Below are positions 1-64,000 of a stretch of 64,000 bases of DNA, one piece after another. The stretch comes from Cyanophora paradoxa CCMP329 (lineage: Eukaryota > Plantae > Glaucophyta), in the NCBI GenBank assembly GCA_004431415.1, contig QPMI01000197.1, positions 13,341 to 77,340 on the forward strand. The letters are read 5' to 3'. Each line of letters starts with the position of its first letter. Within the stretch, counting starts at the first letter, position 1. The notes under the pieces are model-generated. The model saw only the letters and a program-made list of their open reading frames with translations, had not been told where the DNA came from and made no database searches. The translations under genes were made by a program, and so were the position numbers.

Positions 1-3000
1 CTGCTCGAGCACAGCACATGACATTTTTTCCTTCCAAGCGGAAATAAGATTCTCGGAAGTGCCCGGAACACTGTGCTGCGCACCACATAGCGCCTTGCGG
101 CGCTCGGAATCAAAGATGTTTGCGCTCCAATGCCAGGTAATGCCTTCATATCGTGCGCGCCTCTCTCAACTTGAGCAGCACAAACTGCATACGAGGGGCC
201 TAGCGTTGCCATATGGTCAATCCTGCAAGCGTAGCAATGGTAAGATGAACGCCTACATGCTATGCAATGCAAGCAAGCAATGGAAAAAAACTAACATGCA
301 CGGAAGAAACTCATTCATTGTTGTCCAGAAGCTAATTGGGCGATAGTGTCGTTGCATTCCGTGAACTATCGCAGCAAGTTTGCGAAGCTCAAGCACATAG
401 TCCTTCCACAAAACCTGAAAATATGTCGATAATTGAGAGATTGATTGAAGCTTGGAAACACTTTTGCACTCGTTGCCCGAAGCAAGTCGAGTTCGTTCAT
501 CATGAGAATTCTATAGAGGGAATTGGTGTTGTCCAAATCGCTATCAAGAGTTGCACGAAGGACTGATAAGACGCGCGGCAGTTCAGAAAACTTGTTCGTT
601 ATTTTAGCTGTTGTCAAAAAGTCCGGATCGCGAAACTGCTTGCATTTCAGAGAACGTCGTTTTCAAAAAGTAGCTCGAGTAGGCCTCACCTCAGAGCTCG
701 AGTAGTGCATCCACGTAGAGTGGGTTGCTGCGATCCTACAAGCATGTTTCAGTTTTGGAGTTCCCAGATACGCGTATTGCTGGAGATCGTCTCGAATTCG
801 GAACGTCAACGCCGGATCAAACCTGTATGAACTCCTGTTGCAGTGTAAATCAATCGCTTAATCGAGCAATAAGAAATGATAATGTACTGAATAATGCTGT
901 CAAGCTTTGCTTGGGCGGATTCATCATGCGGAAGAGCGATACCAGAGAGAAAGGTGAGCCCTACTCGTTGAAAAGCATGCATTTGGTCCAGATGACGAGC
1001 TCCACATCTGAGCACATCCAAATCGTAATGGTGCTGCCCAGCACGTAAAAATTCACTATCGAAAGCGGAGAAGTCCTGTGGAGGTCCAAGGAGGAATCCA
1101 GGAAAATTTGCCGTTTCAGCGAGACCGAGAACACCTTCTCGATTATCAGGGACACCACCTCGATAATCAGGGATCTGATTACCTCTGTTATCGTCTTTTA
1201 GAAACTCCTGTAGCTCTTTTTTTGTTTTCAAACCACGCATATTGTCTTGTCGAGCGTTCTCTGCGTCAATGCCTCGCTGACGCTGGAGGCGGGAAGAATG
1301 TTAATGAATTCGAAGTATTCTGATGTCGAAATTCGAAACAAACCATAAGCGCGTCTGTTCGTGCAGGAGCGGGCCCATCATCCTTCTTTGTAAACATGCA
1401 CTTGTCGCGCCGCCAGTCACCGGCAGGAAGCTCCCAGCACTGTTTGAACTGTGGGTTGCGAGTTGTTGGCCCAGACAGGACTGACTCTTTTTCTGTAAAG
1501 GGATTGCCATATACTGCGTTGAATTGTTCTGTTCAACACAAGCTTAATATAATGACAAGGAATAGAAAAAGTTGTGAAAAGAAATAAACATACTGAGACG
1601 GGCAGATCCGACCTGACCAGGGAGATCGTCGATGTTAAGAACACAACTGAAATATGCATGCTCAATATCGTTCGTGTCGCAATTCCTATATGGCACGCTT
1701 TTTACCATTAAGTCATGGATTGGCGAAAAATGGAATACAAAGCTCTACCCAGTTGCTTTTGAAGAGCATGGATCCACTTCTTTTAGCCATGGGGTTAAAA
1801 ATAACCGAAAAAGGCCGTTGAAGTTGTGAACTTTTCCGTCGATTAGGAAAGCCAGTACGCTCAATTTTTCTCTGCGCTCTTCGTGAGCAACGGACATGTA
1901 CAAGGACACGGATTGGCGGAACGCAACCGAAAATGTGGATGTGCTGTCATGGGGATCAGAAATATTGGCGTGAAACTCCCGTAATCTTTTCCAGTCCTGT
2001 CCCAAAACATGTTTGCAAATCCTAAATATTTGAAGGGATATAAAACGGACCAGAGGTTCTTTACTGCCGCGTCAGTTGAATACGCAAGAAGCACGCAAAT
2101 TCCCCGCTTCTTTCCATTTTCTGGGAGAAGTACTCTTCCATCTTTCACGTAGTAGCGAAAGTGATCTGAATCCGTGTAGTCTCGAACCAGGGTTTGACGC
2201 GTCTCCCAGTTGCTGAAGGTGCAGTAGTAAGGTGGAGGAGAATCACGTTCTGACGAGGCCCGCTGGGCTCCGAACCTGACGAAGTCAGAGGGAGAAGAAC
2301 CACGAAAACTCGAAACATACATGAAACGCTTCAATAGTTGTGGATTGTTCAGAAATACTTGCCAGGATTGGCTCAAAGGAAAAAAGAAGCCTCGAGTTGC
2401 AGTTCTATACTCAGTGCCACCACAAAGACATGGCGCATTCTTGCTCGCACCACCACTTCTCGAATCGTCTTCAATCCAGACTGTATCGCAAAATGAACCG
2501 AGATTCCTGGAGCTCTCGTTCGCTGTGCAAAGGCGAAACCTAATGAAAGGCTGCAGAATGTTGAGTTCGCTGTGCGGAACCATTCGTCATAAAACTTACC
2601 TCAGCGAATACCGAGACGCGATTCATCATCGAACGCCAGCCGACCAGGCGGACAGGATTTGGTAACTTGAGAAAGCACTGATTCAAAAAGTTGCTGATAT
2701 AGCTGAAACTCTCGATAGGAATTTGCGGAAACCGAGTCTTGAGCCTCGAACAAAACGCAGTGTAGCAAGCTTCCTGTATCGAACGACGATAAGATAGTGT
2801 CTGGAATAAATTACGGTTTCAGTAGCATTGTACGAACTGTTATTGGGCAGTCTGTGAAAAGAGCACTTGTATAATCCTCAGGTTTCGAGCGTTCAAGATC
2901 CGAAGATAGAGATTGATCAGAGTTCTCAGCATACTCTTGCCAGATCTCATCAGATTCGGTGAGGTTCCCAGAATCATCAGGTTCAATTCCATTTTCATGT

Positions 3001-3308
3001 GCTGGAGATGCTTCTGCCTGTCTTGCCTGCAGCGCCTCGATCGCCTGTTTACGTTGACGTTTTTGGCGCTCTCTATACTCTGTTGTTTTTGGTAGGGCAA
3101 CATGTACAGTTCCTCGAGATTCTCGGCTGGGAACCCAGCCGTCGCGTAATCGTCCAGACGCCGAGTATCGCGCTATCCGAGTGCGTAATGCCGGCCGTGC
3201 ACCGAATCCATAGAAAGCTTTCATTCTATGCATCGCGCTTGTGCGAACCGACACCAGGGCGCCTTTGCATTCTGAGCAAAAGCAAGGCTGTGCTTCTTTC
3301 ACGTTCAT
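1..3308 (-). CDS. Spliced Tnp2/TnpD-like (CACTA) DDE transposase, 3' end probably runs off the window
   Basis: N-terminal CFCSEC...H Zn-binding motif (ORF 2811-3308). Exons read ...FFPLSQSWQVFLNNP...GICVLLAYSTD, then EERREKLSVLAFLIDGKVHNFNGLFRLFLTPWLKEV, then NIDDLPG, then LDQMH. These resemble the LxxDG / D-P / DxMH motifs of Transposase_21. Short GT-AG introns separate the exons. Confidence 0.7.
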
Positions 3309-4245
3309 GACTGTTTATCTGCGCTGGCTTGTACTTGTTACTCTTAAAGCTTGGAATGTTATGGTAAACACAGCATGGCAGACGGGAAGTGATCATGAGG
3401 GTACGTGTGGTTGGTCGGGGTACGCGATCCATCATTCGAAAGCAACAGACTGGACATTGCAGCGTAGCAGCCGACTGAAAGAGCTGTCAGACAATTGCTA
3501 GAAGCTCTCTCGGTGCTGTTCGGTCGCAACCTTTCCCTCCACGGCCGCCCAGAGACGGGCCGGCATTCGAGGTGCTTCGGTGGTTCGCCAATGCAAGTCC
3601 ATCCTGCCTTGTCTTAAATCTTCACTTCTCACTTATACACTGCTCTGCAGAACCATGCTGCTTCCCACGCCACCGCGCACGGTGGAAACGAGACGACTTG
3701 CCCATTGTTACGGCATCAAACGCGCCGAGGCGTATCAACTTGCCATACAGTTCAAAGCTGCATTAGAATCGTGCGCTCATTCGAATGGGTTCGAATCACG
3801 CCGGCGTTCTGAAATCGTGCAGGCCTGGCGACCCATTGTCGTCTGAGGACGCAGACCTTCGTAGGGACGCCGCGGAGAAGTGGCGTGAAGAGTGCGCTTC
3901 GATTGCTGTTGTTTATCTGCTGCTCCTTATGATTTGCTGTGCATGCGCAGTCTCGGAACTAAAGTGCAGGAGTGTTTGAGCGCTCGGACAGCGTTACAGC
4001 ACGCAGCCGGAACCGAGAAAGGCCTCTCTTTGGAAGCAAGTCCCGAGGAGAACCTGTGTTCTTTTTCCTTCGAGCTCCTCAGCGCTGTTGAGCAACTCCA
4101 TAACATCCGAAGAGCGGAGTTGGACGCTTCAAACCCCGACTCGTTCGCTCGTCTCCTTGCGTATTTGCGCATTGGTCGCTGGGTAATGATGAGAACGAGA
4201 TCGCAGGATTCTGCAACTCGCGACTCTTTCGAAAAAGACGAAATT

Positions 4246-7200
4246 ATGGGTTGTAAAGCTTTTCCAGGAGTTTCAAGGTTCGTATGCCTCCAAATGCCTC
4301 AAATGCCTCAAATGATCTTTTTCTCATCGCAGATATTCGTGGCAAGTGTAACGTCGCTCTTCATCATTCTGACGATAGTTTGAATCCTTCAGCTTCGGAC
4401 GGCAATCAGGGTTTGCGCCCCCGATTCTTTTTTACTTTTCTGACGACATCGAAAAAGTTTTGCAGACTTCAAGCTCAAGCAGCAGGGCTGTCGGGAGTTC
4501 ACTCGAGCGTTCAATTAAATCGGAGGTCGACATAACTGACCAAGAGAACGGTGCAATCCTTTTGGGACATCTTGCGTTCTGTTCAAATTTCCCTTCGTAC
4601 AGTAAAGCCGATCTCAAACGCCGCTTCTTCTTCTGGTTTTCGTTAACCTATTCCTGGCAGGTGCATCTCATAAACTGTCTGATCTCCGCTCTTCTCCTTC
4701 CAGAGATTCAGGTCTGGTTTCCTGCATGAAGCGCTTGTCAGACACGTTTTTAATACTAAAGCAGAATCGAAAGCCATGCCGTTCCCGTTTCCTCAGCTGC
4801 AGCGCATGCCCTTCCCGCTGGCAAACACTCCCTCCATCAAAGTGGAAGGCGTGACTCTAATACTGTTTTTTGACGTCGTTAATTCTTTATAATGCTTTCA
4901 ATGCAGGATCACCGGCGTCTTCTCTCGCATCAGAAAAGCAAACATCTCTTTCGTCATGTACAGCTGAAGTTCATGAAATGAAACGCCTTTTTCCTGGAGA
5001 CCAAGATTGTACTTCGCGTGTGTCTGTTCTCCCATCTGCGATCGAAAGCTTTAATTTGACTCGTTTCGCGACCTTTAGTTGCTTCCGACCTCTTGACTAT
5101 GAAGCGTGAGAATTTCAACTTCATGGCTTCAAGGTGTGCACCTCTTTGCGAATCTGTGCACCCCTAATTTGGAGGAATCATGCACCTAGCAGGCTCGAGG
5201 CGGCAGAAAACAATTTGCACGAGCAGCCTCAAGCAACTGAGCTGCTTCGTCTGGGAAAAGCTCTGATTCGAGAAATTGGAAGCTTCATCGAAAATCGCGA
5301 AACTACAAGGTGCGATCTATTTTGTTCATTTCTCCATTTTTTGTACCTTATCCTGTACAGCCTCTCACCCAATCAAATACTTCTTCAAACAAAGCGTGAG
5401 CGAGAACTTGCAGTTTCGATCCGACAAATTAAATCCGGTATTATTTCAATCAATCAATTTCCTTTCTTTATTCTTTATTCAAGAATTCTTTATTGTATCA
5501 GAAATCCAAGCGTCTTTTCCAACTCTCACGGAAGGCCTCGACATGACAATGGAGGATTTTATGAACTTCGGTTGGAAAATCGGTTTCTGGGATTTGATCG
5601 CTTACATTTATCCGCACACTCAGATGGTCGACTGAAGAAGGTTCTCCTTCTGTGCGCCGAAGTATCCAATCAACCTCAAAAATTCATCGAAAGGCAAGTG
5701 TTTTACTGGCGATTTTATTGAGGTTATTGACGATCACTTCTCAGGGTCGATGGACTCAAGGACTCGTTTGCGAGAGATACGTCATTAGCAAAATGCCTTC
5801 AAATCGCAACGACACTTGCCCATCAATTGACATGTGTTCAAGAAGCTATCACTTCTATAGCTTCCAAAACGAAACTTCGCGGCGACCGCGAACTTAGTGG
5901 AGCTGACGAGTTCGTTTTGTTTTTTGGTACAGGTTGTGTTCCTTAACCGTTTTGCAGGCTTGAACTTGAAGAGCTTCAAAGAGCTATCACAGATGAAGAG
6001 GATCGGAAGAATACTCTTCTATCTGTTGTGAAAGACCTGAGAGGGAAGTTCGAAACCTGTACGTCGTCGGATTTTCGCTCTGCGGTCAGTTTTGAAGAAA
6101 TTTACCTTGCGCTCAGCTGTGAGTGAGATTCGGGAACGCCAAATCGGACCTTGCGAAGACTCGACGCCGAGTAAATATAAATGGGGTAACCCGCTTGCTG
6201 ATCAATTCGCCGAACTTACGGCTCGAAAGCCAAAATGTGCAGATCCGTGTTTCTCATCGTCATTTCTGGTTTTTTATATTCACCATGATTTCTTGCTTTC
6301 AGACACAAGTAAAGAATTCCAGAAAATGGAAACTCCAATGGATTCGTGGCCTCTCAGTGTACCTCTCCTACACGAAGTATGCGTAAAGCTTTTTTGTGCG
6401 TTTTCTTTTTTTCTTCGAGGAGCTTCATTTTCAAATCAAAGCTTAATACAGGTTTGAAAAACGTCGGAGTGAACGGATATCGTGAAATTTCCGATATAAC
6501 GATCAGCGCATTTCTTTCAAAGCTCATCGACCATTTTGGCACATATCGATTTCAAGGATCGAACGCTGAACTGGTACTTTTTTTTATTTTTCTCAGTCTT
6601 GACATTAACAGCGCAAATCAGCGCAACCATATTCTTCAATTTCAACAGTTTTTTGTCGATGCCAAGTACGATATCAAAGTACCTGACGACCACATTTTCG
6701 CATCACCACCGGAAGGTTAGATTGATCGATATTCACTTGCCTTCAAATTCTCATTTTTGCACAGGATGTGGTTTTCTGGTAAAGCATCGGGAGGGGAAAA
6801 AATATACAAAGTCGGACAATATCCGGATTTTTGACGAAGCTTTAATGCCCATCATCTTCTGCCTCTGGAGAGCGATTTGCGAGCCGAGGCCGTCTGACTT
6901 CTCGAATTGTTATCCCGGTACAAACCTCGAGATTGTCGACTGTAGGTGCTTATGTATTCCATTGTTGGCAGGACTTCGTTCAAGAATCATACTCGTTATC
7001 AAGTTTCTTGCACATAAACTTCAGGTATTTGAAATTCTTCTACAATCACAGGAACCTTACAAACTTTAACAATCACAGGAACCTTACACGGATCATGTTG
7101 CCCAAAAGTATCTGAACTACCGACTCTGGCTATGGCGAAAAGACAAGCGGTCTTCGCTCGCACTTTTAGACGTAAGCCTCTGAATATTTTTTCGAAGATG

Positions 7201-9520
7201 TCATCGGTTGAGATCATTAAATACTTCTGAACAATATTTCAAGGAGTCATCCGGTGAGATCATTGGCTACGACTCCCCGCAACACCGGAAGTACTTGGTG
7301 AAGAAAAAAACCAATATCGATGCAAAGACTAAGGATCTCACCCGGACCGTACATGCTGCCGATTGGCGTTCGTTTTTGCATTTTGATTACTTCGAATTCA
7401 TTTGGACTCTGACAACATTTTTGCAGTGACGCCGTTTCTCAAATCAGATGGCGCTGTTCAGATGTGGGATGGAGAATGCGAATCGAAAAGTGTCAACAAG
7501 GACGCGAGCAGACCTCTTTTGCCATTTGGCGCATTGGTTAACCTTTATTATCCAAGAACTGACTCAACTGGCAATGTCACGAAAGAGTTTGTTGCCGCTG
7601 GGATGTACACTGGTCGAGTGAACATCGAGCTTCTTGTCAAGAAACATGGCATCATCTTGCCAAAGGTTTGATCGTTGTTTGCTTTTTATAACTTCTAACT
7701 GTTCTTTCAGGACAGTCATGGAGTCTCCGTTGAACATCTGGTCGTTGTTATGACGGCGAGACGCATTGGTATGAAAGTTCCATGGCATTTTCAGGATCTT
7801 AGAGTCTCGTCTGTCCAGCAAACGAATGCGGTATGCCTTCAATTTCAGCGAATGACTTCAATTTTTTTCAAATCCAACTTATATTGCAGCCCAATATGGA
7901 AAGCATCTCGGGACGGTTCAAATCAATCTTCTGGAGAGCTGACCTGATCGAAGAGACTCCTGTGCATGACGAACCAAGCGTCAACGAACCGTCCATGTCG
8001 CTCGTTGAACACGATCCAGTGCGTGCAAGTGAAAAATGATCAGTCAAACATTTGATTGCTCGCAGTTCGCAGCAATTCCACATAAGCGCCAAAGAAGACC
8101 ACGCGTGAGACCGCCGAAGGCCGAAAAGGGCGAAGATTCCGATCAAAACGCGATTGACGATGACGATGACAAAATATCCAAACAGAGCCTTGAACCAGCG
8201 ACGAGAGGATACAAACGTCCTGGGTCGTCGAGCAATGGTTCAGATGAAAGGTACGCTTTAAATGTCACAAGAAAGATTTGTCGTTTGTTATTTACTCTCC
8301 AAAGAACGACTGGCGCGAAGAAGCAACGAGCAGTTCAACTCCAGCATTCCAAGGTCTGTTTGTGATGATTTTACCATTCTTTGTGACGCCGGCCATGAAA
8401 TGCGCAGGTTGCGGTTGTGATTAAGCCAAAATCTCAAAGGTATTTATCTCAATGCCAACAACTTCGTGACGAAATGGTGTTAAGGTCAAGACCTGATGTG
8501 CCCGAGTCCAAGCGTGTAAGTATTCCCGTGTAAGTCCAAGACCTGAACGCTTATGTGTTTTCAGGTCAAACGTGTTTTGATCAAGCTTCCGCTTCAATCT
8601 GTTGCTCGACGAATCAAAGCAGACAAGCGCAAGCTGGGTGAACCTCCTTGTTTCAGAGAGGTGGAAATGGATGAGTACGACGGCTGGAATCGCTTCAATT
8701 TATTGCGGAGATCCGCTCAGCGCGACGAAAGCGAATATAACTGGGAGATGACTGAAACTGGCGAACTCGTTGTTGTTGGTGTTGGTTTTGTTATTCCTGA
8801 ACCCAAGAGTGGGAAGCGTGCGTTAGACTTCGCCTCAGACGTGCGTTAGACTTCGCCTTAACATTAAATTCGCAGTGATTTACGAGCATCGACTTCCTGC
8901 GGTTAACAAGGTCGAGAAAATTCGGACTTGGTCGACTTTTGTTATAACTGAGATCAACAAATTCATCAAAGGCGCAATTCTTGATTCTGCGTTCATGTAC
9001 GCGGTAATGTTTCTTTATCAGTGTGATAGTTCCTTACGATTTGCACAGGTCACATGTTGTCAAAGAACATCAGCTCAACGCTCTTAGTCGAGAGAGCTGT
9101 AAATTTCTCCCGCACGCCTTGTTCGACCACATATCTGACGACATTTCCAAAAATGTGAGTAAATGTGATTTTTAATTATGATATGAAAATTTGACGTCAT
9201 TTGTTTTTTCGCAGTACACCCTTCCTGCCATTTTTTTAGAAGATTATCCAGAAGAGAACACATGGCAAGATCATACGGATATTTTTGTCGATTCCTCACA
9301 CACCTCCTCACACACCACCGCTCCCCTCATGAAGCCAAACGGTTCGCAACAATGCGCAGGCGGTTCACCCGGTTTTGTAAATGTCAGTTTTTCCAGTGAA
9401 CACGCAAGCAGATCGTTCTGGCGTTCAAGGTGTGACCGTCTTCAAATCTCTTTAATGTATCGATATTTTCGACAGAAGCTAACGACGGAGTCAATGGACA
9501 CGACATTTTATCGACTTTAG
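4246..9520 (+). CDS. Multi-exon transposon-borne gene(s) of unknown function (possible TnpA-like/accessory protein); boundaries approximate
   Basis: Chain of coding-like segments separated by short AT-rich GT..AG introns, e.g. DIRGKCNVALHHSD; MEDFMNFGWKIGFWDLIAYIYPH; TPFLKSDGAVQMWDGECE; VKRVLIKLPLQSVARRIKADKRK. No family recognised. Confidence 0.45.
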
Positions 9521-9660
9521 ATGAACTGGAGGATAACGCTCAAATTTCTTGACACAAACTGTAGTAACAGTTTCTAGTGTCAACAATTATATTTTTCGTT
9601 TTAACACCTCCACTCGCCTTCTGATTCTCGCAGGTTGTCGAGCGCGGGCTGAAACGTGGC

Positions 9661-9750
9661 CGGGGGGTGGGGGGTGGGGGGGGGGGGGGGGGGGGCGGGG
9701 GCGGGGCGGGGCGGGGGGGGGGGGGGGGGGGGCTTGGGGCGGGGGAGGGG
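9661..9750 (+). repeat. Long G-tract (G-quadruplex-capable) inside the transposon
   Basis: ~90 nt of nearly pure G runs in an otherwise AT-richer context. Confidence 0.85.
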
Positions 9751-10200
9751 ACTTACACCCCAGCACCATCGTTCAAGACATCCACCAAGACATCCCCAGA
9801 CACAAGAACCAAGAACCCAAGAACCCAAGATACTTATTCTTCATACTTCATACTCATTCTTCTAGATACACACACATACTACTCTCCACTTTTCCAAGTA
9901 CCAGTACCTTCTACTCTTCTACTCTCTTCTACTACACACCTACTCTTCCATCCAGTCCCAAGTACCCAAGTGCAAGACATATAGACATCCACCAAGCTTG
10001 GAGAGGGGACGGGCTAAGTGGGCACTGGTGGAGGGGAGGGGACTTCGTTTCCCCTGTTTTTCAGTTATTATTCTCTTTCAAGAATTTGTTTCGCGCACCC
10101 TTTTTAGATTAAAACCCAAGATACTCATTCTTCATACTTCATACTCATTCTTAGACTTCCATTTACTCTTCCACACACACTCAAGGCCAACCAACCTCAT

Positions 10201-11152
10201 AGCTCCATAGTTCAAGACGTCCACCAGTGCGAGGCACAAGAACCCAAGCTTGATACTCATTCTTCATACTTCATACTCATACTCCTCTAAGAAATCATCG
10301 CGCCTCACGGTTCGTGCGCGTCCAGCGTACCCCACATCCCCAGCTTCCTTTTCAACAACTGGATCATGTTTTATATTGTCCTCTTTCTCAGATTTCCCAA
10401 CGAAATCGACGTCTCCGCAAGTCCCTTTGTTCATACGGCTTTCGAAGTTTGCGGAACACGGACCTTTCCCAACCGACGGGCCACTCAAGGCACCACATGA
10501 GACCAACAAAACGTGCAATCAAGGCCAACCGACCTCATAGAACAAGATCCACACACACCCCAGCTCCATAGTTCAAGACGTCCACCAGTGCAAGACACAA
10601 GAACCCAAGCTTGATACTCATTCTTCATACTTCATACTCATACTCCTCTAAGAAATCATCGCGCCCCACGGTTCGTGCGCGTCCAGCGTACCCACATCCC
10701 CAGCTTCCTTTTCAACAACTGGATCATGTTTTATATTGTCCTCTTTCTCAGATTTCCCAACGAAATCGACGTCTCCGCAAGTCCCTTTGTTCATACGGCT
10801 TTCGAAGTTTGCGGAACACGGACCTTTCCCAACCGACGGGCCACTCAAGGCACCACATGAGACCAACAAAACGTGCAATCAAGGCCAACCGACCTCATAG
10901 AACAAGATCCACACACACCCCAGCTCCATAGTTCAAGACGTCCACCAGTGCAAGACACAAGAACCCAAGCTTGATACTCATTCTTCATACTTCATACTCA
11001 TACTCCTCTAAGAAATCATCGCGCCTCACGGTTCGTGCGCGTCCAGCGTACCCCACATCCCCAGCTTCCTTTTCAACAACTGGATCATGTTTTATATTGT
11101 CCTCTTTCTCAGATTTCCCAACGAAATCGACGTCTCCGCAAGTCCCTTTGTT
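10201..11152. repeat. ~360-bp tandem repeat, ~2.6 near-identical copies
   Basis: AGCTCCATAGTTCAAGACGTCCACCAGTG recurs at 10201, 10562 and 10922 (periods 361 and 360). Partial precursors of the AAGAACCCAAG..CTTCATACTTCATACTC motif occur at ~9810-9860 and ~10113-10150. Confidence 0.95.
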
Positions 11153-11618
11153 CGTCCGGCTCGAGCTCAACCTCGAGCCTTTCCAAGCTGCTCATGGTTC
11201 GAGCCTTTCCAACCTCGTCCTCAACCTCGAGCCTTACCAAGCTGCTCATGGTTCGAGCCTTTCCAAGCTGTTTTTATAATTTCGTTAAATGTGCTTCTCA
11301 TTCGCAGAATGATTGCACCAATCCGTCAACTTCTGGAGAGTTCGCCAATGCGTTCAACAAAGTCCGCAGTTCCAGCCAGTGCCAACAAGCTCAAGGTTCG
11401 AGGTGCGGGACACATTCGTCTCTTCTTCGGGACCTGCCTTATCCTTTCCCAGATAAATATATATGCATTATAGCTAGATATACGCAGGAGGTATTCTGTG
11501 CGACAGCTTTTTCTAGTCAAACTTATTCAGCTACATGTGTGATGGAATTTAAACATTAAATCAAATAGCCACACGCCGCTGGGATGAAAAGAACGAGTGG
11601 GCCAGTTGGCAACGTTCG

Positions 11619-11790
11619 CTATTACACCGACCCCTATTACACCGACCCCTATTACACCGACCCCTATTACACCGACCCCTATTACACCGACCCCTATTAC
11701 ACCGACCTGGTCGGAGTAATCGCCCGTGGGAAAACACCGACCTTGTCGGTGTACTAAAGGTCGGCGAAGCACTATTACTCAGTCGGCGTA
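11619..11790. repeat. CACTA subterminal repeats: (CTATTACACCGACCC)x6 plus inverted GGTCGG copies
   Basis: Six tandem 15-mers at 11619-11707 (last one 14/15). They are followed by inverted or paired copies (GGTCGGAGTAAT; ACACCGACCTTGTCGGTGT; GGTCGGCG) within 200 bp of the terminus. Confidence 0.9.
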
Positions 11791-11811
11791 CCAGCACATG
11801 ATCTCCCAGTG

Positions 11812-13372
11812 GGATCAGGCGAGCGTGGGGCGACCAGGGGGGCGGGTGGGGGCGAGGGCGCGCTCTGTAGTCCACCGGCAGCTCGACCGTCCTGGGGTCG
11901 ACGAGCCACACTGCCGCCCGAGGGTGAGGCGGGGCGGGCGCTTGCAGGGCCCCCAGGGCCCGCGGCACGCACCGGGGAACTTGGGGATGCGCAGCTGGTG
12001 GTGGGCGAACTGCATCTGCGGGGGGGTCAGGAACATCGTCGGCCCGAACGTGAATCGGGGGGTCGCGTCGCGCCTCGTCGTCGCAGTTGTGGGAGCGGAT
12101 GTACCCCGGTGACAGGAAGCAGACATACGTCCGGCAGCGCTGCATCGCCTCCTGCGCATGCCGCGCGCCCCGCGCGCTCGGCATGCTGGAAGGCGCGAGG
12201 CGGTGGGCGACGCGCACCCCGATCTTGGCCATCCACTTCTGGCCCGCCTTGAGCTCGCGGTCGACCCTGCGCGGGGCGAGGGCGTCAGCGGTGCGGGGGC
12301 GGGGGAGGGGGCGAGGGAGAGGGGTGGCCTTGGAGGGGGGCGAACCATATCTTGAAGCCGGCGGCCTCGAGGGCGTCGCAGTAGCGGAAGACGAGCGTCG
12401 CGTCGACGTGGGCGTAGCTGCAGGCGGCGTGAGCACCGGCAGCGTGCGGCGGGGGCCGGGACAAGCGCCTGACGAAGCAGTCCCAGGCCTTGCCGTCGGC
12501 GGCCGGCTGCAGCGGGGGCGGGTGCTGCGGGACTGCAGCAGGCGCCTGCTGGGCGCGCTGGGCGGCCGGCGGGGAGGGCGCCGCTGGGGGACGGGCTCGC
12601 GTCGGGGAAGGGAAGCACGGGCGGGGTACACTGACCGGGGGCCGGAGGGGCCGGGCGGCGGGCGCAGCGGGGCGCGGGGCGGCGGGCGCAGCGGGGCGCG
12701 CGGCAGGGGCGGCGGGCTGCGGTGGCGGGTGAGTGCGCGGTGGAGGCCGAGGGGTAAGGGGCTGGGAGTGGGGCGCACCGCGGGGGCGGGGAGGGAGCGG
12801 AGGTAGGGCACGACGGCGGCGCACTGGGCTGTACCGTCGTACATGTTGTCATTAACGGCGCGGCGGACAAGCTCGGGCCACGAGTCCACGACGGGGTTGC
12901 CGCTCACGTACAGCTCCTGCAGGGCGGCGAGGCGGCCGATCTCCGGCGGCAGCGCCGTGAGCTGGTTGTCACTCACGAGCAGCTCCTTCAGGGCGGCGAG
13001 GCGGCCGATCTCCGGCGGCAGAGCCGTCAGCTGGTTGTCACCCACGTACAGCGTCTGCAGGTTGGCGAGGCGGCCGATCTCGGGCGGCAGCGCCGTCAGT
13101 CGGTTGTCGTTCACGTTCAGCCACCGCAGGGCGGTGAGGCGGCCGATCTCCGGCGGCAGGTCCGTCAGCCGGTTGTTGGTCAACCACAGCTTTTCCAGGT
13201 TCGTCAGCTTGGCGAGCTCGGCCCCCGGGATGCGCGTGAGCTTGTTATAGCCGAGGTCGAGCTCGCGGATGTTCGCCGGCCCCGCTCGCGCGATCTCCGC
13301 CGCCGGCCACTCCGTCCGCCCCTCCTTCTCCAGGTCCAGCTTCCCCTCCGCCGGGATCCACCCCTTGCCCAT
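11812..13372 (-). pseudogene. LRR-TIR receptor copy A (6 LRRs + TIR type 1), interrupted in its last intron by the CACTG transposon
   Basis: ATG at 13372 (MGKGWIPAEG) followed by LPPEIGRL-type 23-aa LRRs. The spliced TIR reads WDCFVSYAHVD...KIWVDRELKAGQKWMAKIGEAMQRCRTYVCFLSPGYIRSHNCDDEMQFAHH. The last exon seen in copies C and E (MMLASVNW...) is absent from the window. Confidence 0.85.
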
Positions 13373-14465
13373 GCCTGCGGGGCGGTCAGCCGCAGAAGCG
13401 CGCCGCGGGGAGCGCGCCCCCGCCCCGCCCGGCGGGTCCCCAGCCTGCGGGGGGCCGCCCGGCCCGCGCTGAGCCCCTCCCGCAGGGGGCGGTGCACGCG
13501 CGCGCCGGGCTCTGCCTTTACCGGCCGCCCCGCCCCGCCCGAGTCGCGGCTCGGGGGAGCGACGGCGGCCTATGGGAGATTGCACCCCCACGCCCGGGCG
13601 CGCGCTGGGTCCTCCCCCCCTCCCCCCGTTCGTGGGTTGGCGAACGAGGCAGCAAGCGACGCCGGAGCGTGGGGCCCCCCCCACAGGCCCGGCCCCGTCG
13701 ACTCGCCCCGCATCTTACCCGACGTCCGCGCGCCCGCCGCGTCGCTTGGTGGGATCAGTGCGGCCCCTCGCACGCTGCTAGGCGACCCGTGCGGCCCAGA
13801 GCGAATTCGAAGCGATTCGTAGATTCTAGACCGGCGGGATCCGCCCAGCGGCAACTAGCGAGCAACCGGCGTTCTGCGCCCGCCCGGAGGAACGCACCTT
13901 CGACGGATCGCCTTGCAGAAGCAGAGCCGAGCTTTCGGAACCGACGGAGCCCGCCCGGTCAGAAATCCTTGCCGGTCGCGTGCTGCCTGCTGGCTGCTCG
14001 CCCGCTGCCCTGTGGAGCTGCGCGCCGGTACAAGCAAGCAATGAGCGAAGGACAGGAGCGATGCCAGAAACCCGTCGGCTTCGCACCTGCCGCGATGAAT
14101 GCCGATTCACCGAAGCGCTTGGGTACGGCCACGCCGAAGCGCCGGGTACGGTCGCGCCGCAGGCCTCCGCTGCTTTCTTGGCAGGCGGGCGGGTCTGTGA
14201 GCTGCATATACCTATAAACGGCGTTCCGGACCGGTGCACTACTGCCCGTCCACTTCATCGTGCGCCAGCCTTCCAGAGCGATCATATGCATGATCAGGAC
14301 GCAGGCGCAGCTGCAGCTGCAGTCATCAAGATGCAGCTGCGCCTGCGCACCGGCAGCTGCCGCCTGGCAGCCGGGCCCGAGGCCATGGCGGAGCAGAGCG
14401 CCGTCCGCGGTGGCGGGTCGACCCGCTCCTCGTTCAGCAGTACTTCTGTAAATCCAGCAGCACTC
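13373..14465. repeat. Shared ~1-kb upstream (promoter/5'UTR) block of the LRR-TIR family, copy A
   Basis: Near-identical to 36997-38195, 56904-57950 and 62921-64000, with shortened versions at 28665-29190 and 42136-42510. CCCCGCAG immediately precedes GCATG, suggesting a 5'UTR intron acceptor. Confidence 0.9.
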
Positions 14466-15215
14466 GGGCCGCCTGGCTGTCCGCCCGCTCGCTTTGGAGC
14501 GAGATCTTGGCATCATCTTGCCCGGCCTGGGGTACAGCCCGCTGTGCAGGCTCCTTCTGATCACGGCTTCAGCGATGCTTCTCTGCGATTTGGTACGCTC
14601 GCGCTCCTTCTCACTCGGCTCCTGTACCGCTCTGATCGCCGAGGCTCGCAGAGCTCGCTTCGCCTCGCGCGCGGCGCCGGCACATGTACGACCGAACACG
14701 CGCGTGCGAGCGGGGGCCTCGCGCCCGGCGGATCGCACACAATCGCCCTCGGTTGCTCGAGCCCCGTCGACCCGCGCGTGCGCGTATGCTTGCGCGCTAC
14801 GAGCACAGCGGCGCCGGCGCGGCCGCGGGCGGCGCGGCGCGGGAGGAGGGCGCGGTGCGGCCGCGGGCGGCGCGGTGGACGAAGAGCCTCGGGCGCGCTC
14901 CGAGCGGCTCGCTCGGACGAGAATCCTGGAGCACGCCTGCGCACTCTTTCTTCTCCACCCAGGCATCAGGCGCACCGCCTCACAAGCGCACCGTCCTGCG
15001 CCGCCTCCGCCAGTGCGTTCGGGACGTGAGGCCGCCCGCCCCGCGCCCGCCCCGCGCCTTTCCGCCCTGCCTCACCCTAGGCCCGCCCCGCCCCGCCCCG
15101 GGCGGCGGGCCCCGCAGATGTTCCGCGCGCTGGCGCGGCTGCCGGCGCTGCGGTCGCTCTGCGCGGACCGGTCGGGCCTCGGGGAGGAGTCCGCGACGCA
15201 CCTGCAGGAGCTGGT

Positions 15216-17870
15216 GCAGCAAAGTCGCCGCAGGGGCAGGGGCAGCCGGCGGGCGGGCAGAGGGGCCAGCGGTCCCCCGGCCCTGAGAAGGCGGCGCCCT
15301 CGATCGGGAGCTCTGCCTCCCTGGAGGCCGCCCCCGCCCCGGACGCGGCGGGGCTCCCGGCGACCCTCAAGCCCCGCCCCGCGCTGCCGCCCGCCGCCGG
15401 AGCCGGAGCCGGAGCCGGCGCCGGCGCCGGATCCTCCCTCGTCGCCGCCGCCGGCGCCGCCGCGCCCCGCCCGTCAACAACGACGACGACAGCGTCGGCT
15501 TCTCCCCCCGCCGCCGCCTCCGCCCCGGGCTCTCGCCCCGACTCCTTCAGCTGGCAGCAGCCGGACCAGCGGCGGCCCTCGACCAGCGACGGCCTCGCCG
15601 GCCCGGGCCTCCTCCCGCCGGGCGCTGTCATCGCCGGCATCAGGTCCGCCCGCCCGCCCCCCCGCCCGCCCGCTGCGCTGCGCCGCACAGAAGATGCTTG
15701 CTGGCCGCTCTGTCTACCTTTCCATCTCTGTCCACCTGTCCTTGACCCGCCCTCCCGCCGGGATGCAGGCGGGCGTCGACGGCGGCGAGCCTTCCGCGCA
15801 CCTACTCCGGCACCTCCCTCGCATCCACCGTCCTCCTCAACCCGCCCCAAGTGAGACCAACCTTCCTCCATCTAACTAACTAAAAACAGAGACAGAACAG
15901 AGGTGATAGGTCTACTGAGCCTCCTCTAACTAACTAACTAATTCACCTTGAGACCATCCTTCCCCCACCTAACTAACTAACTCTCTCGAACTAAATAACG
16001 AATCTCCCTCTTCTTGTTCTCCCCCCCTCTTCTTCTTCTGCCGCCCCTCACGCCCCTCGCAGACGGCGCCGGCGGGCCCGCCGAAGCGGCCGAGCGGCCT
16101 GAGCGCCCTCCAGGTCCACCCCCACCCCTTCCCACCCCCCTCCCCCCCCCATCCCCCCTCCCCCCCCTCCCCCCCCCTCCCCCCCCCCCCGAGAAGCTTG
16201 GATCTAGCCGGACGTGACGCAAGGAGCCTATTGAACCTAGAGAACGCCCGCCGAGGGCCCCGGGCCCGGCCCCGCCACCCCCTGGGGCAGACCAGGCGCC
16301 TCGCCCCCGCCCGCGCCCTCCTCCTCATCGCGGGGGCAGGCGCTGCTGGACGCGAGCCCGGTGGTCTTCGGCGCGGAGGAGCTCGCCCGCGAGGAGCGCC
16401 GCCTCCGCCGCCGCCGCCGGTGCGAGCCGCCCGCCCCCGCCCCGGCCCGCCCCGCCCCGGCGCCACGTCGTCGCTAGCTGTAGCTGTCTAGAGCTACTAC
16501 ACCTTGAATGCTATAGAACGAGGCCTCTTCTGACGGTGCCGCGCAGGCTGGCGAGGCAGGCGGCGGCGGAGGCGCGGGCGGACGCGGAGCGCGTCGCCAC
16601 GCCGGCGGCCCTGCAGCAGATGCAGCTGCAGCACTCGGCGACGGCCCCGGGGGCGCTCGCGCCGGGCCTGGCGGGGCGGTGGCGCAGCTCGCCGCGCGGC
16701 GCATGTCGCGGCGCATGTCCCTCATGAAGCTCGCCGAGCTCGCCGCCCAGGGCGCCGAGGTCTCCGCCTTTCTGAGGTGCCGCCCTCCTCCCTTCGGCGC
16801 GTCCGCAGAGGCTCACCTCGTTCGCCGCGGCGCAGCTCGGACGGCTCGCCGCTGCGGCAGCCGGCAGGCGGCAGCGGCGGGGCCGGCGCGTGGAGCGAGG
16901 AGAGCAGCTCGGGGAGCAGCGCGGAGGAGGCGGCCGCCGGCTCGGCGCAGGAGGAGGACGAGGCCGAGGAGGAGCGGATGCGCGAGGCGCGCCCGCCGCT
17001 GTTCGCCTTCGTTCGCTTCCGTTTGCTGTCCGCTGAGGGGGGTCCCGGGCGCAGGAGGACCCGCTGAGCCTCACGGGCTGGGCGAACGCTCGCCAGGCGA
17101 AGAAGGCGCGGCACCGGGGGGCGGGGGCGGGGCCCGCGGCCCCCGGGCAGGAGGGCAGGGCGGCCGCCGCGGCTGCGGCGAAGGGGCCGCTCAAGTCGGG
17201 CGGCGTGGGGGCCCGCCTCTTCCGGTTGTACATGGCGGTACCCCTCCCGTCCATGCGGCTCCTCAGGGAGCGCGGCCCCCGCTCGCCCTCCCCGGACTCC
17301 CGCTCGGCCTCTCCCCCCCGGGCCCAGACCGCCGCCGGCCGCGTCCGCGTCTCCACCCCCCTCGACCCCGTCCACCAGGCGGTGCGCGTACCCCCCTCTC
17401 CGCCTCCATCTCACTCCCCCCCTCCTCTTGACCTGGGTACGGCAGGCTCTGGACTTTGCAAACGCGCGGGCGGAGGCGCGGAGGCTGCGGCAGGAGGCCG
17501 GCATGAGCGCGTCCGCGGGGAGCCTCTCCTTCGGCGACCTACCCCCCCCGCCCGGCGACCTCCCGCCGGGCCTCAGATACGTACCCCCGCCGCGGAATAG
17601 GCGGGAGTCCACGGCGGACGGGGTACGCCGCTCCTCTGCGTCGGGCGGGGGGCGCCGGAGGAGCAGCATACTGGCGCCCGCCGGATCCGAACCGCCGCCC
17701 GCCGGCGCCGGCGCCGGGCTGGGGCCCCAGGGGCGGGGCCAGGGGCACCTCTCCGTCACGCAGTCGGCCCCCTCGCTCGGGGGCCCGGGCCTGCGCTCCG
17801 GCGCCCGCCCCGCGACGGTCCCCGCGGAGCCCGCCCGCCCGCACCTGCCCCCGGGGGCGGCGTGACTCTT
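15216..17870 (+). pseudogene. Duplicate of the 3' half of the START-domain gene, fused out of frame to an unrelated exon
   Basis: Colinear with ~24132-26526, sharing e.g. GARLFR.YMAVPLPSMRLLRE and ...PARPHLPPGAA*. At the junction the upstream exon MFRALARLPALRSLCADRSGLGEESATHLQELVQQ is in a different frame from the original AKSPQGQG. Confidence 0.75.
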
Positions 17871-20800
17871 TAAGGAAAAAGGGGGGCGGGCGGGGCGGCG
17901 GCGGGGGAAAATGCGAGCCGGGGGCGGGGGCGGGGGCGGGGCGGGCGGGGCGGCGCCAAGAGGAGTGGATTGGAAGCCGCGAGCTGTTGGTGCGCTGCCG
18001 ATGGCGAGGCTCGGGCCTCGGGTCTCGGGGGAGGCGGCGCGCGCCCTCAGAGTCAGTACAGGAGAATTCGAGGAAGAGGAGCCGCAGGCTGAAAGGCCGC
18101 GATCGGGCGCGGGGGCGCGGGCCGGGCGGGCCCGCGCCCCGCTGGCGGGCCCTCGCGCCCTGCAGCTGGCTCCAGATCTCTCATGATCAGTCTATCGGGC
18201 CAGTACTATAGCTAGAACTAGTCACGTGCACTGGGCCACTGCATGGGGAAGGGGAAGGGGGTCCTTCCCCAATGATAGCGCTAGCCTAGTACCGTAGTAC
18301 ACGTATACGTAGCTAGCTATAGCTATAGCTATATAGCTATAGCTGCCACGGCCTCAGCTCTTAATTCGGCCCTTCCATTTCGCTGCGAAAATCGGGCGAG
18401 TCCCGTCCCGGTTTTTTGTATGGGCCAGTTTGCAACGTCAGTGGGCGCCCGCCATAGTAAAAGACCGGGAATTTTCCCGGTTTTTTGTGGTAACGAGCTC
18501 GGATCCCGCGGGGCCCGCTTTTCAAACAAAGCCGCATTCGCGTCGCTGCGCACGCGGCACACGATGCGACGTAGCTACAGCGCGCGGAGAGGCGGTAGAG
18601 AGGCCGGGGCGGCGTGCGGGCGGCCGGTGGACGCCGGCGCAGCGCCCCGGGGAGCGGCGGGGCGGGCCGGGGCGCGGGGCGCGGGCGCGGGGCGCGGGGC
18701 GCGGGGAGAGAGGCGGGGGCGCTGCTGGGGACGGCGGCGGCGGCGCGGGCCGATCGGCGGCGCAGCGGCCTCAACCTCCGTCCCCTCCGCCGGGCCCGGC
18801 CCGACGCGCCCGCCCGCCCGCCCCCGCGCCAGTCCTCCTCCGCGGCTGCGGGCGGGCGGGCGGTGAGCGCGGGGGCCGCGGGGGCGGGGCCGGTGTCGGG
18901 GCGCGCACCGCGGGCGGGCGCCGGGGAGGCGCGAGCGGCGGGCGGGCCTCGGGCTCCGCAGCGGCTACGGTCGCTCCGGCGGGGGCGCGCGGCTCGGCCG
19001 GGGCCGCCGCGAGGCGCTCCTCCGCCAGCGCGCCCGCCGGCGGCCCCGGAGGCGAGGTCGAGGAGGGCGGGGGCGGGCGGGGTCGGGGAGGGCGAGGGCG
19101 GCGCCGTCCGCGGGGCGATCGGCGGGGACGAGGCGGGCGAGGGCGGCGCCCGCCGGCCGGCCCTCAGCTCCGGGCACCGCCTGCTCCGAGGGCGGCCCTG
19201 CTTCGTCCTGCTTCCGCCGCCGCCGCTCCTCCGCCGCCCCCGCGCCCGCGCCGCCGCAGCTCGGGCCGCCGTCCGATGCCCGCGCCTTTGCCTGCGGCCG
19301 CTGCGGCGTACGCGCCGGAGAGCCTCGGCCCGCCGGCGCCGCCTCCGCGCCCACGGGCCGCGCGCCGCCGGGCGCACGCGCGGCGAGGGCGGCGCCCTGG
19401 GGCGGGCGGGGCGGCGGGAGGGGAGTGGCGGCGGGGGCCGCGGGGCGCTGCGGGGGCCGAGCTGCGGGGCGGCCGCCGGGGGAGCGCCCTGTGCAGAGGA
19501 GAGCGGACTCCGGGCGCGAGGGCCGTACGCAGAGGCCGGCCGCCGCCTCACAGCTGAGCGGCGCCCCGTGCCGCGCCGGCTCCGTTGGATTCGCGGCGGT
19601 TACTAACTGCCGACAGCCGTTAGGCTAACTGCCGCGCAGCGGAGGGGGCGGCGCTTCGGGGCTTCGGGGCGCACGCTGCTCCTCGCTGGCGACCGGCGCG
19701 GGGCGGCCTCCGCACCGCGAACCGCGTCACGGGCAGTGCCGAGCCGTGCTCCACGGGCTTCGTGCTCCGCGCCCCACTCACGGCGACTCCGCCCTTCGCC
19801 CGCCAGTCCATTCAAGCGCGGCGCGGCCATCCGGGGCGACCTGCCGCGGGCGTGCGTCAGCTTCGACTTCGCCGCATGCAAATGCACGACGCTGTGCGAA
19901 CCAATGCCCTCCGCCAAGGCCGCCGCCGCCGCGCCTCCGCCGAGCTCGCGACGACCGCGAGCGGCCATTGCGGCGCTTCCGAGGGAGGCTGATCGTGCTC
20001 CAGATGCGTGGAGGAGCGCATTCTGCTGGCCAGCTGCTCGCCCGCACGCTGTGGAGCGAGATCTCGTCACGATTTCTGTGCCGGCTTGGGGTACAGCGAT
20101 CGCCCGCTTCGCCGCCTTCGCTCCTCGAGCTTCTATGCGCCTTGCGGCGCGGCGCCGGTATACGTGCGTTCCAACTCTATCGACATCCCGTGCTGGTCTA
20201 ACACGCGCCGCTCGCAGCCTTGCGATCTTGTGCGACTCGGCGATGCGGTCGATTGCAGGGATCAGCGCGCGCGCAGGCGCGCGGCTCGAGGCGAGTGCGA
20301 TGCGAGCCCGGCGTCGAGCGGATCCAGGTATGCGGCTCGGCCGCGCACGGACGCGCCCATCCTGCGCGACTCTGCCCGACTCTGCCGCCTCCGCTCCCAA
20401 CGAGCCGGCCCGCGTCGACGTCGCGCCCGCGCGCACGCTCGCTGACGTCCGCCTCGAGCGGCGCCCCGCGGGCCCCTCGCGATCGGACTCGCGAGTCGCC
20501 TCGCGCGAGAGGCGCCGCCGCAGCGCCGCGCGCCGCGCCTCCGCGCGCCCCTCGAGCTCCCGGAGGGCGCCGGCGACTCCTCCTCCTCCCTCCCGCGCGC
20601 CCCGCGCGCCCCGCGGCCGCCCCGCCCCGCCCGCCCCGCCCCGCCCCGCCCCCGCAGCTTGGCTTACTTTGTCTTTGGCCTTGGCTCTCTGGCTGTTTAC
20701 TCTCCGCCCAGGTTCGACATGGCGCACGTGCTCTTCCTCGGCGTGGACCGCGGCGAGGCGCACGGCGCCAAGAAGGTCGCCACGGTGCGCGCCCCTCGTC

Positions 20801-21079
20801 TCATTCTTCTATAAGATTCTTTTACAAGAGCCGCGAGTATTGCTGTTTTTATTCTATCTAGATCCAGACCGTTATTCTATCTATCGGCGCCAAGAGGGTC
20901 GCCACGGCGCGTGAGCGCGCCTACGGTCGAGGGCGAGATGAAGCTGGGCGGGGCTCGCGGTCGCTAGGGAGCTAGCTGCCCCACGCCCGACCCCCAGCTC
21001 GCTCGCTGGCGCCCGGGCCCCCGAGCCGAACCGAGCCGAGCCGCCCCGCCGCGCCGCGCCCGCGCAGCCGGAGCAGACG

Positions 21080-24000
21080 ATGTACGCGAAGGAGTACTAC
21101 AAGCGGGAGGCCGCCGACGCCCTCCTCGACGTCCGCCGCGAGGTGAGCGGGCGAGGCCCAGCCTCGACGATCCGATCTGGCCCAGCCCAGCCCAGTCTGG
21201 CTAGCCCCCTTCCCAGCTAGCCCAGCCCAGTCTAGCTAGCCCCCTTCCCTAGCTAGCTAGCTAGCTAGCTAGCTAGCTAGCCAGCCCAGACGATCCGATC
21301 TAGCCTCGCCTTGTCTAGCTAGGCCTTTCCAGTCCGGTCCGGTCTAGTCCAGCTGGGCCCCTTGTCTTAGCTTGCCTAGCATAGCATCTGCCTCTCTTTG
21401 AGCCCAAGCTGACTCCTCCCCGCAGTTCTCGGGTGCCGATCTGCTATGGACGGACCACGGGCCGCTTCCGGGCGAGAAGGTCAGACCCTCACCCGCGGGC
21501 CCCTCCCCCCCGCCCCCCTCGCGATCCACTCGCCCCCGGGCCATCTTCCACGCCGTGCCGCTCCTTATGCGCTCACGCCGGACTCAAATCCGCCGGCCTC
21601 CACCCGGGCTACCTACCCACGCCCGGGCGTCCCTCGCGCGCCCCTCACGCGCCCCCGCCCACCAGATCCGGCGGATGCACCGGGAGGACCCTCTCCCGAA
21701 CCGGCCCCCGATCCTCAAGTCCGCCCTCGTCATCCCGGTCCGCCCGTCCGCCCGCCCGCCCCGCGCGCCCCGCCCGCCCGCCCGCCTCGTCCTTCCGCTC
21801 GCCTCTACATTATATGCTTCCATAGCTTCCATTTAAGCTGGGCTCGGGCGCGCGTGCCGCGTCAGCGCACCCTCCCGGCCGGGCCGGGCCCCTTAGGTAG
21901 CCAGCGCGGGTTTCTGAACGTGCGCGCAGGCGCCGGCGTGGCGGACGGCAAACTTCCTGTGGGACCCCACGAGCCGCACCAAGTGGGACAAGGTGCGCCG
22001 GCGGGCGGCGGGTGGGCGGCCCCGCGCGAGCTAGCTCCGACCATCCTTGAATTTGATCCCTAGATTAGATCTCGTAGAAGATCCGATAGCGGAGCGCTCG
22101 TTTCCCAAGCGCCCTCAGAGTTTCCTCAGCTCAGATCCCATACATCTTAGCTCATCACTCGAGAAGACGCTTCCTTTCTAAGCTAACCAGCCAGCTACCT
22201 AACTGACTTCGGTTCCCCTCGCGCAGCTGGCGCTGCGGTGCGGGGTGGTGGACGAGCTGGAGCGGACGACGCGGGTCGACTACGTCGAGGAGACGAACCT
22301 GCAAACTTCCTGTGGGACCCCACGAGCCGCACCAAGTGGGACAAGGTGCGCCGGCGGGCGGCGGGTGGGCGGCCCCGCGCGAGCTAGCTCCGACCATCCT
22401 TGAATTTGATCCCTAGATTAGATCTCGTAGAAGATCCGATAGCGGAGCGCTCGTTTCCCAAGCGCCCTCAGAGTTTCCTCAGCTCAGATCCCATACATCT
22501 TAGCTCATCACTCGAGAAGACGCTTCCTTTCTAAGCTAACCAGCCAGCTACCTAACTGACTTCGGTTCCCCTCGCGCAGCTGGCGCTGCGGTGCGGGGTG
22601 GTGGACGAGCTGGAGCGGACGACGCGGGTCGACTACGTCGAGGAGACGAACCTGCTCCCGGGTCACCTCCCCCGCAACATGGTCCTCGTCGCCACCGTCC
22701 AGGTGGGCGCCAGCACCCGTCTGGCTGCCGGGCTCTGGGGCGAGAGAGCGGGCGGGCGCCGGTCCCGCTGACACGGCTCCCTCTCTCTGCAGCGCGACCT
22801 GCACGCGCGCATGTTCGTGATCGCCTACCGATCCGTCATCCACAAGAAGGGTGCTCCGCTTAACCCTGCTTTACCCTCCTTCTCTTTTTCCGCGGAGCTG
22901 AATCGTGGCGCGCAGTCAAAGTCGAGGGGCAGTTCATCCGGGCGCACGTCTTCAAGGGGGTGCGCCGTGCGGCGCGAGGGCGAGAGGGGGCTTGGCGCGG
23001 CACGGCGCGGCGCGGCGCGGCGGGGCGGGGAGCGAGAGGGGGCGGGGATACGCCGAGCGGCGGGGCGGGGCGGGACTCGGCTATCGATATCTCCCTTCCG
23101 GCGCAACGCAGCTCCGCTATCTCGCGTCTCGACTCTGGAGCGCTAGAAAGAGGGCCTGACGGGGCGGGGCGCGGGGCGGCAGGGCTTCATCGTGCGGGAG
23201 GTCGACGAGCGCAGCAGCGAGCTGACGTACGTCATCCAGATGGACGTCAAGGTAGCCTACCCCCCTCCTTTTCGCCCCCCCCCCCGTGACGTCACGCCCA
23301 CCGTGACGTCACGCCCGGTCAGGGCGTCCTATCGCGCGTCACGGCGGAACACTACTTCGCGCGACGCATGCTGGCGCCGCAGCAGGCAGGCTTTCCCGTA
23401 CCCCTCTTGCTTTCCTCCCCGCCCTTCCTCAGCGCCGCCCCCCTCCCCGCTTTGCAGATCGGGTACGCCCTTAGGATCGAGTACCTGTCCAACTGCGGGA
23501 AGGTGTGTGTACCCCGGCCGGGCTCCGCGGGCCCCGTACCCCGCCTCGCGGGCCGCGCTGACGCTCCTGGCAGTGGATCAAGGGCGGGCTCTTCCCCCCC
23601 CGCTCCCTCGTCTCCGAGTCGCGGCACATCCAGGGGGCCCTGAAGAAGGTCCGAGCACGCTCTTGTTCGTTCCCGCGCGTTTCCTCGCTCGTGATCTGAC
23701 GGGTACGCGGCAAGATCCGGGGGATGAAATCGCTGGTGTCGTTCCTTCCGGGGTCCTCGTCGGGGCAGCCGTCGCCCACTGGCTCCGAGGAGGACGAGCC
23801 GGGGGACCCGCGCCCCGCCCCGCCGCACGAGGGCGCAGAGGGACCCGGGGGGGAGGCCCCGCGGGGGGGTACGGAATCCGAGCCCCGCGAGGCGGCGGCG
23901 CCCCGCGAGCCGCAGGCGGACCCCGAGAGGGCGCGCGTGCCCTCCCCGGGGCCGGACGCCGACGCGCCGTCGCCGCAGCCGTTGCCGGGCCGCCCGAGTC

Positions 24001-26521
24001 GGCGCAGCCGTCGAGGAAAGCGGCGCGGCTCGCCGCGCCGCAGCCGCTCGACGTTGCAGGCGACCGTTCCCCCTCCCCTTCCCCTCCTCCCGTCGCCGGT
24101 CGCGGCGGCGGCCGGGGCCGCGCGGGCGGCCGCAGCGAAGTCGCCGCAGGGGCAGGGGCCGGCGGGCGTGCAGAGGGGCCAGCGGTCCCCGGCCCTGGGA
24201 AGGCGGCGCCCTCGATCGGGAGCGCTGCCTCCCTGGAGGCCGCCCCCGCCCCGGACGCGGCGGGGCTCCTGGCGACCCTCAAGCCCCGCCCGCGCTGCCG
24301 CCCGCCGCCGCCGCCGGCGCCGCCGCGCCCCACCCGTCAACAACGGCGGCGGCGGCGTCGGCTTCTCCCCCCGCCGCCGCCTCCGTCCCGGGCTCTCGCC
24401 CCGACTCCTTCAGCTGGCAGCAGCCGGACCAGCGGCGGCCCTCGACGAGCGATGGCCTCGCCGGCTCGAGCCTCCTCCCGCCGGGCGCTGTCATCGCCGG
24501 CATCAGGTCCGCCCGTCCTCCGCCCGCCCGCCCGCTGCGCTGCGCCGCACAGAAGATGCTTGCTGGCCGCTCTGTCTACCCTTACATCTCTGCCCACCTG
24601 TCCTTGACCCGCCCGCGTGCAGGCGGGCGTCGACGGCGGCGAGCCTGCCGCGCACCTACTCCGGCACCTCCCTCGCATCCACCGTCCTCCTCAACCCGCC
24701 CAAGTGAGTGAGACTCCACTGAGCCTCCTCTAACAGACCCCTTCCTCTCTCTACCCCCTCGAATCTTCTTCCGCCCCTCACGCCCCTCGCAGACGGCGCC
24801 GGCGGGCCCGCCGAAGCGGCCGAGCGGCCTGAGCGCCCTCCAGGTGCGCCCTGCAGGCGGCCGTCCCAAGAGGCTTGAATCTGGCCGGACCTGGACTTGA
24901 CGCTAGAGCCTAAAGAGCCTAGAGAACGCCCGCCGAGGGGCCCCGGGCCCGGCACCCCGCCGCCCGCCGCGCCCTCCTCCTCATCGCGGGGGCAGGCGCT
25001 GCTGGACGCGAGCCCCGTGGTCTTCGACGCGGAGGAGCTCGCCCGCGAGGAGCGCCGCCTCCGCCGCCGCCGCCGGTGCGAGCCGCCCGGCCCCGCACCG
25101 GCCCCGGCGCCAGGTCGTCGCTAGCTGTAGCCGTCTAGAGCTACTGCACCGTGAATGCTAGAGAACGAGGCCTCTTCTGACGGTGGCGCGCAGGCTGGCG
25201 CGGCAGGCGGCGGCGGAGGCGCGGGCGGACGCGGAGCGCGTGGCGACGCCGGCGGCCCTGCAGCAGCTGCAGCTGCAGCACTCAGCGACGGCCCCGGGGG
25301 CGCTTGGCCTGGCGCCGGGCCTCGCGGGGGCGGTGGCGCAGCTCGCCGCGCGGCGCATGTCGCGGCGCATGTCCCTCATGAAGCTCGCCGAGCTGGCCGC
25401 GCAGGGCGCCGAGGTCTCCGCCTTTCTGAGGTGCCGCCATCCTCCCTTCGGCGCGTCCGCAGAGGCTCACTTCGTTCGCCGCGGCGCAGCTCGGACGGCT
25501 CGCCGCTGCGGCAGGCGGTGGGCGGCGGCGGCGGGGCCGGCGCGTGGAGCGAGGAGAGCAGCTCGGGGAGCAGCGCGGAGGAGGCGGCCGCCAACTCGGC
25601 CCAGGAAGAGGACGAGGCCGAAGAGGAGAGGATGCGCGAGGCGCGCCCGCCGCTGTTTGCTGTTGTTTGATTCCGTTTGCTGTCCGCTGATGGTGGTCCC
25701 GGGTACAGGAGGACCCGCTGAACCTCACGGGCTGGGCGAACGCTCGCCAGGCCAAGAAGGCGCGGCACCGGGGGGCGGGGGCGGGGCCCGCGGCCCCCGG
25801 GCAGGAGGGCAGGGCGGCCGCCGCGGCTGCGGCGAAGGGGCCGCTCAAGTCGGGCGGCGTGGGGGCCCGCCTCTTCCGGAAGTACATGGCGGTACCCCTC
25901 CCGTCCATGCGGCTCCTCAGGGAGCGCGGCTCCCGCTCCCCCTCCCCGGACTCCCGCTCGGCTTCTCCCCCCCGGGCCCAGACCGCCGCCGGCCGCGTCC
26001 GCGTCTCTACCCCCCTCGACCCCGTCCACCAGGCCGTGCGCGTACCCCCATTCCCCCTCCGTCTCGCCCCCGGCCCGCTCCCCTTGACCGGGGTACGGCA
26101 GGCTCTGGACTTTGCGAACGCGCGGGCGGAGGCGCGGAGGCTGCGGCACGAGGCCGGCATGAGCGCGTCCGCGGGGAGCCTCTCCTTCGGCGATCTACCC
26201 CCTCCGCCTGGCGACCTCCCGCCGGGCCTCAGATACGTACCCCCGCCGCGGAACAGGCGGGCGTCCACGGCGGACGGGGTACGCCGCTCCTCCGCGTCGG
26301 GCGGGGGCCGCCGGAGGAGCAGCATACTGGCGCCCGCCGGATCCGAACCGCCGCCCGCCGGCGCCGGCGCCGGGCTGGGGCCTCAGGGGCGGGGCCAGGG
26401 GCACCTCTCGGTCACGCAGTCGGCCCCCTCGCTCGGGGGCCTGGGCCTGCGCTCCGGCGCCCGCCCCGCGACGGTCCCCGCGGAGCCCGCCCGCCCGCAC
26501 CTGCCCCCGGGGGCGGCGTGA
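21080..26521 (+). CDS. START-domain (lipid-binding) protein with long low-complexity C-terminus, multi-exon
   Basis: Exons read MYAKEYYKREAADALLDVRRE / PILKSALVIP / FLWDPTSRTKWDK / VVDELERTTRVDYV...PRNMVLV / MFVIAYRSVIHKK / GFIVREVDERSSELTYVIQMDVK / G, a START-like pattern. Linkage of the C-terminal exons is less certain. Confidence 0.7.
21948..22653. repeat. Perfect 353-bp tandem duplication within the START gene
   Basis: GCAAACTTCCTGTGGGACCCC occurs at 21948 and 22301. The duplicated unit is exon end + intron + next exon start. Confidence 0.95.
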
Positions 26522-27089
26522 CTCTCTCTAGTACACGAGTGATCCCCGGGGGCGACGTGACTCTAGCGCGATTTCTTGCTCTTCTGTACACTATGGTTTC
26601 GTCCTTATTCTAGTTAGCGTTGTGTCTTATATATTCCGGCATCCCACTGAGCCTGCCCGGCGGCCAAACGTTAACCCGAGCCCCGATCGCGAGCCCGAGC
26701 TACCCTCGCAGTCGATCTCGCCGAAAAACATCGTACAGACAGACTCATGATCAAAGACAGACTCTTAGGCAGCTAGGACAGAACCGCTAGACAAGAATCA
26801 CAATTTGGAAGGACAAATTACGTCCAGCCGCCTGAACAATTCAACCGAATTCGAAGGGAAATCTAAGACTTTGGCGGATGCGGAGCGCCGGGCCTCGCGG
26901 AGGAGGGCTGAAGCACCCGCGGCCTCCTCGAGGAGGGAGGAAGGGGGGAGGGAAGGGCCGGGGAGGGAGGCGGGCCGGAGCCGGGCCCCGCCCGGCGGCG
27001 AGGGGAAGCGAGCGGGCGAGGGCCTGGGGCCGACGGCTTAAGCTTGGCTCGCGGGGGGCGAAGCGGAGCCGGGCGGCCGGGCGGGGCCC

Positions 27090-28664
27090 TCAGCGGCGGG
27101 CGCCCTCCTCGCAGGCCTCGAGCAGGAGCCGGAGGCTGACCCGCCGGAAGGCCGCCTCCGCGCAGCACGGGATCGCCACGCGGGCAAAGACGAGCCGCAG
27201 GTCGGACGGGATCTCCCCCGCTGAGGGGCGATCGAATTCGGTTGGCTGGCGGGGTGGTTCTGGGGCGGGGGCGCACGGGCGGGGAAGCGGCAGGACTTCT
27301 CGTCGTGGAGGAGGACGATGTTCTTCCCCGCCCGCGCCGCGTGCCGCACCTCGCCCAGCACGTACTGGCTCGCCAGCACGTCTGCGCAGCGCAGGGTCCG
27401 AGAAGATCAGACGCCGCCGGGCACGAGAACAGCCGCGCGGACCCTGAGAGATGATGAGGACGACGCTCGCGGAGGCGTCGATGATGTTCTCGAGCCTGCG
27501 GGGCGGGGGGCCGGCCCGGGTGAGAGCGCGGCGAGCACTCCAACTCGAGAGGCGCGCACTGGTGGAGCTCGAGGCGGGAGTCGTCGACGTCGAGGAAGAC
27601 GCGGAGGCCGGGGCGGGCCTGCTCGAGCTGGAGCTTGAGGGCGAGGGCGAGGTGGCCGGCCGAGGACTGCTTGTGCGAGAGGAAGACGTCGTACTGCGTC
27701 GCTGCGGCGGGGGGTGAGGCTTGGGCGGGGCCGGCTGCTCCGGGGTGGTGCACGGACCGGGGGCCGGGGCGGCGGGGCGCACCGCGGGGGCGGAGGCGGG
27801 GAGGGAGCGGAGGGATCCGAGGCGTTCAGGCGTTCAGAGGGGGTTGCCGCTCACGTCCAGCGTCTGCAGACGGGAGAGGCGGCCGATCTCCGGCGGCAGC
27901 GCCGCCAGCTGATTTTTCTCCACGCTCAGCTTCTGCAGGTTGGAGAGGCGGCAGATCTCCGGCGGCAGCGCCGTCAGCTGGTTGTTGCTCACGTACAGCT
28001 CCTGCAGGTTGGAGAGGCGGCCGATCTCGGGCGGCAGCGCCGTCAGCTGGTTGTTGCTCACGTACAGCTCCTGCAGGATGGAGAGGCAGCCGATCTCCGG
28101 CGGCAGCGCCGTCAGCTTGTTGTCGCTCACGTTCAGCCACCTCAGGTCGGCGAGGCGGCCGATCTCCGGCGGCAGCGCCATGAGCTGGTTGCCGCTCACG
28201 CCCAGCACCTGCAGGGCGGCGAGGCGGCCGATCTCGGGCGGCAGCGCCGTAAGCTGGTTGCCGCTCACGCCCAGCGTCTGCAGGTTGGAGAGGCGGCCGA
28301 TCTCGGGCGGCAGCGCCGTCAGCTGGTTGTCGTTCACGTACAGCGTCTGCAGGGCGGCGAGGCGGCCGATCTCCGACGGAAGCGTCGTCAGCTGGTTGCT
28401 CTGCACGTTCAGCCACCTCAAGGCCGCGAGGCGGCCGATCTCCGGCGGCAGGTCCGTCAGCCGGTTGTTGGTCAACCACAGCCACTCCAGGTTCGTCAGC
28501 TTCGCGAGCTCGGCCCCCGGGATGCGCGTGAGCTTGTTCTCGCCAAGCTCGAGCCAGCGGATATTCTCGGGCCCCGCCGCCGCGATCTCCGCCGCCGGCC
28601 ACTCCTCCCGGTCCTTCCCCCCCAGGTCCAGCTTCCCCTCCGCCGGGATCCACTCCTTGCCCAT
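27090..28664 (-). CDS. LRR-TIR receptor copy B (11 LRRs + TIR type 2) with one in-frame TGA between LRR and TIR
   Basis: ATG at 28664 (MGKEWIPAEG). The LRR ORF stops at 27834-27836 but continues in frame as TPERLGSLRSLPASAPA. The spliced TIR reads QYDVFLSHKQSSAGHLALALKLQLEQARPGLRVFLDVDD...LENIIDASASVVLIISQDVLASQYVLGEVRHAARAGKNIVLLHDE...EEGARR*. Confidence 0.8.
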
Positions 28665-29191
28665 GCCTGCGGGGCGGTCAGCGGCAGAAGCGCGCCGCGG
28701 GGAGCGCGCCCCTGCCCCGCCCGGCGGGTCCCCAGCCTGCGGGGGGCCGCCCGACAGCGCCATAGCACGCTTATAGGCGCCCCGCGCGGCCCAGAGCGAA
28801 GCGATTCGAATTCGTTGGTTCTAGACCGGGATCCCCCCAGCGGCAACTAGCAAGCAATCCAGGCCATGCGCCCGCCCTGAGGAGCGCACCTTCGACGGAT
28901 CGCCTTCCCGCAGAAGAGCCGAGCTTTCGGAACCGACGGAGCCCGCCCGGTCAGAGATTCCTTGCCGGTCGCGCGCTGTCTGCTGGCTGCTCGCCCGCTG
29001 CTCTGTGCAGGGAGCTGTGAGCGAACGAGAGGCGAGCGATGCAAGAAACCCGTCGGCTTCGCACCTGCCGCGATAAACAACGCCTACACCGCCGTAACAC
29101 CGAGGCCCTCTGCGGCGTCGGTACGTACACGCCGTTCTCGGCCGTCCGAGGCCGTCCGAGGCCCGGAGGCCGAAGCGCCGGGGTACGGGGT

Positions 29192-29225
29192 CACTAGTAA
29201 AAGGGGGGTCGCCGGAGCCTGTTTC
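29192..29225. mobile_element. Solo terminus of the mini-CACTA family
   Basis: CACTAGTAAAAGGGGGGTCGCCGGAGCCTGTTTC matches the reverse complement of the right end of the 57998-58079 element at 33/34 positions. No partner end was found. Confidence 0.75.
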
Positions 29226-29989
29226 CATGCATCTTTCAGCGCTGCGCATGCCTTTTCACGGACCTGTCAGCGCTGCGCATGCCTTTTCACTTCAGTACTT
29301 CCCTTCTGTCAGTCCTTCTGTACTCCAGCAGGGAAGTCCTTCTGTACTCCAGCACTACCAGCAGGCTGGCAGCAGCACGCAGCCGAATCAGCAGCGAAGC
29401 TCTGGTCTCCGGCTTCGGCGATCGGGACGCGGGCGAGACTCGGACCCGGCAGCCGCGGCGCTAGCGGGGGCTATGGCGGATCGGACTCCGGCCGCGGGAG
29501 CACAGCGCGCGGCGGATCGGAGCACAGCGCCGGTCCGACCCGCACCTCGCGTCGGCCGTCCTAGTGGCGCTAGCTATTGACCTATTGACGCCGGCTTCAC
29601 GGACGCCATGCCGGAGGAGCGCCGGCCGATTTCCAGCGGTATACGCGTACGTAGCGCTCCGACGGCCTGCAGCTGCAGCTGCGCGGGCTGCCGCAGTGCG
29701 CGCGGCGCGGGACGGCGGGGCGCCTCCGCCGCAGCGCCGATCGCGAGGGCGCCCGGCCGGGGCCCCTAGGGAGAGTGGCGGTCGCTAGGGAAGCGTAGCG
29801 CGCGCGAGGCGGACTCCGGGGCAGGGCGGAGTGGCGGCCATCTAACTTAGGACGCCGAGGCGCGAAGCGCGAGCACCCCGGGCACGCCGCCGGACCCGGC
29901 CCCTCCCCCTCTCCCTCCGAGACTCCGCGCCCGGAGGAGAGAGGGCGCGCGCCCGCCCCGTACCCCTCCCGCCGACCCCTCTTCTTCTC

Positions 29990-30660
29990 GGGACCAGGGC
30001 CCGCCTCGCCGCCCCCCCCCCCCCCCCCCCCGGGCCTCGAGGTGGCCCCCTCCACACCGTACCCCTTCGTCCCCAATCCCCGCTTATCCCCCGCGGCCTC
30101 GCCCCCCCACCCCCCCCACACACACACACACACCCCCACCCCCCACCCCCGCCTCGCCCCCACGCCCTCGCCTCGCAGATCGCAGGCTTGTGGCACCGGC
30201 CCCCGTGCCTCCCGCAGGCCTCGCTGCCCGCTCTCCCCCCGCCGCCCCGGGCCGCCCCGGGCCGCTGTCTCGGGGCCGTCTGAGCCGTCCCGCCCCGGCT
30301 CTCCCCCGGCCGCCCCTCCCTCCCCCCCCTGCCTTTTCCTGTCCCTCGCGCTGGCCCCGCCCCGGCACGCCTCTCGATCTACGCCCATCCTCTCTTCGCT
30401 CCCTTCCGCCCAGCCCTCTTCGCTTTCAGCCCCCCTCGAGGCTCGCCCGTTTAGCTCCCGGCCTCCCCAGCTGCAGTCCCACGCAGCCTTTCGGGCTCTT
30501 CCCCCCGGCGGCCCCCCAAGCTGCCTCGTCTCCGAGTCGGCGCCTCGACTGAATGTAGCGGATCCGGATCCTCCCACGGAACCTCCCGGGCCCTCTAGAT
30601 CTCCCCCCCCCCCCCCCCCCTCCACGCCGCCTCCGGATCCTGCACGGGCCCGGAGCCTCG
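29990..30660. repeat. Diverged dispersed C-rich repeat (second copy ~39050-39690)
   Basis: Both copies share ordered anchors: CCTCGAGGTGG, CGCAGATCGCAGGC.TGTGGC, CGGGGCCGTCTGAGCCGTC, CCTCTAGATCT and CTCCACGCCGCCTCC. Confidence 0.6.
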
Positions 30661-31296
30661 GAGGCGACGCGACTCCCTTGCTCTTTATTCTGTATACCGT
30701 ACGTATACTATGTTCTTGTACATGTCCTTATTCCGAGGTTCTAGTTGTGTTTTAAGCCTATGTATTCTGATCGCGCCTTGTAATTACTCTAGTTGTATTC
30801 TAGATCTGACTCCGGATCCGTGACAGCGCATGCCGCAGTGCAGCCTCGAGATCCGAGAGGTGAACCTGCGAAGCTCTCTGCCGCAGTGCCACAGCTCCAC
30901 TGCGGCACTGCAATTGCTCTGCGCCGGTCCCGGGGACGCTCATGACTCAGCCTGCAGCTGGGGGGTGTGTGATCCGATCCACTGGCCATGGGCCATGATC
31001 ATCGGATGCTCAGCCTGCCAGGCTGGCAGCTGCAGCCTGTCAGCGGTCAGCTGCAGATCACGATCGCTGCCAGGCCGATCATGAGTCATGAACACGATCC
31101 GATGCCATGATGATCAGCTGCAGCTGCAGCTCCGAGGCTCGGGATCCTCAGCGATTATTCTAGATATCGTTGACTGTTTCATGATCATGATCATGATTAG
31201 CTGTATGCCCGGATAGCCCAGGTCGGCCCTTGAGCTTGGAGGCTTCCCTTCCTTCCTTTCCTTCCTTCCAATAACACTTCGCGGACACTGTCCTGC

Positions 31297-32714
31297 CTAC
31301 TTCCGCTTGGCGCCGGCGGGGGGCGTCTTGCGGGCCACCTCCGAGCGGCTCGCCGGCCGCGTGGGGGCCGCCTCCTTCGGCGGCTCGGGCTCCGCTGGCT
31401 TGGCCGCCTCCGCCAGGGGCGCCGGCGGCGGCGGCGTCTCCGCGCCGGCTGCGACCGGACCGGAGGCGCGCGCGGTTAATTTAACATCTCGGTACTTGTA
31501 AATATTCGTGCATGCAAGCGTGCTTCCCCGCCTCCCGTTATCCATGCTAGATCAAAGCGAGTCGTAATGGAGAATGAGATCAACTGCCCAATTGTGTCCC
31601 AACATATACAGCTCTACTCAGCCTCGGCATCGACATTGGCTTCAATTGCGAGCTTCGTCGTGAGCTCGAGCTCCCGCCGCCAGGAGTGCCTTCCGCAGGG
31701 CCTCCAGCCCCCTTTGGCAAAGGTAGCGGCGGTAAAAACCCGCCTGCGCCAGCAGAGCTAGACGCTCGTCGGCACCGACGCCCACCCTTCGCACCTCCAC
31801 GCGTCAGTTTCAGGCCACTCGGAGTTACAATTGCAACCGCAGCGCTCACCAGCCTTCGAAGCAGGCCACATTCGCCGCGTCCTCGTCGTAGTCGGTCAGG
31901 TTGCTGAGCTGAGGTTCGGAAGTCGAAGGCGGCACCGATCGCTCCCAGCATGTTTTCTCCTTGGCGAACACCTCGAGGAGGCCAGCCCAGCTGACGGTCA
32001 ATACAGCATGCGGCCCTGCGCCCTCGAGCTCGGGGGGGGGGGGGGGGGGGGGGGATGGGGGCGCAGGCGTGAGCTAAGCGCGGCGCAGGCGGACCTTGGG
32101 CGGGGCGGGGGCGGCTCGAAGGCGCCGATGTACTCGTCGCCGTTGGCGTACAGCATGCGGCCCTGCGCCTTCGAGCTCAGGCGAGGAAGAGGCGGGGGGA
32201 AGAGGGGGACTGAGTTCCAAGAGGGGGGAGGGGAGGAGGCGGGGGCTGCGAGCCCCCCCCCTTGAAGTACGATTGGTATAGATCTTAGTACGGGCTTAGT
32301 CGTTTTCTTCAATAGTAGATCTTAGCCTGATCTTAGTAGATTCTCTGATTCTTGGGCTTAGGCTTCTTAATAGGCTTGAGCTCAGGCCGCACCCGGCCGC
32401 ACTTGAAGTCGCCGGCCCATTCCCCCTCGTACACGTCCCCGTTCCTGTCCGTCGGGGCGCGTCAGATGAGGCGGAAGCGGGGGGGGGGGGGAGGCGGGGG
32501 GGGGGGGGGTAACGGACATGTAGCGCATGGTGCCGGTGCCGTGCCGCTTGTTGTCGAGCCAGTCCCCTGCGCGGGGATATGGGGGGGGGGGAGAAAGGGG
32601 GGTACGCGGCCCGCCCGCCCGCACCCTCGTAGGTCTCCCAGACGGTCTCCTCCTCTGCCGCCGGTTCGGCTGGGGCGGGCGGGCTGCTGCTGCCCCTCCG
32701 CCCCTCCGCCCCCT

Positions 32715-32748
<34 letters not shown>

Positions 32749-35101
32749 TGCCGCCGGCGCCGCCGGCGCCGGCGCGGCCTCCGAGGGGGCGGTACCCGGC
32801 CGCGAGACGGGCGGGGAGGGCGCCGGCGAGGGCGAGGGGCCGGAAGGGACAAAAGGCTGCCCAGATGAAGCCGCCGGGACCGCCAGGGCCGCTGCTGGGG
32901 CCTGGGCCGGGGGGGCGCGCGGGGGCTTCCTGGGGTACCGCGCCGCGCCGCGGCCGGTGCGGACGCCGGACTTCTTGAAGTCTGAGCGGCGGCCCCCGCG
33001 ATCAGCGTCCACACGAATAATCTCAAGCTATCAAACTAATGGACCCTTAAACCGCCCAGGACTCCAGATTCTTAAGAAGACTAGGACCCTACCCCTCTCC
33101 CCCATAAAGCGATCGGCTCCCCCTGTGGCCAGGCCGCGCCCCGCTTTAAGCTCCAGCTCCGGCCAGGCCGCGCCGCGCCGTGCCGTGCCGCGCCGCGAGC
33201 GCTGCCCCGCTTAAAGCCATTAGACTCTTAAGCCGCCCAGGAATTAAACTATTAGATTCTTAATCTGCCCAATAGTTCCCGGCAATCAGCACGGCGAGCC
33301 ACGAGCGATCCACTCCCGCTCTAAGGGACGCAAGCCCCGCCCCCCGCACGCATACGAGCGATCCGCTCCCGCTGTGGCCAGGCCGCGCCCCGCTTAAAGC
33401 CCCCGTGCGCAATCCGCCCGCCCCCGCTTGAAGGGCCGCAACCCTCCCTCGGCCCCCGCCCGCCGCGCCGCGCACCGCCGTCGTAGAGGATGCCGTTGCG
33501 GTACTCGGCATGGCCCCCCGGGCCCTGCGCCCCGCCCCGCCCCGTGAGGCTCAGGTTGGATTGGATTGGATAAGATCAGATTGGAGTGGATTGGATCAGA
33601 TTGGATCCGGCAGGTTGGCGGGCGGGGCGCACGCTGGATTACATTACATTAGATTAGATTAGAGCGGGTTTCTCGTAGCAATATCTAAACGGCGGGGGCA
33701 GGGCGGGGGGGGGGGGGGGGGGGGGGGGGCGAGGCGCACACCGCGTTCACATTAAATTCGTTTACGCCGCGTTAGAGGCACTATGAAACGTTGGATCTAA
33801 ATCAACAGTCCCGCAGCCCGGCGGGAGGCGGGAATTTTAGAGTGGTCCCGGCGGTAGGCGGGGCTACAGTGGTCAGGGGAGGCGGGAAAGCTCATAGGAC
33901 GAGGCGGGGGCGGGCGGAAATCCGGAGTCCTCGCTAGATTAGATTAGGTTAGATTAAATTAGAGCGGGCGCCTCATAGCGAAGGGCAGCTTAGAAAGGGC
34001 GGGCGGGGCCGGGAATCCGGGGCGGGGCGGGGCGGGGCGCACGTCGCGGTCGCCCATGACGAAGGGGCCGACGTACAGGACCTCCCCGTCCGGGCCCAGA
34101 GCAGGCCCGAACCTGCGCGAGAGTGGAGAGGATCGGATCGTATTGGATGGGATGGGATCGGATCAGCCCTGAGTAGCTAGCTTCGGGCTTCGAGTCTAGT
34201 CGGCTTCGAGTGGGCCGCGAGGCGGCTTGTACTTAGAAGCCCTAAATCCTTCCTTTCATTAGAAGCTCAGAAACCTAAGAAGCTAGGAGGGGAGGCGGCC
34301 AAGCCGGAAGAAAGCAGCGCGGACCGGAGGGTGCCGTGGCCGTGGCGGGCGATCGAGTGGCCGTGGGCGCCCGTGAAGGGCCCCTCGTACACGTCCCCGC
34401 TCGGGTGCTCCTCCACCCCTGCGAACGAAGCTCAGGGGAGGGTGGGGCTAGGGGAGGGGGATGGGGGTAGGGGGGGTACCGAAGGGAAGGCCGTCCTCGA
34501 GCCACTCGCCCGAGAAGCGGCTGCCCGTCTCGGCGACGGTGAGCGCGCCCTGCTCAGATCAGATCAGATCAGATCAGATCAGATCGGATCAGATCAGATC
34601 AAATCAGATCGGATCTGATCTGGTTCTGCTCACCTGACCCTGACGGACGCCCTGGTTCCACTCGCCCTCGTATTTGTCCCCGTTCGTGTACAGCATAACG
34701 CCCCGCCCTGTGCTATTTTCAGAAAGTGGGGGGGGGAAGAGTCGAGGGGTACGGGCTCGCACCGTGCCGCACGTTGCGGCGCCAGTCGCCCGTGTACACA
34801 CGGCCGTCCCAGTACGTCATCGTACCCCCCGCCCCGTCCATCGAGCCCTCCCTCCACGGGCCCTGCACCCCGGGTCGTTTCGGGCGGGGGGGGGGGGGGG
34901 AGAAGAGGACGAAGGGGGGTACGGGAACCTGGTAGACGTCGCCGTTGGAGAACTTCATGAGGCCCGAAGGACCGGTCATCTGACCGTCCACCCACGGCCC
35001 CTCGTACACCTGTACCCCCGGGGAAACAAGTCATAAGCCTCTCAAAGGAGTGGGGGGAAGGAGTTAAGGAGGGGTACGCACGTCTCCGCCCTGGAAGCGG
35101 C
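31297..35101 (-). pseudogene. 5'-truncated duplicate of the MORN-repeat gene
   Basis: Colinear with 42935-45963, sharing YEGPWVDGQMTG, DWLDNKRHGTG and ...TPPAGAKRK*. Homology stops mid-exon at ~35101 beside a C-run, and there is no start exon. Confidence 0.8.
34555..34620. repeat. (GATCA/GATCG)n intronic microsatellite
   Basis: Tandem pentamers, with similar tracts at ~45433-45485, ~46193-46235 and ~49058-49115. An (AGCT)n tract lies at ~21249-21280. Confidence 0.9.
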
Positions 35102-35341
35102 CCCCTCCACACCCCCCCCCCCCCCCCCCCCCCCCCCCGCTCTGTATTGGCTACATTAAGCCGTATTGGCGTATTGTTAATAGCCACGTTAAGCCACACA
35201 CATATAAATATCTGTGGAACCTCAGGGGCCTATCATAACTCGAAGCTGAATTGGAAAGTTACCCCATTGAATCAATATATAAACAGACCAACCAACCAGA
35301 CGCTCCAACTGGCTTCTCTCCAACTTGGCCCGCTAGCGCGG

Positions 35342-36996
35342 CTAGCGCCGCAGAAAGTCGCGCAGGCCGGCGACGAGCTCGCCGGCCGCCGCGTCCGCCG
35401 CCGCCGCCCCCTCCCCGCGCTGCATCGTCCAGTTCACCGACGCCAGCATCATCTGCCGCCGTCCGCGGATCAGGCGAGCGTGGGGCGACCAGGGGGGCGG
35501 GTGGGGGCGAGGGCGCGCTCTGTAGTCCACCGGCAGCTCGACCGTCCTGGGGTCGACGAGCCACACTGCCGCCCGAGGGTGAGGCGGGGCGGGCGCTTGC
35601 AGGGCCCCCAGGGCCCGCGGCACGCACCGGGGAACTTGGGGATGCGCAGCTGGTGGTGGGCGAACTGCATCTGCGGGAGGGTCAGGAACATCGTCGGCCC
35701 GAACGTGAATCGGGGGCCGCGTCGCGCCTCGTCGTCGCAGTTGTGGGAGCGGATGTACCCCGGCGAGAGGAAGCAGACGTACGCCCGGCAACGCTGCATC
35801 GCCTCCTGCGCCCGCCGCGCACCCCGCGCGCTCGGCATGCTGGAAAGCGCGCGGCGGTGGGCGACGCGCACCCCGATCTTGGCCATCCACTTCTGGCCCG
35901 CCTTGAGCTCGCGGTCGACCCTGCGCGAGGCGAGGGCGTCAGCGGTGCGGGGGCGGGGGAGGGGGCCACGGAGAGGGGTGGCAATGGAGGGGGGCGAACC
36001 TTATTTGGAAGCCGGCGGCCTCGAGGGCGTCGCAGTAGCGGAAGACGAGCGCCGCGTCGACGTGCGCGTAGCTGCACGGCGGCGTTAGAGCCGGCGGCGT
36101 GCGGTGGAGGCCGGGCAACGCGCCTGACGAAGCAGTCGCAGGCTTTGCCGTCGGCCGCCGGCTGCAGCGGGGGCGGGTGCTGCGGGACGGCAGCAGGCGC
36201 CTGCTGGGGACGCTGGGCCGCGGGCGGGGAGGGCGCCGCTGCGGGGCGGGCTCGCGTCGGGGGAAGGGAAGCACGGGCGGGGGTACACTGACCGGGGGCC
36301 GGAGGGGCGCGTGCGGCGGGGGCGGCGGGCTGCGGTGGCGGGTGAGTGCGCGGTGGAAGCCGAGGCCGGGGCCGGGGTGAGTGCGCGGTGGCGAGGGGCG
36401 GGGCCGGGTGCCGGGGCGGCGGGGCGCACCGCGGGGGCGGGGGCGGGGAGGGAGCGGAGGTATGCGAGGCGTTCAGCCGTGTTCTTCTTCTTGAGGAGCT
36501 CCGGCATGGCCGTGAGGGGGTTGCCGTCCACGTACAGCACCTTCAGGGCGGCGAGGCGCCCGATCTCCGGCGGCAGCGCCGTCAGCTTGTTGCCGCGCAC
36601 GTCCAGCGCCTGCAGGATGGAGAGGCGGCCGATCTCGGGCGGCAGCGCCGTCAGCTGGTTGTTCTCCACCCAAAGCCCCTGCAGGGCGGCGAGGCGGCCG
36701 ATCTCCGGCGGCAGCGCCGTCAGCTGGTTGCCATCCACGTTCAGCACCTTCAGGGCGGCGAGGCGGTCGATCTCCGGCGGCAGCGCCGTCAGCTGGTTGC
36801 TCTGCAACCACAGCTTCTCCAGGTTCGTCAGCTTCGCGAGCTCGGCCCCCGGGATGCGCGTGAGCTTGTTATAGCCGAGGTCGAGCTCGCGGATGTTCGC
36901 CGGCCCCGCCGCCGCGATCTCCGCCGCCGGCCACTCCGTCCGCCCCTCCTTCTCCAGGTCCAGCTTCCCCTCCGCGGGGATCCACCCCCTGCCCAT
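35342..36996 (-). CDS. LRR-TIR receptor copy C (6 LRRs + TIR type 1), apparently intact
   Basis: ATG at 36996. Linker exons splice in frame. The TIR reads CDCFVSYAHVD...YVCFLSPGYIRSHNCDDEMQFA...MMLASVNW...RDFLRR*. Confidence 0.88.
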
Positions 36997-38195
36997 GCCT
37001 GCGGGGCGGTCAGCCGCAGAAGCGCGCTGCGGGGAGCGCGCCGCTGCCCCGTCCGGCGGGTCCCCAGCCTGCGGGGGGCCGCCCGGCCCGCGCTGAGCCC
37101 CTCCCGCAGGGGGCGGTGCACGCGCGCGCCGGGCTCTGCCTTTACCGGCCGCCCCGCCCCGCCCGAGTCGCGGCTCGGGGGAGCGATCGGCGGCCTATGG
37201 GAGATTGCACCCCCACGCCCGGGCGCGCGCTGGGTCCTCCCCCCCCCCCGTTCGTGGGTTGGCGAACGAGGCAGCAAGCGACGCCGGCGCCGGAGCTCGA
37301 GCGTGGGCCCCGTCGACTCGCCCCGCATCTTAGCCGACGTCCGCGCGCCCGCCGCGTCGCTTGGTGGGATCAGTGCGGCCCCTCGCACGCTGCTAGGCGA
37401 CCCGTGCGGCCCAGAGCGAATTCGAAGCGATTCGTACGCGTAGATTCTAGACCGGCGGGGTCCGCGCAGCGGCAACTAGCGAGCAATCGGGGTTCTGCAC
37501 CCGCCCGGAGGAGCGCACCTTCGACGGATCGCCTTGACGCAGCAGAGCCGAGCTTTCGGAACCGACGGAGCCCGCCCGGTCAGAAATCCTCGCCGGTCGC
37601 GTGCTGCCTGCTGGCTGGCAGTGGCTGCTCGCCCGCTGCTCTGTGCAGGGGCCTGCGCGCCGGTACAAGCAAGCAATGAGCAAACGACAGGAGCGATGCC
37701 AGAAACCCGTCGGCTTCGCGCCTGCCGCGATGAATGCCGATTCACCGAACGCTGGGGTACGGTCACGCCGAAGCGCCGGGGTACGGTCGCGCCGCCTCGG
37801 CTGCTTTCATGGCGGCCGGTGGAGCGGTACGTATACGCTGCCTTTGCTTCTACGGTACGGTCGCGCCGCGGGCCTCTTGCTTTCATGGCGGGCGGGCGGG
37901 TCTGTGAGCTGCATATACCTATAAACGGCGTTCCGGACCGGTGCACTACGTATACTGCCCGTCCACTTCATCGTGCGCCAGCCTTCCAGAGCGATCATGA
38001 TCGGGACACAGGCGCAGCTGCAGCTGCAGCCATCAAGACGCAGCTGCGCAGACGCACCGGCCGCGGCAGCTGCCGCCTGGCAGCCGGGCCCGAGGCCATG
38101 GCGGAGCACAGCGCCGTCCGCGGTGCACGTGGCGGGTCGACCCGGCCCGGCCCGCTCCTCGTTCAGCAGTACTTTCTGTAATCCAGCAGCACTCA
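36997..38195. repeat. Shared upstream block, copy C
   Basis: Near-identical to 13373-14465. Confidence 0.9.
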
Positions 38196-40615
38196 GACGA
38201 ATCATGAGCGAAGTTCTGGTCGCCGCGGCGCCGGCTCCGGCGAACGGGGCGCGGGAGAGGCTCGAACCAGCTCGATGCTCGCCGGCACCGCGGCGCCGCG
38301 CGGCCTGCTGATGCACATGGGCGCACGCGTGCACGCAGGCGCCGTCCAACGACGCTTTACCCGTTGACGCAGTGCATGCCTGCAGTCGCGGCTCCCGCGG
38401 CCAGCGCCCCGGCGCCCCGCGCGAGCTGCAGCGCGCCTCTCGGGGCCCCGCGGCGGATCTGCGGGCGCCCGGTCCCGCCCCGCCGGACCGCGGACTGGAG
38501 ACCTCTCCGCGCGCCCCTCGCCCGTCGCCGCGGCGCGGCCCTCGCCCCGCCCCCGCCCCCGCCGCCCGCGCAGCGCAGCGCCCCGCCGCCCGCCAGTCCC
38601 CGCCGGGCGCCCTCCCCGAAGGGCCGCGTTCGCCCCCGGCCCGCCCCGCCCCGCCCCGCCGCGCGCCTCGAATCCCCTTCCCGCCCTCCCTCGGACGCCT
38701 CGCGCGCCCCCGTACCCCACCCCGCAGGCCCTTCGAGCCGGGCGCCGGCGCCCCTTCGCACGGGCCGGCCCTTCGGATCCCCCGCCTTCCTCCCGGGGAT
38801 CGAGGCGAGCCCCGCCCTCCCCGCGCTTCTTCTGAGGCTTCATCTCGGCTTCATCTCAGGCTCACCTGAACATGAGATCAGGCCCGGCCCGAGGACGCCG
38901 TCCAGTCGGCGGCGCCCGCCGCCCGCCGCCCGCCGCCCGCCCCCGGCCCGCCTTCCCTCCCTCCGAGGCTCCTCGATCCGAGGAGAGTGGGCGCCCGCCC
39001 CGTACCCCCCGACCCCTCTCCTTCGCGGCCCCAAGCCTGCCTCGCCCCCTTCTCCCGGGCCTCGAGGTGGGCCCCCTCCTCCCTCCCCTCCCCTCCCCTC
39101 CCCCCCCCCCCTCCCCCGTCTTTAACCCCCGCCTTACCCCCGCGGTCTCGCCCACTTGCCCTCGCCCCCGCAGATCGCAGGCGTGTGGCGCGGGATATCC
39201 CTACCCCCCCCTTCCCCCCCGGGGCCGCCCGCCCTCCCCCCGTCCAGCTCCCTCCCTCCCTCCCTCCGCGGCGGACCGCCTGCCGCCCGCACGGGCGCCC
39301 CTCCTGCGCCATCGGGCCGCCCGGCCTCGCCCCCCGCTCGCCCCCCCTCCGCCCCCGGGCCCCTGGCTCGGGGCCGTCTGAGCCGTCTGAGCCGTCTGGG
39401 CCGTCTTCATCCGCCCCCGTTTCTCCTCTCCCTCGCGCTGTCCCCGCCCCGCCCCGCCCCGCCCCGCCTCTCGCATAGGCCGCCCCTCTCTTCGCCCCCT
39501 CCTCCGAGGATCCCTCGCAACCGGCCCCCCCTTCGGCCCTCCGCCCCGGCCCGGCCCCGGCCCCGGCCCGGCCTCCGGCCTCGCGGGCCGCGCCGAGGCC
39601 TCTAGATCTGGCGGTGGATCGAGGGCGGGCGCCGGCTCCCTCCCCTCCGCGCCCTCGCTTCCGAGTCCTTCCTCCACGCCGCCTCCCCGCCGGCGCCTCC
39701 CGGCCCCGCCCGTCCCCGCCCCCCGGACTCCGGACTCCGGGAGGACCCCGGCCCGGGAACCTGCAGTTCATTGTTGCAGTTGGACCCGGGACTCGTACCT
39801 GATTACTAAGTCACTAGCCTAGTAGCCATGGTCATGATCACGAGCGCTTGTCCCTTTCAGTGATCATGACTGTCCGGATCCATATGCACGTGATCGTGAC
39901 GTCAACATGTACAGGCCTCGGGCCTTGAAGCACAAACCGTCGAACTATGCACCGCGGCACAGATGTGCAGGGCTCCCGAGGCCTGATCATGAGCCCCGGG
40001 GGCTCGGAGTTCATTGCAGTGCAATAACTCCAGCCTGGCAGAGATCTAGACTCGTATGCATGCCGCGCTGCATGATCATAATCAGGGCCTTGCTATGACT
40101 ATGAGGCTCTTTGTAGCTCCGCGGCCTAGTACTACGCGGGCCTCGGGAGCCCCGAGAGCACCCGCGGCCTCCTCGAGGGGGCGGGGGAGGGGAGAAGGGC
40201 GGGGGAGGGGGGGAGGAGGACAGAGAGGAGGTACAGGGAAATACTTCCGAAAATTCGACTCAAATCTCGACTCAACTGAATCACTCAACCCAAGAGAAAG
40301 ACTTCTGAAGACTAGAGCAAAGAAGAAAGACAAGTACGAACTCAAGCAGGTCAGGCTCAGGGCTGGGAGCCAGGTGCGCAGGGCCGGGCCGGGTCCGTGG
40401 GGCGGGCGGGCGGGGCCCTCAGCGGGCGAGAAGGGCGGGAGGTTTGGGGGGGGAGGGGAGGAGGAGAGGGCCCTCCAGGGGACCCGGCGCGCCGCGCGGG
40501 GCGGGGCGGAGGCGGAGGCGCCGACGGCGGGCGGGGGGAAGCGAGCGAGCGACGGCCTGGGGCCGACCGGAACGAGGCGGGAAGCGGGGCGGAGGCGGGC
40601 GGGGCCTCGGGGCCC

Positions 40616-42135
40616 TCAGGGGCGGGCGCCCTCGTCGCGGGACCCGCCGGAAGGCCGCCTCCGCGGGCGGGCAAAGACGAGCCGCAGGTCGGACGGGATC
40701 TCCGCGGCTGTGGGGCGATCAAATTTCGAGGTTCGGTTGGCTGGTAGAGCGACCTAGGCCTGGGGCGGGGGCGCACGGGCGGGAAAGCACGTAGTGGCTC
40801 GCCAGGACGTCTGCGCAGCACGGGGCCGGGGAAGATCAGGCGCCGCCAGGCACTAGAACAGCCGAGCGGACCCTGGGAGATGATGAGGACGACGCTCGTG
40901 GAGGCGTCGATGATCTTCTCGAGCCTGCGGGGCGGGGGGCCGGCTCGGGTGAGAGCGCGGCGAGCACTCCAGCTCAGAGGGGCGCACTGGTGGAGCTCGA
41001 GGCGGGAGTCGCCGGCGTCGAGGAAGACGCGGAGGCCGGGGCGGGCCTGCTCGAGCTGGAGCTTGAGGGCGAGGGCGAAGTGCCCCGCCGAGGACTGCTT
41101 GTGCGAGAGGAAGACGTCGTACTGGGCCGCTACGGCGGGGCGTGAGGCGGAGGGGCGGAGGGGCCGGCTGCTCCGGAGATGATGCACGGACCGGGGGCGG
41201 GCTGCGGCGAGGGGTGAGGAGCGGGGCGCGGGGGACGGGGCGGCGGGGCGCACCGCGGGGGCGGGGGCGGGGAGGGAGCGGAGGTATGCGAGGCGTTCAG
41301 GCGTTCAGAGGGGATTGCCGCTCACGTCCAGCGTCTGCAGACGGGAGAGTCGGCCGATCTCCGGCGGCAGCGCCGCCAGCTGATTTTTCTCCACGCTCAG
41401 CTTCTGCAGGTTGAAGAGGCGGCAGATCTCCGGCGGCAGCGCCGTCAGCTGGTTGTTGCTCACGAGCAGCTCCTGCAGGCTGGAGAGGCGGCCGATCTCC
41501 GGCGGCAGCAACGTCAGCTGGTTGTTGCTCACGTACAGCTCCTGCAGGGCGGCGAGGCGGCCGATCTCCGGCGGCAGCGCCGTCAGCTGGTTGCTCTGCA
41601 CGTTCAGCCACCGCAGGGCGGCGAGGCGGCCGATCTCCGGCGGCAGCGCCGTGAGCTGGTTGCTACCCACGCCCAGCGTCTCCAGGGCGGCGAGGCGGCC
41701 GATCTCCGGCGGCAGCGCCGTGAGCTGGTTGCCGCTCACGCCCAGCGTCTGCAGGTTGGAGAGGCGGCCGATCTCGGGCGGCAGCGCCGTCAGCTGGTTG
41801 TCGTTCACGTACAGCGTCTGCAGGGCGGCGAGGCGGCCGATCTCCGACGGAAGCGTCGTCAGCTGGTTGCTCTGCACGTTCAGCCACCTCAGGGCGGCGA
41901 GGCGGCCGATCTCCGGCGGCAGGTCCGTCAGCTGGTTGTTGGTCAACCACAGCCACTCCAGGTTCGTCAGCTTGGCGAGCTCGGCCCCCGGGATGCTCGT
42001 GAGCTTGTTCTCGCCAAGCTCGAGCCAGCGGATGTTCTCCGGCCCCGCCGCCGCGATCTCCGCCGCCGGCCACTCCGTCCGGTCCTTCCCCCCCAGGTCC
42101 AGCTTCCCCTCCGCGGGGATCCACTACTTGCCCAT
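40616..42135 (-). pseudogene. LRR-TIR copy D (11 LRRs + TIR type 2), pseudogene
   Basis: ATG GGC AAG TAG gives a stop at codon 4 (GAG in copy B). It has the same post-LRR TGA as B (41305-41307). The TIR lacks the GEVRHAARAGKNIVLLHDEKSCR segment, including the putative catalytic Glu. Confidence 0.85.
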
Positions 42136-42934
42136 GCCTGCGGGACGGTCAGCGGCAGAAGCGCGCCTCGGGGAGCGCGCCCCTGCCCCGCCCGGCGGGT
42201 CCCCAGCCTGCAGGGGGCCACCCGAAAGCGCCATAGCACGCTTCTAGGCGTAGATTCTAGACCGGGACCCGCCTAGCGGCAACTAACAGCAATCCAGCCT
42301 GGCAGGCCATGCGCCCGCCCGGAGGAGCGCACCTTCGACGGATCGCCTTCCCGGTTCCCGCACGCCCGCTACTCTGTGCAGGGAGCTGCGCGCCGGTACA
42401 AGCGAGCAGTGAGCGAACGACAGGCGAGCGATGCCAGAAACCCGTCAGCTTCGATTCGCACCTGCCGCCCGCAGCCGCCGAAGAGCCGGGGTACGGTCGC
42501 GCCGCCGCTAACTTTAGTAACCCGCTGCTGCAGCTGCGCTACTTCGAATTCCATGCATGCGCATATGGCCGGGCGCTTGCGGGCGCGGGTCTGTCAGACC
42601 CGCACTGCATGTACTCCAGAGCATGTACATGTACATGTGCCAGCTTTCAACATGTGCCAGCTTTTAAACATGTGCAGCTGCAGTGCAGGTGACTCAGCGC
42701 TTTCAACATGTACATGTGCCAGCTTTTAAACATGTGCAGCTGCAGTGCAGGTGACTCAGCGCTAGCGCTAGCCTCGAGCCTCGGAGCTCATGATCATGAT
42801 TAAGGCCTCATGATCAGGGCCTGGCAAAGACTCTCAGAGTCTTCGCGGGTCCTAGGCCCCATGGCCAGGCCCGTCCTAAATGCCACCCGGCATCTCGAAC
42901 CCTCCTTTCTTCCTCCCTTCGAATTCGCGGCTCC

Positions 42935-45900
42935 CTACTTCCGCTTGGCGCCTGCGGGGGGCGTCTTGCGGGTCACCTCCGAGCGGCTCGCCGGCCGCGC
43001 CGGCCCCGCGGCCTCCTTCGGCGGCTCGGGCTCCGCAGGCTTGGCCGCCTCCGCCGGGGGCGCCGGGGGCGGCGGCGTCTCCGGCTGCGCCCGGACCGGA
43101 GGGGACGCGCGCGGTGAGCCGCAAATAAACCTAGCTGGATACAAGGGCCTCTAGCGCAGGCGCAAGCGGACCTTGGGCGGGGGCGGGGCGGCTCGAAGGT
43201 GCCGATGTACTCGTCGCCGTTGGCGTACAGCATGCGGCCCTGCGCCCTCGAGCTCAGGGGGGGGGGGAAGAGAGGGGGGAGGGGGGGGGGGGGCGTGGAC
43301 CCGGGGGACCGAGTTCTAAGGGGAGGAGGGAGGAGGCGGGGGAGGGGAAGGCGCCGGGCGTCTAGAAGAGGCGCCGAGCGGCGCGGGGCGAGGGGGGCGG
43401 CGCCCCCACTTGAAGTTGGATTGATATAGATCTTAGTAGGGGCTTAGTCGTTTTTCTTTAATATTGAATCTTAGCTAGATCTTAGTAGATCTAGATTCTC
43501 TGATTCTTGGGCTTATGGTTCTTAATAGGCTTAAGATTAGGCCGCACCCGCCCGCACTTGAAGTCGCCGGCCCACTCGCCCTCGTACACGTCCCCGCTCC
43601 TTTGGAGGAGGCGCCTCAGATGAGGGCGGGGGAGAGGAGGGGGTGGGGGGTACGGACATGTAGCGCATGGTGCCGGTGCCGTGCCGCTTGTTGTCGAGCC
43701 AGTCCCCTGCGCGAGGATGAGGGGGAGGGGGGGGGAAGAAAGGGGGGGTACGCGGCCCGCACCCTCGTAGGTCTCCCAGACCGTCTCCTCCTCTGCCGCC
43801 GGTTCGGCGGGTGCGGGCGGAGCAGCAGGAACCCCCTCCGCCCCCTCCGCTGCCGCCGCTGCCGCCGGCGCCGGCGGCTGAGCGGCCTCCGAGGGGGCGG
43901 TACCCGGCCGCGAGGCGGGCGGGGAGGGCGCCGGCGAGGGCGAGGGGCCGGAGGGGGCGGAGGGCTGAGGCTGAGGCTGAGCGGGCGCCGAAGATACCGC
44001 TGAGGCCGGGGCCGGGGCCGGGGCCGGGGCCGGGGCGGCGCGCGGGGGCTTCCTCGGGTACCGCGCCGCGCCGCGGCCGGTGCGGACGCCGGACTTGAAA
44101 TCTGAGCGACGGCCCCCGCGATCAGCGTCCATGCGACTCTTGAACTATTAATCTATTAGAAGCTTATGCCGCCAGGAGATTCTTAAGAAGACGCTCGAGA
44201 GCGCGACAGGCGAGGCCCCCCACCCCCCACTCCCCCATAAAGGCCGAACGCCCTCGCGCTCCCGCCGCGCGCCGCGCCGCGCCGCGCCGCGCCGCGCCGC
44301 GCACCGCCGTCGTAGACGACGCCGTTGCGGTACTCCGCGTGGCCCCCGGGGCCCTGCGCCCCGCCCCGCCCCGTGAGACAGGCTCGGGTCGGCCACGCTG
44401 GGCGGATGGGCGGGCGGGGCGGTGCCTCGAGTTCGTTTAATCTAGCGGGGGCGGGGCTTGGGGGGCGGGGGGGGGGAGGGGGAGGGTGGGGGGGGGGGGT
44501 GCGGGGCGGGGCTGGGGGGGGGAGCCCGGGGGGGGGGGGGGGGGGCGAAACATAGCTATGGTACTATCGTAGTCATAGTTCTACAATAATCATCAAGGTA
44601 AAAAGCGGAGCCGGTGCGGGGGCGGGCAGGGCTTCACTATAAATCGGTTAAGCTTTAGGTCCGTTGAGCTTTTAGAGTTTAATCTAGCGGGAGCGGGGCG
44701 GGGCGGGGGCGGGGGCGCACGTCGCGGTCGCCCATGACAAAGGGGCCGACGTAGAGGACCTCCCCGTCCGGGCCCCCCGCAGGCCCGAACCTGCGCGAGA
44801 GAGGGGATGAGACCGGATCGGATCGGATCAGCCCTGGCTAGCTAGCTCCTGGCGTCGGCTTCGGGTCCAGTGGGCCGTGGGATCCGAAGGGCCGACCCGG
44901 AGGCGGGGAAGGCGGCTTAGAGGCCCCAAGCATGTAAGCCCCGAGTGCTTCTAACCAAGCCGTCTCAGAGTACCCCGACGAACAGCTGCCACGAGAGGAG
45001 ATCACGGACTGGAGATCGTATGAGCCCTCGCAGGCCCTAAGCCCCCGCTATCTATGAGCCCCGGACCTATACGAGCCTCCAGCGCTTATAACCGAGCCCC
45101 AAGAACGCAGCGCGGTGGCCCAACGCCCCTCTATCTATCTATCTGCCATCCCTAAGCCCCAGGCCCCTTGCTTTTTATTCAAGCCCCAAGAAAGCGGCGC
45201 GGACCGGAGGGTGCCGTGCCCGTGCCGGGCGATGGAGTGGCCGTGGGCGCCCGTGAAGGGCCCCTCGTACACGTCCCCGCTCGGGTGCTCCTCCACCCCT
45301 GCGAACAAAGTTCAGGGGGGGGGGGGGGGGGGGGGGTGGGGGGGGGGGGAGGGGTACCGAAGGGGAGGCCGTCCTCGAGCCACTCGCCCGAGAAGCGGCT
45401 GCCCGTCTCCGCGACGGTGAGCGCGCCCTGCTCGGATCAGATCAGATCGGATCGGATCGGATCTGATCAAATCAGATTAGATCGGAGCAGAGGGCTCACC
45501 TGACCCTGCCGGACGCCCTGGTTCCAGTCCCCCTCGTACTTGTCCCCGTTCGTGTACAGCATAACGCCCCGCCCTGCGCTATTTTAAGGGGGGGGGGAAG
45601 AGACGAGGGGTACGGGCTCGGGCTCGCACCGTGCCGCACGTTGCGGCGCCAGTCGCCCGTGTACACGCGGCCGTCCCAGTACGTCATCGTACCCCCCGCC
45701 CCGTCCATCGCGCCCTCCCTCCACGGGCCCTGCACCCCAGGACGGTTCAGGGTGGGGGGGGGGGTGAAGACGAAGGGGGGGTACGGGTACCTGGTAGACG
45801 TCGCCGTTGGAGAACTTCATGAGACCCGAGGGACCGGTCATCTGACCGTCCACCCACGGCCCCTCGTACACCTGTACCCCCCGAGAAACAATTCATAAGC

Positions 45901-47118
45901 CTCTCAAAGGAGTGGGGGGAAGGAGTTAAGGAGGGGTACGCACGTCTCCGCCCTGGAAGCGGCACGTGCCGCTCCCGTGCCTCAAATCGTTCCGGAAGTC
46001 GCCCTCGAACGTATCCCCTACCCCCCGCCTCGCCCGTCACGAACCGCGCCGGGAGAAGAGGGGGGAGGGAGCGGGCGGGGGGTACCGTTGGGAAGGTGCT
46101 GGAAGCCCTTGCCCTCGCGGCGCCCCTCTACCCAGCGCCCCTGGTACCGCTCCCCGGTCGCGTACAGCATCATGCCTGAGCGGGGATTACGTCAGATCGG
46201 ATCGGATCAGATCAGATCAGATCAGATCAGATCAGGTGAGATCTGAGCCGCACCGATGCCGTTCCTGTGCTCCCCGAGGAAGTACCCCTCGTACCGGTCC
46301 CCGTTCGCGTACCAGAACGTGCCTGCGGGGCCTAAGCTGAGAAAACGGATAGAAGGAGTAGGAGTAGAAGGAGTAGGCTCTTAGAAGAAGCCCCCCCGCC
46401 CGCCCGCACCTTTGCCCTGCCGCGCGTCGTTGACCCAGACGCCGACGAAGCGGTCGCCGTTAACGTAGGAGTACTCGCCGGGCCCGTGCTTCAGGTTGTT
46501 CACGAAGGCGCCCTTGAAGCGGTCCCCGCCGCTGTACGTGATCTGGCCCGATCCCTACAGCCTCGGAGGTCAGCAGGGGCGGAGAGGCGGAGCCAGGCGG
46601 GGTTCGCTCGCTCGCTCGCCTCGCGCCGGTCGTCGACCCACTCTCCCTCGTACAAGTCGCCGTTCTCCCACTGGTACGTGCCGTACCGGTGCCGCACGTC
46701 CTTCGTCCAGTTCCTGCGGGCCGCGGGCGCGGACGCGGACGTGGACGCGGCGGTGGCTCAGCGGTGCGGCGGCGGTGCGGGAAGCGGGAGAGGGGGCGGG
46801 AGCGCGGCGCAGCGGCTCGGGCTCACCCCTCGTACTTCGCGCCGTCGTGGTAGAGCAGCGTTCCTGTGCCCGCGCGGATTCCATCGACCTCGGGAAGCAC
46901 GGGAAGTTCGACAGGCGGCGGAGGCGGCGTGGGCTCCTCCGGCGGCTGCGCGGCGGTCCCAAATCGTCAGAGGCTGTGCCCGGGGAGCGCTCGCGGCTTC
47001 GCGGGCGCACCGGTGGCGTCGGCGACTTGAGCGGCTCCGGCGGCGGCGGCGGAGGCTCAGCAGCGGCTGCCGCGGCTGCCTTCGACTCTCCCTTCTTCCC
47101 TGCTGGCTTCGGCGGCAT
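42935..47118 (-). CDS. MORN-repeat protein (many repeats; radial-spoke-head/PIP5K-like MORN family), multi-exon
   Basis: Starts MPPKPAGKKGESK. Repeated YxGxW/FxxxxRHGxG motifs: NGDLYEGEWVDDRRE, GDRFKGAFVNNLKHGPG, GDKYEGDWNQGVRQGQ, VYTGDWRRNVRHG. Confidence 0.88.
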
Positions 47119-47399
47119 TCTGGCCTACGCTAGCTAAAGCGCCGCGCGTTCCTCGGTCGCGCCTCCAGAGCGCTTGCGAAGGACTCTCTAGACTCGTACA
47201 GCTGCTGTGTGCAGTGCGTGATTGGTACCAGGGCGTCTGCTGGCTGCTGGCTCTGCCGGGCTTTTTTTGGCGATTCTAGTCCCGGTGGGTCCCTTTTCGG
47301 CGCAGTCGCCATGTGTGCTCGTGCTTCGCGCTGCTCCGTGCGAGCGCCGCGACAGATATAAATAGTATGCATTGTAAAGCACGGGCGAACGCTACTAGC

Positions 47400-50300
47400 T
47401 TACAGCGGCCGGGTGGCATCCTCGAGCCACGCGGTCATGGCCGGCTCATCGTGGAACAGAGGCGCGAGCCGCGCCCGCACGTCGGCGTGATACGCGTCGA
47501 CCCACGCGCGCTCGGGGGGCGTCAGGAGAGACACGTCGATCAGCTTCCGCTGGATCGGAACCTGTGCGGAATTCGAAGTCAGGGATCAAATTCTCGGAGG
47601 GGGGATGGAGTCGGACCAGGGTAAGGTACTCGAAGGTCAGGTACCCCTGGCCGCCGAAGTTGTGCGGCGTGCGCGCGTCCTTGACGACCTGAGGGCGACA
47701 GCGTTAGCGTCGGGCCGCGGCCGCGGTGCGGAGCGGGGCGGGCAGGGTGGGGCGGAAGGGGTACGCACCATGAGGTTCTCGATGCGGATGCCGAATGCGC
47801 CGTCCTCGTAGTACCCAGGCTCTGGGAGCGGCGCGTCACGCTTCGAAATCGGGGAGATGGGGGAGGGTGGGGGAGGGTGGAGGGGGTACCGTTGGAGACG
47901 ACCATGCCGCGTCGGAGGGGCACGTCGATGGGCTTCTGGGAGATGCTCTGCGGGCCCTCGTGCACGTTGAGGAAGGCCCCCACGCCGTGGCCCGTCCTGC
48001 GCCCAGACGGGAAAAGTGAGCGTATGTACGCCCCAACGAGCGAGCGAGGCGAAGAAAAGCGTACCCGTGGCGGTAGTCCAGGCCGACGCTCCAGAGCGGG
48101 GCGCGGGCGAGGACGTCCAGCGCCTGAGGCAGGCGGGGCGACGACGACGATGAGGAGCGGGACATAGGATGGGCAAGAGACGACGAAGCTAAGAAGATAG
48201 TTGTAGAGCTAAGCTAGAGCTGAGCTCATGGTCAACTAAATGAGCTTAACTGAGCTTAGAGCTCAGCTGAGCTTACGTTCTATAGCTAAGCTCAGCTGTT
48301 TGAGAGCGGGCGGACCTGGCCGGTGGCGCCGGCGGGGAAGACGGCCGAGGCCAGCGCGATGTGGCCCCGCAGCACCCGCGTGAAACACGACCTGAATGAA
48401 CGAACGTGTACCCGGCGCGCGTGACGTCAGTATCGTTCCGTTCGAACGAATGTGTATCCGGGGGAGGGTCGAGGCCCACGCATGCGCACCGCTGGTGCTC
48501 GCTCGGCTGCCCCATGTGGAACGTCCGCGTGACGTCCGTCGTGCCGTCCCTGTACCCTCAGTGAGGACGAGGGCGGCGGACGGAGAGGGCGGGTGGCGGG
48601 GGGCGGGGGGCGGGAAGGAATGTACTCTATAGAAGGACCGTGCCCAAAGCTGAAGGGCGGGCGGAACGGAGCCCCGTTCTCTAGCCTAGCCTAGAGCTCT
48701 AGCGACGGGGCGAGGAGAAGGGCGGGCGTTGAGCTAGGGCGGGGCTAGAGCTAGAGCTCTAGCGACGGTGCGAGGACGAGGGCGGGCGGCGAGGGCGGGC
48801 GGCGGGGGACGAGAGGGAGCGTCCCCTCTAGCTGGACCGTGCCCCAAGGGCGGGGCTAGAGCTAGAGCTCTAGCAACGGGGCGAGGAGGAGGGCGGGCGG
48901 CGAGGGAGGGCGGGAGCTAGCGATGGGGCGAGGAGGGGGGTAGGGGTACACCGCGCGCCTGTACTGGCCGCCCGAGTCGAGGAGGAGCATCGAGTCGGGC
49001 CCGACGACCCCGCAGCGGCCCTCCTCCGCCCGGTAGTGGATGATCTGAGGAGCGGCTCGGATCAGATCGGCTCGGATCTGATCGGATCAGATCTGAGCGA
49101 TCTGATCTGATCTGAGCGGACCGCGCCGTTGGGGCCCTCGCCGGCGATGGTGGGAAAGGAGGGGCACACGAAGAGCTGCGGCGAAAGGCGCGGTGAGGCG
49201 CGGCGGCGGCGGGGTGCGAGGGAGGCGGGCGCGGGGGAGGCGGCGAGCCCGGGGGAGGCCGGGCCGGGCCGGCGCGCTAGGGGCCGGGGCGAGGGGCGCG
49301 CGCGGTGAGGCGGCGGGGAGGCGAGGTGTGGGGGAGGCGGGGATCCCGGGGGAAGCCGGGCCCGCGCGCTAGCTCTAGTCGTCCGCTCGCGCGGGTGAGG
49401 AGCGACCGTAGCTCCTCTCCGACGCGCTAGCCGTCCGCTCGCCTTCTCCTTCGCCTACGGTACCCCCCGCACCTGGCAGGCGGCCCTGAACCCGTCGAGG
49501 CGGTCGCCCTAGCATACCTAGCATCCGCCCCTCCCTCGCGCCCTCGCACTAGCCCTCCCCTCCCCTTCTCCCTAGCCCCGCCGCCCCTCCTCCTCCGCCC
49601 CTCCCCCTGTACCCCCCGCACCTGGCAGGCGGCCCTGAACTCGTCGAGGCGGTCGCCCTAGCATACCTAGCATCCGCCTCTCCCTCGGGCCCTCGCACTA
49701 GCCCTCCCCTCCCCTTCTCCCTAGCCCCGCCGCCCCTCCTCCTCCGCCCCTCCCCCTGTACCCCCCCCCCGCACCTGGCAGGCGGCGCGGAACTCGTCGA
49801 GGCGGTCGCCGAGGGCGACCTCGGAGACCCGCCGCCCCGCCGCCACCTCCCCCTCCAGCCACGCAAGGAACCGGCACTGCGCGCGGGGCAGCCTCAGCCT
49901 CAAGCACGAACAGAGCAGATCCTATAAGCGTCTACATCTTCTTTAAGCTTGTTTAGTTAAAGACGTACGTCAAGCATCTAGATCTTCTTTTCCTCCAGCC
50001 ACGCCAGGAACCGGCACTGCGGGGCCCGGGCCTCGCCGGCGGGCTCCATCTACAGCCTCGGCCCCGAGCGGCCTTCAAGGGTAGCCTTCTCGAGGGGCGC
50101 ACGAGGGCGGCCTAGAGCTAGCTAGAGTAGATCCTGTAAGCTTAAGCATCTAGAGCTTCTAAGCTTAAGCCCCGAGCGGGCATCAAGGGTAGCCTTCTTG
50201 AGGGGCGCACGAGGGCGGCGCCGTCGCGGACGTGGGCGGCGCGCATGCCCGCCAGCTCCGACTCGTTCTTGCACGCCTGCGCCCCAAGGGGTGAGGCCGG

Positions 50301-53243
50301 GGAGGGAGGGAACGGAAGTCTCGAGATATTCCGGTCTAGACCTTCTTTACGCTTCCTGCGCCTTCCTAGGGTCTCCGATAAGAAGAGTTTAGATCTTCTT
50401 TAAGCTTCCTACGCCGCCGCCCCTCCCCGATCGCAGCCTCTTCTTAGGTTCTTCTTCTTCACAGCCTACCCCCTCCTCCCCTCCCGCCCGCCCGCCGGGC
50501 CGGGGGAGGAGGGAATGAAAGTTTCGAGATCTTCCGGTCTAAATCTTCTCTAAGCTTCCTTAAGATCAACCTCTTCTTAGGGTCTTCTTCACAGCCTAAC
50601 CCCTTTCCCCCTCCCGCCCGCCCGCCGCGGACCTTGGGGAGGGCGACGGGGCTCGGGGCGTCGTGGACGAGAGCCGGCGGGAGGCTCTCGTAGAGCGCCA
50701 GGCTGCACTTCCCCGAGTCCATCCAGAAGCGCTGCGGCAGGGGGGCGGGGGGGGAGGGGCGCGCGGGATCGAGGCGCGTCAGCGGGGTGCGAGGCTGGGA
50801 GCTTGAATCATAGAGATTCGAGCATAAAGAAGCATTAGCAACAAAGCTGTTTATTGGAAAGCTTGGAGCTGAGAGCTTAACGCAGCTAACAGCTTAAACG
50901 ATGGCGGCAAAAGTGCGGAGGTCTCGGTGAAGCTTGGAGCTTAGATAGAGGATTGGAGCTGAAAGGATTTGGAAAGCTTAGAGCTAGAGAGCTCAACGAA
51001 GCTAACAGCTTATATTAGACAGGGCGCACGCGGGCGATGGCGGCGAAGGTGCGGATTTGGCATTTGGGGGAGAATTCTCTAAGGATTCTCCAAGAATTCT
51101 CTTAGGAGGCTCTTCTCCTAAGGGAGGCCTTGGGAGGGCTTAGAGGGGGCGCGAGGCTGGGAGCTTGGATCATAGAAATTGGAGCTCAAAGAAGGATTAG
51201 CAAGATCATTCTTCTTAGGAAGCTCTGTAGCTAGGCACTCTTCTTTGGAGGCGAGGCGTGCAGCCAAGCCCCGTGCGCACGCGGGCGATGGCGGCGAAGG
51301 TGCGGAGGTCGGTGAAGATGGCGTCGTAGGGCCGCACGGTCACCAGCGGGCCCCAGCCCTCCGCCACGTCCGCCACCTGGGGGGGAGGGAGGGAGCGGCC
51401 GCGTGAGCGGGCGGGCGGGCGGGCCGGCGCGCAGAGGAGGTCCAGCGCTGTACCCCCCCCCTCTGCTGCACCACCCCCCTCCTGCCGGCCCCCCTCCCAG
51501 CATGCGAGCGGGCGGCGGCCCAGCCTGTATGGGAGGAGGTCCAGCCCCCTCCCGGCGCCCCCCCGGCGCCCCGGCGCCCCCCTGGCGCCCTGGCCCGTGG
51601 CCCTGGGCGGGCGGCGGGCGGACCTTGGCCTCGTCGACGTAGAGGAAGACCGAGTCCAGCGTCACAAGGCAGTACCTGCGCCAGGCAGACCAGGCAGCTC
51701 AGCACGGTCCAGGGGCCAGGATCTGTTAAGATGTGTTGGTGAGGAGCTAAGGCGGCGCACGCGATGGTGACGGGGTTGAAGGAGACGTCGAAGCCGCGCA
51801 TGTTCAGCAGCCCTGCGATGCGGAGGGGGGGAGGGGGAGGGAGGAGCCGTCAGCGGTGAGGCGCCGGGCGGAGGGGGCGGATGGGGGAGGGGGCGGAGAA
51901 GGGGGGAGGGGGGTACGCGCATGCGATCTCGTCGAGGGTGGGCACGACGAGGCCGTAGCAGCCCTGCTCCCCGAGCCTCGCCCGCACCGCCTCCACCTGT
52001 ACCCCTAGTGAGGGGGAGGGGGGGGGAGGGGGGGAGGGGGAGGGCAGGAGAAAGGGGAGGAGGAGCGGCGGAGCTAGGCAGGGCGAAGCAAGGCAGGGCG
52101 AAGCCGGGCGGCCGGGCCGGGCTCGGTATGGACGGCCCACGGTCCAAGCCACAGCTCGGTTTGGGAGGGGGGTACACTCGCCTTCTCGGCGACGGAGGAG
52201 CCGGCGTACTTCTCCGGGTGGGGTATGGCTTTGCTGAAGGGCGCAGGGGGCCGGTCGGCGCCCCAGACGGCGTCGACGAGGTTCTGCTCGACGCCCACCA
52301 GCTCCTGGCCCCGCGCCTTTAGCTTCTCGCGCAGCTGCTTGGCCATCCCTGCGCGCCCGCCCGCCGGCGACGGCCGGTCAGCGGAGCCCGCGCTGCCCGC
52401 CAAGTTTCTCCGTTCCTGCGCACCGATCGAGAGGACGGTCGGGTCGACGCCGACGCGGCCGCCCGAGCTAAGGTTCTGCGGAGGCGGAGGCGGTCAGTCG
52501 AAGCCGCGCGCGCTCGTGTGGCGCGCGCGCGCGCGCCTCGGCGAGCCAGTCGGTGATGGCGGGCGTGTCGGGCAGCCCCGCGCGCATGAGCGTCCAGCAG
52601 GAGCCGTCCAGCTCCTGCTCGGCCTGGAGGAAGTAGCGCCCGTCCGTCCAGAGCATCGCCTTGTCCCGCCCGATGAGCGCCGTCCCTTCGTTCGCAATCG
52701 CGCCGCGGAGCCGAAGTCAGCGCCGCCCCCGCCCGCCCGGACACGCGACCGATCGCGAGGACGAACCCGCGCTGCCGGTGAAGCCCGAGATGTACTCCCG
52801 GCGCGCGTCGCAGCTGGCGACGTACTCGCTCTGCGGAGGGACGGTTGGATTAGATCTTAATGACGGCACGCGCGCCCCGCCCGCCGCGCCTGGTGCGCGT
52901 CCTCCGACGGGACGATGTACGCTTCGAGGTTGTGCTGGAGCATGTGCGCTCGGATCCTGTTCAGCTTCTCCTGCGCCGTCGTGAAGCCGGCACGCTGGGT
53001 CGTCGGCGCCGAGCTGTGTGCCGCAACCGACGTCGCCGCCGGAGCCGCCGGCCGATGCACTGCAAACTTCACCGGAGCGCCGAAGAACTGCCGCTGCCGG
53101 CCCGGCCGCTCCGCAGAAATCGCCGGACGCAGGAGCGCGCGGCTCTGCGGGCGGCAGGACATGGCCCCCAGGCAAGCGACCCGCATGGCCACCGCCGCGC
53201 CACGAAGCGGGACGACGGCGAAAGAGAACGCGTCGTGCCTCAT
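47400..53243 (-). CDS. Xaa-Pro aminopeptidase (aminopeptidase P, M24B; XPNPEP1/APP-like) with N-terminal extension (possible organellar transit peptide)
   Basis: Motifs AYIVPSEDAHQSEY..CDARREYISGFTGSAG, LWTDGRYFLQAEQELD, NLVDAVWG, LLLDSGGQY.DGTTDVTRT, GLDYRHG/TGHGVGAFLNVHEGP, EPGYYEDGAFGIRIEN and VPIQRKLIDVSLLT. Confidence 0.93.
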
Positions 53244-53421
53244 CCTCGCAGAGTCGGAGAGATGTGGTTGCGACTCTTGGATTCCGGCGGTGCGCTTCTT
53301 ATGCCAGCAGATAAACGAGCTCGAGTAGTCTGGGAGCCGCCGTCCGCCGCCCGTCGCGCCCAGGCAAAGAAGCTGCCGAACTCGCGTACCCCTGCGAACT
53401 GCTCAATCGCAGCTCAAAACG

Positions 53422-54314
53422 ATGAGCGCCCCAGCCGACGAGAGCGCGCAGGCGTCCGCGGAAGCGATGCAGCGACACCTTCAACCGGAGCCGCCCGCCG
53501 GCGAGCTCACCTGCGAGAAGGCTCTCGCCGCGGTCAGGAAGATCATGGAGATCTCGGGCTGGGTCAGCGCACTCCCCAGCTTGATCGTTCGCGCAGACCG
53601 CGCTTTCTGACGGGTCGCGGGCAGGCCTTCTTGAACACGGTCCGAGCCGAGGCCGACGGAGGCCCGCCGGCCTGCGCGTCGCGGATGGTCCACCCGTCGC
53701 CGCCCGACGAGATGTTCCGCGTATACATCGGCTGCCACTCGCAGTCGAGGTGCGCTCGCGCTTCGGCTGGTCATGGGCAGCTGCGGCGCGTCCGGCAGAC
53801 GCGCGCGGGCCGCAGGAAGCTGGACGAGATCCGCGCGAACCCGAACGCGAGCCTCAGCTACATGGACAAGGAGAACTGGGCGGTCCGCGCCCGCCCTCCG
53901 AATCGAACCCGCTCGACCGCGCGCTTGCTCTGCTTACGGTTTGATATCGATCCGCGCCTCCGCGTGCGCAGTACGTGACTCTGATGGGAAAGGCGCGCGT
54001 CGTGGAGGACGAGCCGACGCTGCGCCAGTTCTGGAGGGCGCGCGCGCCGCCCCGGATTCGATGCCCGGCCCCGCAGCCTCGGGCTCACCGTACCCCCCGC
54101 TCCCTGCGCGCAGGAGGAGTACCGGGTCTTCTACCCCGGGGGCCCCCTCGGCCCCGAGTTCGCGCTGCTCGAGGTCGTACCCGGGGGCCTGGAGGTCGTG
54201 GCGCGCTCCATGGGGGTACCCCCCGACGTCCGCGTCCGGCCCCTGCTCCTCCGCCGGGGGCCGGCCGCGGGGCCCGCTGGGGGCGCCTCCTGGAGCCTGG
54301 AGCTCTCCTTCTGA
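53422..54314 (+). CDS. Pyridoxamine 5'-phosphate oxidase-like FMN-binding (general stress protein 26-like) protein, multi-exon
   Basis: Exons read AFLNTV...ASRMV...SRKLDEIRANPNASLSY...YVTLMGKARVVEDEPTLRQFWREEYRVFYPGGPLGPEFALLEVVP. The gene is divergent from aminopeptidase P, with 178 bp between the start codons. Confidence 0.8.
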
Positions 54315-55035
54315 GCCCGCCCTCGAGCCCGATCGCGAGGCTTGAGCTCGCGCCTTCCCACCGTCCTGTACCCCCGCCCCTCCGAGTCCCCCTCCCCCTC
54401 CTGGGGGGGCCTCCTCGAGCCTGGAGCTCGCCTTCTGAGCCGGGGCGCGCCCTCCCCCCCCCCTCCCCCCTCCCTCTTCACACTCCTCAGGTCGCGCGGC
54501 CTCTACCCCGCGCCTTCCCTCCCCCCCCCTCATCTTCCTCCCCATCTTTCCCCTCATCCCTGGGCTCGGAAATTGGAACAGCTGGCCTAGAATAGCACAA
54601 ACTAGGACAGCAATGCGTTTGAAACAGCTAGGACAAACCAGACTAGGGCATAACAGAAATTGGTATGCGTAAGACTTGCCCGGCGAGGGAGACTTCGGCA
54701 AAGAGTGACAGCGAAGAGAGAGGGGGGTGCGGCATCTCTCCTCTTCGGGGGCCGCGGCGCGGGCGGCAGGGGCCGACGGACGGGGGAGAGGCCGCCGGCC
54801 GTTCGGTCGCCGGGAGAGGCGAGCGAGGGCCCCGGGCCCGGGGGCGACGCCTCGGGCAAGGCGCCGGGCCGGTGGAGAGGCCCCTCTCGCGGCGCCGCCT
54901 CACTGCACGCTGCAGGACTTCTCCTCTGAAAAGTACTCTGAATACAAAGTATAAACAAACAATTGCAAGTACATATCAAGAAATGCAAATACAATTTACT
55001 GGACGCTGCATATTTGAAATTAAAGACCAGACGCC

Positions 55036-56903
55036 TCACTGTACGCTGCAGGACTTCTCTTCCTCCGCGGGAGCGGCGGCGCTGGGGCCGGGGCGGGGGC
55101 CGGGAAGGGAGCTCCCGTGCCGCAGGAAGTCGCGCAGGCCGGCGACGAGCTCGCCGGCCGCCGCGTCCGCTGCGGCTGTCCCCTGCCCCCGCTGCATCGT
55201 CCAGTTCACCGACGCCAGCATCATCTGATGGCGAACGTGAGCTGAAGTCGGGAAAACGCAGGGTTCGGGCAGCGACGTGGGCGCCGGCGCGCCCTGTAGT
55301 CGACTGGTAGCTCGACCGACTTGGGGTCCACGAGCCACACTGCCGCCCGAGAATGAGGCCGGGCGAAGGGTGCGGGGCGGGCCGGCAGGCAGGCACCGGG
55401 GAACTTGGGGATGCGCAGCTGGTGATGAGCGAACTGCATCTGCTGGGGGATCAGGCACGGAAGCCTAGCCCTGGATCGGGGCGGGGGGCTGCGGCGCGCC
55501 TCGTCGTCGCAGTTGTTGGAGCGGATGTACGCTGGCGAGAGAAAGCAGACGTACGTCCGGCAGCGCTGCATCGCCTCCTGCGCATGCCGCGCGCCCCGCG
55601 CGCTCGGCATGCCGGAAGGCGCGAGGCGGTGGGCGACGCGCACCCCGATCTTGGCCATCCACTTCTGGCCCGCCTTGAGCTCGCGGTCGACCCTGCGCGG
55701 GGCAAGGGCGTCAGCGGAGCGGGGGCGGGGGAGGGGGCGAGGGAGAGGGGTGGCCTTGGAGGGGGGCGAACCATATTTTGAAGCCTGCGGCTTCGAGAGC
55801 GTCGCAGTAGCGGAAGACGAGCGCCGCGTCGACGTGGGCGTAGCTGCAGGCGGCGTGAGCACCGGCAGCGTGCGGTGGAGGCCGGGACAAACACCTCACG
55901 AAGCAGTCCCAGGCCTTGCCGTCGGCGGCCGGCTGCAGCGGGGGCGGGTGCTGCGGGACTGCAGCAGGCGCCTGCTGGGGGCGCTGGGCGGCCGGCGGGG
56001 AGGGCGCCGCTGCGGGGCGGGCTCGCGTCGGGGGAAGGGAAGCACGAGCGGGGGTACACTGACCGGGGGCCGGAGGGGCGCGTGCGGCGGGGGCGGCGGG
56101 CTGCGGTGGCGGGTGAGTGCGCGGTGGAAGCGAGGGGCGGGGCCGGGTGCCGGGGCGGCGGGGCGCACCGCGGGGGCGGGGGCGGGGAGGGAGCGGAGGT
56201 AGGGCACGACGGCGGCGAGCTGGGCTTCACCATCATACTCGTTCTCGTTGACGGCGCGGCGGACGGCGGGCCACGAGTCCACGACTGGGTTGCCATCCAC
56301 GTGCAGGTACTTCAGGGCGGCGAGGCGGCCGATCTCCGGCGGCAGCGCCGTCAGCTGGTTCTTGCTCACGTACAGCTCCTTCAGGGCGGCGAGGCGGCCG
56401 ATCTCCGGAGGCAGCGCCGTCAGCTGGTTGCCGCTCACGTCCAGCGTCCGCAGAGCGGAGAGGCGGCCGATCTCCGGCGGCAGCGCCGTCAGCTGGTTGT
56501 CACTCACGAGCAGCTCCTTCAGGGCGGCGAGGCGGCCGATCTCCGGCGGCAGCGCCGTCACCTGGTTGTCGCGCACGAACAGCTGCTGCAGGTTGGAGAG
56601 GCGGCCGATCTCCGGCGGCAGCGCTGTCAGCCGGTTGCTGCTCACGCCCAGCGCCTGCAGGGCGGCGAGGCGGCCGATCTCCGGAGGCAGCGCCGTCAGC
56701 TGGTTGTCGCTCAAGTACAGCTTTTCCAGGTTCGTCAGCTTGGCGAGCTCGGCCCCCGGGATGCGCGTGAGCTTGTTCCCGTCGAGGTCGAGCACGCGGA
56801 TGTTCGCCGGCCCCGCCGCCGCGATCTCCTTCGCCGGCCACTCCGTCCGCCCCTCCTCCTCCAGGTCCAGCTTCCCCTCCGCCGGGCTCCACCCCTTGCC
56901 CAT
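55036..56903 (-). CDS. LRR-TIR receptor copy E (8 LRRs + TIR type 1), apparently intact
   Basis: ATG at 56903 (MGKGWSPAEG). In-frame splicing leads to WDCFVSYAHVD...YVCFLSPAYIRSNNCDDEMQFA...MMLASVNW...SCSVQ*. Confidence 0.88.
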
Positions 56904-57950
56904 GCCTGCGGGGCGGTCAGCGGCAGAAGCGCGCCGCGGGGAGCGCGCCCCCGCCCCGCCCGGCGGGTCCCCAGCCTGCGGGGGGCCGCCCGGCCCGCGC
57001 TGAGCCCCTCCCGCAGGGGGCGGTGCACGCGCGCGCCGGGCTCTGCCTTTACCGGCCGCCCCGCCCCGCCCGAGTCGCGGCTCGGGGGAGCGACGGCGGC
57101 CTATGGGAGATTGCACCCCCACGCCCGGGCGCGCGCTGGGTCCTCCCCCCCTCCCCCCGTTCGTGGGTTGGCGAACGAGGCAGCAAGCGACGCCGGAGCG
57201 TGGGGCCCCCCCCACAGACCCGGCACCAACAACTCGCCCCGCATCTTAGCCAACGTCCGCGCGCCCGCCGCGTCGCTTGGTGGGATCAGTGCGACCCCTC
57301 GCACGCTGCTAGGCGACCCGTGCGGCCCAGAGCGAATTCGAAGCGATTCGTAGATTCTAGACCGGCGGGGTCCGCCCAGCGGCAACTAGCGAGCAACCGG
57401 GGTTCTGCGCCCGCCCGGAGGAGCGCACCTTCGACGGATCGCCTTGCAGAAGCAGAGCCGAGCTTTCGGAACCGACGGAGCCCGCCCGGTCAGAAATCCT
57501 CGCCGGTCGCGCGCTGCCTGCTGGCTGCTCGCCCGCTACTCTGTGCAGGGAGCCGCGCGCCGGTACAAGCAAGCAGTGAGCGAACGACAGGCGAGCGATG
57601 CCATAAACCCGTCGGCTTCGCACCTGCCGCGATGAATGCCGATTCACCGAAGCGCGGGGGTACGACCACGCCCTGGCACGCCGAAGCGCCGGGGTACGGT
57701 CGCGCCGCCGGGTCGCGGGCCTCTGCTGCTTTCATGGCGGGCGGGCGGGTCTGTGAGCTGCATATACCTATAAACGGCGTCCCGGACCGGTGCACTACTG
57801 CCTGTCCACTTCAACATGCGCCAGCCTTAATTGCAGAGCGATCATGATCAGGACGCAGGCGCAGCTCTGCAGCCATCAAGACGCAGCTGAGCAGGCGCAC
57901 CGGCAGCTGCAGCCTGGCAGCCGGGCCCGAGGCCATGGCGGAGCACAGCG
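56904..57950. repeat. Shared upstream block, copy E
   Basis: Near-identical to the blocks upstream of A, C and F. Confidence 0.9.
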
Positions 57951-57997
57951 AGCAGAGCACTCTGCCGAATCAGCAGCGAAGTTCTGGTCGCCGGCTC

Positions 57998-58079
57998 CAC
58001 TAGTAAAAAGGGGGTCGCCGGATCCAGCCTGATATAAATCAGGCTGAAACAGGCTCCGGCGACCCCCCTTCTACTAGTG
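57998..58079. mobile_element. 82-bp non-autonomous mini-CACTA (MITE-like) with 3-bp TSD
   Basis: CTC|CACTAGTAAAAAGGGGGTCGCCGGA...TCCGGCGACCCCCCTTCTACTAGTG|CTC, with ~25-bp TIRs and an internal hairpin CAGCCTGAT-ATAA-ATCAGGCTG. Confidence 0.92.
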
Positions 58080-60943
58080 CTCCGGATCCGGCGATCGGGA
58101 CCGTCGGACCGGACGCGGGCAGCCTGCAGCTGCGGCTCCGGGATCCCATGCTCGATCGAAACACGATCGGAGTTTCTGGTCGCGCACTGCCGCAGCTCCT
58201 TCTGGCCGCCTGCCGTGCACTGCGCGCGCGCGAGCGAGCGAGAGAGGGAGATTGTCTCCTCCGCCCTCCTCCGCCCCGCCTAAGAAGGTGCGCCGGCTGC
58301 GTGCGCGCGCGCCGGCGAACGCCTCCCGTACGCGTGTCGGCGGCGGCGGCCCCCGACTGCTTCCACCGCGTCTTCATGGACGTGCGCCCTCGCGCCCGCC
58401 GCCCCGCCCCGCCCCGCCCCGCCCCGCCCCGCCGCCACGGCTCCCTCGCCCGCTCCTGACGGCGCCGCCCCGCCCGCCTCGTCGCCGGCAGCGCTCCACG
58501 CCCGTCACGTGAGATCCCGCCCGCCGGCGCGCTCCGCCCACCCGCCGGCGCCTGACCGCCGAGCGCGCAGCAGGGACGGCCCGCGGCGCGGCGCCCGCGC
58601 TCCCCGCGTGGCGCCGGCGGCGACCGGGGCGGGCGGGCGGGCGGGCGGGGGCGGGGTTCGAGCAGTAGGATAGATGCGAGGGAGCTAGGTCCCTTGCGGG
58701 TGTGGCGGAGGCGCTAGGCGAGCTTCCGTTTTAGAGGCGGTGGCGTCCCCCGTTCTCGAGGCGCGGAAATGCGCGCACCTCGCGGGGCGGGCGGGCGGGG
58801 GCGCGGCTGGCCCCGCCGCTCCATCGTCGCCCGCGCCGGCCACGCACGCCGCCAGAGGTCTGCCGCCCGCGCGCCCGCCCTGCGCCCGCCTCGTGCCGCC
58901 CTCGCCGGTACCGGGCGCCGGCGCGGAGGACGGCGCCGCCCGCCGAGCGCCGGCGCGGGCGAGCGGGTGCGCATGCGCGCCGGCGCGCCCCCACCCTCTC
59001 CCACGCCTGACTGCGGCGCCCCCGCCGGGGGCCGGGCAGCTGGAAGAGCGTTCCCCTCGAGAGGAACGGTGGGCGCCGCGCCCGCTGCGGAGGAACGCTC
59101 CTCCGCGGCCTCGAGCCGAGCTCAAAGGGCCCTCACGGGGGCCGCCCCTCCCCCCTCCCGCCCGGGCCCCGGGCGCTCCCCCCGCCCTCCCCTCGCCGCT
59201 CCTGCGGCGGCGCCGCCTCAACGCCGCCCCGCCCCCGCCTTCGATCGAGCTCTCCCCGGCCGCCCGCCTCGAAGGTGCGCGGCCGGCGGCTGGGCCGGAG
59301 GCGCCTTCCGCGAGCCTCGCGAGCGCGTCGCTCGCAGAGGCGGCGGCCCCGCAGGCGGCGGGCGGGGCGGCGGGGCGGCGCGCGGTGGAGCGGGGCGAGC
59401 GGTGGGCGCCGCCGCTCGCCCCGCCGCCCTCGACGGGCGACGCGCGGGGGCCAGCCCTGCGGGGGTACAGGTGGCCCTCGGGGGCGCCGGGGCCGGCCTC
59501 GCCGGCGGCCCGGGCTCCCCGGCCTCCCTGGAGCGGGAGGAGGGGGGCCCGGGGCCCGGGGCCCGGAGCCCGGGCCGGCGGGGCGCCCCTGGGCCTCGAG
59601 GCCCTCGCCCTCGTCGCCGTCGGCGGCAGCGGTGCGCCCGCCCCGCCCGCCCCCGCCCCCGCCCCCGCCTTTGCGGGCCCTTCCCCTCTTCTTCTTCTTC
59701 CGCTTCGAGGGTCGGAGGGAGGTCCACCCGCCGCCCCTCCCCGCGCCCCTCTCCGCCCCGCCCGCTGCCCTCCGCGGGCCGCCCCGGGCCCCCCGCCCGC
59801 CACAGCTCCTCCCGGGCTGTCTCTTGGCCCGCCCCTTCAGCCCCGCTCCGCGCCGGATCCGCCGCGGGCCGCCGGCCGGCCGGCCGCCTCCCCGCCCCTC
59901 CTCCTCTACCCTCCGAGCCCGAGCTCCCGTACCCCCGCCCCGCAGGCCTCGTCCCCTCCCTCGTACTTTCCCCCTCCCTCGCCGCCTCCTTCCCCCAAGG
60001 CCGACCCCCGCCGAGCCTCTGACGAACCGAGGAGGGGATCCGGAGCTCGATCGCGAGGGTCGGAGGGGCGAGCGGCACTGGAGCGCGCTGCACGGCCGGC
60101 GGAGCTAGCTAGAGCTTTGCAAGCCATCACTGATATTGAGAGAAGTTCTCTAATGTACGAGAGAGCGCTGGAGCTGCCATCGGGCCCCAGGGCGCGGGCG
60201 GAGGGGGCGCCCCGAGCCCGCCCCTCGCCGCGGCCTCCCTCCTCCCCGGCCCGCCGCAGCTCAACCCCCTCGGTCCCCCCCGACAGCACAAACACTCTGG
60301 CTGGGGCGCAAGCATCTCGGGCGCTGGGGCTGCCAGTGATCGCTTGAAAAAGGCCCCGGACAGATCAGATCCGATAGTGAACATAGTGCCGAACATAGTG
60401 CTGAGGCGGAAGCGGGGGGGGGGGGGGGGGGGGGCGCGGGGGGGCGGAGGAGAATTCGAAGGGGAGGGACGAGGGTTGCGCATGCGCACAGTCCCCTTGC
60501 CTCCTTCCCTCCCCTGCTACCCCCCTTTCTTAACCCCATCCCCCCCGGCCCCCTCGGGGGGAGCCTGTAATGCAACTCTTTTTGATGATTACAGGCTTCA
60601 CGCCGTGACAAGACAATGCGAAAGAATAAATACTAGCACTTCATAAAAAACGATGATCCTTTCGTATTTAAAAAGTAGAACTTGCTGAATCGTAGCTAAC
60701 TGCAAATTGCTAGAAGTAAGCCTCGGCCTTTCAGATGAGATGCATGACACAGCACATGGACTAGAATCCGATGATCAGGACCAGCACTTTGCAATGAGAG
60801 GCGTACTGAAAGAAGCAGTAGTAATTGCAACTTTTTGAGGCTCCAAAGGCCAACTTCTGACCCGACCGAGCTCGGACGCTGCGGGCGTCCGGGACGGCGA
60901 GGCCGGGCGAGGGCCGAAAGATGATCTGCGGGTGGCCGCCGGC

Positions 60944-62920
60944 CTACGCGAGCGGCGGCGGGAGCGACTCGTACGGCTGCGGATGTTGTCAGCGGTGGGC
61001 GAGGGGGGTGGGGAAGGGGTGGAGGGCGGACGGGGACGGCGGCGACGGCGGCGTCGATGAGGGCGCAGAGTTTCGCGAAAGACGCCTGCTGGTACATGTT
61101 ACTGAAGAAGACCGCTGAGGGCAGCCCCGGGACGCGGCGTCAGCGGCGCGCGGGGCGGGCGCCGCGGCTGCGCCGAGCGCGGCGGGGCGGACCGTTGTGG
61201 CTCGAGAAGGCGGCCATGTCGGCGGGGAGGCCGTCGCAGGCGGGGAACTTCTCGTTTGGGTCGTCCACGAAGGGGATGATGGCCTTGCGCAGGTACAGGC
61301 TCATGACGACCTCCTTTCGGACCCTGCGCCGCGCCCCGCGGGGTGGCTTGGCTTGCGGGGCCGCCGGGGGGGGCGGACGGCACCAGTCGGTGGAGAGGGC
61401 GGCCGAGGGGGCCTTGTCTTCGAAGCAGCGGTCCAGGGTCCCCGGCGTGAGCACGAAGACTGCGCCCGGGCGTCAGGAGGAAGGCGGGCGAGGCGGGGGC
61501 CGCCGGCGGGACGCGCCGTCGCAGCAGGAGCGGCGGAGGCTCTCGAGGATTTTCGGGCCGAAATTGCCGCCCTGGAGGCTCTGCAGGTCGTAGAAGACCT
61601 TGTAGCTGCCGCAGTTTCAGGCGTGGAAGGGCGCGAGGCTGGCGCGTGTGGCCGCACCCGATCTTGTCGAGTGCCTCGCGCACGAGCGCCGCGAGGAGGT
61701 TCTTCTTGTCCTTGTCCGACCGCCGGTACGTGATGCTGCGCGACCTCAGGGGCGAGCGAAAGGAGCGCGGAGGAGGCAAGGCGGCGCACAAGGCGTGGAA
61801 CTCGTAGCCGGGGGGCAGCGGCGGGGCGCGCCGGGCGGCGGCGCTCTGCGGGCGGGCCCGGGGCGCGTTCGGCGCCGCGCTGGCGAGGCCGTGCTCCCTC
61901 GCGAGATCGGAAATCTACAGCTGCGTCAGGTAGGTCCGAGGGAGGGGCGGGTGGCGGGGAGGGAGGTGTGCCTTTAGGAGCAGGTTGCGGCGGACGAGGC
62001 CCGACTCGACGCCGAGCTCCTCGCGCAGATCGCCGTCGGTGAGGGTGAGGAGGACCTGCCCGTCGACGGCGCAGCCCTCGAAGGCCGGGGCCAGCCTGCC
62101 GAGGTCGAGGGACCGGAGCCACTCGCAGACGTCGGCCACGCGCATGCCCCGCGGGTCCTTCGCCGCCGCCGCGGGGGCGGGCACTGCCGGCGCGGGCGCC
62201 GCGGCGGGCGAGGCCGAAGGGGCGGCGGCCGCAGGGAGGCTGCGCGCTGTCGTCGGGAGGCGGGAAGGCGCGGGCGGGGCGTGCGCGGACCGGGGGTTGA
62301 AGGGCCGGGGCGGCGGAGGGGCGCGGGCGGGGGCGGGGCGGGGCGGGCTGCAGCGCGGGGTGAGAGGCGGGGCGCGGGGGCGGGGCGGCGGGGCGCACCG
62401 CGGGGGCGGGGGCGGGGAGGGAGCGGAGGTAGGGCACGACGGCGGCGCACTGGGCTTTACCGTCGCTGCGGTTCTCGTTGACGGCGCGGCGGACGGGCTC
62501 GGGCCACGATTCTAGCTGCTGTACCCACAGCTGCTGCAGGGCGGCAAGGCGGCCGATCTCCGGCGGCAGCGCCGTCAGCTGGTTGTCACCCACGTACAGT
62601 GTCTGCAGGGCGGCGAGGCGGCCGATCTCCGGCGGCAGCGCTGTCAGCTGGTTAAAGCTCACGTCCAGCACCTGCAGGGCGGAGAGGCGGCCGATCTCCG
62701 GCGGAAGCGCCGTCAGCTGGTTGCTCTGCAACCACAGCTTCTCCAGGTTCGTCAGCTTGGCGAGCTCGGCCCCCGGGATGCGCGTGAGCCTGTTCCCGTC
62801 GAGGCGGAGCCAGCGGATGTTCTCCGGCCCCGCCGCCGCAATCTCCGCCGCCGGCCACTCCTCCCGCCCCTCCCACCCCAGGTCCAGCTTCCCCTCCGCC
62901 GGGATCCACCCCCCGCCCAT
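60944..62920 (-). CDS. LRR-SAM-TIR receptor copy F (4 full + 1 partial LRR, SAM, SARM1-like TIR)
   Basis: The SAM reads MRVADVCEWLRSLDLGRLAPAFEGCAVDGQVLLTLTDGDLREELGV. The spliced TIR reads HAFITYRRSD..LLAALVREALDKIGYKVFYDLQSLQGGNFGPKILESLRRSCCDVFVLTPGTLDRCFED..DWVRKEVVMSLYLRKAIIPFVD..LPADMAAFSSHNAVFFSNMYQQASFAKL. The linker exon (~62291-62347) needs a 1-2 nt indel in its C-runs to join frames. Confidence 0.82.
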
Positions 62921-64000
62921 GCCTGCGGGGCGGTCAGCGGCAGAAGCGCGCCGCGGGGAGCGCGCCCCCGCCCCGCCCGGCGGGTCCCCAGCCTGCGGGG
63001 GGCCGCCCGGCCCGCGCTGAGCCCCTCCCGCAGGGGGCGGTGCACGCGCGCGCCGGGCTCTGCCTTTACCGGCCGCCCCGCCCCGCCCGAGCCGCGGCTC
63101 GGGGGAGCGGACGGCGGCCTATGGGAGATTGCACCCCCACGCCCGGGCGCGCGCTGGGTCCTCCCCCCGCTGGGTCCTCCCCCCCCCCCCCCGTTCGTGG
63201 GTTGGCGAACGAGGCAGCAAGCAACGCCGGAGCGTGGGGCCCCCCCCACAGGCCCGAAACCAACAACTCGCCCCGCATCTTATCCGACGTCCGCGCGCCC
63301 GCCGCGTCGCTTGGTGGGATCAGTGCGACCCCTCGCACGCTGCTAGGCGACCCGTGCGGCCCAGAGCGAATTCGAAGCGATTCGTAGATTCTAGACCGGC
63401 GCCGGCGGGGTCCGCCCAGCGGCAACTAGCGAGCAACCGGGGTTCTGCGCCCGCCCGGAGGAGCGCACCTTCGACGGATCGCCTTGACGCAACAGATCCG
63501 AGCTTTCGGAACCGACGGAGCCCGCCCGGTCAGAAATCCTCGCCGGACGCGCGCTGCCTGCTGGCTGCTCGCCCGCTGTTCTGTGCAGGGAGCTGAGGGC
63601 CGGTACAAGCAAGCAATGAGCGAACGACAGGCGAGCGATGCCAGAAACCCGTCGGCTTCGCACCTGCCGCGATGAATGCCGATGAATTTCACCGAAGCGC
63701 GGGGGTACGGCCACGCCGAAGCGCCGGGGTACGGTCGCGCCGCCGGGTTGCGGGCCTCTGCTGCTTTCATGGCGGGCGGGCGGGTCTGTGAGCTGCATAT
63801 ACCTATAAACGGCGTCCCGGACCGGTGCACCACTGCCTGTCCACTTCAACATGCGCCAGCCTTGCAGAGCGATCATGATCAGGACGCAGGCGCAGCTGCA
63901 GCTGCAGTCATCAAGACGCAGCTGCGCCGCGGCGCCTGCGCAGCTGCATCTGGTGCAGCCGAGGCCCGAGGCCATGGTGGAGCATAGCCCCGGCCACGGT
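62921..64000. repeat. Shared upstream block, copy F (runs to window edge)
   Basis: Near-identical to the blocks upstream of A, C and E. Confidence 0.9.

What the first reader, a model, noticed from the sequence alone, without database searches (positions are those of the whole stretch)
11812..62920. Modular family of six cytosolic LRR-TIR receptors: one shared promoter+LRR cassette coupled to three different TIR effector modules
Seen: six - strand paralogs (ATGs at 13372, 28664, 36996, 42135, 56903, 62920) share an upstream block and an intronless LRR exon ending LRSLPAxA|GTGCG. Downstream of that point they carry unrelated intron-rich modules: TIR type 1 (A, C, E), TIR type 2 (B, D) or SAM+TIR type 3 (F). 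No signal peptide, TM helix or NB-ARC/NACHT domain is visible. Known: TIR domains with the alphaC Glu are NAD+-consuming immune enzymes in SARM1, plant TNLs and bacterial Thoeris, and the LRR-then-TIR order is TLR-like but normally has a TM between the domains. Inference: a protist/algal innate immune receptor system in which a variable sensor cassette is shuffled onto alternative enzymatic effectors, with birth-and-death turnover (2-3 intact copies, the others disabled).
Basis: partly seen in the sequence, partly recalled or inferred. Interest (0 to 1): 0.92.

Follow-up and report, generated by a model that had tools for sequence, protein, structure and literature searches.

The report
Algal LRR-TIR receptor gene cluster
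A 50-kb stretch of the glaucophyte alga Cyanophora paradoxa holds six tandem copies of a soluble leucine-rich-repeat "sensor" joined to three very different TIR "NAD-cutting" modules, one closely resembling the human axon-death enzyme SARM1, which looks like an undescribed innate-immune-type receptor family built by module swapping.

Summary
Six minus-strand paralogs (ATGs 13372, 28664, 36996, 42135, 56903, 62920) share a 5' block and one long LRR exon that ends at the same LRSLPA..PA|GTGCG donor.

The window is Cyanophora paradoxa contig tig00000841. Public BRAKER models g4721, g4726, g4730, g4736 and g4738 already join LRR to TIR.

All three downstream modules pass Pfam TIR_2 and keep the alphaC Glu:
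- Type 1 (A, C, E) resembles TLR and bacterial Tir domains.
- Type 2 (B, D) is a divergent SARM1-like TIR.
- Type 3 (F) is SAM+TIR, matching human SARM1 at E = 5e-29.

No signal peptide, TM helix or NB-ARC/NACHT was found.

- The "promoter" block contains an RNA-supported 5'UTR exon and leader intron.
- Inside the window, the 5'-block trees are congruent with TIR type.
- Evidence for shuffling comes from the genome-wide family. Both LRR cap variants occur with all three TIR types, and type-2 monophyly on the N-cap tree is rejected.
- C and E are intact. F is probably intact, but its LRR-SAM junction is unresolved. B has one TGA, D has three lesions, and A lost its last TIR exon.

Immune function and NADase activity are inferred. 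The scan had already noted this LRR-SAM-TIR family on other pieces of the same genome.

The parts
11812..13372 (-). Gene A (tig00000841_g4721), coding part: LRR exon 13372-12779, then linker and type-1 TIR exons down to about 11876. It is 3'-truncated and lacks the last TIR exon. The Glu codon is at 12076-12074.
13900..14100 (-). Gene A 5'UTR exon (3' end at 13900, ..CGTCGAAG|GTGCG). The leader intron is 13899-13375. The upstream end of the exon was not mapped.
27093..28664 (-). Gene B (g4726): LRR exon 28664-27783 with 11 repeats and an in-frame TGA at 27836-27834 in a shortened cap. Type-2 TIR exons are 27699-27559, 27494-27444, 27382-27278 (Glu 27352-27350) and 27218-27093.
35345..36996 (-). 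Gene C (g4730): LRR exon 36996-36430 with the short cap variant, then type-1 TIR exons down to the stop at 35345. The Glu codon is at 35730-35728. Uninterrupted.
40357..42135 (-). Gene D: pseudogene of the B type. It has TAG at codon 4 (42126-42124), TGA in the cap (41307-41305) and a 71-nt deletion that removes the Glu-bearing part of the TIR-2 exon.
55039..56903 (-). Gene E (g4736): LRR exon 56903-56169 with 8 repeats and the long cap, linker exons 56100-56065 and 56010-55897, and type-1 TIR exons down to 55039. The Glu codon is at 55502-55500. The protein ends in CSVQ. Uninterrupted.
60947..62920 (-). Gene F (g4738): LRR exon 62920-62399, SAM exon 62238-61972, and type-3 (SARM1-like) TIR exons 61914-60947. 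The Glu codon is at 61313-61311. RNA contigs support introns 61915-61971 (GC-AG), 61735-61791, 61323-61382 and 60977-61031. The LRR-to-SAM junction is unresolved.
62923..63470 (-). Gene F leader intron. The 5'UTR exon ends at 63471. Equivalent 5'UTR exon ends lie at 13900, 28892, 37521, 42335 and 57431.
   Evidence: RNA-run contigs break at 62924 and continue with 16 letters that match 63471-63486 and the paralogous sites.
56904..57950 (-). Shared 5' block of gene E (leader intron, 5'UTR exon, presumed promoter). It is 91-92% identical to the blocks of A and F and 85% identical to that of C.

Best explanation
This is a tandem, birth-and-death cluster of a Cyanophora paradoxa gene family encoding soluble, NOD-less LRR-TIR proteins.

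Gene structure. Each gene has a short 5'UTR exon and a leader intron. One long intron-free exon follows, encoding an N-cap, 4-11 23-residue LRRs and a C-cap. Next comes a Pro/Ala-rich linker on mini-exons, then a TIR domain split over 5-7 small exons.

Sensor. Variation among the LRRs is concentrated at the x positions of LxxLxLxxN, the predicted concave face, on an otherwise near-invariant scaffold.

Effectors. The same 5' cassette (84-92% nucleotide identity between copies) is attached to three deeply diverged TIR modules: a TLR/bacterial-Tir-like one, a divergent SARM1-like one, and a SAM+TIR that is a clear homologue of the SARM1 SAM-TIR module. All three keep the catalytic-position Glu.

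Inferred action. Ligand binding on the LRR releases or clusters the TIR (through SAM in F). The clustered TIR then cleaves NAD+ or makes a nucleotide signal, giving a defence or cell-death output.

Inferred evolution. New sensor-effector combinations arise by ectopic recombination or gene conversion in the GC-rich, low-complexity linker and within the LRR exon. Copies are then duplicated segmentally and frequently decay.

Shown: architecture, folds, the conserved Glu, mosaic ancestry, transcription and splicing of F's 3' part and of the leader, and the lesions in A, B and D. Inferred: ligand sensing, NADase activity and an immune role.
For: - Organism and public models.
- Exon maps of the five models on the window.
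- LRR and SAM hits by exon. TIR_2 above the gathering score in all five models.
- PDB sequence matches: T1 to the TLR15/TLR2 chain at 2.9e-6 and to BtTir at 4e-5; T2 to the SARM1 TIR at 2e-5; F's SAM+TIR to human SARM1 at 4.7e-29, and its TIR alone at 4e-20, with DWVRKEVV aligned to SARM1's DWVHKEIV.
- The Glu is invariant in both alignments.
- AF2 models: T2 has pLDDT 90 and its best PDB matches are SARM1 TIR domains at TM 0.74-0.86. T1 has pLDDT 73 and matches BtTir, RUN1, PdTIR and TLR2 at TM 0.5-0.67.
- No TM-like segment.
- LRR positional entropy.
- Mosaic ancestry.
- Genome-wide reassortment: the short and long caps each occur with T1, T2 and T3. T2 monophyly on the N-cap tree is rejected at p-AU 8e-5 and 0.003 after removing mis-modelled rows.
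- Other Cyanophora partners of the same TIR types are SAM, WW, ZZ and RING.
- RNA: spliced contigs in X1, X2 and X5 versus unspliced contigs in X18. In addition, 5 X1 and 2 X2 contigs break at 62400, one base from the shared donor.
Against: - No RNA contig bridges an LRR exon to a TIR or SAM exon in this window.
- For F, the shared donor at 62399 combined with the annotated exon-2 acceptor would break the frame. The public model instead uses a donor at 62453.
- Trees of the 5' block inside the window are congruent with TIR type. The six local copies therefore need only two old module replacements plus whole-gene duplication.
- Exposed-position variability in the LRRs can be neutral; positive selection was not tested.
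- T1 most resembles scaffolding TIRs (TLR, MyD88), so it may not be an enzyme.
- T2 lacks the SYRR and DWV motifs of SARM1.
- Three of the six copies are damaged.
- No pathogen, ligand or phenotype is known.
Confidence: 0.6

Rival explanations
1. Concerted evolution rather than effector shuffling. On this view three anciently separate LRR-TIR gene lineages exist, and their 5' halves (leader, LRR exon, start of linker) are repeatedly homogenised by gene conversion among neighbours. The cassette only looks 'shared' as a result. The molecular process, ectopic recombination, is the same, but no new sensor-effector combinations are being created on purpose.
For: Within the window, the 5'-block topology matches TIR type. 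Identity between 5' blocks is uniformly 84-92% and the tree is star-like. Copy C's cap looks like a short conversion tract from a B/D- or P0121-type donor.
Against: The same TIR types also occur with SAM, WW, ZZ or no partner, and the LRR cassette also occurs with RING. This points to real domain recombination. Conversion tracts that stop in the linker give the same outcome: one sensor sequence attached to different effectors.
Confidence: 0.3
2. The proteins are real LRR-TIR fusions, but they act in non-immune signalling. Candidate roles are stress- or light-linked NAD+ metabolism, regulated cell death, or protein scaffolding. The copy-number turnover would then be neutral.
For: No ligand or pathogen is known. 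T1 resembles adaptor-type TIRs. In animals SARM1 itself acts in axon degeneration as well as in immunity (established knowledge). Half of the local copies are decaying.
Against: Three features are typical of recognition receptors: tandem expansion with birth and death, variability confined to the LRR concave-face positions, and combinatorial effector use. The Glu is retained in every type.
Confidence: 0.22
3. Gene-model artefact. The LRR exon and the TIR exons would be separate adjacent genes that the predictor (and the reader) fused across GC-rich, stop-poor DNA.
For: The LRR-to-TIR junction was not bridged by RNA here. The genome paper warns that the models need curation (PMC6704402). B and D end their LRR ORF with a stop.
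Against: The same order, strand and donor occur at six loci here and in at least 15 further models on at least 8 other contigs. RNA-run contigs break one base from the donor, whereas the DNA run's contigs break at 62417 instead. The downstream modules have no start or leader of their own. Metagenomic LRR-then-TIR proteins encoded in a single ORF also exist.
Confidence: 0.06

Closest known systems
SARM1 / TIR-1 (animal SAM-TIR NAD+ hydrolase)
   Same: F's SAM+TIR matches human SARM1 at E = 4.7e-29, and its TIR alone at 4e-20. Identity to animal SARM1 TIR domains is about 33-37%. The YRR and DWV.KE motifs, including the catalytic-position Glu, are shared. The type-2 TIR also finds the SARM1 TIR as its best match, by sequence and by fold.
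   Different: The N-terminal regulator is an LRR array, not an ARM domain. There is one SAM, not two. Cyanophora T3 TIRs form their own clade, and a sister relation to animal SARM1 is not resolved.
Plant TIR-NB-LRR (TNL) and TIR-only immune proteins
   Same: An intracellular TIR with the alphaC Glu is combined with LRRs. The genes lie in tandem clusters with birth-and-death turnover. RUN1 and RPP1 TIR domains are among the fold matches.
   Different: There is no NB-ARC. The domain order is reversed (LRR at the N-terminus, TIR at the C-terminus). The LRR is the 23-residue SHOC2/ROCO-like type.
Toll-like receptors
   Same: The order is LRR then TIR, and the T1 TIR's best solved-structure sequence match is a TLR15/TLR2 TIR chain.
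   Different: There is no signal peptide or TM helix. The LRR is cytosolic and short. A Pro/Ala linker stands where the membrane span would be.
Prokaryotic or metagenomic soluble LRR-TIR and TIR-LRR proteins
   Same: These are single-chain LRR+TIR_2 proteins without NB-ARC. Both domain orders exist (P0032, P0074 and P0113 are LRR then TIR; P0042, P0054 and P0070 are TIR then LRR). The LRR type is the same.
   Different: They are not close relatives: the LRR regions are 40-54% identical. They lack the Cyanophora N-cap, C-cap and P/A linker. No function has been described for them as far as I know.
Brown-alga LRR-ROCO and NB-ARC-TPR candidate receptors with exon shuffling (PMC3341825, PMC11378527)
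   Same: These are algal, cytosolic, LRR-based candidate receptors that diversify by recombining gene parts.
   Different: There the individual LRR exons are shuffled and the effector is a ROC-COR GTPase. Here the LRR array is one exon and the effector (TIR type) is what differs.

Membership tests
TIR domain (Pfam PF13676 TIR_2 / PF01582 TIR) | Profile match above the curated gathering score | tested here: met
   TIR_2 scores are 67.6 (A), 63.5 (C), 70.9 (E), 31.1 (B) and 29.1 (F) bits against a cut-off of 28. B and F pass only narrowly.
TIR domain | Flavodoxin-like alternating beta-alpha TIR fold | tested here: met
   The T2 model (pLDDT 90) matches the SARM1 TIR at TM 0.74-0.86. The T1 model (pLDDT 73) matches BtTir, PdTIR, RUN1 and TLR2 at TM 0.5-0.67. 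T3 was not folded and rests on sequence alone (E = 4e-20). The T2 alignment contained SARM1-like sequences, so that model is not fully independent.
TIR NADases (SARM1, plant TIRs, bacterial TIRs) | Catalytic Glu in the alphaC region | tested here: met
   The Glu is invariant in alignment A1 (T2, T3, animal SARM1 and bacterial TIRs) and in A2 (T1, NCDDE). It also aligns to the SARM1 KE motif. Codon positions are given.
TIR NADases | NAD+ cleavage activity that depends on that Glu | not testable with these tools
   This needs an enzyme assay.
SARM1 orthologue | N-terminal ARM autoinhibitory domain | tested here: not met
   Pfam finds LRR families only upstream of the SAM.
SARM1 orthologue | Two tandem SAM domains | tested here: not met
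   There is a single SAM_1/SAM_2 hit, at residues 209-269 of the F model. It aligns to either SARM1 SAM domain.
Toll-like receptor | Signal peptide and a single TM helix between LRR and TIR | tested here: not met
   The maximum 19-residue Kyte-Doolittle mean is 0.8-1.57, and the N-termini are charged. This was a simple hydropathy scan, not a dedicated predictor.
NLR / TNL | Central NB-ARC or NACHT NTPase | tested here: not met
   There is no such Pfam hit in any of the five models.
LRR (Pfam LRR_8, LRR_4, LRR_14) | Tandem LxxLxLxxN repeats above the gathering score | tested here: met
   LRR_8 scores 88-160 bits and LRR_14 scores 104-186 bits on the exons by reference. The 23-residue units are stacked.
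Thoeris ThsB-type TIR | ThsB_TIR profile match and a ThsA partner | tested here: not met
   None of the window's models has a PF08937 hit. No ThsA-like neighbour was looked for.

The most novel reading that the evidence does not exclude
Cyanophora may run a NOD-less, combinatorial innate-immune repertoire. In it a hypervariable cytosolic LRR cassette is recombined, through a GC-rich Pro/Ala linker, onto alternative TIR NADase effectors, one of which is a SARM1-type SAM-TIR. That would be an independent LRR-TIR immune system at the base of the Archaeplastida. It would also show that the SARM1 SAM-TIR death module works with a pathogen-type sensor outside animals.
Probability: 0.3. Interest if true: 0.85.

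Novelty: new variant of a known kind. Interest (0 to 1): 0.62.

Why it matters
TIR NADases are a shared currency of immunity in bacteria, plants and animals, but how sensors became wired to them in early eukaryotes is unclear. A glaucophyte family that couples LRRs directly to TIRs, with no NB-ARC and no membrane span, would give a minimal sensor-effector design to test. It also contains a SAM-TIR 33-37% identical to animal SARM1 TIR domains. That bears on whether the SARM1 module is older than animals or was acquired horizontally. The family further offers a natural experiment in effector swapping. I found no paper describing it, and the genome paper does not mention TIR. The gene models themselves are already public.

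Tried and rejected
- Exon-by-exon Pfam gave only weak TIR hits. The public whole-gene models were needed.
- My first tblastn exon map failed on the repeats and was replaced by exact mapping.
- Read laying (one call, 58001-64000) confirmed four F introns and the leader intron but did not bridge LRR to SAM. Joints 62396>62482 and 61848>61990 and the 62210>62371 record look like paralog cross-mapping. I did not use them.
- The word-based homolog searches for T3 and T1 returned only Cyanophora proteins. The exhaustive search was needed to see outside relatives.
- The 159-sequence TIR tree could not place Cyanophora T3 relative to animal SARM1.
- In-window tree incongruence was looked for and not found.
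- Pfam on ORFs of the low-GC block and of neighbouring genes gave nothing.
- N-myristoylation was considered. All copies start with MG, but position 6 is Ile and position 7 is Pro in most, so I judged it unlikely. Only E has Ser at position 6.
Exons were searched by reference, and whole-protein work used the stored public models.


Full report
**What is in the sequence**

From about 11.8 kb onward the window is 65-80% G+C. The first 11.8 kb are 43-51% G+C.

They encode near-identical N-termini (MGKGWIPAEGKLDL...) followed by 23-residue LRRs. Each runs into the same LRSLPA(P/S)APA|GTGCGCCCC donor. Self-BLAST shows 84-92% nucleotide identity over the LRR exon plus 0.4-1.5 kb upstream. Downstream of the LRR exon, A, C and E align with each other, B and D align with each other, and F aligns with neither group beyond about 235 nt past the donor.

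**Organism and existing annotation**

I searched with the F ORF, scoring its LRR part only. This returned EukProt proteins tig00000841_g4721, g4726, g4730, g4736 and g4738, which are 99-100% identical to the window. Their accessions name Cyanophora paradoxa (EP00741).

The genome paper (PMC6704402) describes BRAKER1/Augustus models, 67.6% GC and a mean of 9.2 introns of 86 bp per gene. It says nothing about TIR. Four literature searches found no description of Cyanophora LRR-TIR or SARM1-like genes. Earlier notes of this scan, including one follow-up, had already flagged an LRR-SAM-TIR family on other pieces of the same genome.

**Domains**

Searched by reference, the LRR exons hit LRR_8, LRR_4 and LRR_14 strongly, and F's 62448-61918 frame hits SAM_1 and SAM_2. 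Single TIR exons are too short to score. The public models pass TIR_2's gathering score in all five genes, B and F only just. None has NB-ARC or NACHT.

Against solved structures, the three TIR types behave differently:
- Type 1 (E) is nearest to a TLR15/TLR2 TIR chain (2.9e-6) and to the bacterial BtTir (4e-5).
- Type 2 (B) is nearest to the SARM1 TIR (2e-5).
- Type 3 (F), taken as SAM+TIR, matches full-length human SARM1 at 4.7e-29 and the isolated TIR at 4e-20. FITYRR aligns to FISYRR and DWVRKEVV aligns to DWVHKEIV.

The Glu at this position is invariant in an alignment of T2, T3, animal SARM1 and bacterial relatives. It is also invariant in all ten T1 sequences, as NCDDE. AlphaFold models give a confident TIR fold for T2 (pLDDT 90; SARM1 TIR TM 0.74-0.86) and a moderate one for T1 (pLDDT 73; BtTir, PdTIR, RUN1 and TLR2 at TM 0.5-0.67).

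The three types are mutually very distant: 28% identity over 74 aa, 29% over 41 aa, and no hit. No 19-residue window is TM-like, and the N-termini are charged.

**Gene structure and RNA**

Exact mapping of the models gives 5-10 exons per gene, with 55-110-nt GT-AG introns that often begin GTGCG.

X1, X2 and X5 therefore behave as RNA and X18 as DNA. For F the following introns are supported:
- 60977-61031, in three runs from two studies.
- 61323-61382.
- 61915-61971, a GC-AG intron.
- 61735-61791, through a loose end.

A loose end at 62924 continues with 16 letters that occur at 63471 and at the equivalent place upstream of every paralog. In each case they are followed by AG|GTGCG. The "shared promoter block" therefore contains a 5'UTR exon and a leader intron, whose acceptor lies 2 nt before the ATG. 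The intron is about 525-550 nt in A, C, E and F and about 200-225 nt in B and D.

The LRR-to-downstream junction was not bridged. Five X1 contigs and two X2 contigs do break at 62400, one base from the shared donor, and continue with unlike sequence. I read these as paralogs running into their own next exons. The DNA run's contigs break at 62417 instead.

For F the public model uses a different donor (62453). The shared donor combined with the annotated 58-nt exon 2 would shift the frame. Joining the shared donor straight to the SAM exon (62238) would stay in frame. This is unresolved.

**State of the copies**

| Copy | State | Evidence |
|---|---|---|
| C | Uninterrupted (372 aa) | |
| E | Uninterrupted (454 aa); ends in CSVQ | |
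| F | Intact in the public model; LRR-SAM junction open | |
| B | One in-frame TGA in a shortened C-cap; TIR exons intact | |
| D | TAG at codon 4, the same TGA, and a 71-nt deletion removing LGEVRHA...; dead | |
| A | Homology to C ends at 11812, about 10 nt before the acceptor of the last TIR exon; lacks the last helix | |

In A the break coincides with the start of the low-GC block.

**Is the cassette shuffled?**

Inside the window, trees of the ATG region (295 nt) and of the 1-kb upstream block both give ((B,D),(F,(E,(A,C)))). This is congruent with TIR type. The six local genes therefore need only whole-gene duplications after two module replacements.

The replacements themselves are not in doubt. 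F and E upstream blocks sit on end branches of 0.012-0.018 substitutions per site, while their C-terminal modules are unalignable as DNA.

Similarity between T1 genes and F continues through intron 1, mini-exon 2 and intron 2, and fades inside the Pro/Ala-coding exon 3. Similarity to B and D fades 20-60 nt into intron 1. The joints thus lie in the GC-rich low-complexity linker.

There is recombination beyond this:
- Copy C has an A-like 5' part and a T1 module. Its C-cap, however, is the short variant (GNPLTAMPELLKKKNTAERLAYLRSL), which B and D carry in deleted form. A, E and F have the long variant (GNPVVDSWPE...AQCAAVVPYLRSL).
- Genome-wide, both cap variants occur with all three TIR types.
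- An N-cap tree rejects monophyly of T2-linked cassettes, with p-AU 8e-5, and 0.003 after dropping mis-modelled rows. T3 gives 0.024. T1 is not rejected.
- The same TIR types are also joined to SAM, WW, ZZ or nothing, and the LRR cassette is also joined to a RING finger.

**The sensor**

Across 41 stacked repeats, entropy is 1.5-3.0 bits at positions 1, 3, 4, 6, 8 and 9. These are the x positions of LxxLxLxxN. Entropy is at most about 1 bit over NQLTALPPEIGRL. Copies have 4 to 11 repeats. This is the pattern of recognition LRRs, but selection was not tested.

**Relatives outside Cyanophora**

An exhaustive HMMER search with F's TIR found Cyanophora paralogs first. After them came 35-45% identical TIRs from bacteria (Clostridia, Verrucomicrobia, Sel1-TIR proteins) and animal SARM1 (annelid, thrips, Bos, fluke) at similar scores. 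In a 159-sequence tree, Cyanophora T3 and T2 each form a starred clade, and their placement relative to animal SARM1 is unresolved. Soluble LRR-then-TIR and TIR-then-LRR proteins exist in metagenomes.

**Verdict**

The locus is a real, transcribed, tandemly duplicated LRR-TIR family in Cyanophora, with three TIR effector types that include a SARM1-type SAM-TIR. The architecture and mosaic ancestry are well supported. Module exchange is shown genome-wide rather than within this array. The immune/NADase mechanism is a reasonable inference, not a result.

I did not build or search my own joined spliced sequences. Exons were searched by reference, and whole proteins were the stored public models.

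Noticed in passing
window 1-11811: A low-GC block (43-51% G+C, against 65-80% in the rest of the window) abuts gene A exactly where A's homology to C ends, and it replaces A's last TIR exon. It contains a 360-bp tandem repeat of 2.7 copies (10201-11161, 98% identical), a 15-bp repeat of 5.9 copies (11619-11707) and an 89-nt G-run (9662-9750). ORFs there have no Pfam hit. It could be a transposon, a repeat island or an assembly joint.
   Followed up: partly
window 15216-17869 vs 24132-26525; 32077-35101 vs 43153-45963: Neighbouring non-LRR sequence is duplicated together with the LRR-TIR genes at 75-92% identity. The array therefore grew by segmental duplications of several kb (B plus its neighbours copied to D plus its neighbours).
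   Followed up: partly
window 21948-22655: A perfect (100% identical) 355-bp direct tandem duplication, 21948-22302 and 22301-22655.
   Followed up: no
window 55039-55060 (C-terminus of gene E): The E model ends in ...KSCSVQ. Paralogs on other contigs (P0053, P0124) end in the same CSVQ, a CaaX-like box that could mean prenylation and membrane tethering. The lead came from earlier scan notes. Only the presence of the motif was checked.
   Followed up: partly
window 28667-28891: The public model of gene B starts at an upstream ATG (28763) that lies inside what RNA evidence from the paralogous leader indicates is the 5'UTR intron. Its 33-residue N-terminal extension is therefore probably not translated.
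   Followed up: partly
window 61915-61971: A GC-AG intron in gene F is supported by spliced contigs in two RNA-like runs.
   Followed up: yes
window 58000-60600: An 80% G+C stretch lies between E and F. It has RNA-run joints of its own (for example 59372>59479 and 59586>59724), which points to another transcribed gene. I did not identify it.
   Followed up: no
other Cyanophora contigs (P0101, P0124, P0125, P0126, P0129, P0131): The same TIR types and the LRR cassette occur in other combinations: LRR+RING, SAM+TIR3+TIR3, ZZ+SAM+TIR3, TIR3+2xWW and SAM+TIR1. Two different SAM variants are used.
   Followed up: partly

Follow-up and report, generated by a model that had tools for sequence, protein, structure and literature searches.

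Introduction

Plant R-gene clusters of the NLR and LRR-RLP types (Cf-4/9, RPP5, flax L/M) are built of tandem paralogs. The exposed x residues of their xxLxLxx motifs are hypervariable, and replacement changes exceed silent changes. Exchange between paralogs has produced mosaic genes, LRR number shifts by unequal exchange, and the loci undergo birth-and-death with pseudogenes. In lampreys and hagfish, the germline VLR gene is incomplete and is somatically assembled from hundreds of flanking partial cassettes, with short homologies within LRR units guiding copy-choice or conversion. SHOC2, Rsu1, and the Leptospira LIC proteins are single-copy scaffolds or secreted bacterial proteins, and to our knowledge they have not been described as hypervariable TIR-fused clusters. 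For the LRR-ROCO genes of Ectocarpus, positive selection on the repeats has been reported, and shuffling has been proposed as the source of the repertoire (PMC3341825; PMC11378527). Each 24-residue LRR is there encoded by its own 72-nt exon and the LRR domains of paralogs cannot be aligned (PMC3341825; PMC11378527); since there is one LRR per exon, the proposed shuffling is exon shuffling.

In the present study we describe six paralogous LRR genes in a 64-kb window (the whole stretch of DNA analysed) of the glaucophyte Cyanophora paradoxa. They belong to a previously undescribed LRR-TIR/LRR-SAM-TIR family, which is mentioned neither in the C. paradoxa genome paper nor in the searchable literature. 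A first-pass annotation had read the LRR exons as mosaics of interchangeable units diversified through a constant backbone. We consider it probable that the cluster was shaped in the germline by birth-and-death, short-tract conversion, unequal crossover, and diversifying selection on the LRR concave face. The evolutionary mechanism is the textbook one and not a new principle.

Gene anatomy and domain composition

The paralogs, A to F, lie in tandem on the minus strand within 50 kb. Gene models tig00000841_g4721 to g4738 cover the cluster and carry TIR and SAM domains. The whole LRR array is one open exon in all six copies, which comprises a 34-residue N-cap, a 24-residue first LRR (LRR1), a variable count of 23-residue LRRs, and a C-cap. 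The features are as follows.

12779..13372, minus strand: copy A LRR exon (model tig00000841_g4721; Pfam LRR_8/LRR_4/LRR_14); ATG at 13372, full units A2-A5 at 12923-13198, capping repeat A6 at 12854-12922
13896..13958, minus strand: upstream 5'UTR-type mini-exon of copy A, ~520 nt upstream of the LRR exon, with donor GAAG/GTGCG at its end
27837..28664, minus strand: copy B LRR exon, 11 LRRs (model g4726); full units B2-B10 at 27870-28490
36430..36996, minus strand: copy C LRR exon, 6 LRRs (model g4730); full units C2-C5 at 36547-36822, type-II C-cap
41308..42135, minus strand: copy D LRR exon, 11 LRRs; full units D2-D10 at 41341-41961
55039..56100, minus strand: copy E downstream exons, TIR type 1 (gene models)
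56169..56903, minus strand: copy E LRR exon, 8 LRRs (model g4736); full units E2-E7 at 56316-56729
60947..62346, minus strand: copy F downstream exons, SAM domain and TIR tail (model g4738; Pfam SAM_2 E=1e-10; precomputed Pfam of P0058)
62453..62920, minus strand: copy F LRR exon, ~5 LRRs (model g4738); full units F2-F4 at 62540-62746

In-frame translation reproduced the repeat counts first reported: 6, 11, 6, 11, 8, and 5 for A to F, with LRR1 and the capping repeat included and the count for F approximate (~5), the last repeat of F being truncated by an in-frame 3-codon deletion that takes out its Asn. Every array is in frame, and length varies between arrays in exact 69-nt steps. Together the arrays hold 35 full 23-residue (69-nt) units. 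With <=3 mismatches allowed, the 33-nt backbone is matched at 35 sites vs 0 expected; each of these is on the minus strand and inside one of the six arrays, with which the 69-bp periods found by TRF also coincide; no free-standing donor cassette was found in the 64-kb window. Pfam searches of the LRR exons returned LRR_14, LRR_8, and LRR_4 with E values of 1e-21 to 1e-55.

In copy B an in-frame TGA follows GNPL, and gene model g4726 instead splices out from ~27873. Codon 4 of copy D is TAG, and this copy is therefore probably a pseudogene. The upstream mini-exon is conserved in 6/6 copies, with ends near 28888, 37517, 42331, 57427, and 63467 in the copies other than A. Among A, C, E, and F the upstream flank is 93-95% identical.

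In each gene a tail of several exons comes after the LRR exon and is either TIR or SAM-TIR. The tail type of copy E also follows A (11700-12716) and C (35345-36329), and B and D have a different TIR type (B: 27093-27699). An exon-by-exon Pfam search, with exons unjoined, gave a TIR_2 match on one stretch that was below threshold (E=5e-4, 21 bits vs a cut-off of 28); PF13676 and PF01582 are the precomputed Pfam entries for the TIR tail in the public models, which are spliced. The precomputed lists of the gene models contain LRR, TIR, and SAM families only, plus RING in members on other contigs. NB-ARC and NACHT domains are absent from these lists, and in the model sequences the LRRs lead directly into TIR or SAM-TIR. 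For nine further family members on other contigs the comparison was at the protein level, and all DNA comparisons concern the six copies. The six genes may have an immune-type ligand-sensing role.

Variable positions and predicted fold

Per-codon entropy over the 35 full units was highest at codons 2, 3, 5, 7, and 8 (1.75-2.77 bits), followed by codons 22 and 23 (1.26-1.65 bits), and did not exceed 0.91 bits at any other codon. This profile agrees with the backbone matches in confirming the earlier description of a near-invariant backbone (LTALPPEIGRL) with variable exposed residues. Codons outside the variable set are almost invariant, synonymous sites included. Codon choice is position-specific: nearly all units carrying the residue use CTG for Leu1, 4, 11, and 14 vs CTC for Leu21, and GCG for Ala13 vs GCC for Ala22/23. 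Because the choice is fixed by position, the synonymous uniformity reflects shared descent and not codon bias alone.

The AF2 model of the copy E exon (pLDDT 96.2) has a 3-residue strand every 23 residues, at unit positions 3-5. Unit positions 2, 3, 5, 7, and 8 are therefore predicted to bracket or sit in the concave-face strand, and the placement of the variable positions on this face, claimed in the first-pass annotation, holds in this high-confidence model, in which they bracket the beta-strand of each repeat. The closest folds found with Foldseek were SHOC2, Leptospira LIC, and Rsu1 (TM 0.75-0.84), and sequence matches for the LRR exon in the PDB were 4u09 and 7sd0.

Unit order and cassette sharing

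Units cluster by ordinal position across genes and never by gene, with 15 label changes vs 24.7 for shuffled labels, and every cassette common to different genes sits at a collinear position. The units are thus not freely interchangeable or shuffled in order, as had been supposed. The only well-supported out-of-register event is D7, which groups with B3/D3 (support 98/97). Clustering the units and mapping their order, as had been proposed, left the order-shuffling claim without support and upheld the mosaicism: the unit-tree clades (A4,F4), (A5,E5), (C2,F2), and (A2,B2,D2) are incompatible with one gene tree.

Three observations concern unit number and local patches. The tig00000532_g1893 protein has the B/D array minus units 4-7, and both junction units are of the LRWLNV type. 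E5-E6-E7 resemble an A5-type unit, a B5/C5/D5-type unit, and then another A5-type unit. Copies B and D differ mainly in the following patch, formed with D6-D7 (41548-41685), which holds 19/34 of their differences in units 1-10 (dispersion test p=0.0002).

28077..28214, minus strand: units B6-B7, one side of the two-unit patch

The five shared cassettes named beforehand are all present in the copies given for them: LKELLVSDN in A5 and E5, LQTLYVGDN in A4 and F4, LEKLWLQSN in C2 and F2, IRELDLGYN in A1 and C1, and LRWLNVQSN in B3, D3, and D7. With B-D pairs and LRR1 units left out, identical 9-residue cassettes occur in different genes three times, vs 0.12 expected from column shuffles (P=0.0008). 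Rare synonymous codons are common to cassette pairs (AGT in A5/E5, GGT in A4/F4), so these cassettes are identical by descent.

A six-way MAFFT alignment across the unequal arrays was too gappy, and fixed-register coding blocks were used instead. The PHI test was significant for the LRR exon (p=0.0005 with a 50-nt window, p=0.002 with a 100-nt window) and for the non-coding upstream flank (p=0.016); with power lost, non-variable sites alone gave p=0.39 and variable sites alone p=0.16. Sawyer-type identity runs gave shared tracts of 50-75 nt, roughly the length of one cassette, that end in or beside the constant backbone. The P values listed here are uncorrected for the 15 pairs; Bonferroni adjustment leaves A-B and A-C <0.05 and puts C-F at 0.06.

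13136..13190, minus strand: A-B identity tract in unit 2, 13 consecutive polymorphic sites identical (P=0.0008)
13212..13285, minus strand: A-C identity tract, end of N-cap and LRR1 (P=0.002)
36782..36834, minus strand: C-F identity tract, end of LRR1 and unit-2 cassette (P=0.004)
12960..13021, minus strand: A-E identity tract, unit-4 backbone through unit-5 cassette (P=0.013)

PHI, the identity tracts, and the whole-unit length differences all speak for the suggested crossover or conversion through the backbone; the direction of individual events is inferred.

Replacement and silent divergence

All selection measures are counting methods applied to six DNA copies. Silent sites may be constrained by strong GC3 codon bias. 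Conversion may have homogenised the flanks, in which case the copies would be older than the flanks suggest.

Replacement at the exposed sites relative to the backbone, set beforehand as part of the refuting test, was elevated: pairwise pN was 0.30-0.49 at variable codons and 0.01-0.04 in the backbone, where pS was 0.05-0.14. The upstream non-coding flank has diverged by 0.05-0.07, and the ratio of variable-codon replacement divergence to flank divergence is 4.9-8.5 (Fisher p 1e-9 to 1e-23). Diversity was 0.577 at first and second positions of the variable codons and 0.042 at third positions of the interleaved invariant codons. Parsimony on the unit tree placed 79.8 replacement vs 8.2 silent changes on the five variable codons, and on these counts the ratio of variable-codon dN to global dS is 3.9 (P=9e-12), with a backbone omega of 0.40. 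When the reference is silent change at the variable codons alone, omega is only 1.8 (binomial P=0.055). In the closest pair, B-D, the variable codons outside the two-unit patch show no excess of replacement over silent change, which suggests that recent diversification went by patches and not by steady point substitution. The closest unit pairs have omega ~0.9-1.5, a range biased by the choice of pairs for similarity. The proposal of diversifying selection thus agrees with replacement far above the neutral proxies and stays borderline against local silent change; such selection would be the cause of the replacement excess at variable codons.

The strongest competing account is a conversion mosaic that needs no positive selection, in which the variable sites are unconstrained, old differences are passed through a large family by ectopic conversion, and flanks and backbone look young through repeated homogenisation. 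The conversion-like tracts (PHI, identity runs) are real, B-D differences are patchy and not scattered, with omega <1 outside the patch, and the borderline local omega also fits this account. However, the variable codons are interleaved with invariant ones at intervals of 3-6 nt, and a conversion tract cannot make silent sites uniform at codons 1, 4, 6, and 9 yet spare codons 2, 3, 5, 7, and 8. Neither can neutral sites outpace 1 kb of non-coding flank 5-8 times. At the least, maintaining variable-codon diversity against homogenisation needs selection, and we regard the selection-free mosaic as unlikely.

Assembly and somatic change

When a multi-copy family is assembled from long reads, chimeric arrays, false shared cassettes, and wrong unit counts could arise if reads are assigned to the wrong copy or polishing crosses paralogs. 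A long-read assembler is suggested by the contig name (tig...), near-identical 69-nt units are numerous in the family, and the unit order rests on one assembly, Logan contigs of independent runs being fragmented inside the arrays. For 36400-42200 (copies C and D), the Logan contigs of four runs fall into hundreds of short fragments that stem from many paralogs; the only joints lie at low-complexity, GC-rich tracts, and the arrays have no usable ones. Two runs, guessed to be RNA, have high summed depth over the arrays that is not assignable to these six copies. An artefact is nevertheless very improbable: the repeat register is intact in all arrays, all of them in frame; cross-polishing would homogenise and not create the divergent B6-7/D6-7 patch; differences private to a copy are present in the shared tracts (3 per unit for A4/F4, A5/E5, and C2/F2); incongruent splits also occur in the unique non-coding flank; and protein models from another contig show the same kind of differences.

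Programmed or somatic diversification, with the 33-nt backbone as recombination substrate and cells making new cassette combinations, would suit the near-identity of the backbone nucleotide sequence over 35 units, the tract ends on or beside the backbone, and the brown-algal precedent published as a hypothesis (PMC3341825), yet it is the least credible reading, given six complete open exons in a germline assembly, no free-standing or partial donor cassettes within 64 kb, a positional unit order kept across paralogs, and no datum that calls for a somatic step.

Discussion

Under the preferred reading of germline birth-and-death, exchange, and selection, copies would duplicate and some would die, as copy D may have done with its nonsense codon 4. 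Out-of-register recombination in the near-identical backbone would add or remove whole 69-nt units, and variable cassettes would pass between paralogs by in-register conversion or crossover in short tracts, each roughly the length of a cassette. Diversifying selection would keep and favour replacements at five to seven concave-face residues per repeat, and purifying selection would hold the structural backbone. It is hardly conceivable that the backbone is kept as a dedicated recombination substrate, with elevated and possibly regulated mitotic reshuffling of cassettes yielding a clonal repertoire; if true, this would be a unicellular analogue of VLR-type diversification.

As a glaucophyte, Cyanophora is a single-celled relative of plants on a deep branch, and its cluster bears the hallmarks of an immune-receptor arms race: clustering of the family, a predicted binding face that is hypervariable, cassette exchange, repeat-number change, and pseudogenes. 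The putative receptors combine LRRs and TIR in a minimal layout that lacks a nucleotide-binding domain. With six genes in 50 kb and the entire sensor in one exon, this compact system lets one ask which ligands a unicellular alga senses, and whether direct LRR-TIR signalling predates NLRs.

Comparison with known systems

In sequence and fold, the best matches are SHOC2, Rsu1, and Leptospira LIC, which have the same 23-residue repeat class with its LPxEIGxL helix-side motif. The concave face is the diversified surface in both VLRs and the Cyanophora LRRs; the Cyanophora genes, however, are complete in the germline and lack flanking cassettes. Ectocarpus ROCO and the present cluster are both algal LRR families with a repetitive unit, but in Cyanophora a single exon holds all LRRs, units measure 69 nt, paralogous arrays stay collinear, and the ROC-COR domain is absent. 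The parallels first drawn with lamprey VLRs and Ectocarpus ROCO genes hence fail on the defining features: complete germline genes, no loose cassettes, and a single LRR exon.

Unlike plant R genes, the Cyanophora genes have no NB-ARC and no transmembrane/ectodomain layout. Their LRRs are N-terminal, cytosolic-type, and of the 23-residue SHOC2/Leptospira class, followed by TIR or SAM-TIR, and the host is a unicellular glaucophyte. The cluster is like the plant R-gene clusters in its tandem paralogs, changes in LRR number, replacement above silent change at exposed residues, exchange between copies, and a probable pseudogene.

Organization of the cluster

The 33-nt backbone encoding LTALPPEIGRL, the near-invariant part of the LRR unit, matched the 64-kb window 35 times at ≤3 mismatches, against 0 matches expected. 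All matches lie on the minus strand within six arrays (copies A to F), and the 69-bp periods detected by TRF coincide with these arrays. The pattern reported in the first-pass annotation is real and far beyond chance. In-frame reading of the minus strand bore out its LRR totals for A to F and revealed a common exon plan: a 34-residue N-cap starting MGxGW, a 24-residue first LRR, 23-residue units, and a capping repeat. Pfam profile searches, made on individual exons, gave strong matches to LRR families. Public gene models, retrieved by word search for every copy but D, place 4–9 more small exons after the LRR exon, leading to three kinds of tail.

LRR genes of the cluster (minus strand, window positions; TIR tails as predicted, SAM confirmed by a Pfam match on its exon)
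Copy A: ATG 13372; 6 LRRs; mini-exon 13896-13958; cap I, TIR type 1; model tig00000841_g4721
Copy B: ATG 28664; 11 LRRs; mini-exon 28888-28950; truncated cap II, TIR type 2; model tig00000841_g4726
Copy C: ATG 36996; 6 LRRs; mini-exon 37517-37580; cap II, TIR type 1; model tig00000841_g4730
Copy D: ATG 42135; 11 LRRs; mini-exon 42331-42390; truncated cap II, TIR type 2
Copy E: ATG 56903; 8 LRRs; mini-exon 57427-57490; cap I, TIR type 1; model tig00000841_g4736
Copy F: ATG 62920; 5 LRRs; mini-exon 63467-63530; cap I, SAM and a third TIR; model tig00000841_g4738

A conserved mini-exon precedes the LRR exon in every copy, although D retains just the last part of it. Its GT donor sits ∼520 nt upstream, and the matching AG acceptor is found 2 nt ahead of the start codon. 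The mini-exon reads ...RRFRKLGS..RRSVEG in translation and contains an in-frame stop, so MGxGW is likely the translation start; the mini-exon itself probably belongs to the 5'UTR. In A, C, and F it has a 24-bp tandem repeat nearby. Codon 4 is TAG in D (42124-42126) and GAG in B, and because of this stop D is probably a recent pseudogene. Both B and D carry an in-frame TGA immediately past the last GNPL. The rare codon CGT ends only units B10 (27870-27875) and D10 (41341-41346), and the public model of B takes its GT as the exon-1 donor, so that both the final repeat and this stop codon would fall in the intron; the C-cap may have been lost in the B/D subfamily. Splice-like motifs also occur within the arrays: codons 6-7 of many units are GTGAGC or GTGAGT (donor-like), and codons 1-2 of most are CTGCAG (acceptor-like). 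The model of A splices out a 60-nt 'intron' between such sites (12917-12976), giving an out-of-register repeat, which may be either a gene-finder artefact or real splicing.

The G+C content of the window is 43–51% up to ∼12 kb and 65–80% beyond. Within the low-G+C block (1-12000), a 360-bp unit is tandemly repeated 2.7 times at 10201-11161 with 98% identity, and a G-rich tract of 89 nt occupies 9662-9750. Further duplications occupy 15440-17869 and 24303-26525, 21948-22655, and 32238-35101 and 43387-45963: blocks at 81–94% identity between the LRR genes, and a tandem duplication of 353 bp whose copies match perfectly (100%). From these duplications, the cluster as a whole resembles nested segmental duplications.

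Variation within the unit

Over the 35 full units, variable codons 2, 3, 5, 7, and 8 each encode 4–8 different residues (1.75–2.77 bits), codons 22 and 23 reach 1.26–1.65 bits, and every other codon stays at ≤0.91 bits. In an AlphaFold model of exon E (19-sequence alignment, pLDDT 96), each repeat forms a three-residue strand over unit positions 3-5 and a short helix over 16-20; the closest folds to this model are those of SHOC2, Rsu1, and Leptospira LIC proteins. By standard LRR geometry, positions 3 and 5 would project from the concave sheet and 2, 7, and 8 would flank it. Entropy and modeled strand thus uphold the proposed hypervariable binding face.

Differences between units fall nearly all at first and second codon positions, and third positions hardly vary. 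Codon choice is position-specific (CTG at Leu1, 4, 11, and 14 versus CTC at Leu21; GCG at Ala13 versus GCC at Ala22/23) and is retained in nearly all units bearing the residue. The uniformity therefore reflects shared descent or homogenization, beyond a simple bias toward G/C-ending codons. In the N-cap (codons 1-34; 13271-13372 in A and equivalents), replacement divergence is about equal to silent divergence in most pairs (0.148 versus 0.145 for A-B), so the N-cap is far less constrained than the repeat backbone.

Mosaicism between paralogs

Recombination was tested on the fixed-register block of the six genes (N-cap and units 1-4), in which 54 of 94 variable sites are parsimony-informative and back many incompatible splits. 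The PHI test was significant with windows of 50 nt (p = 0.0005) and 100 nt (p = 0.002). It was also significant in the non-coding flank upstream of A, C, E, and F (p = 0.016), where AC|EF, AE|CF, and AF|CE sites occur blockwise. A Sawyer-type test of identity runs over consecutive polymorphic sites, applied to the 15 pairs, gave four tracts.

Identity tracts between copies (CDS positions, pairwise P)
A-B: nt 183-237, unit 2; P = 0.0008
A-C: nt 88-161, N-cap end and LRR1; P = 0.002
C-F: nt 163-215, LRR1 end and unit-2 cassette; P = 0.004
A-E: nt 352-413, unit-4 backbone to unit-5 cassette; P = 0.013

The A-B and A-C tracts remain below 0.05 once corrected for 15 pairs. Tracts span 50–75 nt, about one variable cassette each, and end in or beside the backbone, whose constancy limits breakpoint resolution. 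Exchange through the backbone, as first proposed, accounts well for these results. The unit tree supports the clades (A4,F4), (A5,E5), (C2,F2), and (A2,B2,D2), so that the nearest relative of A is C in LRR1, B/D in unit 2, F in unit 4, and E in unit 5. The flank of A slightly favors C (16 AC|EF, 6 AE|CF, and 2 AF|CE among 24 informative sites), and 3' of the LRR exon its closest relative changes from E to C.

Order and number of units

Units never group by gene in the unit tree (24 changes of gene label versus 21.7 for shuffled labels). They do keep their ordinal position, which needs 15 changes versus 24.7 shuffled (0 of 500 shuffles as low) and, without D, 13 versus 17.8 (P = 0.002). All cassettes shared between genes are collinear when counted from the N- or C-terminal end, a rule that extends from the window to nine other proteins of the family. 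To call the units interchangeable was therefore an overstatement, since free reordering does not fit.

Departures from this order are confined to a few places: D7 falls with B3/D3 (support 98/97), B5, B6, D5, and D6 form a single clade, and B8 and B9 are nearly identical. Arrays also differ by whole units. The tig00000532_g1893 protein equals the B/D array minus units 4-7, with both junction units of the LRWLNV type; tig00000532_g1888 is A plus one unit; and E is A plus two, E5-E6-E7 resembling an A5-type, a B5/C5/D5-type, and an A5-type unit. These changes fit in-register unequal exchange, and we infer the direction of each event.

Rates of change

When collinear units are compared across genes, the variable codons show 0.30–0.49 replacement differences per site (0.11 for the close pair B-D); in the backbone, silent differences are 0.04–0.14 and replacement differences 0.01–0.04. 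The upstream non-coding flank (1.1–1.2 kb) differs by 5–7% among A, C, E, and F, so the variable codons have diverged 4.9–8.5 times more (Fisher p 1e-9 to 1e-23). Across the whole set of units, first and second positions of variable codons have a diversity of 0.577, versus 0.042 for third positions of the interleaved invariant codons; codon bias may constrain silent sites in such ratios. Codon parsimony on a maximum-likelihood tree, built from these same short, recombining units, assigned 79.8 replacement changes and 8.2 silent ones to the five variable codons. The expected excess of replacement appears when variable-codon dN is set against dS of all codons (3.9 times, P = 9e-12; backbone omega 0.40), but falls to an omega of 1.8 (P = 0.055) when the reference is the small number of silent changes within those same variable codons.

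B and D, the most recent pair, differ at 2, 2, 1, 0, 2, 8, 11, 4, 3, and 1 sites in units 1-10 (dispersion p = 0.0002), almost all recent change lying in units 6-7. Outside this patch replacement does not exceed silent change, and the exon is ∼2% different versus 7.4% in the downstream region. Apart from units 6-7, the D array is ∼98% identical to that of B.

Caps and tails

Cap types and tails assort independently: besides the pairings in the window, members on other contigs join cap I to TIR type 2, and caps I and II each to a RING tail. The C-cap types PVVDSWP... and PLTAMPE... occur in every pairing with TIR1, TIR2, SAM-TIR, and RING tails (compared at 12780-12860, 36430-36480, and 56169-56250, and in proteins P0047, P0061, P0094, and P0117). 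The exon end ...YLRSLPAPAPA and the first part of intron 1 share 86–100% identity across the six copies, and this stretch may be a tail-swap junction.

Comparison with known systems

The genome paper of C. paradoxa mentions neither LRR nor TIR, and no report linking Cyanophora with LRR-TIR genes was found in the searchable literature. The lamprey VLRs, to which the arrays had been likened, have incomplete germline genes that are completed from donor cassettes. The germline genes of this cluster are complete, and no free-standing cassettes were found in the 64-kb window. Logan contigs of public runs over 36400-42200 were short pieces from many paralogs, with joints only in GC-rich simple sequence. 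Nothing observed here requires the somatic process that had been suggested. The Ectocarpus ROCO genes differ in having a separate 72-nt exon for every LRR, and their paralog arrays are unalignable (PMC3341825). The mode of evolution is like that of plant R-gene clusters, but here N-terminal 23-residue LRRs are fused directly to a predicted TIR or SAM-TIR tail, without NB-ARC.

Follow-up and report, generated by a model that had tools for sequence, protein, structure and literature searches.

Can a SARM1-type TIR be coupled to an LRR sensor in a single-celled alga, and how would such a protein be switched on? In SARM1 the SAM domains form an octamer in advance, which ARM keeps inactive (PMC11874154, PMC7688312), and the enzyme is activated by ARM deletion or by forced TIR dimerisation (PMC7688312). 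SARM1-like TIRs outside animals have already been published: choanoflagellates have SARM1 homologues with the catalytic Glu (PMC6040629), and SARM1-like TIRs occur in amoebae, green algae and dinoflagellates (PMC13142454), the latter study, a 2026 preprint, recording no evidence yet of TIR-regulated cell death in microeukaryotes. Within a 64,000-nucleotide stretch of Cyanophora paradoxa DNA (the window), the first-pass annotation had proposed a SARM1-like SAM-TIR effector with a variable LRR sensor in place of ARM. Neither this architecture nor any paper on Cyanophora SARM1-like or LRR-TIR genes was found in the literature searched, of which coverage was incomplete, and the accessible part of the TIR atlas supplement holds no Cyanophora entry. 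To our knowledge, next to nothing has been described of immunity in glaucophytes, which branched early within the plant supergroup.

Gene structure and transcription

The minus strand at 60944-62920 holds a spliced gene of ten exons encoding, in order, LRRs, a Pro/Ala linker, one SAM and a TIR (Table 1). The gene runs from a start codon at 62920, with an in-frame stop upstream of the ATG, to a stop codon at 60944. An exact look-up identified its gene model, P0002, as EukProt EP00741 Cyanophora paradoxa P004883 (tig00000841_g4738), whose ten aligned segments span 62920 to 60947 of the window; the N-terminal 62 residues used as a query returned P0002 at 100% and 17 relatives. Introns are 51-78 nt long with GT-AG or GC-AG ends (a GC-AG intron precedes exon 4), most have a branch-like motif 9-12 nt before their end, and exons 4-10 are all open with consistent phases. 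A GA donor for exon 6 was rejected because the GC donor agrees with the paralogs and with P0002. Exon-by-exon Pfam scanning detected the LRR (LRR_4, E 1e-28, within 62399-62920) and the SAM (E 3e-11, within 61921-62262) but not the TIR, the single TIR exons being too short; in P0002, the spliced model through which the TIR was analysed, TIR_2 scored above the Pfam cut-off. The LRR part comprises only three full 23-residue repeats, together with a capping repeat and a shortened last repeat. A 69-nt repeat lies at 62527-62723 in exon 1, and most of the LRR was modelled at pLDDT >90. By inspection of the sequence, exon 1 encodes no signal peptide and no membrane helix, and the C terminus of the protein has no CaaX box.

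Table 1. Coordinates of the LRR-SAM-TIR gene, its linker G runs and its paralogs in the window.
Feature	Position	Strand	Basis
5′ UTR intron, 546 nt, inside the ~1 kb upstream cassette	62923-63468	minus	read-contig ends
Exon 1: start codon, family-specific N-cap, LRRs of 23 residues, C-cap; 174 codons, phase-0 end	62399-62920	minus	Pfam LRR_4
Exon 2: Pro-rich linker, 57 nt assembled, probably 58	62291-62347	minus	splice signals, alignment to 57 kb paralog
Exon 3: Ala/Pro linker and most of SAM (SAM from near 62157)	61972-62239	minus	Pfam SAM_1/SAM_2, E <1e-10
Exon 4: last part of SAM helix 5, linker between SAM and TIR, start of the TIR	61790-61914	minus	P0002 266-306
Exon 5: strand A and helix A of the TIR, with the Tyr-Arg-Arg motif (SARM1 568-570)	61658-61735	minus	P0002 mapping
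Exon 6: strand B and BB loop of the TIR; D594, G601, F603 kept, E596 = Gln	61517-61605	minus	
Exon 7: strand C of the TIR and the SARM1-specific loop (Asp-Arg-Cys, SARM1 627-629), 5-residue insertion	61384-61459	minus	
Exon 8: catalytic Glu codon 61313-61311, W662 position = Phe, N679 kept	61193-61323	minus	
Exon 9: strand E and helix E; H685 position = Asn (61100-61098), Y687, Q688 kept	61032-61114	minus	
Exon 10, coding part and stop	60944-60976	minus	joint at 60976, three guessed-RNA runs
3′ UTR	60576-60943	minus	spliced contigs X15 to 60618, X16 to 60576, mismatch-free
G run one base short relative to a DNA run (shown)	62234-62236	plus	X1 contig
G run that probably lacks one base in the assembly	62302-62304	plus	X1 contig end, P0019
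Paralog P0008: same promoter-LRR cassette, type-A TIR, CaaX end	55036-56903	minus	exon-by-exon mapping
Paralog: LRR and type-A TIR (3′ end approximate)	35340-36996	minus	
Paralog: LRR and type-A TIR, without last exon (3′ end approximate)	11850-13372	minus	
Paralog: nine LRRs and type-B TIR, assembled with an in-frame stop near 27833 (approximate 3′ end)	27090-28664	minus	
Paralog: nine LRRs and type-B TIR, assembled with stops at codon 4 and near 41304 (approximate 3′ end)	40700-42135	minus	

Twenty sequencing runs match the stretch wholly or partly; none is recorded as RNA and six were guessed to be. Three of these guessed-RNA runs and one DNA run (X1) were assembled against the stretch. The splice joint at 60976 was present in all three guessed-RNA runs, 35 leftover contig letters fitting the donor at 61031, and the splicing of their contigs shows these runs to be RNA. 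Contigs were mismatch-free in exons 1, 3, 7, 8 and the 3′ end, being identical over 62480-62566 and 62624-62758 in exon 1, 61991-62143 in exon 3 and 61225-61324 in exon 8, while an X17 contig at 61383-61460 breaks at the edge of exon 7. The LRR-SAM-TIR gene is therefore transcribed and spliced. The exon 4/exon 5 junction was also seen, in guessed-RNA contigs of a paralog. No listed RNA joint covers exon 2, exon 5 had no guessed-RNA coverage in the runs examined, and no contig joins LRR to SAM or TIR among those listed for the three guessed-RNA runs; a single full LRR-SAM-TIR transcript is what we infer. Upstream, loose ends at 62924 in the guessed-RNA runs X15 and X16 match an exon end at 63471 and so delimit the 5′ UTR intron within a ~1 kb cassette common to three neighbouring LRR genes, the contig's copy of origin being uncertain as the 16-mer at that exon end also lies 5′ of four paralogs. 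A second copy of the same TIR, with deeper coverage, is transcribed from elsewhere in the genome.

A frame break in the linker as assembled

The first-pass annotation had cautioned that the linker exon needs a small homopolymer indel, and this was borne out: in the assembly, exon 2 has a phase-0 end, and the two candidate acceptors, which need phase 1 or 2, both miss the SAM frame. The X1 contig at 62114-62304 (depth 37) has zero mismatches and one G added behind 62233, which alone permits an in-frame path. Its alignment ends exactly at 62304, at the end of a three-G run, with 44 letters left over (62309-62356 was left out of the read-contig alignment as repeat), and the paralog P0019 crosses this point in a shifted frame. 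With both Gs added, the acceptor at 62240 is in frame, its 51-nt intron with a branch motif 12 nt from the end resembles the other introns and matches the phase-1 intron of the neighbouring paralog, and the product would have about 487 residues. An alternative acceptor at 62246/62247 was disfavoured, as it would leave a 44-nt intron with its branch 5 nt from the end. Of these two sites, only the second, probable one lies inside 62290-62350, where the indel had been expected; the indel that is directly shown lies outside this interval. P0002 avoids the break by an earlier donor that costs it the LRR C-cap, and its linker is for this reason probably wrong. The break is probably a sequencing or assembly error, although X1 may come from another strain than the reference, in which case the break could be strain-specific.

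A SARM1-type TIR preceded by one SAM

Against PDB sequences the TIR matched SARM1 at E 2e-20, compared with E 0.009 for the best non-SARM1 TIR. An AlphaFold model of SAM-TIR (pLDDT 91) matched the SARM1 TIR with a TM of 0.90, and the TIR model superposed on SARM1 with Z 21.1 and an rmsd of 1.6 Å over 139 residues, the best non-SARM1 TIR reaching Z 14.9. Identity to SARM1, dSarm and TIR-1 is 34-36%. By sequence and modelled fold, then, the TIR is SARM1-type, as the first-pass annotation had proposed on motifs alone and had suggested should be checked by alignment and modelling. All the motifs it listed were found on the minus strand, across exons split by short introns.

We number SARM1 positions by taking Y568 and E642 as anchors. 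On this numbering F565, Y568, R569, R570, D594, G601, F603, D627, C629, D637, W638, E642, N679, Y687 and Q688 are kept; these include the BB-loop residues Asp339 (D594) and Gly346 (G601) of P0002, the Asp-Arg-Cys of the SARM1-specific loop (372-374; SARM1 627-629) and Glu392 at E642, so that the catalytic Glu is conserved as had been claimed. Five positions have changed, E596 to Gln, K597 to Ser, W662 to Phe, G680 to Ala and H685 to Asn. The motif-by-motif likeness to SARM1 held for the motifs, whereas the changes at H685 and E596 were absent from the earlier reading. The H685 position, on the EE surface, is Asn437 in P0002; it is His in 26 of 30 animal-type rows, and the Asn is shared by 7 of 14 relatives from Cyanophora and by 7 of 95 that are prokaryote-like. 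Phe at W662 and Ala at G680 are common across the wider clade, the catalytic Glu is present in 13 of the 14 Cyanophora relatives with a nearly invariant main pocket, and this copy has a few private changes relative to the family consensus. In human SARM1, E642A, Y568A, H685A, D594A and G601P lower activity (PMC8266388) and E596K abolishes it (PMC7688312); H685 and Y687 are required, H685 for NAD+ binding and two-stranded assembly, and the effect of W662A is modest (PMC11874154). Because the pocket and catalytic Glu are kept but H685 and E596 are changed, we estimate that the TIR is quite likely, though not certainly, an NADase, and the gene probably works like SARM1 at this domain.

One SAM only was found, by Pfam and by the structure model, ahead of the TIR as had been claimed. 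A family SAM profile ranked SARM1 first in the PDB, partly through summed tandem domains; per domain, animal and Trimastix SAM1 scored mostly 33-49 bits and ANKS6, the best other solved SAM, 37, a modest lean to SARM1 SAM1. To call SARM1 its best match would be too strong, as SARM1, ANKS6 and BICC1 tied in a single-sequence search and structure comparison gave a near tie (Z 14.3 versus 13.6). It is plausible that SAM and TIR were inherited together as one module.

Kinship of the TIR

A search of 1.84 billion representatives returned 3709 TIR matches at E 0.001. All seven beyond 1e-30 were from Cyanophora; the remainder mixed animal SARM1, bacterial TIRs (Clostridia, Verrucomicrobiae, a bacterial contig) and protist proteins, the bacterial TIRs reaching the scores of animal SARM1. 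In a tree of 96 rows, which leaves out 20 long, duplicate or partial rows (Trimastix among the rows omitted), four outgroups and every third row of large groups, the Cyanophora TIRs formed one clade (100/99). This clade sided with eukaryotic SAM-TIR proteins at a support of 71/81 in a tree that has no reliable root, and forcing it into the prokaryote-like clade, whose rows are mostly unlabelled, was not rejected (p-AU 0.30); trees with distant TIR outgroups were unstable. Shared eukaryotic descent and a separate transfer from bacteria are both compatible with these sequences. With no ARM, one SAM and a TIR that fits either origin, the LRR-SAM-TIR gene is not a SARM1 orthologue.

A canonical ARM-bearing SARM1 of Cyanophora was sought in P0028 (tig00020830_g14506) and not found. 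P0028 has an apparent signal peptide, an ectodomain rich in Cys, a single membrane helix and a TIR of SARM1 type with the W683 and H685 positions kept, a TLR-like topology with an enzyme-type TIR. In the further Cyanophora proteins P0026, P0080, P0023 and P0020, the SARM1-type TIR is accompanied by WW domains, by a RING finger or by a ZZ finger together with a SAM, or forms a tandem pair of TIRs. ARM-like, SAM and TIR parts occur together outside animals in Trimastix marina (P0129, a transcriptome entry and possible contamination, with two SAMs and a pairwise match to the bovine SARM1 ARM region at E 6e-13) and in the choanoflagellate Salpingoeca urceolata (P0146), and such parts are also present at L001:3001-5724 and L002:85-1791.

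An LRR gene array with an exchanged cassette

The window holds six minus-strand LRR genes: the SAM-TIR gene, three that encode a type-A TIR and two that encode a type-B TIR. Types A and B score only 10 and 6 bits against the SARM1-type TIR, compared with 77 for bovine SARM1. Nevertheless, the SAM-TIR gene and its type-A neighbour show 97.9% identity over the 600 nt upstream, the range for the type-A copies being 95-98%, the first intron donor is common to all six genes, and the same N-cap is found on TIR-A, TIR-B, SAM-TIR and RING proteins, including a second SAM-TIR variant elsewhere in the genome. Upstream DNA and N-cap shared across different effectors mean, at the level of sequence, that a promoter-LRR cassette is exchanged between effector types. 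A length-limited N-cap search, with thin glaucophyte sampling, found no close relative outside Cyanophora paradoxa.

The variable LRR sensor of the first-pass annotation was also recovered. Over 35 repeats, five exposed positions take 4-8 residues each and vary at codon positions 1 and 2, whereas framework positions take 1-4 and are almost fixed. The pN/pS was 1.7 at exposed and 0.5 at framework positions, values to be read in the light of a GC3 of 0.96, which depresses pS, and of repeats that are not independent. N-cap coding identity to the type-A neighbour (90.7%) is below that of the upstream non-coding DNA, and pairwise selection tests on the first 80 codons were not significant. Because of the GC3, the dependent repeats and these tests, the data are suggestive, not proof, of diversifying selection at the exposed positions.

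Several further features of the array were noted. The CaaX-coding end of the neighbouring type-A gene occurs twice (54900-54923 and 55036-55059), the second following an AG acceptor and forming a possible alternative last exon, and the same CaaX tail is present in the SAM-TIR relatives P0020, P0024 and P0169. In both type-B copies an in-frame stop lies at the end of the LRR exon (27833, 41304), and the codon-4 stop of the 42 kb copy is at 42126; they are either broken copies or share assembly errors. Segmental duplications of 75-92% identity lie between the LRR genes (15216-17869 and 24132-26525; 29900-35100 and 38900-46000), and the array therefore grew together with adjoining DNA. A block of 43-54% GC at 1-11600, in a genome of about 70% GC, adjoins the 13 kb LRR gene at its truncated 3′ end. 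The block comes with a tandem repeat of 360 nt (10201-11161) and another of 15 nt (11619-11707); three ORFs within it had no Pfam match, and it is possibly an inserted element. An exact 353-nt tandem duplication at 21948-22655 may be an assembly artefact. The minus strand at 52500-53200 reads, by its motifs, like the start of a spliced gene for an Xaa-Pro aminopeptidase; a tRNA scan and ten other ORFs of the window gave nothing.

Proposed mechanism and its alternatives

We propose that the LRR-SAM-TIR protein is a cytosolic immune-type receptor of Cyanophora paradoxa activated by ligand clustering, a proposal to which we give an even chance. The concave LRR face would bind a foreign or damage ligand, and a repeated or multivalent target would concentrate receptors whose single SAM could then polymerise head to tail. 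The TIRs would form a two-stranded assembly as in SARM1 and cleave NAD+ via Glu392, the outcome being NAD+ loss or ADPR/cADPR-type signals that might arrest or kill an infected cell. The protein would stay off because it is present at low concentration and has no SAM octamer assembled in advance, with no need of an ARM-like clamp. This clustering model is supported by the retained SARM1-type pocket, the exposed LRR variation, cassette exchange, splicing and the frame-restoring indel; H685 Asn and E596 Gln, the lack of a contig joining LRR and SAM, and the broken state of other array copies count against it.

That the LRR instead acts like ARM, holding a pre-assembled oligomer off through TIR or SAM and releasing it on ligand, is unlikely. 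The domain order is the same as in SARM1, the family SAM profile gives SARM1 SAM1 domains 38-49 bits against 37 for the best other solved SAM, and a brakeless SAM-TIR is constitutively toxic in animals, so that some brake is needed; the protein has, however, one SAM without the octamer-forming tandem pair, and about 50 low-complexity, disordered residues separate its LRR from its SAM. Moreover, one LRR cassette, variable on its concave face, serves several effector types: its presence on two other TIR types and on RING domains argues against a TIR-specific autoinhibitory role, and a swappable, hypervariable cassette on three TIR types favours a clustering sensor over ARM-like autoinhibition. 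A full-length AlphaFold model, weak evidence in view of its pTM of 0.36 and shallow alignment, showed no domain packing or contacts. The LRR does stand in place of ARM by position, as first claimed, whereas an ARM-like role for it is weakened by the long linker, the lack of modelled packing and the shared cassette. It is unlikely, too, that the TIR has only weak enzyme activity or serves as a scaffold, making little second messenger or nucleating the TIRs of the array, with no NAD+ depletion or killing. The differences from SARM1 at H685, W662, G680 and E596 would fit such a role, the first at a residue that SARM1 needs for both NAD+ binding and assembly (PMC11874154), as would the several TIR types side by side in the array, and products are not predictable from TIR phylogeny (PMC13142454); yet the catalytic Glu and pocket are conserved among the Cyanophora relatives, and the W662 and G680 replacements are those of the wider clade.

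A transcribed pseudogene in the reference strain, where a genuine frameshift in the linker would prevent synthesis of any LRR-SAM-TIR protein, seems highly improbable. The assembled gene has no in-frame acceptor and no RNA joint across exons 1-3, the DNA runs contain only 71-75% of the stretch's words, and neighbours with stops, the shortened last LRR and the few private TIR changes point the same way, but an otherwise identical DNA contig has the extra G, both suspect sites are short G runs, and every downstream exon is open and in phase. Very unlikely also is a non-immune role (stress, development) or a neutral expansion, with LRR variation arising from gene conversion and no pathogen selection. 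Tandem 69-nt repeats invite conversion, the positional tests were not significant, and we know of no pathogen ligand for glaucophytes; conversion alone sits poorly with variation limited to exposed strand positions and codon positions 1 and 2, with N-cap coding more diverged than the non-coding DNA upstream, and with a birth-and-death array of swapped effectors.

Comparison with known systems

The protein shares with SARM1, dSarm and TIR-1, which are ARM-SAM-SAM-TIR NADases, the TIR subtype, catalytic Glu, BB-loop Gly, SARM1-specific loop and a SAM before the TIR. Unlike them it has no ARM and hence no NMN/NAD+ allosteric site, one SAM in place of a tandem pair, a variable LRR on a long linker and Asn at H685, and it belongs to a multigene family where SARM1 is single copy; by architecture it is not a SARM1-family member. 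Non-animal SARM1-like proteins likewise place a SARM1-type TIR in a unicellular eukaryote, some with a single detectable SAM (P0067, P0177), but their N termini are ARM or ARM-like in those checked, and a motif scan found no LRRs in the 150 best TIR matches outside Cyanophora. Bacterial TIRs of the SARM1-containing clade (clade 8, PMC13142454) have the same pocket residues and score as high as animal SARM1, but lack SAM, LRR and introns, and their TIR is often N-terminal.

Toll-like receptors (LRR-TM-TIR) also carry an LRR N-terminal to the TIR, and ligand-driven proximity is the model proposed here; the Cyanophora protein differs in having no signal peptide or membrane helix, in its SAM and catalytic Glu, and in a TIR that is not clade-1 (TLR TIRs gave Z 14.5 or less against its model). 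With plant TIR-NLRs (TIR-NB-ARC-LRR) it shares a cytosolic variable LRR, tandem birth-and-death clusters and, as proposed here, an oligomer-driven TIR NADase, but it has no nucleotide-binding domain, the reverse domain order and a SAM as putative oligomeriser, and TIR-NLR TIRs fall in another clade (Z 13.8 or less). Pfam found neither NB-ARC or NACHT, the mark of NLRs, nor ROC-COR, the mark of Roco proteins, in P0002; the LRR matched one bacterial Roco partially. PADLOC matches to bacterial TIR defence (Thoeris, TIR-SAVED, TIR-APAZ) were weak and partial (E 5e-6 at best), and unlike these systems the Cyanophora gene carries spliceosomal introns.

Taken at the level of sequence, these results point to an immune-like receptor system, not described before, in a unicellular alga. 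The Cyanophora LRR-SAM-TIR family offers a direct test of TIR-regulated cell death in microeukaryotes, and a natural SARM1-type TIR with one SAM, no ARM and no His685 would reveal which parts of the SARM1 mechanism are essential; an LRR-gated NADase, as predicted here, could serve as a programmable switch. As to the origin of SARM1, ARM-SAM-TIR proteins in a metamonad and a choanoflagellate, together with this algal SAM-TIR, suggest that the module may be old in eukaryotes. A wider reading, which we offer only tentatively and consider doubtful, is that Cyanophora has evolved a diversifying intracellular receptor system without a nucleotide-binding switch, in which a recombining promoter-LRR cassette has been shuffled onto a SARM1-derived SAM-TIR NADase, other TIRs and RING ligases, the SAM-TIR module descending from a SARM1-like protein that predates the split of animals and plants. 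If true, LRR-TIR immunity would have arisen by a third route besides TLRs and NLRs, and TIR-driven cell death would extend to a unicellular alga.
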